Source of the DNA: Trichoplax adhaerens
Lineage: Eukaryota; Animalia; Placozoa
Reading direction: 5' to 3'
Length of the DNA: 64,000 nt
Assembly: GCF_000150275.1 (NCBI RefSeq)
Contig: NW_002060946.1
Location: 5,866,597-5,930,596, forward strand
Position 1 is the stretch's first letter. Each line of letters opens with the position of its first letter. The translations under genes and the position numbers were made by a program. The notes under the pieces are model-generated. The model saw only the letters and a program-made list of their open reading frames with translations. It had not been told where the DNA came from and searched no databases. Positions 1-64,000 of this stretch are shown piece after piece.

Positions 1-142
1 TATCTATAAATTTATTGATTAATTAATATCCATGGTTCTTCACTCCACGGGATTAAAAAAACTCGGAACATAATAATCATTACAGCAGTTGTACAGCCAA
101 TCCGAATATTTTTAGAATTTTTTCTGCTAAACTATTTTTTAG

Positions 143-2471
143 GCTCGCTCCTATTAACGCTTACTCAATCCACACTGATGCAGATCTATCCAAAGTCGCT
201 AAAAATCAGTTTGATTTTGTCGTATCTCAACTTGTTAAGCAAATAAATACCCCCGAACGGAATAATACCATTGTTAAAGCATGGTTGAATCATAAAGGTG
301 CCTAAATTTTTTTGTCTTGGCTGAGATTAGCCGAGATTTAAACGTATGTAGAGTTTACAATTGAACTTTAAACACTTACTGTTTGCCTTATGGTATCTCT
401 TGTACATTAGATAACTTCAAATCGACATTGGTATTTTCTGCTAATCGGCAGCATGCAAAAGATCTTACTGAGGTAGAAGGAATGATTTTAACTTGCTTCA
501 CTAATGAAATTTTATACGAGTTTAATGGATCATAGTGGATGTTAATGCTTAGTGCTTATCTTCGCTGCTATTTATATAACATACGTACGACTCTTATATG
601 TAGGCGTTTCGGTTATCGGGAAAAGAGGCTCATCTAGTGGACGGCCAGACACCTTCAGATGATAGAGCTGAATTAGTAAGCAATTTTAAGGAACAAAAAT
701 TTCCAGTCATGATAAACTGTGGTAAGAATCGTATCAGCTAAGAAAAGATAATTTAGAATCCGTAATGTATTTTTGATATTATTGCTATATTTATATTAAT
801 AAAGACATTCATTGTATATTTGATATTTCAGGAGTGTTTACAGAAGGAACTGATATACCTTGCATTGATTGCATAATTCTAGCACGTCCTACGCGAAGTT
901 CAACACTCTTTCAGCAGGTAGAATGATTTATGTGATGCAGATTTGTTGCTAAGAACCCGTTGAATACCTATTGAAACACTATCGTTGTTACAGATGGTTG
1001 GCCGTGGCCTTCGAACATTTCCTGACAAGGAATACTGCACAGTCTTTGACTGTTTTGATAACTTTTCGGGTTGCGATATAGTAACACTACCTTCTCTAGT
1101 AGGATTGCCGCCAAATTTTAACTGCGAAGGTTTGTCTATAATATCACTGAGGTACATGATTTTGCAACGTAATCATGTCGATCAGGTACCTCAATGTTGG
1201 GATCCCTTAAAGCTTGGTTATTTATTTTTGGAAATTTTTAATGAGCTCTGAGTTTTTCTGATAGGGCAAGATCTCGTAAAAGTTCACCATGAAATGCAGA
1301 GTCTGAGTGAAAATAATACTGATTGCTACCATGCCTCATCCTTAAGTGAAGCTCGCGAAATGTCCAAAGAAAGCGTAATGGGTGAGTGCGTTTAATCGGA
1401 AACATATGCATCCGTAAGTTGTATTGTGTGATGAAAGGTTCTCAGTATCTAATTCAATAATAACTTCAATTAGGTCATTCGATTGACTATCCGACTAACA
1501 GTGAAATTGACCCAGCCATGTGGAATCACACCAATTCTTCTGAACCTAAAATATCACCGATATTATTTGATAATAAAGAGATTAATAAAGTTCATTATAC
1601 GATGTGGCGGAAATTCTACATGCAAATTAGAAAAGATTCTGTTTGGGGTCTATCCCTCAACAAAAACAGCATTTATGTTCTAAAGAATGGGGCAGGTGAC
1701 ACTAATTCTTTAAAATAGTACTTCTAGTATACAACGATGTAATCTTAAAAAAATTAATTGCGAAATGTATTGCTTAGGAAACTTTGATGTTTTTGTACAT
1801 ATCGTGGACCGGAGCTCGTGTAAATTTTCCGTATTAGCAAATCATGAATCTAGTAGATCTGTGGAAAACTATTATCATGTCATGACAAGTGCCTCTGCGG
1901 TAATACTGTACAACATATATGATTCTGCGGAAGCATTTTAAACAATATTGTGAATTACTGAAATTTGGATTCCACATTCTTAGTCCACCGCATTAAAGTG
2001 TGGAATTGTCACAGGGGAGCGATTAGTCGGCAGGACTAGAATGATGCTATCAAGGTATTGTTTACTAATACGATCTGTATCTATGCACTATATATTATGT
2101 CTACATGTCCATATGCAAAGCTTTGGGATATTTGAAATAAAATCCAACTTCGTTCCATTTTTATAAATTTTAAGCCCCAACGCAAGCTGGAGATCGCAAC
2201 CCGCGACATACGCCCAGGTCAAACTAATCAAGCGGTTGTCTTTAGGGCTATGGAAAGGTATTGTATTTGGTATTAAAATTACTCTGAATTGTATTCAACG
2301 AAATTTAATTTCCAAGCATAAATTACTGTAGGGTCAGATCAACAGTTGACTAAAGGTAAAGCGGCAGCTATAATGAACGGATTTTTCCTGCGAAAATCTT
2401 TTAACAGATTGGAAACATTACTCCAGAGGTACTTTGACGAAATTTCTAACTATGCATATAACAATGGCTGA
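143..2471 (+). CDS. Irc3-like (YejH/RadD-related) DExH SF2 helicase, 3' portion; multi-exon, 5' end outside the window
   Basis: GT-AG exons at ~143-298, 411-472, 604-721, 832-916, 992-1128, 1265-1381, 1474-1694, 1778-1899, 1984-2054, 2175-2257 and 2332-2471. They join to give [19 protein letters not shown] (motif IV), [25 protein letters not shown] (motif V), [16 protein letters not shown] (motif VI), [12 protein letters not shown], and a C-terminal [10 protein letters not shown]...[10 protein letters not shown] element typical of Irc3-type helicases. Stop TGA at 2469-2471. Confidence 0.85.
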
Positions 2472-3441
2472 ATATAAAAAGCACTGCTAAATTAAATTCT
2501 GATAGAACATTACGTTACTATTGTAAACAGGAAAAAGAATTCCACTGCAAATTTGCAATGTGGTATTGCTTCCATTGCCGTCAAACCGGGACTCATTGAC
2601 TAGAGAGTGCCAGTTTATTGTAATAAGTTTAAAGCTTCTTTTCTGTATAATCGATAGAGAAAATGTCACTTTAATATATGCAGGTTGTGCTTCAAAAAGC
2701 ACAATTCATATTTATTAATTTAGACAGCAGGTATAATATATACGTTCACAAAATTTAAAATCGAAAAATTTAATTGTTCCGGAATTTTTGCTATATCAGA
2801 TAATCTGATAAGGTAGAAACTTAAAGCATACGTGAGATCATTAATTGCCTATCACATGATTGAATTAAGAGTATAAAAATGTGATATGACACAAGTAGCA
2901 AGAACTACTTCACCGACTAATTGAAATGCTAGGATTTTCTAGAACTAAACAGCTCGATTTCTAAATCTTTCATCATAAAGTGCATATGATATGACATGTT
3001 TAAATACAAATACATATCAATTGATTTTAGTTAAGCTACAATACCTTTAGAACAACTGCTGTATTTTCAATATGTGATTGCTCTGTTACACTGACAATGT
3101 TAACTTTATCTCATAGACGTATAATTCCTTTGTAGCGAAGTGATATCAATTTTCATACTAATTATGATAAATTTGTCAACTTTATTTTGATTTTAAAATC
3201 CGCAGAATAATAATTTTTGCAGTCTTCACTATTGCCAAACCATATGTGGTATATCTTAACTGGACAATGTCGATATTTTGTCGTTAATATGTTAATAAAA
3301 TTTGAGACAAGGCTAAATGCGTATAAACCGAAGAGCTTAGTTGCCATTCCATAAGGGACTAGTTGCCCTTCAAGATAAATGGAACATAATTTTAACCAAC
3401 AAAGTCTACATAGTTCAAAGTTGATATATATACAAGTATTC

Positions 3442-3726
3442 GGTATAATCAAATCTTTTACGTGCTTGGCAATATTGGGATTCTAATCAGACACGTACGA
3501 TAGTAGGGGTTTTAACCATGTGGTAAGGTCATAGTGACTGAACGACTAGATAAAGTGGGAAATAATTTCAAATTGTATACATAAGGTAGCCAAGGCCTGC
3601 ATAGCTTAAAATGATACCACGGCATAATCAAATCTTCATGTACTTTACATTATCGGGTTTAGAGTCACAGACACATACGATACTAAGGATTTTAACAATG
3701 TTGTAGTAAGATCTTCGTGAGTGAAC
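3442..3726. repeat. Degenerate ~100-bp direct repeat (two copies, ~3442-3543 and ~3621-3726)
   Basis: ggtataatcaaatctt...cagacacgtacgatagtaggggttttaaccatgtggtaag...gtgactgaac aligns with ggcataatcaaatctt...cagacacatacgatactaaggattttaacaatgttgtagtaag...gtgagtgaac. Confidence 0.8.
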
Positions 3727-4465
3727 CAATAAACACCGATTACAATGATTATTAATTATCTGTTAATTCATACAACATTATAAATATCGCATAAAACTTT
3801 CTGAATGTTCCTAATGAGAATTTTCTCACCTTCTTTGGCTTATACATATCACACAGCTTAAAGGCGACAATAAAGTAGAGTCAAATTTTCAGTGAACTTA
3901 GAATTATTGGTATAACTATCATGCACACGTAGGATAACAAATAGTTTATCATGTTTACGTGATATAAAATTATTAGCGTGTATCGAGGTCTCCTCTATCT
4001 ATCAAATTAATATTATTACGGCGTATAAATATAAATTGATAGTACTGTGCATCTGATATACACGACTGTATTAGGGCTGATATCATCAGCTCTGCAGTAG
4101 TATTTGATCAAGAGAGTCTCAGAGTCGACATTGGTAGCTAAGCTAACACCCGCCCTCCCACTAAGCAAACATATATTGGCTACTATTTGGAAAAAGCAAA
4201 TAAATTCTATTATCAATCCATTATGGTTACACAGTAGTTATGATATAAACTGTGACACTAGGTATATCATGAGCTCTTTTCAATTTATTTTCGGATTAGG
4301 AGATGTTACTAATTATGCTATTGCAGATTAACTTAACAGCTAAGATTTGGTCGTGATAAAGTTTCTTCAAATTTATCAATCCGATTGACTGAGTTTATTA
4401 TAAGTACATCAAGTAGACTGTATTGACGTTACCGCTTAGAAAACCATTTCATAACATTGGAGGAC

Positions 4466-6811
4466 ATGACAAGTAAATCGCATTTCATTAAAAACCTAAT
4501 AGAAAATCTTTCTGACATTAATCAACAACAAAAAGCAAAGGAATTCATGTATTCTTATTGGTCTCATATTTATTCGAGGTGTAGGCTAGAAGGATTTAGA
4601 TATATAGGTTCTAGTAAGTTTACGCCTGATAAATTGTTAAACCATTTATGCAGAGCTTTACTGTTTGATTCAGGCTGTATTTCAATCGCTTTCTGTTTTA
4701 AAGATATAACTGAAGAAAACGAAATAAAAAGGCAGCATCAATTATGGATTGCTAAACGGGCTCCGTCTAAAGAATTTATTGAAAGTTCTATTGAAGTACT
4801 CTGCAAGAATGAATCCATTCAAATTTTATTAGAATTTTCAACTTATTTAAAAGAGAAAATTCGTCGCGATTATCATGTTAATATCAATAAGAGGGAGTTT
4901 AAAAATTTAAAATCGTTAATTGCTTTCAAATATAGAACTGCATCGAGTAGTTTTGATGTACTGATGAAGGATTGTGATGACGATGTATTGGAAGAGTTGA
5001 TATTGTTCATGTCCTATTCTTTCGAAATACGGCTTATCACAAAGGAAGAGGCTACCATTGAACAATATCTACAATTTTTACTACTAGATAGGTTTATAGT
5101 TAATCTACCTGGTGAAAAAGTCTCCATTCTACGATTTGGTAGCCTTGACGAACTGAGAAAGACGTATATTAAAATGATGGCTGACCTTATCCAGAAATAT
5201 AAAACGTATCAGCAAGAATTTACGGAGCAATATAAAAACAATTTTGCCTCTGTTGAAAATTTACGTTCAGAAATTCATCATTGGTTTGCGCTAGTCAAGA
5301 AGGATCTTAATATAGATCAGTGGTCAATCTTAGCTGATCCAAATTGTTTAATATTAAAATATTGTGACGAACTGGTACGAGCTGACATTGTCTCAAAATC
5401 AGCTAAGCTACTCATAAAAATATTACTTGTTCAGATGTACATCTTGAAACTAAATCTAGAGCAAAGCGTAAGGAATACCTATTTGACATGTTTGTTTGCT
5501 ATCGATCAGTATCTAAAGCGATTTTCTATTAACAAAATAAAACAATTCGAAATAAAGCTGACATTATTTCTTTTTATAAGAACTCAAACCTTAACACTAT
5601 ACAGAACTGGTGTCAAAACGATTCTAGATTTAGTTATGGCAAGTAAATTACTTCCATTTACAGGAGATCCAAAACCATCTATCGAAACAAAACCAAGTCC
5701 GGAGATTCTGAAAGAATATTTTGAATATAATGATGGACAAAATTTGTTGAAAACGATACAACAAAGTTTAATTACAAACTCTATTGATAGTTACTTGTTC
5801 CTAAGACTTATACGACGTGAACTCGCTTCGATAGCACAGCAATTAGAGCGCTATTGCAGCGACATTTTTATTGCTCTCAATCAGGAGGGATTTCACGCTG
5901 AAATATGTATCCCTGAAATGTGTAGTAAAGAAGATTATGCAGTTAAAGCCATAGGATGCTCCCATTTATCATGTCCCCAATGTTTTGTTGGTTTAGTTGC
6001 ATTAATGAAGAAGCATCATGAAATTCATGCTCCAGGAGTCCATAGTTGTCTATATGCATGGAATGTAATCCCTAGGCTTATGAAAGAAAAATATAGAAAA
6101 GATGTTCTTGGTTCTACATGTTATGAACTTTACAAACAGTTTCGTGATAAAGATATCACGTTTAATACAGAAAGATTATCAGCTACTGCACGTAAAAAAA
6201 TAAAAAAATTTAAAAAAATGCGGGATATATTTTACGGTATAATCCAAAACATGGCAAGCGTGGCCGCATATATCGCTGAAAGTTCTAATCAGATCATAAG
6301 CCTATCTTTATTGTCAACGAAAATTTTGTTTGGTCCCAACGAAAAACAACTAAAAGACATTCAGTCGAATTCGATTTACATTCAAATTGGCAAGAAAAAA
6401 TTAGACATAGACCAAGATGCAAGTTACCCTCTCTCTCCTGAAATTTATCAACCCATTGATTTGGATAACTATTATGACATAGCTATTCTACCATCGCCTA
6501 GTTATAGCCCTGAATCACCTAAGCCTATATCTGTATCACTAGATCAAAATACACATGATGAATCTGCTGCTGATCATCAACAAGCTTCAGTAAATGGCTA
6601 CCAAGGACCAATTCATGAGACAAAGTTATACACTCCATTTTTATCTAAAGAAAATAGAACTACCATGTATACGGATTATGACAAATTTATTTTGTCATTA
6701 ATGAATACAATACTTAAAGCAATTGTTCATTCTAAATTGATCAATGATACAAATGATATCTTTAATTATGAACAATTTTTAGAGTTATTTAGCAATTTAA
6801 CTCTTTCGTAA
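4466..6811 (+). CDS. Intronless 781-aa protein with an OTT_1508-like Zn-dependent nucleic-acid deaminase domain and a long helical N-terminal region
   Basis: Single long ORF with first ATG at 4466 (the track start at 4457 is TTG). It contains FHAEIC (HAE at 5894-5902), AIGCSHLSCPQCF (CxxC at 5972-5983) and GVHSCLYAWNVIP (6035-6073). These match the order and spacing of the OTT_1508-type deaminase consensus. Confidence 0.75.
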   Translation: MTSKSHFIKNLIENLSDINQQQKAKEFMYSYWSHIYSRCRLEGFRYIGSSKFTPDKLLNHLCRALLFDSGCISIAFCFKDITEENEIKRQHQLWIAKRAPSKEFIESSIEVLCKNESIQILLEFSTYLKEKIRRDYHVNINKREFKNLKSLIAFKYRTASSSFDVLMKDCDDDVLEELILFMSYSFEIRLITKEEATIEQYLQFLLLDRFIVNLPGEKVSILRFGSLDELRKTYIKMMADLIQKYKTYQQEFTEQYKNNFASVENLRSEIHHWFALVKKDLNIDQWSILADPNCLILKYCDELVRADIVSKSAKLLIKILLVQMYILKLNLEQSVRNTYLTCLFAIDQYLKRFSINKIKQFEIKLTLFLFIRTQTLTLYRTGVKTILDLVMASKLLPFTGDPKPSIETKPSPEILKEYFEYNDGQNLLKTIQQSLITNSIDSYLFLRLIRRELASIAQQLERYCSDIFIALNQEGFHAEICIPEMCSKEDYAVKAIGCSHLSCPQCFVGLVALMKKHHEIHAPGVHSCLYAWNVIPRLMKEKYRKDVLGSTCYELYKQFRDKDITFNTERLSATARKKIKKFKKMRDIFYGIIQNMASVAAYIAESSNQIISLSLLSTKILFGPNEKQLKDIQSNSIYIQIGKKKLDIDQDASYPLSPEIYQPIDLDNYYDIAILPSPSYSPESPKPISVSLDQNTHDESAADHQQASVNGYQGPIHETKLYTPFLSKENRTTMYTDYDKFILSLMNTILKAIVHSKLINDTNDIFNYEQFLELFSNLTLS

Positions 6812-8703
6812 GGTGCATAAGTATTTGTTGCGCAACAATTAGTGATTAATTAACTGGCGAATATTAAATACTTGGTTATTAACGAAATTTAGACGATAGA
6901 TGATTTCCAATATTGTATATCAAATTATGCCATGTTTTATACGCGTAGAAGAATTAGTAATATTATATTAGCATCTGATTTTGACCTATTCATAAATTTT
7001 TATTGATACAATATTGAGAATCTACTCATAGCCGAAAATGAAACCATCTTAGGAACTGGTACAAGGAAAATAGACGATCTATGCATTCTAAAATAGCCTA
7101 ATAATAATTATAATGTATCTAATAATTTAAATTATAATACCTTGCTGTTAATTTTCTTTATAATTAAGCTGTGATAGTTCGATAGGAGCAATTCAACGAG
7201 TTAACTTGTTCGTGAAGCGTAAAATTGCTGTGAAAGTTATAGTAGAACTTTTATCAAGCAAACATCGTTATCTAAGGAATTGCATAGGAAAAATAGGCGA
7301 TCATCGTTACCTAATGTAGTCATATACACATGTCGGAAAAATATGAATGTTGCAGCAGGAACTATTTCATCCTTCATAAAATGCGTAGCACCTGTAGAGC
7401 CTATTACTCTCTTGTTAAGATTATGTACTAAAATGTACGATATAATCCATGCCGTAATGCCGTTAATTAATCCGAGTACGAACTGGTCAAAGTTGTACGG
7501 TACATGCACGATATGAATATGTACTGTGATAAATTACGTAGACGCATTGCTTAAGTCGTTACCGTTATGCCTATCTTAGTTATGACAGTATTCAGGATCG
7601 TCAGTCAGTGACACTTAATGACAGTAAATGTTTGCCTACAGCAGATAAAATACCGGTTTTCCTGTAATATAATTTATAAGTTCATAGTGATCCTGATCTT
7701 TAGCTGCTTTGGAGATCTTAATACATGTTAAGTAATATTATCTTATTGTATGATTCCTTGCAGATCTGAATGCAAGCATTCTTATCGGTTACTGTACGGC
7801 TACGCATCAGATAAACATAAGTATACGTGTATAAGAGTTGAAAGAATCAATAAGAGAGATATTTACGTGGAAGTATAGTTGCCAGTGTCGCTCCACTTAT
7901 CTGAGAGTTAAAAGTATTTGCACGCTACGATCTTAACAGTAATATAAAGTAACATCCTTAGCACACAAAATAGATGACCAGTTAGTGATAATATGACAAC
8001 ATAAAGCACAGCGTGTTTACTAAGTTTCTATGCGTTTTGACGGTAATATATATATATATACATATTATTGCTAGAAGCTACGTGTTGATGTAAAGTGCTG
8101 TATTGTACGTTACTTTAAGTCATATTTTTGGTCATTTTTATGTATATAAAAACTTTCTTAACACACTGTATTTTATGATTATTTATCGGTATATAAGAAT
8201 GTTTAATTTACTCAGAATCTACTACGATATGTAATTGCTCAAAGAACTGATAATGATACTTACAGGATTAGCTTTATACTCAAAATGTTAATTTTTTCTA
8301 TTAACGAAACTACCTGATCTAGTAAGCTGGGTACTGTAGCTACTCATTTGGCTGCTGTTATAATTTAAGATAGGATTCTTTCATTTTATTTATTTATCAT
8401 TTCGGAAGTGGAATATTTTCCATATGAAGAATATACTTATTACAATGCATTAAAAGCTGTGATCAAGGTCACAGCAGTTCTCCTTTTAACCTCACGGACA
8501 ATACAGAGATTTTAACCTTATCAACATACCATAGTGATAAAACATAAACATTTTTAGGACAAAATACAGCGTTTTAAGATTTGTTCTTCCTATTAACAAA
8601 ATACGGATTTCGTGAAAATTTGCAACATATTTATCCACTTGTACTAGATAAGGACATTAAATTCGGTAAGATATCAGTTTGCATATGGTGATGTGGTTTC
8701 ATA

Positions 8704-10190
8704 CTAATACACAGGCATGGGTGCTTGGGTCAATAGTAAGCCAAACCGGCGCTTTAATAGAACACGTTGACGAGAATACTTGTCATCCGGTGAGAAGCGA
8801 GCTGCATTAACGATTATAATAATTAATAACATTTAGAATTTAGCAGCTGGAGATTTTATTATTATTATAATTTTGGTAGGCATGAATGCGTGTATACTCG
8901 TAGAGGAGCATTACTGTAACAACAATCGGAGCACTATATGCTGTAGATGTAGTGTATACTGAATATTATATATTTACAGTACATCTAAATAGAGAATTGA
9001 ACTGAAAGAGAGAGAGAATGAAACGTTCCCTTCCCCTAAATTAAGTATTATATTTTAAATACTAGTGCTGGCATATAAATCGGTAACTAAAACCAGATAT
9101 TACCTGGATGAGCAGAAATAGTTGGTTTGCCGTTCGGGTCGACTTTCTAAAAGGAATAAAAAGCAAAATATTGACTTAGTTCGTTGTTATGCTGCATCTA
9201 CAATAGTAGGATTGCTGTTAGGGTGCATAGCTTAGTGCTCTTGAAGATAATTTCATTTAGACATGAACTACTGTAAATACTCTCATGTACAGTGTATATC
9301 GATACAGTCCAAGTGCGAAATCCTTGAAAGTACCCTATTAACTGTATACGACTTTTTTAAGCTTACAAATTCGACATCTTATGATGATATGTGCTGGATT
9401 AACTTATCATGACGTCAGCTAACGTCATTTCTATGTCATTGGATTTCGATAGGATCGCAAAGCTATTCAAACGGTACAGTAGTATTGCCATTGATGAAAG
9501 AACTGCTTTCATGTTGGAGTAATACTATACTGCTCACCAGATGCATCCTATCATTGGGCAATAACGAATGTAGCTACCGATAGCTACACAAAAGCACAAG
9601 ATTGCAAATTTCAGTTAGAGCTATGGCTATCTGCTTGTATGGAGTATCATCAATGTACCGCAGCTATCATTTCTTACGCTATAGCACTTCTTAAGCTGTA
9701 CTAACTAATTGTATATCAGTTGTTATCATTCCGACGGAACGAATACGGTATCGGCTCTTTTATGAATATGTGAGTAGTAAACTATGTTTTCATAGAACTC
9801 CTATGGTATAATAGCAAGAGTATTGCAGTCAACACTCGCATTAAGAATTCAATGCAGCGTCATCAGGAAGCAAAGTAAGAAGTAGAGAAGAAGTTATCTG
9901 CTGATGTTTCTTCTCTGCTATCTGAGTACAATGTCAAGCGTCATTATGCTTGAGCAAGAATGCATCAACATCGGTAGCATTGCGCAATATATTTGTATCC
10001 TAGTTATGGCAATAGCACCATCTTAAGATGAGCATACAACAGCCACAAAGTGATGATAAAATAGTGTTGTCCATCAAATCGTTTCTTGCTTGCAATGATT
10101 GAACAAACTAAGGTGATCTATGAACATCGTCCTTACCTTCATCGTGTAAACTCGTTTGCCATCTTGATCTTGATAGTACATCAGATGCAT
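8704..10190 (-). CDS. NOP10: H/ACA ribonucleoprotein subunit NOP10, 64 aa, 3 exons
   Basis: Exons 10190-10137, 9146-9104 and 8801-8704, all GT-AG, total 195 nt. Translation: [64 protein letters not shown], which contains the diagnostic [17 protein letters not shown] motif. Confidence 0.97.
9929..10048 (-). ncRNA. Candidate intronic box H/ACA snoRNA in NOP10 intron 1
   Basis: On the minus (sense) strand: hairpin ttgtggc...catc-ttaa-gatg...gccataa with a G-U pair, then ATACAA (ANANNA), a second hairpin ttgcgc-aatgc...gcatt-gctcaa, then ACA + 3 nt; about 120 nt in all. Folded by eye only. Confidence 0.25.
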
Positions 10191-10434
10191 GTTAGATATT
10201 CAAGGGTAGATCGCTTGCTGCTCTAATGAACTACAGCGATTCGATTGGAATAAAGTGAATACTGAAGCTGCAATTTCGTCCAACAAGGCTGTTGAAAAGC
10301 TGACGATACTGTTTCGGTTGTCTAGGTTTCGAGCAGAGTGACTTGAGTCAGGCGTCAGCTACTACCAGGTGGTCGGTATCAATTTTTCTTTGACTTTTAT
10401 TACAATACATGCCCTACCATGTGATGTCAATCAT

Positions 10435-10532
10435 ACTGTAGTACTGTACTATACTGTACTGTACTGTACTGTACAGTATTACTGTTATTCTTGTGATGTA
10501 CAGTACTGTACACTTGTACAGTATAGTACAGT
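10435..10532. repeat. (TACTG)n/(CAGTA)n pentamer array, partly palindromic
   Basis: tactgtagtactgtactatactgtactgtactgtactgtacagtattactgt...tacagtactgtacacttgtacagtatagtacagta. Confidence 0.9.
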
Positions 10533-10749
10533 AGATAGAGCATGCTCAGACTCCGCCAATTTTCCATGCAAGCGGACCCAACTGGTCCTTGAATTTGGAA
10601 CGCTTTTAAATCACTAACTACGCTAACACTAAGCAGAATTTTTTTAAATCTGTCTTCAGTTTCATCTATTATACAATCTAAGCTTTCGAATGGTATAAGT
10701 TTGATTGGTTTTTTATTTTAATTAACCGCAAAAAGTGTTCTTTTTTGCG

Positions 10750-10926
10750 CAGTACAGTACTTGGACACGCTGTAGAGGGTCTCTAGCGTACAGTACAATG
10801 ATTACAGTCATAAGTACAGTAAGTACTGTATCATCGAATTAAGACTCTATGGTAAGTACAGTACTGTACTGTACTGTACTGTACTGTACTGTCTAGAGTA
10901 CTGTACACTGTACACTGTACAGTACT
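10750..10926. repeat. Second (CAGTA)n/(TACTG)n pentamer array
   Basis: cagtacagtac...tacagtac...gtacagtactgtactgtactgtactgtactgtactgt...gtactgtacactgtacactgtacagtact. Confidence 0.9.
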
Positions 10927-12918
10927 AGGCGGTCGTGCTCACTATTGGACGGACAGACATTTCTGCCTCATTTCGTCATAGTATTGTGCCCAACTCTTCG
11001 TTATGGCAGCACTTGACTCCAGCATGCCGTCGGTCGACTTTGAATTGACCAAATGTTTTCTCAATCAAGTAATATTGCATTAAATCTCATTACCTATTAC
11101 AAGGTTCTGCTTGAAAACAGTTATATAAGATCATAGGCGCTATTGAAATTAGTACCAGCGATCTCGAAAACAGACACAGAAGATCCATACTAAGTAGTCA
11201 TTTTGGGATATTTCCAGCCTCATTTTTAGGAAGAAACGTCCGTCTGTCTGAGGGAAGGAAACAGTCCGGGTCTTCTGTGGTCTAAAATGGTAGTCTGAGG
11301 TTGTGATGTAGGCAGAGGTTTCATTTTTCCCCTATTGCATCAAGTTTGGGTCAGAGACTACAGTAATCAACTTCTTTTTTCATAATTGTCATACTGAACA
11401 GTTCATTTGGTATATCCCTGTCCCAAACTCGTTCTAAATCAGGTTCCTTCCCAATTCTTTCTTAAATGAAGGTATTTATTATGAAAACAATGACAAAAGA
11501 AGTTGAGTAGTCCCTGGCAATGTCAACGACTACTAAGACATGGACCACTACTGTTTTAATCGTATTTACGTATGATGTTGCAGTAGTACAACAAGATACC
11601 AACGTACCTTTGATTAGCTTAGACAAGACAGAAACAACTGGGCAAGCACTCGACAATCATAAATTAGCTAGCCATGCACTAAATGTGCTGAATGTGTCGC
11701 ATCTGGACGTATCTTAATTAATCCGCTCTTACAAATATCAATTTGGAACGAGGAGAAAGTGACACTACTCGTATTTCAGGAAACTATAACTACGAGTCTA
11801 CTGTCAGGTTTGTCCTCGCTGACATTTATCTACAGTAGTGTTATCCTCAGAGGAACTGCTATATCACTACAATAGTATGGGCAAAACTAAACCCAAACTT
11901 AATTGAAAAATCACTCAATTTACACTAAATCTACATCAATATTAGTCATCAGTTGATAGATAATATTATAAAATCATGTCGTTATCTATTAAAGAATGTA
12001 TAACATCATAGATAACGGTATGTTATCTGACATAAATAAGATAAGCATTTTGCCTAAAACTACAGTACTGTAGTGATTATAATTATCGACAACGCCACAA
12101 ATATTTTCGAATAATACCATCACTATAACTACAGTCGTCCTAGGATTGTGCTCTTGAATGAATCGTGAGTTGCTATCTGTAATAAAGTCTTCAAGGGAAT
12201 CATGGAGACTGTAGTAGAGTAAGTAGAAGGCTATTCAACTTCGTATATACGAGTATATGCTATAAAGTACTGTAGAATTCAAAATCATTCATAGACTGGA
12301 TACCATCACATCAACCAATAAACCATTCCGTAAGATCAAATGATACTCCTGCTTCAATTTTATTTCCATACACTGATCTTGAAATAAGAAACTTGTAAAA
12401 AGCCTTAGTCGAAGTATAATTGAATGATCTATTACAAAACTTGAGGCAATATAAGGTATTAAATAATCAGATAGATTTAGCTTGCGCACGATAACGACAA
12501 AGTCAGCCTAAAATAGATATGTACTGTACCCCTCATTATTAGCATCATCGAGCATCATTGCTATTGTAGAAGGACGTTATATGTTAGCCAACTTGAGTAA
12601 ACCTTTAAATTATCACTATAAAAGCCGTTGTTAATCAAGTAGGGCACTTGAAACTATTGTAAAAGAATGGATACAAGTCTGAAATTTAAATATAAGTACG
12701 AGTATGCATCAGGCATTATCTCATCATTCTCTCTATTTCTTTTACTTTATGAACTAAGAGCTTTCAGTTTTAATGAATTCTACTTTAATTCTACCATTTA
12801 ATGAATCATTAATATCTTGAATGAAGTAAACCTGGCATCAGCATGTGTCATTCACTTGCTTTTCTTGACGTCTCTAATTAGAATTTCCAAAATTTAGTCT
12901 GCGCTTGTCGGTTGAAAC

Positions 12919-15900
12919 TCATATTTGACTATTAGGATTTGCAATACCCATATGCTGACAATCCAGGTCAAACTCCGAATTAAAGACAAAATCTACAAAA
13001 GCAATGAAATACTCTTGTGTTAACGCTATAGCTTATCCAATGCCTTGAAATAGATCGCAAATCAGGATGATATAAGCAGAAAAAATTGTGGTGCTCCACG
13101 CAAGATTTTTACCTTCCCAAAGCTAATGATAATCTTACCTCTAGAGGTCGATATCACGCCACTACGATATCTTGAGGTAGCCTAAATTCGATATTAAAGT
13201 CCATAAATGCAATAAATCAATAAAAATGTTTATTAAAAGCAAAAAAATTTATACCATAAGGTGAACGAGATAGCCTCATTGCTACTACGCTTGCCACGAA
13301 CGAGTTACTTAGCATATTCTACTATAGTGAAATAACCCAATAATAAAATACGTCAAATACACTGTAAAATAGAAATTCTACTTACACTGCTTCCAAAGTG
13401 CTGATGCTTAGGTAATAAATTCTTTAAGAATCGGCCGATCAAGTTAGGACGAAATTTTCTCTCTCGGAAATTAACGCTGATCTAGAAGATAATATGTCGA
13501 GTAAGATCATATTTAGATGGCAACCAAAGACCATAATTTTGCAGTCTAGATAAGTGTAAATCGTATTGTAATCATTACCTATGGCGTGAAACTGATTTTT
13601 ATAGGTCAATGCGAAATGTTGTAAGATTACGATAATCTATTGCAAGTCTTATCAAGCTATAATGGTATGATTTTACTGTATATCCCAAAAATCTAGTATG
13701 TATAGTAGGCTAATTTCGTACTCTTTATACACACTTTCATTCTATATTAAAATGGATTTAATTACCATAGTCAAACTGAACGACTAGAATATTATCTACT
13801 GTCGACTGCATCCTACGGTAATAGTTTTATATTTTTAATATACCCAACATCAAAATACAATTTTTTACTCACACTAGGCTATAACAGAATGCAATAATTT
13901 TTCTGTGTCAAAGTAGATCTTAATAAATCACAATATTACCGTCTCAATCTACTGTAGGGCACCGTGCAGAATTTTTATTTTATGTCAAAGTACTTTTATT
14001 AATGACTATAATGTTAGTGATCAATCAAGTTGTAATGGTTTCGTTCTGGGCTAATATAGTTTTGGTTTGAGTAGCTATAGACATCTATTAATTTATCACC
14101 AAGGTAGATTACACCAAACTGCTATTAAGTTTATTCAATGCCATAGTCAATACTAAACTACCATATTCTTAGATATCGTGCACAAAAGTAAGTTTACGGG
14201 CATGGAGAATAAAGCATTGTATCATTTGATCTACCGTAGAATAGATCAAGCTGTAACAACTTAATTCTATGCCAAAATTAAATGGTGATATTTTATTAAG
14301 TACGATAAAGAATACAACCTGACGATCAAGGACACCATGAAAGAGAAAGACTTGGAATCCTTGTAGAGAGACCAAAATAGTGAAAATATAGTCTGCTACT
14401 TGATCGTTCTTAATCGGAAGAAAAAGTGCGGGAAACCAACAAAGTCCCAACAATGGCAAAAGAAGTATCGCATTACGAAGATCTCTGCATAGAAAGAGAA
14501 AAACAAATTTAAAATTCCCTTTTCATTTTTCTCACAATTATAGATCGATTGAATTTTATCATGTAAGTCGTTTCTATTATTCCAGCATATATTTAAAAAT
14601 AGAATAAAAAGAGTAATAATTGTAATTCCGAGCAATTGTAAAAATCCAGCTTAGAAAACAACCTGATAGAGAGCCATTGACTAAAACAATAAAATTTTTA
14701 TCATTTATACAACATAATCTCACTTAAAAGTGGTCAAAGTAATCGGTTGAAGTTGTCGTGAAAGTCGAGGAAGGTGTGCTTGATGAGATTGAAAATTTGT
14801 GGCACTGGCATATCTTTCTGATTCTTGTCTGCGAGCTAGTGAGTTATGCATTTTGTATATAGCACTTGATAGGATCGTCAGATTAATCTACGAAGCAATG
14901 CAACATGAAGTAAAATGAAATTGTTAGAAGGGAAATAAAAAATCAGATATTGAAATAGTTTAACAGTAAAACAGTAAAATGTTGATTCAGAAACTTTTAA
15001 TAAACTGCGAATCATATGAAGCACAACCACAGTAATTAATCTAACATCTTATATTACCAATAGAATAATAGCCAAAGGAGTGAGAAATAGCCAGATATAA
15101 GTAGAAGGTAACCAACACCTGTTATATTGGTACAAAAAATGACCAATCAATGTCTTTTATTGCATTCATTAATATCAGTCATTTTTCACGTCGCAATGAA
15201 AAACTATAAATTATGTTTAATAAACCAAACTACGAAATATCATCGATATAATTAATCGATTTATTTTACTTACACTTGCCCGCTTGGGGTATCTAAATAG
15301 GCCATAGGCCAAGCAAAATATGTTACAACGCATATTCCAGCTGGAAGAGCTATAAAGAAAGAGCATCATATCAACTCATAATTGACATTTAAAGGTAGAG
15401 TACACTTTTAGCCTTTGAGAATGTGGAAATTGTCAACTCTTCAAAGGTCTATGGTTGTGAAATAGCATGGAAACAAATCAAAGTCTATACTTACACCTAC
15501 AACACATTAGAAATCATATGAAATAAAACGCAATCTAGGCAGTTCGACAAGCTTACGTAGCATATGTATGTTAGGATGAGTAGACACTGACACTATTTTA
15601 ATTCGGACAGTTGCTATCCATTGCAGTTAGTAATCAAACCTATACTTGTATTTACTCTCTTACCCCAACCGATGAAAAGGTAGCAGAGAAACATCCTTGC
15701 ATTACTCCAATCGTGAACTACCGTGCACAAATTATACCAAGAATTAAGTAATATCCTGAACATGGATTTCTTAGCTTCATCTCTATATCTAGTTAAGGTA
15801 ATTGTCTTTAAGTACAGACAAATTCCTTCACATAATTGCCAAGTAAATATGGTAGTAAAGAGATATTGTAACGTAAGAATGATTGATGAGCATCCATTCT

Positions 15901-18900
15901 ATCGATTAAAAATAAAATAAATTAATTCATTCCGAGTAGACCTTCAACGTATGAATCACAATAAGTCGTAGTAGACTAAGGAGGTAATTTGAGTATAGCC
16001 AAAAATAAATGGATACATTACTTTGAATATCCTATTTGCATATCACCTCATATTTTATATTCGTAGTGATTGTAAATGCTAGATAAGATGCTATAATAGC
16101 GCATAATAGATTAATGTTGATGAAGGCTTTTGGAAATAGGGAAATTCTGCGATATTAAATAATATAACATTACGACTACGAAAAAGAAGGAAGCTATAGC
16201 AAATTATATTATCATCATCATCGTAGGATAACCCATCGAATGGTTAATATTTATAATAATGAAGAATGGCCTATACTGGCGCATTGGTTACTTTATATGT
16301 GATACATACCTTAATCCTGCATATAGTACCATCATAATTAAAGATCCAAATAAAGACAAGCTAAATCCAACAATCCCAATGTAGAATAATACAATTTCAT
16401 CGCCGTCAGTCCCCTAAAGGTACAAATAGTCGAAATCATCAATTATCTACAGTATAATAAAGCTCTATTTTACTTTTTACAGTCAATTTACTTAACCTAT
16501 ATAATATCTCTCAATAATTCGAATAGTTAAAATTTTAATTTAGCTACAATTCTAGAGATCCAAATGGCTTTATATTTCTATTGTTATGAAAGTCAATTTT
16601 ATAGGTTATTAAAAAACAATAATATGGAAGCCGGCATTTTGCTTAATAGCTCGAAAGGAAAATAATGAAATACTTCTACACTAATATATAATTTCTTATG
16701 TGGTCACAGTAGATAATAGATGAAGCAGAGAGTAGCCATTAATAATTCTATGATGTATCAGTGTCAAATTACAAAGAATTATAGCGTCTGGTTCGCACTT
16801 ATCCTAACAGTTTTAGTAGTGCAAGCATCATGTTAAGTACAGTACACATAGCGTACTTTATGGAATAATATCCTTGATATCCAATTTAGTTATTCGATGA
16901 TCGAATGGACATATTCCATTATTCGAATTAGAAGCAGGTTAAAGTAGTTTACTCGTAGATAATGTCATATAGGCATACAGTAAATTCTTTTTCTTCAATC
17001 AATATTTATAGTAAAAGTGAGGAATTACAGCTAACGAACAGTGGATTATTTCCTACTCGACAGTGTTTATAACAGAGTGAAAGAGGACCGAGAAAATAAC
17101 AAGTTGATTGTACGTGCGTGCATAGATCACTGGATGCTTTATCTGTAAAGTATCCAGTGGTCCTTTACAATGCTATATGTCTCTTTTCTGCTGATATTTT
17201 TAAAAGGAAGATAGAACTTACTTTGAGCATAATTTATAGTCAGTCCAGAAAAAATAGTAATAAGCCTTGAAGAGGTAAATTGAACATACTTTTCTCTAAC
17301 ACTTACAACATAATCGAAAGAAACAAGGGCAGATAGTAAATTATTTTCTTTTGCATATATTATTGATAGCAAAACCATAATTCTCAACCAACATACACGT
17401 ATATTTAAGCTCTGCCTGGTAGTATGAAGGCTGATCAAGGGATAACAGAAAACTGATATTAAAGACATTCCCTAAATGTTTATAACCTATCCATGGAGTA
17501 TTAATAAGTAGAAGGTGAACTATCACAGTACATACATCCTATAACCATATTTAAAACGTAGAATAACTATTGAAGTATAAATAGGACTTAATATGAACGT
17601 GATCGGTATCATAAATTGCCGGTACTCTACAGAAACAACTATAGCAAAACCAAGGAATAATGTCAGAGAATAGTCAATTACTTTCTTTACGTAAGTTTTC
17701 ATAGTTTTCGGATATAATGAACACTACAATTATTGCTTACGTTGCCGGTACCAGTTCCTAAAACGTTTATACTCGAGTTATAAGTTATAGTGTCATTTTT
17801 ACTTGCAGGCGGAACAGCAGCTCCAATCTCAACACAACTATTGTTGTATTGATGAAGTTCATTTAAGATTAGTAGACTATAATTTCGTGAGGTATAATTA
17901 AATTGAGATGCAGGTCCTAATAGTCGTTCAGTCGTTAATTGCCCAATAGATAAAACTGCGAGATGATAAAATGCTTGAGATAGCCAATTATGCTGCATTT
18001 TCTAAATAATAAACGAGGCTTTATTACAGGATAGCAAAATTCCTACACCATATTATCAATCTAAAATGGCCAATGTCAGCAAAAGAGTTGTGGTGTGATA
18101 TCATGCCCGTTAATATGACAGCAATTACCTGGATTGGACAAGTTGTTCCAGTATGGCTAATGTCTTGCTGTAAAATAGCTGCTGAAGTTCTAAGTAAGCA
18201 CTATATGTAAATATAGACGTAGTATAAAAATATTTGACTAGACTTACGAAGAAGATTAAAGTTCACTTCCATTTGGGTCAATATCAGTCGATCGGATTTT
18301 GTCTCAATTTAAGATTTAGAAATACTTAAAACAATATTTTAACGGCACTCACATTTGTGAGATTCCCATATCCTTCAGTATCATTCGTCTCCTTTCTAGC
18401 TAATGTAATATCATAAATAATTTGTAGAGATGTAATAGTTAAATTCTTTCCTGGAGTGTCTCCCTGGTGCTCATGGAGGAAGCTTGCCATGACATTAAGG
18501 TAATTTATGGAGTAATTCTTAGCATACGAACGGGTTAGCTGTTTATCAAATTTTATAAAATAATTGCATCTATTAGTAAAAACTCTTAGATCCAGAGAAG
18601 TTGAATTAAAATTTTACTACTAATATTAAATTACCCTCTCCTGAACTTCAGCAACAAGTACGGAGAAACAGTGACAAGTATAAGTAGGTGACCATTGATA
18701 TGTGTTACGATGGGCTAACCTGCACAATCTGCTAACATCGCCTAATAGAACGGCCATAAGTATAAGTATATATATGGCATAGATAGCATAAGTAGCACAG
18801 GCAATGAAGACAGTTAGCTAAAATAAACGAAATAAAATCATACAAACCATTTACAGTAGAATCGAAATATTGGCTACATTCAGCTATAGCTGTATGATTG

Positions 18901-21900
18901 GGATAAGTTTCTCTCCAGATAATTGTATTACTTCCAACTTGTTCTAGATTAAGCTTACAATTTGCTGCTTCTGAAAAATTGACATTGTCAGGTACATTTA
19001 CGAAATAACTGATAATTAATTGAAGGCTAGGTATTATCCTAAAACTGAAAATGAATAGATAACGGCCAAATTAGCTCATATTACCGTTCTGTAATTCTGG
19101 ACAGCCCTCACTATCTACATTTAGACCAGTCTGACAGCATAATAATGGCCTTCCATTTAGGTAATTAGATGTTTCATTTTTAATCATTGATAAAGTAATT
19201 TTATCCTATTTCGAGTTCAAGTAATGAATTATGTTATTAATTATTATTATTTTTCCTCAAAATTCAGGTTGCTTTTTCTTATATAAAAATGAAGCCACAA
19301 AAATTTTACCAATAAACTTAAAACGAACCTGTTGATCGCAAAATGGATAAGTTGATGTTTCATCAATTATTTCCAGTGCACACTTTATAAATTCAAGAAT
19401 TAATAATATTGCATAAGATTAGCATGAGGTATATGCCATTAAAATTAATACCATCAAGTACTTATATCCATACTATGAGAAATTAATATGACTTATAGAC
19501 ACTTTTACGCGTATTGTAATGCTACAAATCAAGATGTTGTTAGTTTATTGATAATATACATACGCTTGCTATTAAGTCTAACATGTCAACGTCCTTAAAA
19601 TTTTTATTTAAGTGCTGAAAAGCAACTTCTAAGCCATCCGTAAAGTACTTAGAATTAATGTTCAAGTTAATTCCTATCCTTGGCAGTTTCCGTAGAAATT
19701 GAACCGTTGCTATATGTAGTTTTTGCAGGTGATCGATCAATGTAGCGAGCGATGTACTGGACTGATTCTATATGAACAAGAAAGATGTTTTATTAAGTTC
19801 ATTATTCCAGATGGGCAGTTGAAAAAGAATGATTAAAAAGAGCTAGTTTAATTGATATTGAAGTTGTTGCTTAAATCTTGTCTTCCGATACTTGGTTAAA
19901 ATGTATATATATATAACTTTAAGCTATTTCTAATGGAGTCTATTGCGTAATAAGAACATAATTACTTTTACCTTTAAGGCATTAACGAAATGAACAATTT
20001 TCCTGCTTCGGCAATCGCAAATGTTTAACTCATGAGGATTCAGAACACATTTTTTCGTACACTTAACAGAGGTAATTCCTTCGATATCTATAGCAGAATA
20101 GAGATTTCAATGAATGTTCCATATAGTGGCAATAAATTCTAGATATTAGTATTTATTCGTAAGATCCGGCACATTAATAGTATTTGTTGCGTTATTCTAT
20201 TCTATAAATAATAACTAGTTCTTGCTACAGAAGATATATCATAATCAAAATATATATAAAACGGATTATGTCTTATCTTTAAATGCACGACACTTATTAG
20301 ATAGATATAATATACGCGTATATCTATGCCATACCATTTCGTATAGTGGAAAAATTCTGTAGTCGATTACAATTTCTATTCAATATTTTTAAAGATGGTG
20401 AAGATGGCGTCATTAATAGATTAAAGTGTACTCCAGCGATGTGGCTATCACAGAAGCAAAATCCAGGTGGCAGGCCTATATGAACATTTAAGAAGTAATA
20501 TACAATGAAAGGAAACTTAAACTTTAAGAGATCAAGCATGTACCAATTAATTATAGTATTATGCATACTTGTATAAGCAAACCCTATGTGCATGCGGTAA
20601 TAGGTACCGTAAAGGTTGATAAATTAAAAGAATGCGTTTAATCTTGACTACAATTTTAATCTTTAGACTAAATAATGCCATTTTCTATATAAATGATCTT
20701 ATGAAGCCGAGATCAACCCGATTTAAACCGCAAATTGCTTAATGTCTTAATTCAGAGTCGTATACGTGGTCTAGTGGCTTTAATTTATTTATGATATTTC
20801 TGTCACAGGGCAAGTAGTAACAATTTGCTCTGTAACCTAACCTTGAATTTAACTAGAGGGGCAGCATAAACGCTTAATTTCTATCGCCGTGTTTATTAAT
20901 TTTCGAAAAGCTATTTGAAATTATAATGCAGAGCAGTAAACTCTATGAAATAGTTATCAATTAATTAATCAGTCTGAGAAGTTATTTTATGAGCTGATCC
21001 TTTCATCGATATATAGAATACTTAATATCAAGTAATTGTTGGAAGCGAAAATTATTAATATGATTTTTGGTCTAGATATTAGTCAAAACGGGTTTGTTAA
21101 TTTATATTGCAGCGTGTAAATATAAGCACAGCAAGCTCAGTCTAGCCTCAAGCTAATTTTTTTACTGGCGTTATTTGATAAGAAACAAAAGTAGTCGCAA
21201 TAAAGTCAATAGTCTGAGACAATGTGAAATATTCTATTCAGAGCAATATGGTAAGTTAGTTGCTGTATATGTTCTAGCAATGAGCGTCATAAGGTATAGA
21301 GTAAATAAAATAACTTAAAGGTCAACTTTGCCGCATAGACGGGTACATAGGGAATTTAACCTACTTTCATTTAATTAATAAGATTATATCGTCAAGAATT
21401 AAAATAAATGAAATAAAAGATTGATGTGCATTGTTGCTATTTCATCTAATATTTCCTTAACTACGGATAAAAGTATGCTATATGCCGAAAATCAGCTATA
21501 ATTAAGGTTACATTTTAATCATAGTGATCATTCTTTACCAATCTTGTCATATTATTCAATACTGTTGTTGACACATAATAAAGTAGTATTATTAAATTAC
21601 CCTAAGATAGGATGATTAAAATTTAGAGATATTTTATATAGTATAGAGTATAACAGATGTAATATTTAAAGGAATTAAAGACATGTACACGAATTTTGAT
21701 GTGATTGCTCAGGTTTCAAGACAATCCCACCTTGTTATTTTAACTAAACAGTGATTCATATCCTCAATATGTTCCAATACATTAAATATTGTAATTAGCA
21801 TCTTTATTAACAAGTATATAGCTCAGTTGATACTATAAACTGCAGTTCAGCTCAGGAAGGCTGTCGTGAGCTGATAAATTATTGACATTTATATATAATG

Positions 21901-24020
21901 TAAATTGAAATAATCCTTCCGAAGTTCTAAAGTTTGGCTCTACAATGCTAAATTTTCATCGTCTGCCGGGATTATATAGGATTGTCAACGTTAAGCCACT
22001 AACGCAAAGCTACCTGTGATATATACCGATCACAAAATTCCAAATTTTAGAAAAATAAGGGCTTCATTGAATCTTATACAAAGATTAACTACACACAGCT
22101 CTACTCTAGCTGAACTAACTACTAAAGACTTCTAGAACGAACTAACAGAATAATCTAAAGTTGCATGCTTTTATACTTTTCGTAGCATTCGCAGCTACAA
22201 TCCGCATGGCAACCTTTTACCTTATTTTACACATAGTTAAATTATTCTTCGTAACACAATGCTACTACGGACCATCATTAATCCGATATTGACACGACTA
22301 CAGTATTTACGTAGACATTATTCACACCAGCCAAAGTACAATGAATTAATCATATCCTAACATATGATTTACAGTTCTATTTTTACCTATAACCTTATTA
22401 GTAACTCAACACCTTACTATATATAGTTATCTGTACTCTCGCATAGAGTCTATACCACTACAGTCTATAGTTATGGCTACCAAATATCTCTTAGGATAAA
22501 TATCTACCGTACATTATACTAAACATGGCTAACAGTCTACAATTACAATACTAAGTTACATTACACTACCTTTACCCTGATAACCTGAGAACTAATATTT
22601 GATCACGATCTCTATGAATCGACTAATACTATATGCTATAGCTAGTAAGCCAAGAAGAACTAGTTTGTGTATTATAATATTCGTATGCTAAATATGATAT
22701 TATTGAGTAGATGAACATTTTACCTCGGTTTTTTCTATAGGATCTAAGATCCCAGTATTAAAACCAATAAATATCATCATTGACTTAAAAGATAAGTATT
22801 AAGATAATTACTGATTGAGATTTTAATTCAGATTGTGTCACTTTGGAGTACAAATTGTGATAAACTTTATCCCCGTTATGGCAATTAACAAACATCATAA
22901 TTAGGTTACTTTGCTCAAGCATTAACAATATATCATGCGCATTTTTATAAAAAATACGATGGAAATGTAAAGTAAAACATTGACGAAGATAATACCATAA
23001 TTTCATGGTATTTTTAGATCTTGCATATGATAAGATTGTTAACAAATTAGATAGACGTAACGACATTAAAAGTTACGGTACCTTACTTTTATGCAAATTT
23101 AGTAATTTATACTTATAGCAAGAACGGTTTGGAGGAAATTAGGTCATAATTTTTTAAGTTATATTTTTTGTCATTAATCTGATGCTATCAACAAATAGAA
23201 TATCTAGCATTATAACAAGTATCCTTTCCTAGCCTGACACTTGCTCATATATTTTACTTGAAGGATAACTTCAATACAGATATTTCATTAGCCAACGTTT
23301 AGTTATAGTAATTCATTACGGATTTGTAAAGATCTCTACTAGCAACGAATAAATTGCTGTTATGAACAGTAACAGAGTGCTCATTTATTTGCGAGATAAA
23401 CTATAATTTACTGTAATGATTGCTAATAATTTAAGGTCATAATGGAAGGAGATGGCAAAATTATCTAGTTAGTAGTAAAAGATTTATCATTTCAATACCA
23501 TAATAGGCAGTTCATCACCATACAACTCAGATTCCATAAATTTTAACAATAAATCAATTAAATGAGCAAGACTGGATGAACGAATTTTTAACGACTCGTG
23601 AAAAATTTTCAGTGAAACAACTGTGATAAATCTCCAATTTTCGTGAATGTTAGCTCTGCCAACATAACCTGCCAACTGCCACTTAATCAAGAAGAATTTC
23701 TACCGGTAAATGAATGTCTATTATTTATTATACAAATTTATAGGTCAAAGACGAGGTAATAATAACCGATATTTCTCGTATTAGTTTATAAATTTTATTA
23801 TTGCTCGATTCTTAATTTACAAGCATCGTGATATGAAATTCCTGACATTTATGTCTAACTTAAATGGAAGGTCATGTTGTACAAATAGCAGGCCAAAAAA
23901 TTATTATCAAATATAATCATCTAAACTACATAATAATCCATTGAAAACTATCTTACCTTGGCTGTAAAGAAAAAGATCCAGAATCACTATCGTGAGCAAG
24001 CCAACTTGTAACCACTTCAT
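12919..24020 (-). CDS. Class-B/adhesion-type 7TM receptor, paralog A (signal peptide, 2x [HRM-like + helical], short stalk, 7tm_2; no GPS)
   Basis: About 21 phase-compatible exons. Signal exon 24020-23957 (MKWLQVGLLTIVILDLFLYSQ); 20475-20335; ~20087-19972; ~19768-19564; ~19382-19329; ~19205-19085. HRM exons ~18970-18848 (C..IIWRETYPNHTAIAECSQYF) and ~18742-18635 (RLC..QWSPTYTCHCFS); ~18538-18353; ~18201-18129; ~18002-17741. TM1 ~16413-16310; TM2 ~16146-16047; TM3-4 ~15898-15664 (WQLCEG...FIGWG); ~15349-15275; ~15118-15058 (CWLP); ~14888-14724; TM6-7 ~14485-14319 (LLPLLGLCW...SLQGFQVFLFHG). Tail exons 13481-13386, 13181-13139 and 12992-12919. Confidence 0.85.
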
Positions 24021-27000
24021 CTCTACTATCCGATTTTAAGTACCAACTTTTGTTAAAACGTTTCAATTAAGACAGCGATAGATCGATCATATCCTGTTTT
24101 ATTCAATTCTAAAAGTATCTAAAAGTCAAATTAGGATGATTGATGTATGTCTGTGTCCAGTAGCCTTCTCTTCTTTTTATACCAAATCATATAGTTACAA
24201 GAACTGATATATTTCACTTGATATAACTATAACAGAAGCCTTTGTTATAAAGAAAAATTGAGCATATGTTGTCGCGTGCACGTTTACTTATATCTCATAA
24301 TTAAATCTTCTATCGAACTGATTCCTATTGATAAAGTAGTTTACTGAATAAAGCAGACGTGATGCTTTCTATAGAATTTTAAATTAACAGTTTCATTTGT
24401 TGATTTTCTTAAGCAAAGATGACTGTAAAGTATTGTTCTTGATATAGAATTGATTCTATTACAATGCTTGTACAAAATCCTGATTCTTCTAATTGATTGC
24501 CATAAGTGATTAATTAAATGATCAATTTGATAGCTTTCTGCTTTCATGTCATTGTTTAGATTAGCTACAGTCATCATTATACGAACCTGTCATCGATCCA
24601 CTTTCAAATTTTATATTCTCGCTTTCAAGTAATCGTGACAGATAGCAGAATAGTTTCGGGTGTTATTTATATAATTGTTGTGGAAGTGATATACGAGTAG
24701 ATTACAACTTAGTCATAGAGGTAATTTTACGGCAAATCGTCTTCCTAATTAGTTTCTAGATATCTACGCTTTTCTGTCTATTTGGATAGTTAACTTTCCC
24801 TAGATAGAGTTGGCTTAATATCTGTCTTAAAGTTCTATATTTTGGACGATGAATTTATGTTTCTAGCGCTAAAACTTAAATTTCAATATGCTGAACTTTG
24901 TTTCGTCTTGTTAACAGTAGAAATACGTCCTAAAGGACAACTATCTTGCGTTCTAAATAAACAATGCGTCAGCTATTCTATACCGTATCTGTACTGTTAC
25001 AACTGATAGTTCTAAATATATTTTATTCAACTATAAACAGCTCTTTCCCCTAATTACCGTCTTAATAACATTTCCTTCGAATCCGGAAGCTTAATAATTC
25101 TTACTTAACACACTATACGTATGTCAATACTCCTTCCTAATTTTTTATACTCAATTTACTCGTGTAAAAAGATGTTATCATCAATAATTATAAAATGATC
25201 CAGCTTAATAAATACTAACGAAAAAGAAATTTTGCGTTTTTTATAAAGAATAGCCTATCGCCTATCTTCCTACTAACGGGGACAACCATCATGGACTATG
25301 TCTAGTCTTACAAGGAAAAAGCGGCTTTTTAATACGCATTTTAATTTACTAGACAGATCACTCCAGGTAATGGTCCATTTCGAAAAAAATATGGAGTTAT
25401 AGTATTAAATATTTTATTCTTCTATTGTCTATTCCAAATATTATTGATTCAAGATCATTTTACTAAAAATATTAATGAAATCTGTATGACGCTAAATATT
25501 AATCAAATTTCGACGATGACATGATATCCAGCTAATGACATTTACTGGTAGTGATTATTTCATCAAATGTTACGATAGTTCATTTCATCAGCTATATTTC
25601 TAACTTTTTATCTATAATTTTTTGGTTAATATCGTATGACATTGACCCCAGTCACATACGATTAAGCACTTTAAGATTGAATAACTTGGAATCTTCATAG
25701 TATCTTAGTCAATAACCAAAAGATTAAATCTAGAATTGAAGAAATTCTAATTTAACAGATATTTTATTAGCTACCATTGGCATGTATCGCCTTTAAGCTC
25801 CGTAATTAAATATTATGATTTCTTAAATAATCAATCTGTGCTAGGAACAGCTTTTTTACATTAATAAATCAAGAAAATCAATCAATCAGTGGATTAACTT
25901 CCTCCTTTGCTTAACACATAGATTTACTTAATTTTCGATTCTACGGCTATAAAGTGATCTCAAGTTTAAAAATGTATTAATGACATTGATTACTTCCCTG
26001 CATCCCTTCCCAGATCAGAGTATGTAAGTTCAAGCTTATCAATTACCTAATCAGGGAACTTGTTAATCTAGTCTTTATGTACTTATCCTAATTACTATAG
26101 TACATTACAGATCATTTCTCCTGCTTCAAGAAAGCAGTTCTTGCATGTATTCGATCAATGATTTATACTTCAAATGCAAATACAACACTTTCAGAAATAT
26201 TTTGTAAGCCAAATTATTCGAATATCAACATTGTTCTGATTTTCGTTTCATAACTGATAAAATATATACCAATGATAGTCCTTTAGTGCAGAAATTTAAT
26301 TAATATAATTATTACTCCAGTAATTGTATGACAACAGCTGTCCGTGGTAGCAATCTCTTTAATTACGAATTTATGGCACAATCTATGTATCAGTGATAAA
26401 AGGTATCTTAAAATCCGTAAGGTGATACAAGACCTACAACGATAAAACTTAACGAATAACTTGAAATATAAGCTAAATAATTCTATATTTACTATTATAA
26501 ACCTAATTTTAATCTCTCAATCTCTTTTATTAGTTTGAGGGCTGCTTTATCAATAATACGATTGCACCTTCAGTCTCGTAAGTAAAGTCTTGATGGCATC
26601 TTATTATGACTATTATCTATTATTACATGCCACTACATTTAAATTTTCAATTTTTATTTGCTAAGAAGTTAAAATATTCTTAGTATATATATATTTTTAT
26701 ATAACTTTTTATTAAGTCCCGTATACATACATGAAATACTTCAATCAAAGCGTAATATGAACATCATTAAACTTATAAGAACTTAGGGATTAAAACTACT
26801 ATACATTAATCAGGCGTAAGAAGTATAGAAAAATCTATCTCATCATTAACAATTGAAGCGACAGTAGTTTCATAGTAATAATTGATTTCGATTTCATTAC
26901 AATTATCTTTTAACTGAAGTCTGCATACATATTTATCAATTCAGCATGATAGATTGATTATCTAATAGTTCATACGACTACAATTCTCTCTAAATTGGTA

Positions 27001-27908
27001 AGTTTAAAATTTTTAATAGAGAACTAAGAACGTATATTTTAGGTATAAATTTAGCATCGAAAATTAAAAGTTCAGCAGTATAATATTCTATGAATGATTC
27101 AATTTATCCCTCAAAATACATTGCTTGGCCTATCGGCTCTCTATTCCTATTAAAGTTATGCTACAATAGCGGAGTACTTGCAACGACAGTATATATTGAA
27201 CTTTCGAGGCATGAAGCGAAATACAGGAAAAGTTTGTAGCAGTTAAGTTTACCAAAATTAAGGTTAGACTTTAAATTGATAATTACAAATTTAATCTATT
27301 CGATATTATATACAAATAAAACGTCTCATTTAGAAAGTTACTTAGTGTATAATCATACAAATGAGTTGACTACGTAATAAATATTCGTAAGGTTATAAGG
27401 TTTTACCAAGAAATCTGAGCGAAAGCTAGTGCTACAGTATTTACCATCTTTTCATCTAATACATTATTTTGATCTTAATTAATGGGCTAGAAATTTGTTC
27501 ATGAATATACGGTAATAGATAGAACAAAATAGCACAATTTAAGTTATCAAATGTAATCTATTTAAGGTGCTAACTTAGGAAAGAGTTCAAGTACGGTAAA
27601 AGCTATATTACAATATAATGACGTCCATATGGAAAATGAGTGTAACTGGAGAAGAACAGCAGACCAATACCCTTATATCATGTACCACATACTTTATTGT
27701 ATTATTCTCAGGAATTAATGCCAGTCAATCAGCTGCTCTTCTGCTTGCAGTAACGGTAAGCTTAGACGCTTTGATCTTTTAAACGGTCATTAAAAGCAAC
27801 TTATTAAAATTAGATCATAGATACAATGCAATCATTAAGCTAATCTTTCAGCCATTCCTTAACGACCAGATCATACGGATTTATTTACGTGCTTTCTTCT
27901 TGATATGT

Positions 27909-30900
27909 TTAATGGAGCTGATTAGTGCTTTCAGTTCCACTATCACTGCTAGTTTCATTTGGTATAGAAGTAGATTTATCCGACACGCTATAAGCCTCGG
28001 CATCATGACTTTCAATACCGTTGTTTTGATTAGTCTTAATAATGTTAAATTCCATAGAATCAGGAGCAGAAACTTCATCATCTTTGCCCGAAGTTGCATA
28101 GTAAGGGTTAACAATTCCTTTCGAGAGTGGTTTACTATCAGTTTTGGAATAAAATGAGGAGTGTGGAGTAGATCCTAGATTGATGAATTATGGAAAAACT
28201 TGTATTACACTTCATTTCCAGTATAGATTTACTCTCAATGTTGAGATTATTCTACCATAAAAATAGGATCAATGCGAAATTGCATACAAAGAAATTCTCA
28301 CTACGTAGTAAATGCCTGCTAGCTTAAATATTACTTATAATAAAATTTGAATGTGTAATTGTAATGATTTACACTAATATCTATCAAAAATTTCTAACCA
28401 GTTCAGAAAGCAAATTACAGCTTAAGTAAGAGAGATTACATAAAAATAACGTTAACAAGTTTCAACAATTGCGTCACTATCCAATATTCTTGTCACAGCT
28501 TTCACCAACCTGCTTTACTCGATATATGAGATTGCACGGATGTGACCACTTAATATAGAATAAAAAAGCAATAGAAATGAGTTAACAAAATCAGATACGT
28601 TACTTGCACATCAAAATAACGACTGCTTATTTTCATACTAGTTTCTTTCATGTTAATTTAACTCAATATTAGATATTATTATCTACATAACGAATACTTC
28701 AATTTCATTTAGAGACACATATAAATGATAGGTTACCATATAGAAAATGTTGCATAAACGTAATGCTAAACTAATAAGATATCATTTTAGTTAATTTTCG
28801 ATATCCTTTAGTAATAGTTAGCGCAATAATGCAGCATAAACGGAAAATTATATCAATGCATGATTATAGTATACTATCAGAGACATCAGCATCACTACTG
28901 CATTAGCACTCTACAGTATACAGAATTTTTAATGAGCATAAAAATCACTTAATCAATCAGTATATTGGTAATTATCACGTCGATTAAGAAGCGAATTACC
29001 TGTATTCCGGAATGTTGAACTAGCATAGCCATTTCTGGAATAAAATCCTGATGTACTATTTTCTCTCTTATCTTGCCATAACTAATAAATCATTTCAAAG
29101 TTTCAGTTGTTACAGGATGTAATGTATTGATTGAATATTGTTAGATAATTCAAGGATAAATATTTATGTGTTCTTGCAGTTAAGAATACGAGAGATTAAG
29201 AAAATTTGATTACAGTTATCTTTAGTGGACACTGAATATAGGACTAGCGCTAAATGCAAAATATTATTAGATATACAATAGATCTTGACCTTATCTTGGC
29301 TATATCGGAATTTCCTTTTACGAAAGGCGTCAATAATCTATGATAAAATTTAAAAAATATAATTCAATGTTACTACGTGCTAACAAAATCTGAAATTATT
29401 GTTGCTTATCGGTTATATTTTCTAGACTAAACTATGTGATCTCAATTTACCTGCTTATCCATAACGCAATGAAATATAAATAATTCGAATCCTTGCAGTG
29501 AAACAAAGATCGTAAAGAGGTAGTTAGCTACCACATCTGACTCAATTTGTACAAAGAAAGCAACGATCCAGCAAAGTCCAAGCAAAGGAAGTAGACAGAC
29601 TGCATTGCGAATATCGGTCCTACCGGAAGGTAGTAGATGTTAATAATGGTAGATGATTTCATATGTATGATTCAAGGAAATTAGGATTGACAACAAAGTA
29701 TAAGCAGTAAGTATTAAGTAACATTGTGCTACTAGGTGCAGGTTCTAACTTTATAGTTCTTTCCTAGTAACATGATTAAACTGTCTGGTATGTAAGCTGC
29801 TTCACGATTAATTTAAATTTTAACAATATTTTAATACCTAATAGCTTGATTCCTGTTACGGCCTTGGTTCATACGCAAAGCAATTCTGCGCCGTAAGACA
29901 TAAAGAATGATTCCGAATATTATTACGTTAACCTGCAATTACAGAATTATATTCGTTCAGGTTAAGAACTTAAGATCAAAGTGGTAGCGAAGCTATCGAT
30001 CTTAGATTTGTTTTTGCGAATATAAACGTAATTCATACCACTAGAATAGCAGCTAGAGGACCTAAAAATATCCATATATGGGTAACCGGTAACCAGCATC
30101 TAGGCGTAGCCAAATAATCTGATTTTAGATGTATTCATAACAAGGTGATACCATAGTGCTCACAGTTTACATTTAGTACATAATTTAAAATCTTCGACAT
30201 CTTATAAATGCTTACATAACGTTATAAGAATAAGCATCTGGCACAACTGCGAAAGTCATTCCACAGATTACTGCTGGAGTACCTGAATATAGTGGAATAT
30301 AATAATTATTTATAGTTTACGGTAATTAGTTTATACATGTAATAGTTATATGGCCAAATTATCGAAATATTTTATTACTTTAATCAATAGCTTGATTCAT
30401 TCATTAGATTTTAAAATATAATGAAATTGCTACAAACGGTCAATGAAATCTAAATTTACTGATGGTAAATTAATACAAACTGCAATATAATTTCTCAGCC
30501 TGTTTGAGAGTATTAAAATAATTAGACAATTCTTTTAACAGAGATCAAAAGTAGCATTTTATAAACTTTAAGCAGTGAAAGAAACCTAAAATAGCTTAAG
30601 TAAATATGGTCTACAACTGTTAGATTTATTTCAAGTAAAGAAGCGGTAGACATGGATAATTTTTATAATTTTGTAAAAAGATTTAAATACCCCAGCCTAT
30701 AAACATATACAGCAGCAAGTAAATTTTCTCTTCTCCAGTAAACACAGTGACCAAAATACGGTAGAGATGGATTCCTTCCACCAGCTGCCATGTAAAGACA
30801 CAGGTAAATAAGTACTGTAATATTACTGTAATTGCAGTACACCAGCCCTACAAATAGTTAATTACAGTCATATTTCAGCCATATCAATATTCAAAAAAAT

Positions 30901-33900
30901 ATGCACAAATAATTGAAATATAACAAGCTGTTACGGCTATTCTTAAATCCTTAGGCTAAAAACATTCTTTGGAATGGCCGTAATAAGGCTATGCTATTTT
31001 AGAAAGTTTGAAATGATATCGTATGAGCGCTACCTTATCTCTAGTTATATCCGCCAACGTAATAAAAGATACATTGGAAATCAGGATAGCTAGGGATAGA
31101 TTGACATGAATGAACCATTTTCGAGTTTTGGGTAAACTGTAATTTAGGGTTGAAATAATTAGTCAGCAAGTTAATAATAAATTTCTGCATAGAAATAAAA
31201 TTTTGAAGGTAAATATAGTTATCATCAGCATAATTAGGGCACTGTACCTTAACATTGCGAAGGATGTTAAAGTTAGTACTATTCCTGTAGCCGATAATGC
31301 CACACCAATAACACCAATAATAGCTAAGGCATACTTGTGAGCTTCAAGAGGATTACGATTGCTAGTGGTATTTGTATCATTACCATTATCATCAGTGACT
31401 GGGGGAGATTCCGTCTAAAACGTACAGTAATACGATAAAAATATTCCATTTTATCTATTCGGATACGACATCTGCAGTAGTAATTCAACATTACAATTAT
31501 TCCTTTTTAAGTCAGTTTTTCAAAACCTGACGGATATAGTACATCTTACAACGGGAAAATTTACTAATAAACTCATGGAGATACTCAATCTTTATAATAC
31601 TATAGCCGATAAAATTACACATTCAATCTAATAAATCTACTTTATCAAAGGTCAATCATTACTAAAGGATACTCATTTTTATGACGATAATTTATGATTT
31701 AACCTATCTCAAACATATATTGAAATCTCTTTGATATACTGAGTAAATAAGTTTAAACTACTTGTAATCGCAAATAAAAATAATGATTTAAAATTTTCAA
31801 ATATGTGTAGCATCATAAGTCATACAATAGCTCATTTTAAAAAAAATGATTTAAACTTTAGGGATTGTGTATAACTTATCAAATGAAGCTATCTAAAAAC
31901 TTTTGTGTCAAAGTTTTACATGACACCTTGCTTCAATTTAATATGGTCATTGGCAATATAATAATAGTTCAAGTTAAATAAATTCTTAAAAGCAGAACTT
32001 GCGGTAATTTTAAGACTACTTATACCTTTTAACAATTAGCATTGATACTGACCTCAACCCCACCAGCAATAACACTATAATCAATGATGTTATATAAAAT
32101 AGTATCATTCGGGCTTCCCGGTGGGACTTTGCCACCAATTGCAACACAACCAAATATACTTCCGTTTAGTTTATCCTCTATAAGGTCACTAATATTTCGT
32201 GACTCATACGTAAATGTTTTGGATGGTCCTAGCAGCATTTCAGTACCACTTTGGCCAAATAGATCTCCAGATAGTTCATACATTATTGCTGAAACTTTAG
32301 CGCGCTGTTCTTCCTGCGAATAAATATTATTGAATTTTCTCAGTAAATAACTAAAATTTAGAGTTTAATAACAATAAAATTATTCAGCTAGCAGAGTATT
32401 TTAAAATATAATGTTATATGAAATAACTGAAAGAAACCATTAAAAAAAATTACGCTATATAATGCTAGATTAGCGATGCTAATATTACTGAAATTTTCTG
32501 ATGAGAATTTGCTAACCTGAATAGGGCAGACAACATCTTTTCCTGTTACCTCGCGCAATATATTAGATGAGGATCTTAAAAGACACTACAAAATAAATAA
32601 TTCCAGCGAAGCATATTAAAACACTTTTTATTTGGTTTCTGAACATAACTTAAATTTTACTAAACTTACAACTGTAAGATTTTTATATTCATCCTCATTT
32701 GATGAACTTTTTCTATCTAGATAAGCTTGATGAATTAGATTTAATGTCGTGATAGACAGATCTTTACTCGGCACATCACCTTGATGTGATTGTAGAAAAC
32801 TAGCCATAATGTTCAAGTAGCTCAGAGTGTAATTGATAGCATATTCTCGAGTCATCTGCGGTAAGATATCATAAAGATGTTATAGGTATAAAAATTTTAA
32901 TAATTGCTATTTTTATGCTATCTAGATTCTAACTGCGGAAAGGAACTGATCAAAATTTCAGCTTACATGGTGGCTGCATGGCTGTAGTATTAAGATTTAT
33001 TTTTAACTAAAGCTAGCTCATCTCAAACTGGTATCAGATTTTACAATGTCTAATCTTTATCTCATATAGCAACGGCTACTGAATAAGCTAAGTTGTACAG
33101 TCTACTTTACTAAAACTGACATAAATTGATTACAGTCTACCTAAGTTCATTGATACTTGTCTAGATACTGTATTTTATTGGATATAAGATGATCAAAATA
33201 AGCATCTTAGATTTAGATAAGGTAATAAATCGATATTAGCGTGGCAGACGAAATAGACTTACAACTATTTCATTTACTAACTACTATACAAAAAATTGCA
33301 TCGAATCATCTAACCCTTTCGTGGATGTCTGCTATGTAGGACGAATAGCAGTTACAAGTGTCAATACCCGACCATTGCGAATCTCCTTGGCTCGATCCAA
33401 TGCAAGACCGCGACAAATTACCTTAGTATATGTATAAAACGATCAAGGTTAGATATTTATTATAGATATCAATACAAAAATAAATTTAATTCATAAGAGA
33501 ACCTAGTATGAGAGGAGACCGAAAGTATGCGTTGCATTTATCATAGATGACATCAGAACCCGGAGGCAAAGCCGGCCATATGATTGAGTTCTTAATATTG
33601 CTCTTGCAGTTTTTTGGATCTGTATGAAAAATAACTTGGTTAGCTGTATATAGTAATGGGATCGCTCATCCAGAGAAAGAGGCTAGAATTAGTTAAATTG
33701 CAACTGGTAATATTCGTAAATTAAAATCTACAAGTATGGTTTGCTATGGCGCAAGCAATTTTCAGTAGCTTTATTAACAAGCTGAGGGGTACAATCTTAT
33801 TTCTTTATTAATGGCACGCAGTTTCAAGATTATACCCCTCAGCTTGTTACCTTAGTACGTCAAATAGGGAATTTTAAAGTATATAAATAAATGATACAAT

Positions 33901-36900
33901 ACAACATATCTATAGACTGAAGAATATAATTGATTGCAGCCAGTAAAAATAGTAATGCAACGCTCCGATAGCGTTGCATTCTTACCTAAAGTAACTTTAC
34001 ATTCACCATAACTCTGTACCTCTCCAGTTTGACAGCATAGTTTTGGCCTAGGACCTAGATAATTCTTGATTGAAGTCTCAATATCTTGTAAAATACTTTT
34101 ATCCTATTCAGATTACATGAGTAATATTATAATATGTAAGCTGAACCAAGGATTAAAATTGAGTACGACATAAGTCATGCATTTATTTCATGTAAGATTG
34201 TACTCTATTGAGATACTGACAGTACCTGATCATTACAAGACGAACGAGAAGAAAGAATTTGGCGAATGTCTAAGATGCACTGAAATAAATTGACCGATAA
34301 TAAAAGCCTCAGTAATTGTATGACTCTGTTTGGATAATAGAAACATATCTGTAGAGTTAGCTGAATAGACAAAATAATCCCCTAATCAATAAATACATAC
34401 ACCAGCTAGCAGATCATTAGTTTCATCTATTTCCGAGCTTTCATTTAATCGGTTATGTGCTATTTGCAACCCAACTAGTGCTTGCGCGATGTTAATTTTT
34501 TCGTTGTACATAGTCTCTGGTGATGTGTCGACAAATTCAAAGCTATTCTTTAGTAACTGACGCAAATTCTCGATAAAAACCGGCATAGCTGCATCTTTCG
34601 TATCCTATGATTGATATGTTAAGTAAATTGTAGCCTTTTAATATACTTGTATATGCAGATCCAGGCTTGTAATTGAATCAGTAGTATTTACCGTTCATTT
34701 GGTCTCAGAAGTTTAATTAAAATTTTTGTTGACTCTGATTAACAGCTATATCTAGTAATTCGCAAAATTTGTAAGCAAATTTACCGTTAAATTCTTGACC
34801 GATTGCAAAACTTTGATGCTTTGACAAAGGCAAATATTGAACGAAGCTGGATCAGCATAGTACAAAGCAGTTGGGCGTAAATTACATGTATATGTTGCTC
34901 TGCCTTCAATCTCTATATATTAAAATCAAGCAGACTAATGATTAACTGATCATATCGGCAATAGTAGTAATTGCAAAAGATTACTCCTCAATCATTACAA
35001 TATTTATAATATATATCAAAACTTATCAACGTGCAGTAAATTAAGCAACATTAAAATCCTTATTTGACATACAATACACTGATCATGAGACCACTGGAAC
35101 GCTATTCGTACTAATATTACGGACCTAATGTAGTAATAGTCAAGCTATTGCTTAATTACAATCCCAATTTTTACTGATATAAAGGTGTTTTAATTCCTGA
35201 ACCTATACAACTGAAAAAATTATTAGCAGCAGTTTATTAATGATGTAGATGCTATCATTTACCTGCATTATCGTATACTGCTCGATTGCTAATACAGTAT
35301 GAAATCTAGCTCTGATATACAAAGTAGTTACACTCGATAATCATAAGTAGAATAATCATAAAATCCGATCTTAAATTCTAGCGCAAGTATACCGTAATTT
35401 TGGGAAAATTTCGTAAGTACTGTAAAATTAATTAAAGCTGAAAAGGTTATTACTTAATTAAGTTGAACGAGCTCACGTGGCTCTAGGTTACTAAAATTAT
35501 GTCCATTTATAATGTATTAACCTATACTGACGATAGAAGATCGTCCGTATTTGAGTCGTACGTAGTAAATAACAAGAATAAGCCTGGCATTAAGCTCGTA
35601 ATTTTAATTTTATGCTACAGATCTCAGCACGTGACACAAGGTTTAAACTTGTGATTTAATGTTGAGCTAGTAAAATCTTACCTGAATGACTTATTGTGGA
35701 GTAGTTTTTGAATTTATCACAAGCCTCTGATTGTACTACACTCTTCGGCATATTGTCTGGTGGTTTCCCAAATGATTGAGTTACGGGTTTTTTTATACAT
35801 ATACCAGCTATTTCGCCTCCACAAATCCTTGGAAAATTTCGACAAGTAATACCTTCAGCTGGAGCATTTCAAGAAAAAAATCTAATCTTATTTGGTAATA
35901 TTGACATACATAATTTTATCATTGATTTTGTTCTTAACATCTAACGTGATTAGAAGCAGCCATAAACCCTAATAAAGTTTACATTTACAGCATCATTTCA
36001 ATAAAGATATTGGGAGTAATGTAACTTAACGAGTCTATTACTACAGCTCTTGTATGACTAAATGTCCCTTATTAAGGGCAAAGTTACCATTCATAAGCAT
36101 TATGCATAGAATTTATTATCACTATAAACGTTATAATTTTATTTATCGATTTCCCAGTAAGTCCGTTTCAAGAATTCATCAAATTTGCGAACGATCTCAA
36201 AGGGGATATTTGATGTTCGCTCAGTAACGCTGAAATTTTAGTTATACGCGGTAACTATCGGTAATATATAATTTTTACAACTGTATATGACAGTAAAAGT
36301 CATATTTTCTACGATATGATAACGGCGCTAAATTTAATTCGCTATTAATTGTAAAGTATGATCGAAAATCAATCGTAGGTAGATTGCTGCATTGCTTTGA
36401 GATCGGTTGATATGGTTATACATCTGGTTATATCTCGGTAGATATTAAATTTGTCGGAAAAAGAATTCGTTTTGCTTATTCTGCTTTCTTAGCTATCTTG
36501 TTTCTTTAATGTGCATTCGCATTAAGATATCATGAAATTGTAGATGTAGACACTACAGATTTATGAAAAGTGTCTTTAATAGTAATTTTTTCATTATAAG
36601 GATGAAAATCAGGCGCAATCAATGAATTCAATAAACGTCAATATTCAGTAATCATTTCAATAAAACGGATGCTGATCAATTTTACCGAAAGTATTCTATA
36701 AAGCGTACGTGCATATGCGGCAGTATGGGGACCTATACTTTGCTAGAGGATTGTCTTTGATATTATAAAGAATTTGTTCATTTCTCTTGAAAATAATATA
36801 GGTAATTATCGGTACTTACAATTCAAAGGAGAAATAATTGCTAGATCTAAGACAGACAGGCGTGCGTGGTATAATATCATAAAAGTGGCAATGAAAATTT

Positions 36901-37371
36901 CGTCGATATGTTATTAGGTACGGAAGATATTTTACGGGATAGCTTTAGGAAATAAGGTCCAGAATTACGTATTATAGATATTCAAAATCTCAAAAATTAA
37001 TCCATTTATAGAAAGTAGCGATTTTGAATTACTTCCGGTTTACTAATTCTGTAGCTAGTGGCTATGAAGCAAGCACAATGCGATTGCGATGTCTAAGTGC
37101 GCGTATATACAAAAATGGCGGCTATGAAATCTTTTACAAATTTCGTACTGCTTTATAGGAATAGAACACTAGTTAGGCACGTTCTTATAAAGTAAGTCAG
37201 AGAAAGTAGAATAAAGAACTAAGAGGAGACATAAGTTAACAAGAGAAGAATATTTTATAATGTTACATCGGTATTAAGCAAGCTATGGTTATTTAAAATT
37301 TATAACTTTATTGAAATACCTGTTATTGATGATAAAGCAATAATAATACAACAGGTTAATAACAATTTCAT
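27909..37371 (-). CDS. Class-B/adhesion-type 7TM receptor, paralog B (same architecture as A)
   Basis: Signal exon 37371-37320 (MKLLLTCCIIIALSSIT); micro-exon ~36847-36820; ~35858-35682; ~34911-34785; ~34604-34402; ~34280-34226; ~34103-33986. HRM exons ~33619-33503 (IIWPALPPG..KCNAYF) and ~33421-33315 (RSC..QWSGIDTCNCYS); ~32855-32670; ~32586-32517; ~32313-32053. Stalk+TM1 ~31414-31249; TM2 ~31137-31034 (WFIHVNL); TM3-4 ~30848-30691 (WQLVEGIHLY..FIGWG); ~30282-30217; ~30098-30039 (CWLP); ~29932-29838; TM6-7 ~29619-29451. Tail exons ~29336-29290, ~29081-29000 and 28174-27909. Confidence 0.87.
33775..33849. repeat. 24-bp inverted repeat with a 27-nt loop inside an intron of paralog B
   Basis: taacaagctgaggggtacaatctt (33775-33798) and aagattatacccctcagcttgtta (33826-33849). 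The single mismatch is a U-G wobble on the minus (sense) strand. Confidence 0.9.
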
Positions 37372-40300
37372 GTTGCTTATTGATTTCAGATCAGCGATTT
37401 GCTTGAAAAATGCTATTTAATACGATCGAATCGGTTCTATTCCGTTGATAGGGGGTTAGAAATCGATTGGTAATCCAATGACAAGAAATTGAGGCCAATT
37501 TAATCCAATATCTATATATCTACTTGCTAGAAATCCCCGGGAAATAATCACACTATCAATCCACCAAGTAAGGCCACTTATGTTCAGTAATTTTTATCCG
37601 ATCTTTGCCGTGACCTATTAAATGGCTTAAATTGAATAATAATCAACTGAAAAATGAGGGACCACGTCTCAAAATAAATACACTTGCATGAATCACTCGT
37701 TAATGGATTTTGGTGGAAAAAAATAACATATGCTGATGTTTGCCATAGCGTTTCTATATCGAATGAAATTAATCTGCTTTGAAAGTTTGACCCTGTGTAC
37801 CTTTTTCTCTATCAACTGTAAATTTATACCAATTTAACGTTACTTTATTGTACATTTATTTTTGGGGGGAAGCTTTCTCTCAACGCTAACTCTAATCATT
37901 CCTAGTAATCTTCTTTATCCCATATATTCAATAGGGTAAATAAAATCCTATTCAATATTGAGGGAAATTACTTTTGCCAGAGTAGAAAATTGGGGGGGGG
38001 GCCATTTTCTGCTCTAGCAGGACAGGCATTAATTCAATACTGCCGTATGTGAACGATATGCTAGTGATAGTAAAGAGTGTGCGCGTCATTGCAACTGACT
38101 GCTCAAAGAATTACAGCAATCTTATTGGATAGCGGCCGTTTATCTTTGTTCAAATCGCGTCAACCAAAGCGATTGCAATTGACTCATCAAATATTGACGC
38201 CACTTAAATAACACGATCTTCATTGGCGATAAATATCAGCAATGATCATGGCACCAATCGATTCTTGGCAAGGCAACCATGATCGTGATCGCATCGAAAG
38301 GGTTTTTATTTATCCTGTCGATCTTAAAACAATTAATTGACTAGGATAAGCAGGACACAGTTTTATTAATCTGGCTAGCTGGCCTTTTAAGCCAAGATAA
38401 TCCCAAATCGTAGCACTTTAATCTAATCGATAACGTAAACGAAAAGAACGAATTTCTACTTGTTATTCGTTTACCTCTAGAGTCTGTAGAGCATGCAGAA
38501 GCGGCGATATAAAGTAGCTGTATGTATAGATGTGCATAAAATGAACTGGTTAGCTTCTTATAATGTATCGTATAATTTATAAAATACTTTAACCGGCAAT
38601 TCGATCAGGTATTTTTATACTGTTAGAGTTTATTTACTGCTTATAAAAAAAATGAAATTCTAGTCAAACTTCATGTCATGCGTCATACGCATAAATGTCG
38701 CTATCATTCCGGCCGCATAGGTAGTTAGTGTAGATCTAATTTTACTATTTTATCAAGGATAACTGCAGTACTAAGTCAACGCGTTTTTTTCTTGCTTACT
38801 CTTATAATCAGTCATAGACAGTACTGTAAAGTAAAATGGACAAGTACGTTCAGCATGCGAAGTATAACGAGCGAGGTTTCTACCAGTGATATTAAACTTA
38901 GTGCCCGTGATAAAATTGGGCGTTGAAAATAAATTATACCAAAGAAGGATTGCTTCATCATAGAATATTATGACGTAAGTTTGACGTTGGTGTGGGTTAA
39001 AGTTAGGTAGGCTAGAAAAATACTGTACACGTAGTCATAGCGATATTTTTTTATCAACAGAGAAAGTAACGCCGGATGAAAAGTGTTGTACAGTATGTTT
39101 TATTTGCAGTATCAAGGAGAAAGAATCCAACGCTGGATAGTGGACATTGCACTAGCTTTAGTTACAGATTTATTAATCTTATTTCAAGATCAATTAGCAT
39201 GCCATCACCAAAATAGGAGTCCTGAGGTAATGCTACGCTGTCCAGTGGCAAGCATATATATACAATAGAGTCGATAATTAACTTCAATGATAGCTTACAG
39301 CATAAAAATAAGGCATTAAAACGGTCACAATCTTACAATATGGTGGATATAACTCGTTTAGCGTTGGTTTTGTGTTTGTTAAATGATGTTGTGTTTAGGT
39401 TAAATACAACTCCAAAACTCTAACATCGCTCGTGCAATACTACTAAACGTATAAGAGAAAATGCTATGGCATGAAATGCAATGCAATCGACCAATTTCAA
39501 TAGGACCGGTAATAAGGTAGCTAAAAAGACTTAAATAAGGTAGACAAATCTCATACTATATTACGATACTAATAAAGTTTATACTATCATTAAAAATATA
39601 TCGCATGTTCTATTTTTATTAACTGAAAGCCATTCGACATTGAAACAACGTAATGATAATAGTAAATGCTGGTAATTACTGTCTCTCATTAAGGAAGAAA
39701 TGATCATCCATTTCACAAGTGTGTCAATGCATAACCGTTTAATTTCATTAGATACATGTTGGATATTAATTGACAAGCCATCAATAGATTTTAAATTGCT
39801 ACATATAGCCACGTATAGTGGGAAATGCTGTATTTGACATTGAAGAAGACGAAAATCGATAGCTAGAGATAGATCATGCATCTTTGATGAATTATTTTTA
39901 TACCTTTATGTCATTTAGGCGATTTAAACTCCTTTCATTGCTAATACGCTTATAATATTACATAATGGCTAGTTAAAACCTACACTGACCGAACTATACA
40001 AAATAAGTTGATATACAAACCTTTTATTTCAACAATATTATATATTATCAGATATAGCATTGTATCATCGATATTGAAATAAAATAAGTCAAGCATAATA
40101 TAATTATTTAGGACTGAAGCACATCAACAAAGTATATGATAGATAGATATATTCTAACTGCCAATGTGCCGATTAGAATATTCTTCGGTGCTACATATAG
40201 AAGGATTAAATCAAATGATACAGAATGAATTTGCAAAAATCATGCTACAATAGTATCGGTTTTAAATTCTCAGAAATTATAGGTAATTACCTGTTCAAGC

Positions 40301-42491
40301 CCGATGAAGTGCCAAACAACATTTTTAATATTTTTGTATAAAGGTTACACACATGTTCCTTGATGATTGCTCAAGCATTCTGCTCTATATTGTAGAAAGA
40401 ATTAACACTCTATTTTGTTTATGTGCTAGTTTGAGGCTACTGAATAATGATTCTATTAAACTACACTAGTGCTAATGATAGTGAAATGAATGCCTCTTTT
40501 TCGATATCTTATAGAATATGATTTAACCGATGGAAACAGCATAAAATAATCTAAGTAGCCTTTTATACGCTATGTTATAAAGTCTTAACAGTGACGCACC
40601 ACTACGAATTGGTATTGACGATGTCCAAGAGCTTACTGATCATCATCACTGAGATAGATAAGTGAAACAAGCGTATTTTTTTCTGAAATATGTTTTGCTT
40701 ATCCTAATCAATTGCGCGAATGTTGGATTTTAATTAAGGCCTGGCAATATTTCATATAAGAACCAGCAAAAATTTTTCTGTCCAATGTGTCACTATTGTG
40801 CATTATTGGAAATGAAGCCAGTAAGAAGACATAAAGCTATTTAGGAAAGCTTTTGTTCAATACAGCGCATAGTTAGGGATATGATAACCGACTGACAATA
40901 TCACTTATTGCCTCTTTACCTTGTCTTTTAAATTCGTAAATGATGTATTTCAAATTTAAACAATTTGTGGGATGTATGTTAAACATAAACAGATTTTAGA
41001 CAGCTTGCGCGGTTTTATAAATACTGTAGTAAACTTTACTATGGCCTGCTTCAATCTTACTCAGTTTACTCTAGATGAATATAGTTAGAAGGTTTATTTG
41101 TTGCTGTTGGTACGCAAATTTCATTAACGCCAATATTGATACAATTTCAGACTAAACGGTTAGGATTTTAGAGCGTATAATGGTACTGTAAATTATTCCT
41201 AGTAAGTACTGAATGAAATAATATATTCTCCTATAATGATGAATCACAGAATTTCATAACTTATAATTTTAGATGAAAGGTTCAACTATAAAATTCTCTA
41301 ATACAATACATAATTCTGATGATTCTTCACAGCCAAAATAAGAATTTTTTTAATGGCTTATTACTGGTCTATTTAAAATTTAATAAAATATTTATAAAAA
41401 AAATATCATCTTTATAGTCAAAACTAGATAAAATGCGACGTATAAGACAACGGGCAACTAACTGCGAAATTTCAATATGTCGAATCTTAATAAGTCAGTC
41501 GCGCACGATTCATTTTTACTATCCATCAATATTTATCATGCAAATTAGAATAGGCAATATTTTATTTTCGGTCGCAAAGTATCCAATGAAACAATCTCTC
41601 TAATGGATCTAGCTAATGCGGGGGTGGTATATAGGTCCAAAGTTTTCTTAGAATCTAAGGCCAGATTGTCTTGTACATTAATTTAAAATACTTATAGTTC
41701 AATTATTCACCCCTCTTGAGAAATTACCAATTGCATTGAAATTGTAATTGGCATAGTGAGATTATTGTCATACTGCATATCATTAAATCTATGATTCAAT
41801 TCTTTAATACAGTAGAGCAGAAAACTATATTTCATGTAGACAAGGTATTTTGATCTGGACTGTTTATTCAATAATTCCTGTTGTCCATGGTTCAAGTACA
41901 CTTAATCTAGACAGTACCTTATGGTATCAAATTTAGAAGCAAATTAGAATCATGAGCTTAACTAATTGATTATTGCTGACGTCATCCAAATATTTCAATA
42001 GCAAAACCAGTAAATTAGATAATAGTTTTAAAAGATTTAATAAACATGAAACTATAGTATAAAACTTACCCTGCTATCTATTCTATAGATTAACTCCATT
42101 TAATATTTAATATACTATAAGAGACATTAAAAATAATGCAATAATTGCTGTATTGTAAAGTAGGTGTATATGGATAATTACATTGATAGTCATGATTTCT
42201 TAATTTAATATGGAATACAAACACTCTGGCCACATCATACAACGTACAAACATAATTTTATAAGCTGTATGGCAGTTAAGAAGTCTACTTTACATCATTT
42301 TTTAAACTTAAAAGCAAATGATCTTGTATTCTATCTTTAATTCATTTAAATAGGAATATGAATCAAGGTAATTTGTACTCTAGCGTCAACGAGTAGACAT
42401 GATATGATAATATTTTAGACCGTTTCGCTTTCTTTCCGTCCTGTTGCTAATTCATTGGTTCAATTTGTTGCATGAGGCAAATTTTTACATT

Positions 42492-45400
42492 CTACTGATA
42501 CTGGCCACTGTCTGGCGAAGTTGATAATGTATCAATACAATCTCGATTGAAAATACCATCACAACTGGGAAAAGAAATTTTTTTGCACGATGGCTTCTCG
42601 GATGAAGATTCTAAATAAAAAATGGGACGTTAACCGAAAATTAAATCTAATTTAATATCAGTGCATTTTATGATATATAAGCTAACATCAAAAAGAAAAA
42701 TAAACATTTCAGAAATTTTATTCTATCCCTATTTCATCGCTATAACCTGTATCTTCCGGCCAATTATTACATTCTATTGATCCTTTACCACTTTCTATTG
42801 ATATTGAGTCAACACAATTTTGATCAATAGTACCGCCACAGCCTCGAGTAGGAGCTTTACGACGTAAAGACTGCCCCGATGATGACACTAAATAGAAAAT
42901 AGAGTAGTAGCAAGACATTTTAACCGTGATAATTAAAATATTGTGGGTGATCGCTTATACTAAATGCAATGTTGGCTCAGTACTAAATAGTAAAGGCTAC
43001 TGCTGCTATGATTCATTTTAAATGAATGCAATAAAGTTTCAATTAAACTTGCCAGAATATGGTTTATTAAATGATGTCGTAGTGTGATCTGTAATCGAAT
43101 CAAAAGCATTAACATATATTTTCATTTTCATCTGTCAATAGTAGCTAGGAAAATGATGAGTGTGTTTATGTCACAGCAAAACTACGATGTAACGAATTAA
43201 TAGGCTTTGTTACTCATAGTAATGGAAAATCGTAAACTATGGCCTAGATATACTATCCCAATAAGCAATCCAAGACTTTCTACTGCATAAATTACAGTTT
43301 AAAAAGATTTCAATCTTCATGGTACCTGTCTGAACTTTACCAGAGTTACAGTGTAATGTATTTCCTTGACTATAGGAGTTAAGACATAGTTGGACTTGTG
43401 ATCTTGACTATAGCATTGAAAGAAAGTCAAAACTTGTAATAAAATCGTACTACAATAAATAATAACAAATCATTTCGCCATATCAGTAGGATAAGTTATA
43501 CTACAAAATTGCAATGTTTATGGTCATAATTTCAAGAATGATTATCATAAACTTTATCATAAATCTAGCGAAGGAAAGCATTGACTCAACTACAGCATGC
43601 ACCTGCGCTCTAGCAGGGCGCCATCGAAAATTCCGTCTTTTTATAGCTGCTATCACCTAATTATAAGGATATTGACACGAAATTTTTCGTTTAATACATT
43701 TAAAGTGTAAACAAGCAGTTAGAATCAGGACATGTTTATTAAATAGTAGCTGAAAATTAACCTGTTTATCCAATAGGCAATGGAATAGGAATAGTACAAA
43801 CCCTTGCATTGAAATTGATATGGTGAACAAATAGTCAGCTACGTAATCCCCTGGTATAGGAACGAATAAGCCAACAATCCAGCACAATCCTAGCAATGGT
43901 AAGAGTGCTATAGCATTTCGAATATCAGTCCTACAATGCAAATAGTAAAACCGATCCTTACTCCTAGTTGAAAAGCTAATTATTGGTATTAATAGATGTA
44001 TGTCTATATCTTTTAGTAAATATGATGAAAATTATAACGATTACAACTTTAGAAATGAATTATTATTGCTTATAGATTTGTTACTATAGTTAATATGAAG
44101 ACACCCTAAACTGCCTCTTAGTATGGTTGTTGCAATACTATATCTATTCGGAGATTGGTAAACCAGAAAATGCTTCTACCTTAGTGATTTGCGATTGCTT
44201 TCGGAAGCTTTTTTTACTCCATCAGACATTCTATGAGTTAGGATATATAGTGTTATTCCAAATATGATGATATTAGTCTGTAAAAGAACGCATCTTTCGT
44301 AAGCGCTAGCAAGTTCCGAAATTGGAAATACTTGCTATGTATAATCAAAAAATTATCAATCGTAATCTTCAAACGCATTCTCTCGTCGGAAGCAGTTATG
44401 TTTTATAGTCTTTCGACGTGCTATCTTTAAGATATCTTAATTATTGATGTCTTCTATTATTCCACCTACTAAGGTTATGACGGTTAATGGAGCAAGGAAT
44501 ACCCAAATAAATGAGGAGCGTATCCAACAACTATCAATAATAAAAATAATTTACCATAGTATTAAAGTATTGCATATATTTTAATCGATAGTAAGAATAC
44601 GGTGAATATTACAAATTATTTCTATTCATACATACGCTGTATTATTTGTATAAGCTTGAGGAAAAGCAGCAATGCTTATGCCACTGACTACAGCTGGAGT
44701 TCCTAAAATTGCGGATTATATAATTATATCAAGTTTCCACTGCTATCTATACTAGTATTGGCTTGATATCATTTTTAGTCTTCATCTAATTTTACCGATA
44801 TCTTAAAACATTTTATTGCAAAAGTAATATTTCAAAATTTTATACTGCTTCAAAAGCACGAAAAATTAATCTCGATTGATATCTTTAATGAAAATAATTT
44901 TCCGTAAATCCTTTCCCAAAGTTGAGCCTTTTAGCTTAATTTTTCTTTGTTTTATTGCTAATAGACTATCAATTGTGCTTTACTCTAACCAATCATACTC
45001 ACCCCAACCAATCGCCAGGAATAGATAAATATGCCATCTTCTTTCAATTATAAAGACTGTTACCAAAACACGATATAAGTGAATGCCCTCTACGAGCTGC
45101 CATGTGAAAATGCTAGTGAAGAAGAATTGTAGCATTACAGTAATGGCAGTACACCAACCCTAATCCGTAAGAGAAATAATCTTGTAAGTATATTCAGCGT
45201 GCAATTGCTGTAGTGTGATTTACAGCTAACAATTAAATTGTTTATCAAAGTGAAAAATTTAATGAATACAATAACGAATTTGAAAAGCGTTGTTCATACC
45301 TTGAATATAAAGTATATCAATTATTTATAGAAATATTATTTTACATTTAATATTGTAATCACTCGTAATTATCTTAGTATTAATTTTACGTAAACTTATA

Positions 45401-48400
45401 ATATTGTTATATTTTCCGTTATGACTAAGGTGATGTATCATTTCGAATTTATTTCGTCTTGTGGCTCTTGTCTGATATCTGAATCAATTTCGAAATTCAA
45501 TACTTGCTTAGTCTATTCTAAATCTGAGTGCTTGTTACGGAGCCAAGCTCCGAAATAATAAAGGCCTTGTTAATTAAAATATCTAATATAAATTGTTGTT
45601 TGTTCCAGTAGTCTAATAAGCGTTAATGAATACTTATTTATTGATAAGATTAATGTCTAAGTAATTGAATACTAATACCTAAGTGTAACGTGTAATTTGT
45701 GCTGAGCCTTGAGGCTCTAATTGGCACAAATAAATTTATTGTTGTTAATTAGCGTTAAGTTATACTGATTTATGTTAACTTCTTCTATCTAAATTCCTAT
45801 ACTGTAAGTCGCTATGTCTAAGATACTAACATATGCACCATCGGCGGAGACCCAGACTATATAAACTCGAGCACTAAATTAGCTCTTCAGTTCCATTTTA
45901 ATCATTTTTAGGTCCACTTGATCATCATTACAAGGAGTTTTCTAACGTACTTTTTACTAGATTCTTTTACTAGGATTTATCTCAATAAAGTAAAGTCCTT
46001 AAACCTATTACCCGTTGGCAGCTTATCTATGTAGTCGAGAGTTAATTCAACTACGATAAGTCGCCTAAATCGGCTGGGGGCACTAGTAGTCGCAACAACA
46101 GCGTTTAAGATCCGTTCAAAAAGGCAATTCGTAATAGTGCTAAATAATAATACCAAACTTGGATTACGGTATACGAGTATTAATGCATTTTACTATAGAT
46201 GTGCCTAAAATCGAATAATCTAACTGCCGTAGACAGACAGAGCACAATAGATTCTAAACATAAGCAGCTATACACAGTTACTGTTAAAAGCGAACTTAAT
46301 TCGTTTACTTTGGAACCAGAAGAGAACATGAACTTTAAACTTTAAAGTGAAAAAACTGGTAAAATGTCTACCAGTTGAGGTTATCGACAGCACTTACAAT
46401 CTTTAAATGTTATAATATGAATAACTAATCAAATTTCGCCAACTAACCTTATCTGCAGTCTGATTTATTAATGCCATAAATCCGACATTAGAAAATACGA
46501 TAGCAATAATTAAATTGATGTGGATAAACCATTTGCGCGATTTAGGTAACCTATAACATTCATGAATTGAAGAAGACTTTTGCTACCACTATTATACTTA
46601 AAAAGCACACAATAAGATAATTTAAATGACTCAGTTACGCTAATTTCAGTAGCAGTCAAGCCAAGTGTTAACATAAGTATCACCTTATTAAGCAAAACGT
46701 AGAGATTTTATTATATTTCACCAACAGAGCGTTTACAGCTTACCTTAGAATTATAAAGGCTAACAAAGTCACAATTAATCCAATCGCTGAAAGGCTTAGA
46801 CCAATATAGCTTATTATAGACAGTATACGACTGTGCAATAGCCTTACTCTAAACATCGGATCAACAGTGCTGTTAACAATGATAGTTTCGTTACTAGCAA
46901 TGGTAGTTTCATTACTACCATTAATTTGTATTGGATTATATTGAATAACATGAATAACAGGGGGTGGAAGAGGTTGAAAGGGTGACGGTTGCTCCTATAG
47001 TTGAAGATAATTAAAGTAGCAAAAGGACTAACAAATAAATCCATCGTGCTAAATGAATATCGAAACGTTTAATAAATTACAGTACAATTATAAAGTTTTA
47101 AAGTTAATTAAACTTCTTTTAGGCTGCTATGGTTACTTAGAGATGTTTCTTTTAATAGCTAATTGTATAATTATTAATCCTTACATCAGAACCGGTAACT
47201 AAAACCGTCAAATCGCCCGGTCCTACTGGTTGCGGATTTACCATATCTTGATAGCTATCGTGTATCCCTGGTATTGTTATTATAATTGTAATAGGAGGTA
47301 GAGGTACTACTATCCCAACATGTGTGCAGCCAGATTGGTACCAACTCAACTCATAAGAAATTAATTTACTCATATTCGCCTGATATGTAAAATTTTCCCA
47401 AGTTCCTAGGAATGAGTTGGTAGCCTCTTCTCCGAAGACATTATATGTTAGCTGGTAAAAGACATTGGATAAGGTAACTTGTTGTCCTTCCTAACCCGAT
47501 AAGATGTGTCTTAATGTTAGGTTATACTTGCAAATAGTTCATCGTATAGAATTTTTTATACCCCATCATGATATTGCAATAGCAAATCGACGTATTCTCA
47601 ACGTCGATGCAAACTAATTTATCCATTAGAATCAACTTACATGAATAGGACAGTGAGTAGACGTCGTTTCTAACTGCTGTAGTATATCGGTCGCAGTTCG
47701 AAGTAAACACTACAGTTGAAGAGCAATTATGTCGAACGATCGAAATAACGTACATATGTATACTGTCAATAATCATTAATGAAAAATATATAATAAAGTA
47801 ACAATAATAATTATAGTTCTAAACTAGAATCGAACAAAAACTAAATCAGTAATAGTATATTTACGTTATCTAGATTCTGATATTCCAAAGGATAATTGGT
47901 AACGTTACGCTCTTGCCGGATGGTATATATTAAGTTAAGCGTGTCAATAGTTAATTGCTTTCCAGCCACGTCGCCTTGATTTTTATGAAGAAAACTAGCC
48001 ATCTGAATCAAGTACGAAGGTGGATAATCTTTGCTTTTTATCGTGATCATCTGTTACCAACACACGATCGAGATATAAACGAATTATTAATATTTTGATT
48101 ACTTCTCAGTATTACTGTTTACACTTAAGTTTTTCGTCGCATGTACCCGTTCGTAAACTATTGAAACAATTTCTGAATAGCAATGGCAGTCACTAACTGG
48201 CGACCATATAGAAGAATTCGTTAATGTTGATTGGCACCACCGATACAAATCACCTAAATACGGAAATATATCAAGACAGACTTAGATATCCAATTTTCCT
48301 CTTTAAGAATACCAGATAACTGATATTCCACGGCAGTTGGATCAAAATTGAACTACCTTTGACTTTATCCAAACCATAATATTGACTGCATTTAGAAAGC

Positions 48401-50046
48401 TGAATACTAGAACCAGGAGTAGTTCGCGGCCATAAAATCAAATGCTCAATCTTAGGTTGACAGGCTTCAAAATCTGCTCCAGTCATTTTATTAAAAGAAT
48501 CGCCATTAAACAGTAGATTGGCATTTAAAATAGATGTTCAATTTTATTTTATTACTATAGGTAGATTGATAACTTATTTACAAAAAATCGTAAGCACAAA
48601 TTTTTCGTCAACATTTTCATTACCCAACGAATCTGGGCATACTGCATTGTTTGCTAATTCCCCAGTTTGACAACAAACTAATGATTCGCTTTGTAGACCA
48701 GATGCGGTTATATTCATTAGTATCTGTAACTGATCCATATCCTGATTGTATCATTAAACAGTATTAGCATCATTTGCATTATAAAATATTACATTGCAAC
48801 GACAATCCATAGCTGAATAGCGAAAAATTTCATCAAAATTTAAATCTAACCGTTTGATTACAGGATATGTAAGAGGACACCTTTCGTATGATTTCTATAA
48901 CACACTGTTAGCAATATTATATCATTAGATATTATTAAGTTGGAAACATACCCAATACACATTAAGCTGAATAGGGCACTTAAATTTCAGACTAATTAGA
49001 ATGACAACTGTAAGAACGAACTTGCTGAATATTACCAGAAAAATTAAATGCTAAAATTCAAACTGATTATCTAAGCGTTCAATTAATAATTTCTTACGCT
49101 GAAAGCTAATAATTTCCTTGGATCTTCATCGGAAACACTAGTTAGTTTATCAGAGGCCGCTTGCAGACCAACTGCCAATTGACTCATGTTGATTTTCAAG
49201 CTGAAGCCGAGTAATGGAAGATGATCAATGAATTGAAAGATGGATGCATGCAATTTACGCAGTTCATCAGCCAGTGCAGCTGCTGAACCTACATCCGGCA
49301 TATCCTAAATAAGTAAATATGAATTTATGTGAAAGAATACTTATGAAAGCGTTACAAAATATACGGCAAAGTCAATTTGAAGATATTATCATCTTTTTAC
49401 TAGATTCTGCAACCATAGATCTAAGTTATGACTCATTCATAAAATCATTTTAGTACCTGGATATTATAAACAGATCTAGTGACATTTGAGTTTCGGCAAT
49501 CGCAAAGATCGAGATCATTTTGAGAAATTTGATAATTTTCTTTGCAATAAACACTTGCTATTCCTTCGATATCTTCAATCATACCGGAAAAACAATTTTT
49601 AAAGTTTAAAAATTGTCATATTGCAGATCTAACTATCATAACTCTAAACAATATGACCTTTCAACAACTAATAATATGCACAATCATAGATTTGGTATGA
49701 AGAAGCAAAGATTTAATTGAATATTATACGTAGATATTGTCGGTATATTGGCTTAGCTAATCTGATATAATAGTCTTAGGTAACCGAAAATAGTACTATT
49801 ACGAGTTTTCTCAGATCATTTTTATAGACTATCACGGTTTCTCCATTTTTACTGAATTCGATTTTTAGGACGCATGGTCTATCAGTTTACCTTGACTGAT
49901 GCTAGTAAAATTTTGTAAAGAAGAGCAAGACTTTTCTATCACAATCGGTAAAGATTCAAAAGGTGAAACAGATCCACGAAAGCAAGTACCAGCGATTATT
50001 TCTGTGCAATTCTCCGATTTGGGAAAGCAATCTTGACAATAAATAT
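42492..50046 (-). CDS. Class-B/adhesion-type 7TM receptor, paralog C (5' end not found, probably in or beyond the N-gap)
   Basis: Exons 50046-49891, ~49572-49458, ~49304-49098, ~48906-48851, ~48742-48624 (VCCQTG). HRM exons ~48489-48357 (ILWPRTTPG..KCSQYY) and ~48254-48148 (YRWC..IWSPVSDCHCYS); ~48051-47864; ~47709-47641; ~47490-47194. Stalk+TM1 ~46995-46744; TM2 ~46551-46448 (WFIHINL); TM3-4 ~45160-45003; ~44702-44636; ~44531-44467; ~44278-44180; TM6-7 ~43930-43762. Tail exons ~43656-43603, ~43407-43340, ~42887-42746 and 42610-42492. Confidence 0.85.
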
Positions 50047-50341
50047 CTACAATAGTAAATATCCGTTAGAATAGCCAATTGATCCTTTCTTGGCCGATGA
50101 TCAGTAGCTTGGCATGTATCGAATCATGCTTACTCGTATTCTTAAACCATTCTTAAAGATTGCACTTACACAAAATCATAATGAAGACATATGTGCTATA
50201 TTTGAAATGATTAAATCGTCGTAGTTGACGAATACTGTAGTTTAAACCTTTAGATATTTGCTATGAAAAACATATCACTTGCTAAGGTGCCTTAGTTCTC
50301 CAAATCTTTAAAATCTGATAAGTTAGGGTATGTTGTAAAGA

Positions 50342-50665
50342 NNNNNNNNNNNNNNNNNNNNNNNNNNNNNNNNNNNNNNNNNNNNNNNNNNNNNNNNNNN
50401 NNNNNNNNNNNNNNNNNNNNNNNNNNNNNNNNNNNNNNNNNNNNNNNNNNNNNNNNNNNNNNNNNNNNNNNNNNNNNNNNNNNNNNNNNNNNNNNNNNNN
50501 NNNNNNNNNNNNNNNNNNNNNNNNNNNNNNNNNNNNNNNNNNNNNNNNNNNNNNNNNNNNNNNNNNNNNNNNNNNNNNNNNNNNNNNNNNNNNNNNNNNN
50601 NNNNNNNNNNNNNNNNNNNNNNNNNNNNNNNNNNNNNNNNNNNNNNNNNNNNNNNNNNNNNNNNN
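50342..50665. other. Assembly gap (run of N)
   Basis: 324 consecutive N bases. Confidence 1.
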
Positions 50666-53600
50666 CATATCGTCGCATAATTAATCAAGAGAATTGTAAA
50701 GGAATATTTGATTATATTTTTATACAAGTTACACATACATTTTCATGAGTTGAATAACACAGTCAAATACTCCTAAGCAATATTTACTCAGGAGCTAAAA
50801 CTATTGTAGTGAATGGATTTTTTAAGCCTTTTCCATCATACCAGCAATCATCTATAATTGCCGTACTCTATTAAACATAACAGACTAATCTAGATCATAC
50901 ACTACTTACTTCATATTGCTGTAGAACTATCAACGCGCATTATTTGAGTAGTTGCAGAAATATTTACAATCACATGGATAGACTACTTAACAACACAGCT
51001 TTATAGGGATTATAAGCTGCAATCTTTTACGTATACTGAAAGAATAATACAAGTACACTATTTTGTCATGCCAGGTTTCATCTAAAGTTGCTTTATTAAG
51101 CAGAACTGCTATTTCACGCCAGGTAGTGCTTTACGTCACATTATCATGACAATTTTAAAACGAAACTTGCGAACGAACTTGAATTTTGCTGAAAGTACTT
51201 CATAATTAAAAATCAGCCAATGATTCCTCTTCATATTATTGATTATCCGTAAGCAAAATTAATATCTTGATTCATTTTGCTTAAATTTCAGTTTCATTTG
51301 CTAAACATATCTTCATGTAATTAATTATGTAAGCACAAAATAAAGTAAACTTGTTACGGTACTAAGGCTATTCGATGCTGCTTTTATGACATCCGTGACT
51401 TAGAGATAATTAAGTCGGATTACTTATAGTTGCCTTGCTCAAGCGCCGGTTCATTGGCTGAATAACATTTAAAACAACTAATCATTAATGGCATACTGTA
51501 GGATTTGTACATCTTATAATGAAGTAAGGAGTAGAATCTATTCATACTATAGCATCGCATCTTTGATTTATGAATTAGGCCAGATTAGTAAGTTTTGGGT
51601 TCATATTAATGAGCTTGCAGAATCAAAAATTATTGACCCCAATGTTTAATTCCCTCCTTAAAATAAAGAGGTTAACGTTATAATACATTTTGTGGTACTG
51701 CATAGGCCAAAAATAGTCGAGTAATAAAACTTCTACTACCAAACCTAATGCAACGATGTAAATTTTAGCGCTTTTCAGTAAAATATTCGAATGTAAGGAA
51801 AAAAATAAGAAACCAATGCATGTTTCAAAAGTTTCGCCTTCATCTAACAAATTATAGCACGTTACCGATCGACTTCATTTCTTTCCCAATTTACCATTGC
51901 ATTCGCACACGCAAGCAGCACGATATAGTAAATGGTATATAAGGCAAATCCATTCTTAATTTGATGTAAAATCTTTGCGCTTAATTAAACTATTACAGTA
52001 TTGCGCTACGCTTAGTTTTGAATTATAATAGAGTAATATTGACAAGAAAATGTACTTGTAACGATACAATTTTCAAATTATGTGTCTTAGCCATGTATTA
52101 GGTATACATATCCGTAAGGCCTCCTGGAAATTATCTCTAATCTCACAAATATCACAATGATTTACGCAACTTAAATCAAATCTTAAACACAAGATTTGAG
52201 AAATACTTTCGGTTTCTAATCAGTGTTTTTACATTTATATTAACTCCCGTCGTTAGTACAGGATATTTGTTCCTGCAGACCTGGGATGTATGTATATTGA
52301 AGTTTAATCATATTGTAACAATGCTTAAAACTATATCTTTCAAGACTCTTCTGAATCTAGTATAGTTCCGTTAATTAAGCGTTATTAATATGTAATATAA
52401 TTAATTTCCTCTTCAATATTCCGAGACCGGCTTTTCTATCCATTTAAATTACTTAAAATATTAGACACAAATGATACGATCCAATAATCTAAACTCGATG
52501 GTAATAGATAACTAATGGGCTATTACATGTTGCCACAGCGATAATTATTTCAGCTGTGGTATTTCAACTGCATTTGTGCAAATTATTAAATAGTCTAAAC
52601 ATTGTTAAACTAGTAAACTTATATTTTTACCAAAACATAAACATTGACATTTTAATTAATTTTCTAGCTTAGTCAGTTGTCATCTTCATGACTATAGGTA
52701 TAGAGAGCTTCAATAAAATAGTGTTCCACTGTAAGCCCTTATTATCTGTATTAAGCTCATTGAGAAATAAATATTCTAATCTATCATTCATGGGCGTTAG
52801 CATCGTAATCAATACACATAAAAGTGAGTCTGCAAGTAAATAAATCGAATAGAATTCACGTTAGGCTGAATATAAATGATTCACGCTCTCCTAACATCCG
52901 TTGATATACGTACAATAACACCGATAGGAAACCGAATAAATATTAGCGAACCATGCAGGTAGAATAAATTGCTGTTTTGTGTCAATTTCTACTCTTAAAT
53001 AGGTTATTCATCAAAATTTATATATTTACTGACTAATTAAACAGATCTAAGTAAAGTAACTCCATATCTTAGAATTAGTAATTTCGTCATCATTTCCTGA
53101 TCTCTGTATATAGCAATTACTAATATTGAGCGCACTATCTAAATTACTCACTAAGAAATTAAGAATAGATAAAAGTAACATATTCCCATAAAATGATTTA
53201 GTATGCGTATTAAAAAGTTTAATTTTTTCTTGGAATTACTTATCCCCATAATTTATATATTGCGTAAAGTCATATAAAGGAGTAGATGTTCATTAATAAA
53301 TACAAAATGGCATATTAAATTATCTGGAGATAATCTGAAGTCCCTACGGCAAGCCTACATGTGCTTAACTTGCATTAAGATCGTGGATAAAATTTCATCA
53401 GCAATTTCCTAAGAAACCATTAATTCGTAATCGAGTTTTTAATTTAACCTCTATCTTTCTAATAATTTACTAGCATCATGCTTTTCATATTGGAAAGGTG
53501 CATGATACATATAGTTCGCTTTCGGTTGCAAGCCTACTGCCTGAAGATCTAAGAAATATTTTATTTCCGCCAACATCAATGTTAACGTTTCCCAAATTAA

Positions 53601-55861
53601 AATTTTTACTTGGCATAAATTTATAATTGTCTTGATAGGCTTTCACAGACATGAATGAAACTTCAGCCTTTATTTCTGCAGACCTTAAAGATTTATCAAT
53701 ATTTAACAGGTTGAAATTTGTTTACCCGTATTTACTGTAGCTTTTATTGCTCATAACAAACTTATTATCCAAGATCAATTTCCGTCTACAAATAAAATGG
53801 AACAGTTTAAATCTGTTCTACTGATGGAGGATAAATTCAAGAAGCAATCTTTGGTAAAATTTCCATATTAACCCAGCAACTTGGTCATATGCCTAACTCT
53901 TATTCATTGTTCAGCCTGATTATTCGAAATAATACTGTGAAAAGCGACCATTCTATATCATAATAGATTCTAATATAATTGCTTGAATCAATTATAAATA
54001 GCTCCTATCTGAAGCACGTGGCTAAGTTGCCTTGACTGTAAATATCTATTTAATCATTTATGCACCTGTTACGAAATTGAGTTTTGTATTATAATATGTG
54101 GATAAATTTGATGATGTTTACCGTAGGTAAGAATGCATAAAATTCAGTGATATCCCGCTAGATCATGAATTACTACAAATAGTGAATAATAAACTATGGT
54201 TTGTAGCAAATAAGTAAATAACGATATTACCCCATTGTGATAAAGTGATCTTCAAAACAATAAATCAAGAACTACAGTTTCTTGCAAATTTCACTTTATT
54301 ACAGAAGTTAGGTTCGTCTAACTACCAAGGACTATCTGACTATCTGACAATCTACCTATTACAGCAAAATTCACGATTTATATACGATTAGTTACACCCA
54401 TATATAAGATTGTTTTTAATAGCTAAAGTTACATAAATTTAATACTATTGCTTGCAAGATCTGAAAGCGGTTGTAGAAAATTCGTGACCTATGTAAGATC
54501 GTTGTTTAATATGAGTTTATTCTTTCTCAAGCTTCATATTCGGCTGTCAAATACAGTTGTGGCATTCTTTTTATTTAAAGTATACATGAATAAGGTAGAT
54601 TTTTTTTCAAAAGTGAAGGTCATTACAAGCATAATGCAATACGTAGTAATCTAGTAATGCCCTACAGTCTATTGTAATTTACAATAGTATGGTTTAAGAA
54701 GACAGTATAGGATAATTAATTATTACTGAATATGAGTTATCTAGATCTTGGCTTACTCTCTCGATTGAATGTATGACAAAACCATTATAAGGATAGTCTT
54801 AGTTATTTTATACTATTCTCATGATTTAAGACGTCATATACGAGTATATTGAAGTGAATTAAACCTATTTTTAGTTTTGGTAAGATTTTGGACATAATTT
54901 TCAAAAGACATTAATATTACTCTCTACCACCAGGCAACCATCTCATTTCTAGTAGTAATATTAAAATTGCAAATTCATACCTTTAAATACCATATATTTA
55001 AATTTTTATAGAATTTGTCGTACATGGAGAAACAAATTCAATTTAGGCTATAGACTGTCTAATGATAGGTAGTCCAACTTCAAAATTTTCTTCTATAAGT
55101 GTTTTGTCAGTATATCTTTAACAATTTAATGTTCAAATGCATTATTCACCAGGTATAATTCAGATAGAATAGTTTCTATTTAAGTTAGTAATTACAGTAA
55201 GAAAAATAAATAATAAATGATTATAATTACTAGTAATTGACGTCTTTACAAGTATAATGCTTACATTTTGATGTTATGACTATTACCATCCTAAATTAAG
55301 TGTGTTATGCTAGATTGAAACTATAGATTCAGTTTACAGAACTATAAAAATAGGATAATTACAGCCTGGCCTATTATAGAAAAGGATAAGAAATGTTACT
55401 ATTTTAGTACTTGCTGATTATTCATATAAAATAATATCCAAGCATGCATGATTTGTACTTGATAGACAGGATATATTTGTTGCAATAAATCTATAAAAAT
55501 TTCGAACTCGGGGTTGATTGCGCCGATATGTCCTAAATGAGTTCTAATAGACACAATAAAAAGAATTAAAGTTCGATTTGCAAAAATGTAAAATGTGTCA
55601 ACCTTTGCTCTTCCAATATGGTAATGATGCTGAGCTGTCCCATTGTGAGCTTATTAAGTATTTATAACAGCTGTTACAATAAACTTTACAAATAATTTGT
55701 ACCGTTTACGGTTGAGTTCTCTTATAAATAAATGACATTTGTTCTAATTTATAAATTCTAATATAACAATTTAACGTATGTGTTAAATAGCGTTACAGAT
55801 TATTAACAACTATAAAATTACTTTTTGAAGTCCTCAGATCTTATATTTTTTAACAACCATC

Positions 55862-56884
55862 ATGGCAACTCACCTACAGACAATCGTGACCGTCAATGCT
55901 ACCATGACTCCTATTACAGTAAAATCTGAAAACGCAGATGCAGCCTTACCTAAAGTAGTTTTTGCCATATTCGCATCATTATCAGTCTTTGGCAATACAT
56001 TGGTTTGCTGGGTATTTTTAAAAAATAGTCAATTATTACGCCTTGGATCAACTATCTTTATCTTTAGCTTAGCCATTGTAGATATCTTGACCGGAATATT
56101 AATTCTTGGCACACCGACTTATAACGGTATCCAAATACACATGGAGGGTACCTCTGCAGCACTTTATTGCTCTCTCGTCCATTCTGAATATTTTATCTGG
56201 ACTTTTGGTATTGCATCTTGTTATATTATTGCTGCTTTAAGTGTTGAACGATTGTGCATGGTCAGTGCTGCAGTCAAGTACAAACGTATTTTTACTCCGA
56301 ATAAAACGATCATCTACATTATCTTGATTAATATTTGGGCTGCTATCTTAAATGCGCCAAATCTCTATCAATATTATTATAATTCAAATGCAACCAACCT
56401 AGAAGAACAATGTGGATTCCGAGCTTTATCTGATGTTGAAGCTGTTAATAGTGCAATTTACTTCACTAGTTTTGTTATACGTTTTGCCCTTCCCCTAGTT
56501 GTCATGATTTTTTGTTACACTGCATTCATGCGCAAAATAAGAACTACAATAACTGGTGTATCTAATGCTACTGATATTCATACTAATAAACGCAATCGTT
56601 TAATGCTTCGACGATTAACGCGAATGTCTGTTGTAATTTCTATTGCATTCTGTATTTGTTGGTTACCTAATCAAATATATTTCGCTTTAATTGCTCAACA
56701 TTTAATTACTTATGACATAACTATCCATATGTTCACGAAAACCCTCGTATCCATGAACTCTGCCATTAATCCAGTAATCTATGCTGCCACAAATGTCTAT
56801 TTCTACAACGAACTAGCAGCTCTCATAAAGTACATTTTCTGTTGCAAGCGTCCACAGCGACAAAAATTATTTGTATCGGTTTAA
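55862..56884 (+). CDS. Intronless rhodopsin-class (class A) GPCR, 340 aa, orphan
   Basis: Seven hydrophobic segments with GN (TM1), SLAIVD (TM2), Cys at the top of TM3, SVERL (DRY variant), W in TM4, CWLP (TM6), NSAINPVIY (TM7) and a C-terminal CC. Confidence 0.95.
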   Translation: MATHLQTIVTVNATMTPITVKSENADAALPKVVFAIFASLSVFGNTLVCWVFLKNSQLLRLGSTIFIFSLAIVDILTGILILGTPTYNGIQIHMEGTSAALYCSLVHSEYFIWTFGIASCYIIAALSVERLCMVSAAVKYKRIFTPNKTIIYIILINIWAAILNAPNLYQYYYNSNATNLEEQCGFRALSDVEAVNSAIYFTSFVIRFALPLVVMIFCYTAFMRKIRTTITGVSNATDIHTNKRNRLMLRRLTRMSVVISIAFCICWLPNQIYFALIAQHLITYDITIHMFTKTLVSMNSAINPVIYAATNVYFYNELAALIKYIFCCKRPQRQKLFVSV

Positions 56885-56947
56885 TAGAAAAGAGCCTTGA
56901 ATGTAACTGTCAACTTTACAGTGCAAAGGTGTTTAATTAAACAGATT

Positions 56948-57183
56948 TTTTTTATTTTACATTCTGTTACAACCTAAATATATGCCGGTATTACTCGTAA
57001 ATGATGCTATCAGCTCTGCCGCCGTAGTTATGGCAATAAGCATATAGTTCAACTGGCATTTAAAAAGAATTTTATTATTTTGCATTCTGTTTTAAGCTAA
57101 ATATATACCGTTATAACTCATAAATGATGTTAGCAGGTCTACCATTATAGTTACGTCTATAAGTATATAGCACAACTATTCAT
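56948..57183. repeat. Degenerate ~120-bp tandem duplication just downstream of the class A GPCR stop codon
   Basis: ttattttacattctgttacaacctaaatatatgccggtattactcgtaaatgatgctatcagctctgcc...ataagcatatagttcaact aligns with ttattttgcattctgttttaagctaaatatataccgttataactcataaatgatgttagcaggtctacc...ataagtatatagcacaact. Confidence 0.85.
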
Positions 57184-60100
57184 CCTATTTTATAGAAGAC
57201 CATTACTTAATACTAGAATTTATTATGGAAGCAAAATTTCATACATATATTGATTTATTTCAGAATGCTATTTAGATAGCTCTAAACTAATATTGTGATA
57301 TAACATATAACCTATTCAAATCGTCGTAAATTGATTATCCAATGCAGATTTTGTATGTAAAAATATGGTTCTATCTTGATCACGATATATTATAGAAATA
57401 CTCGTACATCCCTAAAATGAAGTATATTATTGGCTTATTAATTATAAACGTTAGAAGATTTCTTTCTTTCCGATTCGAATCAGAATTATTAACGAAATTC
57501 ATAGCATTTGAAACTTATGATTTCAACTAAATTTTATGCTTGTTAAAGTACTTCCAAAGTATTATATAATTGGAAGTAATTATATCTTATTATAGCCGAA
57601 ATAGATTGCATATTTAATATTTTGGCCTTCAGAAACTCATTTTCTGTACTTCTTACAAACGTTCTCTTATTAGGATTAAATCTATCGATCTATTCTCATA
57701 AATAACGCTCTAATATCATCTATTGTCAATATTAAATTGAAATATAGAGGGTGTTGCAATACCGTATTATTTTTCATCATGGTGTTTAGTCCGTTAAATC
57801 AACTATTTCATCAATGTATGCATCTTTTATTATCAAACTAACCACTTTTATTACGCTAGTTCAAGTTCAAGTTAAAATTATATGAATCTTTATTCAATCC
57901 CTCACTTCTCTTAATTCCTAACTTATGTTTCTAATATTAGATAATTCGTTAAAATATGAATAAACTCATTAGTAGCATAAAACAAGTTTTAGGTTCTTTA
58001 ATAATGATTATGATGCAAAATATAGAGATTTTTCCTCTCATTTATCTACCTTATATCGTACAGATAGATTTTGATCAACGAATTAACCTAATGTACGCCA
58101 TCAGTAGTAGGTGCATCTAAAGTCATTAGACTATTCAATCCTAGAAGTGATGTCTGTTCTATTTACACATATTTACGCGTACATATATATAGTAAAAGTA
58201 AAATTGAGAAATTTTTGATGAATAAATCCCGATACTCACAAGTTTATAGCTATTCTAGACCGGCTACTGTATTAAAATACCAGCATATCGATCCTTTCAA
58301 TAAGCTTAGCATGTCAATGCTTAAATTCCATTCAATTTAAAAAGGAAGCCTCAAAGTGGCTTTACAACTAATGGTTATAATTATGTATTGACCTATAATA
58401 ATGCAACTGATTTACCGAGATATGTTTTTGTATTCTATTCTGCTAAAGATTACTTGAAATTTTATGATGTAGGATTTCCGTGCTAGATTTATAATTATTT
58501 CTATATAATTGCTATTGCCAATGAATTATAAATATTCTCTTATCTGCTTATTGATCTAATATTCTGATTCCCGTGTCTTCGTATAGGCAGTTCTCTTAAT
58601 TTAATAAATTACATAACTTATAATCCGCAGGTCAAATATATGTGTATATGGCGTTAATGAAATTAAAAGGTATATTAACCTGGTCTTCGTTATGGTTATT
58701 GTTCTAATTCTATTCAATTTTCAATATCAAAACGTTATGGTTATTATTCTAGTATCAAAACTATCCTGGTACGAATTGTAACCATAGATAGCAGAATTTA
58801 ATTAATTGAGCTATTTACAAATGACATACAAGCATTGACTTGTCTATCCTAATGAATATCTTGGTTACCGTTATCGCAAATAATTTATCATAATGGATAT
58901 GAATAATTAAATATTCCAGACCTTAATAATATTATTTTTCTATTTATTAATAGATTAATTACTTGTGGAACAGTAGAATAGAAGTTACGGGCGATGAATT
59001 ACTTGCTAGCTATAATCATATAATTTTAAATTCTGAATTAAAAACAAGATTTCTAAAAAAATTAGGCTAGTTATTATCATCTTATTGATATTTAATTAAA
59101 AGAACACAGCTACCATAGTTACGGCAAGAAATTCAATTAGACACAAATTTTAAGGAAAACCTGCCTTATGTTGACTTAAAATTTCATAAGCAATAATAAA
59201 TTTTAATACTTATAAGCCCAGTAGTTAACGTTACGGGAAATGTATTAAGCAGTCACAATTGATAGCTACTCGCTATTTATTCTTAAACCAGGATAATTTT
59301 GCCATTTCCCGATGGTGATTAACTACAGTGCTATTTATGAATCGGAGCTATTTCATTTCCTTTATTATTTATAATTTAAAATGCGTTATTCATCCACAGC
59401 ATCTAGCTTTATACAATTCCTAGACTGGTCTCCCTCGGTAATAACTAAAATATAGCGGTATAAACGAAACCCTAAGCTCTTCATCAGATATTTCGAGGAC
59501 CATTAAAATTTTACTAAATCATAGAATTCTCTTGCTTTTTTAAGATAACCCACAAAAATATCAATTCATTATAGCATTTCCACAAAAATGTATTATTATC
59601 CCTTATAATAAGTAACAACATCATAGATAGGTAATCTGTTCCTGTAACATCGCCGTGTAGTTTTATTACGCTTTTATACACACCAAACATTCTCTATTAA
59701 TTAACGATCCAATCATAAGAACCGCCAGCATCCTAGATTCTAAAACATATTTAAAATTTTTATTCCGATGGATCCTTATCCCAAGTCAGCATTTCCTTTG
59801 ATTATTAATATAATATATATCAACTGATGTTAATTTAAAAATATCTAGGAGCTAAAGAAATATTCAAGTTATGACGTAACCGATGTGCCTATGCATAATT
59901 AGTACCATAAATTATTAACCAAAATGTCTAATTAAGGTATATGGAGAAAATTTCTGTGTATCGATTCGCCTATTAGAAATTGCATTCTTATTCGTTATTC
60001 GTTCTAACTGTCGCTAGTAAAAAGTCATCAAACAAATATGATAATTTGAATGTTTAAGAAAACTCAATTTTATATGTTACAATTGCGCTATTTGTAAGCT

Positions 60101-63100
60101 GCATTTTTATTCATAATGTTATTAGAAATGATAATTTTGAAAACTCTTTTCTGTTTACTAGTAAAATTGCTGACGCCTATAACCTTTAACCCCAAATTCT
60201 ATGCCTAGCTGCATCCTAACTCTAACTACAACCTAGACTTAATTCGTGTATTTGTAGATACTAAAACAACATTCCTAGTCTGCTAGATATTTTTCTATGT
60301 ATAAAACTTTAATTTACTCTTAGTAGCAAAGCTCAATTTAGAGATTTGTAAAAGATAATGCCTACACTAACTACATTTATATTTGATATTAAAATTGTTA
60401 GTTTTATTTCTTAGTCAAGCAAGATTACAGTGATCTTAAGACTAATATGTAAAAGGCCTTCAGGTATATTGCATGCGGATCTATAAAGCTATGCGACCGA
60501 TACATAAATTATAGTATACATCATCAGTGCAATTCGGCTATTATGATTCATCGATTTAGTAAGCTATCGTATAAGCAAAGTGACATTTGAATCACTGATC
60601 AAACAAACTTTTTCTCATTCATTTAATATTTAGTTATACGCATACTTTACTTTATGCCTTAAAATTCTGATGCGATGCGCTAATATCATCGATAATGCAG
60701 CATTAAATCAACAACACAATAACACTTAGGATATTGAAATTAAAGATTTTCAAGACTGATACTACTCTTTCGAAATCTCTCAGTCTATGAATTTAATATC
60801 TTAGAGGTTTCTCGTCCAATCTTATGGTATTTTTATCGATCTCATAACTCCACCTGATTTAGGTCAAAATAGAGCATAGAAATTTTGTTAGACTTATTCA
60901 AAGGTGATACTTTCTAATATATATAAAATTATTGTCGTAAATAAAGCAGTACCGTCAGATAAGTATGGGTTAATCTGACCCATGAGCTTTTTACAGCCTG
61001 ATTACTTACAGAACAGTCACTGGTAATTAATACGCATCGACGTAATGTACAATGCATAATTCTATCATACCCTACAATTAATCATAACCAAATTCAACTC
61101 GAAATTATGTGCGAAAACCCTACTAAATTATTTCAAGAACTTTACATCTTCGTATTACGAGCATAAATTTTTGTTTTATTTCTTGCAATTGATAAAGAAG
61201 CTTCCATATTCAGTGCTAATAGGACTGTAGAATCTTATGCAGTACATGATCACGCTATTATTAATCTCAGGCTAAAATTTCAAGTCTAAGGAATCATTTA
61301 GAAAAATGCCCGTTATGAAATTATTACAAATATTATAAATCATAAAACACTACCGGTAAATAGAATATTCTCGCTATTCGATTTAATAGTACATTTGAAT
61401 TGTCATAATAACTTCTAGGAATATGCGAATTAAAGCTATAATCAAATCGAAAGAAAAATAGTATTAATATATTAATATGGTTTTGTGACGTAAATGTTTC
61501 AACTTTACTAGTAAAATTTAGTATAAATCAGAATACTCACTATGGTATTAATCCTCGAACAATTTAAGCAGAGGAAAAATCATATGGGCTAAGTTTATTA
61601 CAACGATACATTTGAGTTAAGTTTTTCGCTAAAAATAAATTCAATGATACATTAATTACTGTAGATTATAGCCCGTGTCGTCATTTGAACTGTGTATGAT
61701 GCTGTCTATATCAACATGATGACAACAGACTCGGATTAACCACAACAGCAGTTTTAGGTAGAATGCGTACATTATCTAACTACCAAGAAATAAAGAGATG
61801 TTCCGTTGTTGGCAATTTTGCTTCCCATCAATGGTTTTTTATCCACTACGATACCACAGCACCATTATACAAAATGATTCAATAATCTATTGATTGCTAA
61901 ATTATGCAAAACGTTAGACAGTAATATGATTAGATATATAAGTAGACAATCAAATTTAACCTTCTAATTTGATAATCGTGCTCTGTTGTTTAGATTGAAT
62001 ACGATAACTATATATAATGAATGACTATACTAATGCCCGAAATTTGAAAAGCAATTGAAGTGATGATATCATATAGTCATAAAGTACATGAGGATAAGTT
62101 ATAACGTGCGTTAGAATGCATTAAACAGACAAAAACCCTATTTTACTTACAGTTAACATATAGAACACGATGAAACTTAAGAATTAATAAGTTTTCGGGA
62201 CATCTAAGCTATAATCTTATGCTCCTATAATTCGCCGGCCTTGTTTTGTACAAGTCTGCTATGTACTCCGCTAACTGTTATATGCATGGAAACACAAGTA
62301 ACCACAAATAAACTAGCATCATTAAATAAGTGGCCAGCAGAATCTATAGTAGATTGATATATAATTAATTATTCGGAATTGAATTCGTCTCTCTGTCTTG
62401 AAATGACGTCAATATCACAATAGGTATAAGAGCTTGTACAAGTAGTGAGCAGTTAGTACGAAATAGTAAATAATTCTTTTTAATCTATTGAATTTTCAAG
62501 TATGGAATCGAACTTATACTTACACAATAGAATTAAAAATTACGTATACTCTTATAGCAACATGAAGTGAGTTTTAAACGTTTAAATCATATCCACATCA
62601 ACTTTTTATATCAAAATCTAAAATTTATGAAATCCTGTTGGCTAACGCTATCTTCCCAAAGTCATACACTATTGTCGATAAATATCTTATGTTCCAAAAT
62701 TTAAAATTACTAAGTTGCAATATAATGTTGCATTTATTGTTATCGACTCGGTTATACTAGTATCAAACAATATTGATAGTACAATTACGAGAATCAGCCT
62801 AAAAATTAGCTTAAATTTTGCTACTTTGCGCATGATTTAAAATAAGAATGATCAGTTTATAAACAACTGAAATACCAGTAAGTAATTTTGTTACGCGAAT
62901 CAATTTATATTTATGATGATTTCTTGCCAATTGTCACAAAACAGCTTTACAACAAGATAACGTAAGGTAAGATCAATAAGTCAATTCCTTGAACCTCGTA
63001 TCAAGGAACGATATCTGCACTATCATGAACACGTTTGCTCTACTAGCAGACTACACAAAGACTTAGACGCCTCGTATTTTACGTTAAACACTAAGTTTGA

Positions 63101-64000
63101 GAATTAATTTTATTACACGATATACTGCATTTATATACTCTTCCTCAATAGTTCGTTAGTCATAATTTGTACGATTAACTTAGGAATCATTCACTGAATT
63201 AGACATTAATTTTAGCTACTACTCCCTAATACAGACAACAGTATTTACGAACATAGTCATCTGATCACTAATACAGAATAGTCAGATTACGATATATCCT
63301 ACCACGGAACATTTCCACGATAATTTACAATCTACCATAACATAGATATTTCTACTCTAATACAGTACAGCATGTAACACTGTCACACCAATATAAAAAC
63401 AAGTTTTCATGCAATGAAATATTCTTGGTACAAATTTACAAGAAGCAATCTCTAGATACCATCTATCGATCTCTAAGTTAGAAATGTACTTAACATAAAT
63501 AACAACTTTATTCAACAACTACCGATATTGTTTAGGTAGGTGGCCATAAAAATTAAGGTACTTTTTTAGATTCTTCGATTCTCCCATGTTAATACTATCA
63601 AGATGGGAGTGAATCTTCATTTTAATGGAAAATAGCTAAACTTACTAATTAGCTAATTGTATTATATTAATTAATGGCCTGATCATATTTTACTTATAAA
63701 ATCTATCTTTAATGACCGCATAATAGACTCCTGCTAGTACTATATGGTCGCCTACGAAAGCCAAAATTACTGTAATTAGCTGAGATCCTTACACTATCAT
63801 TAAAGCAAATATTGTTATCGAAGAATGTCATAAAATCTCTTAGAGACAAAGTTGGTGCTGATCTGAATACAATTATTGTATCTTTGTCAAAATTTTTTAC
63901 ATATTATGTACATACGTTTATTTGCATCCAAAAGATAATACAGTACCAAACATATGGGATCTATTATCACATTTACTCACATAAGCTTCCTCCAACTCTA

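What the first reader, a model, noticed from the sequence alone, without database searches (positions are those of the whole stretch)
12919..50046. Tandem trio of adhesion-type 7TM receptors that lack the GPS/Stachel autoproteolysis motif
Seen: all three 7TMs are adhesion/class-B-like (IHxNL, WxLxEG, IGWGxP, CWL, LLPLLGLxW, SLQG). The sequence before TM1 is a Pro/Thr/Asn-rich stalk (B: TESPPVTDDNGNDTNTTSNRNPLEAHKYAL; C: EQPSPFQPLPPP...HSRIL; A: GTGTGN|GTDGDEIVL) with no C..W..W..GC..C.C.HL/T.F motif, and exon phases join cleanly without an extra exon. Established: canonical adhesion GPCRs carry a GAIN/GPS next to TM1, while secretin receptors have HRM + 7TM without GAIN and are thought to derive from adhesion GPCRs. 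Inference: a lineage-specific family architecturally between the two classes, which must be activated by something other than a cleaved tethered agonist, possibly secreted peptides.
Basis: partly seen in the sequence, partly recalled or inferred. Interest (0 to 1): 0.8.

Follow-up and report, generated by a model that had tools for sequence, protein, structure and literature searches.

The report
GPS-less adhesion-type receptors in Trichoplax
Three neighbouring Trichoplax genes (part of a five-gene placozoan family) encode adhesion-class seven-helix receptors that have lost the self-cleaving GAIN/GPS module and its built-in agonist; this is a real, conserved but modest variant of a known receptor class.

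Summary
The window is Trichoplax adhaerens scaffold DNA. It carries three minus-strand class-B 7TM genes: A is TRIADDRAFT_55869, B is TRIADDRAFT_55870, and C lies upstream.

None has a GPS, GAIN beta-subdomain or Stachel:
- Pfam GPS and GAIN six-frame searches find nothing in the window.
- A GPS model built from 40 GPS exons of this genome finds nothing either.
- The exon before TM1 joins the TM1 exon in phase 0 in all three genes. In C the intron is only 190 nt.
- AlphaFold models show helices and a disordered stalk, with no beta sandwich.

The trio is part of a family of exactly five loci. A fourth tandem copy lies about 10 kb beyond the window and a fifth is on another scaffold. Orthologues in other placozoan-like contigs have the same architecture and dN/dS of 0.11-0.17.

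The 7TM is clearly adhesion-type, closest to ADGRL, D and E, and not secretin-type. About 215 residues lie between the sub-threshold HRM-like domain and TM1: a family-specific helical domain plus a stalk. The "intermediate to secretin" reading is therefore only an architectural analogy, and peptide activation is untested.

This scan already reached the same conclusion for the neighbouring fourth gene. GPS-less adhesion receptors are known in sponges and as ADGRA1. Verdict: new variant of a known kind.

The parts
12922..20593 (-). Gene A (TRIADDRAFT_55869, XP_002112139; the public model P0003 is incomplete)
   Evidence: Exact mapping of P0003 onto the window. The missing TM2-TM5 exons were found by homology at 16035-16154, 15662-15898, 15055-15117 and ~14730-14887.
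18635..18971 (-). A: two HRM-like Cys exons (18846-18971 and 18635-18739)
   Evidence: Pfam HRM on P0003 gives E 0.025, below the cut-off. hhalign to latrophilin-type HRM gives E 0.021.
18129..18538 (-). A: helical-domain exons (18353-18538, 'NYxxxYLxxMASFL'; 18129-18200, 'CLLxxxxxLxxxxxxxxxxCPIQ')
   Evidence: AF2 model of P0003: residues 286-432 are helical, pLDDT 80-95. The family-specific exon HMM A5 hits only five loci in the genome.
17741..18001 (-). A: exon before TM1, ending ...SCVEIGAAVPPASKNDTITYNSSINVLGTGTGN; no GPS
   Evidence: There is no Pfam hit at E<=10.
16414..17740 (-).
   Evidence: No segment of 10 aa or more in any frame scores above noise with the lineage GPS HMM. The splice sites are GTAAGC...TTTAG, phase 0.
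14319..16413 (-). A: 7TM exons (TM1 16309-16413 ... TM6-7 14319-14483)
   Evidence: 7tm_2 hit at window 14349-14489. Homology to B, C and P0007.
27912..35868 (-). Gene B (TRIADDRAFT_55870, XP_002112140; the public model P0001 lacks the HRM-like exons and the first half of the TM3 exon)
33312..33611 (-). B: HRM-like exons (33498-33611 and 33312-33422). The intron falls at HRM profile position ~33-38, as in canonical HRM-GAIN genes of this genome.
   Evidence: Pfam HRM on the first exon gives E 0.11, profile positions 3-32. The genome-wide HRM exon hits break at profile positions 33-38. Compare 'GNLSRSC' here with 'GNVTRAC' in L050.
32053..32855 (-). B: helical-domain exons (32670-32855, 32517-32585) and the pre-TM1 exon (32053-32313)
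31415..32052 (-).
   Evidence: Read directly. No GPS-like segment.
29451..31414 (-). B: stalk plus 7TM exons (TM1 31250-31414, TM2 31034-31138, TM3-4 30689-30847, 30218-30280, 30036-30098, TM5 29837-29929, TM6-7 29451-29618)
   Evidence: 7tm_2 hits. Mapping.
42700..50065 (-). Gene C (third paralogue). Its 5' end abuts an assembly gap at 50342-50665.
47185..48480 (-). C: HRM-like exons (48352-48480, 48141-48254), helical exon (47853-48053) and pre-TM1 exon (47185-47490)
46995..47184 (-). C: 190 nt intron between the pre-TM1 and TM1 exons, too short to hold a GPS exon
43759..46994 (-). C: stalk plus 7TM exons (TM1 ~46746-46994, TM2 46475-46552, TM3-4 45004-45159, 44455-44538, TM6-7 43759-43932)

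Best explanation
These three genes belong to a placozoan-specific family of five class-B receptors. A, B, C and a fourth copy D lie in tandem; E is on another scaffold.

The seven-helix core is of the adhesion (B2) type. The ectodomain has no GAIN beta-subdomain, no GPS cleavage motif and no Stachel. From the N-terminus it reads:
- a first Cys-rich plus helical module;
- a 'CCQTG' Cys exon;
- a divergent HRM-like domain split over two exons;
- a family-specific helical domain of about 150 residues, ending in a conserved C-x-x-[IV]-G-x-x-V-P-P-x-x-x-N-D-T-I-L-Y-N segment;
- a 25-50 residue N-glycosylation- and Pro-rich stalk;
- TM1.

Shown here: the architecture, the absence of GPS, conservation under purifying selection, and the adhesion-type 7TM.

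Inferred:
- The HRM-GAIN-7TM module is ancestral in holozoans, and most other 7tm_2 genes of this genome keep a canonical GPS exon. The family therefore most likely arose by secondary loss or replacement of the GAIN beta-subdomain.
- The proteins would be single-chain, uncleaved receptors.
- They would be switched by a ligand, or by an ectodomain-7TM contact, acting on the HRM-like/helical ectodomain and the retained orthosteric pocket (CW in ECL2, the TM6 Trp). Exposure of a tethered agonist would play no part.
For: Organism and gene identity.

7tm_2 hits.

Adhesion-type 7TM:
- The family profile hits ADGRL3/L2/D1/E5 at 3e-20 to 6e-17, but CRF1R only at 2e-9.
- Foldseek top hits are CD97, LPHN2/3 and ADGRL4 at 30-36% identity.
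- The nearest non-placozoan proteins are GPS-bearing adhesion GPCRs.

No GPS or GAIN:
- Pfam and lineage-HMM searches.
- Positive control: 52 canonical GPS exons elsewhere in the same genome.
- Clean phase-0 junctions and short introns.
- AF2 models show no beta sandwich. They show confident helices at 100-250 of P0007 and 286-432 of P0003, and a disordered stalk.

Family size:
- Exactly five loci match the exon HMMs.

Conservation:
- Orthologues of A, B and E occur in other placozoan-like contigs with the same junction.
- dN/dS is 0.11-0.17.

Spacing:
- HRM to 7TM is ~215 aa here, against 280-330 aa in canonical HRM-GAIN-7TM modules (PMC12716839).
Against:
- The HRM assignment is sub-threshold: 21.3 bits against a cut-off of 26.2. 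AF2 did not fold that region confidently.
- The alignments behind the AF2 models were shallow, about five paralogues plus fragments. A small or unusual beta domain in the 250-310 region of P0007 could therefore have been missed.
- Secondary loss is argued from parsimony. No rooted tree was made.
- Nothing here tests the activation mechanism.
Confidence: 0.8

Rival explanations
1. The family is a truncated-GAIN receptor. The helical domain after the HRM-like domain would be GAIN subdomain A, retained after deletion of subdomain B with its GPS and Stachel. This is a refinement of the best explanation, not an opponent of it.
For: - Position directly after HRM, as in HormR-GAIN receptors.
- Six to eight helices over about 150 residues.
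- The spacing deficit of ~70-110 aa fits loss of part of subdomain B.
- The ESM Atlas feature search of P0007 residues 97-300 returns GAIN, 'GAIN subdomain A' and HRM clusters as its best named hits, at score 0.86. This is a lead only.
- A weak 'W..GC'-like remnant in C, 'SWYQSGC', scores 5 bits.
Against: - hhalign of the post-HRM region against an alignment of 17 GAIN regions gives probability 0.2%.
- hhalign of the first helical exon against 12 canonical GAIN-A first exons of the same genome scores no better than column shuffles: 81 of 200 shuffles reach the observed score.
- Pfam GAIN gives no hit at E<=10.
- The exon HMMs hit no GAIN exon in the genome.
- Fold searches gave only generic helical-bundle matches.
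Confidence: 0.35
2. These are true secretin-type (B1) receptors, or direct evolutionary intermediates towards them, activated by secreted peptides through an HRM domain.
For: - HRM-like Cys domain, no GAIN/GPS and an uncleaved architecture.
- Secretin receptors are thought to derive from adhesion GPCRs (PMC13197933; PMC4302439).
Against: - The 7TM is much closer to adhesion than to secretin receptors.
- A ~215 aa helical domain and stalk separate HRM from TM1, unlike the juxtamembrane ECD of B1 receptors.
- The ectodomain exons are restricted to placozoan-like sequence, so the family is a side branch.
- No peptide-receptor evidence exists.
Confidence: 0.1
3. A GPS exists but was missed: too divergent, in an alternative exon, or lost in an assembly error.
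For: - The A and B introns before TM1 are 1.3 kb and 0.64 kb.
- The assembly has gaps (50342-50665).
- The public models are imperfect.
Against: - The lineage GPS HMM with filters off finds nothing in the whole window, in D, in E or in three foreign orthologous contigs.
- In C the intron is 190 nt. In D, E and the foreign orthologous contigs L047 and L064, segment coordinates put it at roughly 130-340 nt.
- The junction is conserved and in phase in all copies.
Confidence: 0.04
4. One or more copies, A being the likeliest, are decaying pseudogenes left by tandem duplication.
For: - A has ININL instead of IHxNL, an extra insertion or intron in the TM3-4 exon, and a poor public model.
Against: - All recognisable exons of A, B and C are open.
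- The A-type orthologue in another placozoan-like contig shares A's peculiarities and is also open.
- dN/dS for A against that orthologue is ~0.17.
Confidence: 0.05

Closest known systems
Canonical adhesion GPCRs with an HRM-GAIN-7TM module (latrophilin/ADGRL, ADGRD, CELSR, BAI)
   Same: - 7tm_2 core most similar to ADGRL, D and E.
- An HRM-like Cys domain in the ectodomain, with the HRM intron in the same place as in canonical Trichoplax HRM-GAIN genes.
- Retained CW (ECL2) and TM6 Trp hallmarks.
   Different: - No GAIN beta-subdomain, GPS or Stachel.
- HRM-to-TM1 distance of ~215 aa instead of 280-330 aa.
- The intervening helical domain has no detectable sequence similarity to GAIN subdomain A.
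GPS-less or GAIN-less adhesion GPCRs already on record: human ADGRA1/GPR123, and 12 of 40 Amphimedon adhesion GPCRs
   Same: Adhesion-type 7TM without a GPS (PMC11697300; PMC4302439).
   Different: - ADGRA1 and the sponge cases mostly have short or absent N-termini. Here there is a ~450-residue structured ectodomain with HRM-like and helical modules.
- The family is conserved as several paralogue types across placozoan lineages.
Secretin-family (class B1) peptide hormone receptors
   Same: An uncleaved receptor with an HRM-type Cys domain and a 7tm_2 core.
   Different: - The 7TM is only distantly similar: E 1e-9 or worse, 21-26% identity.
- The HRM-like domain is not juxtamembrane.
- No ligand is known.
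Other GAIN-less adhesion-like receptors noted in this genome by this scan (the 'SEA-7TM' pair, s1-778791), and about 15 other 7tm_2 loci without a nearby GPS hit
   Same: Same genome, and the same theme of GAIN loss or replacement.
   Different: - The ectodomain differs. No SEA or other Pfam hit on the pre-TM1 exons, and no beta structure in the AF2 models.
- I did not examine those other loci.

Membership tests
Adhesion GPCR (class B2) | 7TM of the 7tm_2 type that groups with adhesion rather than secretin receptors | tested here: met
   - Pfam 7tm_2: 167 bits for P0007 and 116 bits for P0001.
- Profile against PDB: ADGRL3/L2/D1/E5 at 3e-20 to 6e-17, best secretin-family hit 2e-9.
- Foldseek: 30-36% against 21-26% identity.
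- No phylogeny was made.
Adhesion GPCR (class B2) | GAIN domain with GPS motif (C-x-C-x-H-L-T/S) immediately before TM1 | tested here: not met
   Pfam GPS and GAIN, the lineage GPS HMM, exon junctions and AF2. Control: 52 GPS exons were detected elsewhere in the genome.
Adhesion GPCR (class B2) | Tethered agonist (Stachel, T-x-F-A-V-L-M) between the cleavage site and TM1 | tested here: not met
   - The stalks are TESPPVTDDNGNDTNTTSNRNPLEAHKYAL (B), GTDGDEIVL (A) and EQPSPFQPLPPP...HSRIL (C).
- The GPS HMM includes the Stachel and gives no hit.
Adhesion GPCR (class B2) | Autoproteolysis into N- and C-terminal fragments | not testable with these tools
   This needs a western blot of tagged protein. 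The sequence predicts no cleavage.
Secretin family (class B1) | N-terminal HRM/ECD fold with three disulfides | tested here: inconclusive
   - Pfam HRM: 21.3 bits (E 3.5e-4) on P0007 and 15.4 bits on P0003, both below the 26.2-bit cut-off.
- hhalign to latrophilin-type HRM: E 0.021.
- AF2 pLDDT is 30-60 in this region.
- The intron position is shared with canonical HRM exons.
Secretin family (class B1) | ECD joined to TM1 by a short linker, with no intervening domain | tested here: not met
   About 215 residues, including a confident ~150-residue helical domain, lie between HRM and the 7TM.
Secretin family (class B1) | 7TM groups with B1 receptors | tested here: not met
   by similarity ranking only; no tree was made.
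Secretin family (class B1) | Activated by a secreted peptide hormone | not testable with these tools
   This needs a deorphanisation assay.
SEA-domain juxtamembrane module (as in ADGRF and mucins) | Alpha/beta SEA fold with a G|SVVV-type site before the membrane | tested here: not met
   - 'IGAVVPP' resembles the motif only superficially.
- No Pfam hit at E<=10 on the pre-TM1 exons.
- AF2 shows helices and coil, with no strands.

The most novel reading that the evidence does not exclude
Placozoans would have made the adhesion-to-'secretin-like' transition independently. An HRM-GAIN-7TM receptor lost the GAIN beta-subdomain, GPS and tethered agonist but kept HRM plus a remodelled GAIN subdomain A. 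It now works as an uncleaved receptor for secreted placozoan peptides. That would make it a living structural intermediate showing how class B1 could arise from B2.
Probability: 0.12. Interest if true: 0.65.

Novelty: new variant of a known kind. Interest (0 to 1): 0.36.

Why it matters
Adhesion GPCRs are defined by the GAIN/GPS module and by tethered-agonist activation. A conserved family under purifying selection keeps an adhesion-type 7TM and a large structured ectodomain but has dropped that module. It shows that the 7TM core can be used without it.

The family also gives a natural system for two questions. One is how such receptors are switched. The other is whether the route from B2 to B1 (secretin) receptors, which is proposed only from phylogeny, has structural parallels.

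It is not a new kind of system:
- GPS-less adhesion receptors are already reported in sponges and as human ADGRA1.
- About a third of the 7tm_2 loci in this genome lack a nearby GPS hit.
- The same scan already described the neighbouring fourth gene in the same terms.

On the practical side, the public models TRIADDRAFT_55869 and TRIADDRAFT_55870 are incomplete and could be corrected.

Tried and rejected
- **Hidden or divergent GPS exon.** Rejected. Pfam GPS, a GPS HMM built from 40 exons of this genome and run with filters off, and intron lengths all argue against it.
- **Pfam GAIN.** No hit at E<=10 in the window or on the exons.
- **Helical domain as GAIN subdomain A.** No support from two hhalign tests with shuffle controls. 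Only a sub-threshold ESM Atlas lead favours it. Left open.
- **SEA-like juxtamembrane domain.** Rejected.
- **Word-indexed homologue search with the P0007 ectodomain.** Found only itself.
- **Literature search by locus tags and accessions.** Found no paper.
- **Helical halves of the proposed internal duplication.** No detectable similarity: 47 of 100 shuffles reach the observed score. Only the Cys exon of module 1 resembles the second HRM exon (E 0.0016, 2 of 100 shuffles).
- **7TM phylogeny.** Not made.
- **Joined exons.** Exons were searched by reference one at a time. Joined sequence came only from database gene models returned by the tools (P0001, P0003, P0007).
Full report
**What the DNA is**

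The window is G000:C1411:5866597-5930596 of a 105.6 Mb, 1414-contig, ~31% GC assembly. A representative-protein search with the exon before TM1 of the middle gene returned a 99%-identical protein. The exact look-up names it TRIADDRAFT_55870 of Trichoplax adhaerens. The lower gene is TRIADDRAFT_55869. So this is placozoan nuclear DNA with short exons and AT-rich introns.

**Checking the observation**

Stop-free segments of the minus strand, and tblastn of the middle gene's segments against the window, show three paralogous genes with the same exon order and 35-73% identity per exon:
- A at about 12922-20593.
- B at about 27912-35868.
- C at about 42700-50065.

Pfam 7tm_2 hits fall in all three. 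A has ININL rather than IHxNL.

The whole-genome six-frame search with Pfam GPS gives 52 hits, none inside the window. Pfam GAIN gives none there even at E<=10. By my comparison of the two hit lists, most of the other 7tm_2 loci have a GPS exon 0.2-2.5 kb upstream of TM1. GPS exons are therefore easy to see in this genome.

I fetched 40 of those GPS exons. They read W..GC......T.C.C.HLT[HN]FA[IV]L in a single exon. An HMM built from them scores its own members at 55-84 bits. On all 4267 stop-free segments of at least 10 aa from the six frames of the window it scores at most 8 bits.

The exon before TM1 joins the TM1 exon with canonical GT...AG sites in phase 0 in all three genes:
- A: 17741|16413.
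- B: 32053|31414.
- C: 47185|46994.

In C the intron is 190 nt, which leaves no room for another exon.

**The family is larger than a trio**

7tm_2 and P0007 searches of the genome show a fourth copy (D) about 10 kb beyond the window end on the same strand. A fifth (E) lies at C1403:1672726-1677095. HMMs of the two most characteristic ectodomain exons hit exactly these five loci in the genome at convincing scores (74-124 bits) and nothing else. D and E also lack any GPS-like segment. P0007, annotated 'ADGRL2' in Trichoplax sp. H2, is essentially identical to E.

In 1.84 billion representative proteins, the pre-TM1 exon has only placozoan or placozoan-like relatives, plus two spurious repeat hits. 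Three metagenome contigs of ~30% GC carry orthologues:
- A-type: L047.
- B-type: L064.
- E-type: L046.

L047 and L064 show the same GPS-less junction, with introns of roughly 250-340 nt by segment coordinates. L046 ends just after the pre-TM1 exon, before TM1. None of the three holds a GPS-like segment. Per-exon Nei-Gojobori counts give dN 0.23-0.32, a saturated dS of 1.7-2.2, and a ratio of 0.11-0.17, including for ectodomain exons. The genes are therefore old, split into types before those lineages diverged, and under purifying selection.

**What the ectodomain is**

Exons were searched one at a time by reference. Joined sequence came only from database models (P0001, P0003, P0007). P0001 and P0003 turned out to be incomplete when mapped back.

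Pfam finds only 7tm_2, plus a sub-threshold HRM: 21.3 bits on P0007 and 15.4 bits on P0003, against a cut-off of 26.2. The HRM-like domain is split by an intron at profile position ~33-38. Canonical HRM-GAIN genes of this genome are split at the same place, and the second exon starts GN[LV][ST]RxC in both.

AlphaFold2 ran on shallow alignments: five paralogues, fragments, and some distant adhesion GPCRs. It gives:
- For P0007: a confident helical domain at residues 100-250 (pLDDT 74-94), a disordered 253-309, and a good 7TM.
- For P0003 (gene A): helices at 79-196 and 286-432 (pLDDT 80-95), then the conserved C-x-x-[IV]-G-x-x-V-P-P-x-x-x-N-D-T-I-L-Y-N segment at ~433-455 (pLDDT ~80), then a disordered stalk and TM1.

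Neither model has a beta sandwich. The distance from HRM to the 7TM is ~215 residues, against 280-330 reported for HRM-GAIN-7TM modules (PMC12716839).

**Is the helical domain a remnant of GAIN subdomain A?**

Position and size fit. The ESM Atlas feature search of P0007 residues 97-300 returns GAIN, GAIN-subdomain-A and HRM clusters as its best named hits. The score is 0.86, which the tool itself rates as a lead only.

Against this:
- Profile-profile comparison with 17 GAIN regions gives probability 0.2%.
- Comparison of the first helical exon with 12 canonical GAIN-A first exons of the same genome is indistinguishable from column shuffles, 81 of 200.
- Fold searches with the gene A model gave only generic helical matches.

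I leave this open at about one in three.

**Which class the 7TM belongs to**

- The family profile hits ADGRL3, L2, D1 and E5 chains at 3e-20 to 6e-17. The best secretin-family chain, CRF1R, comes at 2e-9.
- Foldseek ranks CD97, LPHN2/3 and ADGRL4 first at 30-36% identity. GLP-1R, CRF2R and others follow at 21-26%.
- The nearest non-placozoan proteins are GPS-bearing adhesion GPCRs of echinoderms, molluscs and vertebrates.

The core is adhesion-type.

**How it most likely works**

Shown:
- An adhesion-type 7TM.
- A ~450-residue structured ectodomain.
- No GAIN beta-subdomain, GPS or Stachel.
- Purifying selection.

Inferred:
- The HRM-GAIN-7TM module is considered ancestral in holozoans (PMC12716839), and most Trichoplax 7tm_2 genes keep it. 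The family therefore most likely lost or replaced the beta-subdomain.
- The proteins should be uncleaved single chains.
- Activation must come from a ligand or an ectodomain-7TM contact rather than from an exposed tethered agonist.
- The conserved NDT sequon in the 'TILYN' segment suggests an exposed, glycosylated surface rather than a buried agonist strand.

Whether the ligand is a secreted peptide is untested.

**Comparison with what is known**

GPS-less adhesion receptors are on record:
- Human ADGRA1 has no GAIN (PMC11697300).
- 12 of 40 Amphimedon adhesion GPCRs lack a GPS (PMC4302439).

In this genome about 15 further 7tm_2 loci have no nearby GPS hit. This scan has also noted a GAIN-less 'SEA-7TM' pair elsewhere, which I did not check.

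The scan's follow-up on the neighbouring gene D (s1-766222) concluded 'adhesion-type family lacking GPS, uncommon variant of a known class'. My independent analysis, which included D, agrees.

Secretin receptors are thought to descend from adhesion GPCRs, probably the D subfamily (PMC13197933). This family resembles them only in being uncleaved and HRM-bearing. I found no paper naming these loci.

**Verdict**

This is a real, conserved, lineage-specific variant of the adhesion GPCR class. The 'between two classes' reading holds only as an architectural analogy. Interest is moderate.

Noticed in passing
window 55862-56884 (+): Intronless 340-aa ORF that looks like a rhodopsin-type (class A) GPCR: seven hydrophobic stretches, ERL in place of DRY, and NPVIY in TM7. 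It lies upstream of the class-B cluster.
   Followed up: no
window 50342-50665: Assembly gap of 324 N immediately upstream of the first recognisable exon of gene C. The signal-peptide exon of C may be missing or unplaced.
   Followed up: no
window 19972-20473, 34785-34913, 49469-50008; L042:8379-8829: The N-terminal module of the ectodomain contains a Cys exon (G-x-x-S-x-x-C...C-x-C-x-S) that aligns with the second HRM-like exon (hhalign E 0.0016; 2 of 100 column shuffles reach it). The helical exons of the two modules show no detectable similarity. The proposed internal duplication is therefore only weakly supported by sequence.
   Followed up: partly
window 30785-30847, 33312-33611 (B); 14730-16154 (A): The public models TRIADDRAFT_55870 and TRIADDRAFT_55869 are incomplete. 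B omits both HRM-like exons (it uses a wrong-frame exon at 33368-33418) and the first half of the TM3 exon. A omits TM2 to TM5.
   Followed up: yes
G000:C1398:431589-434906; C1405:1618213-1681329; C1401:28887-93675; C1409:4548190-4553176: Further 7tm_2 loci of this genome have no GPS hit nearby. One has an above-threshold HRM exon ~3 kb upstream (C1398), and there are two tandem clusters. GAIN/GPS loss seems common among Trichoplax class-B receptors.
   Followed up: no
L049 (G000:C1378:239000-243500): A canonical laminin-G/EGF/laminin-EGF-HRM-GAIN-GPS-7TM gene (CELSR/flamingo-like) with GAIN, GPS and TM1-3 in one 442-codon open frame. I used it as a positive control.
   Followed up: partly
window 15662-15898; L047:1086-1337: The A-type genes of both species share a ~23-codon in-frame insertion, or a small extra intron, inside the TM3-TM4 exon that B to E lack.
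   Followed up: no
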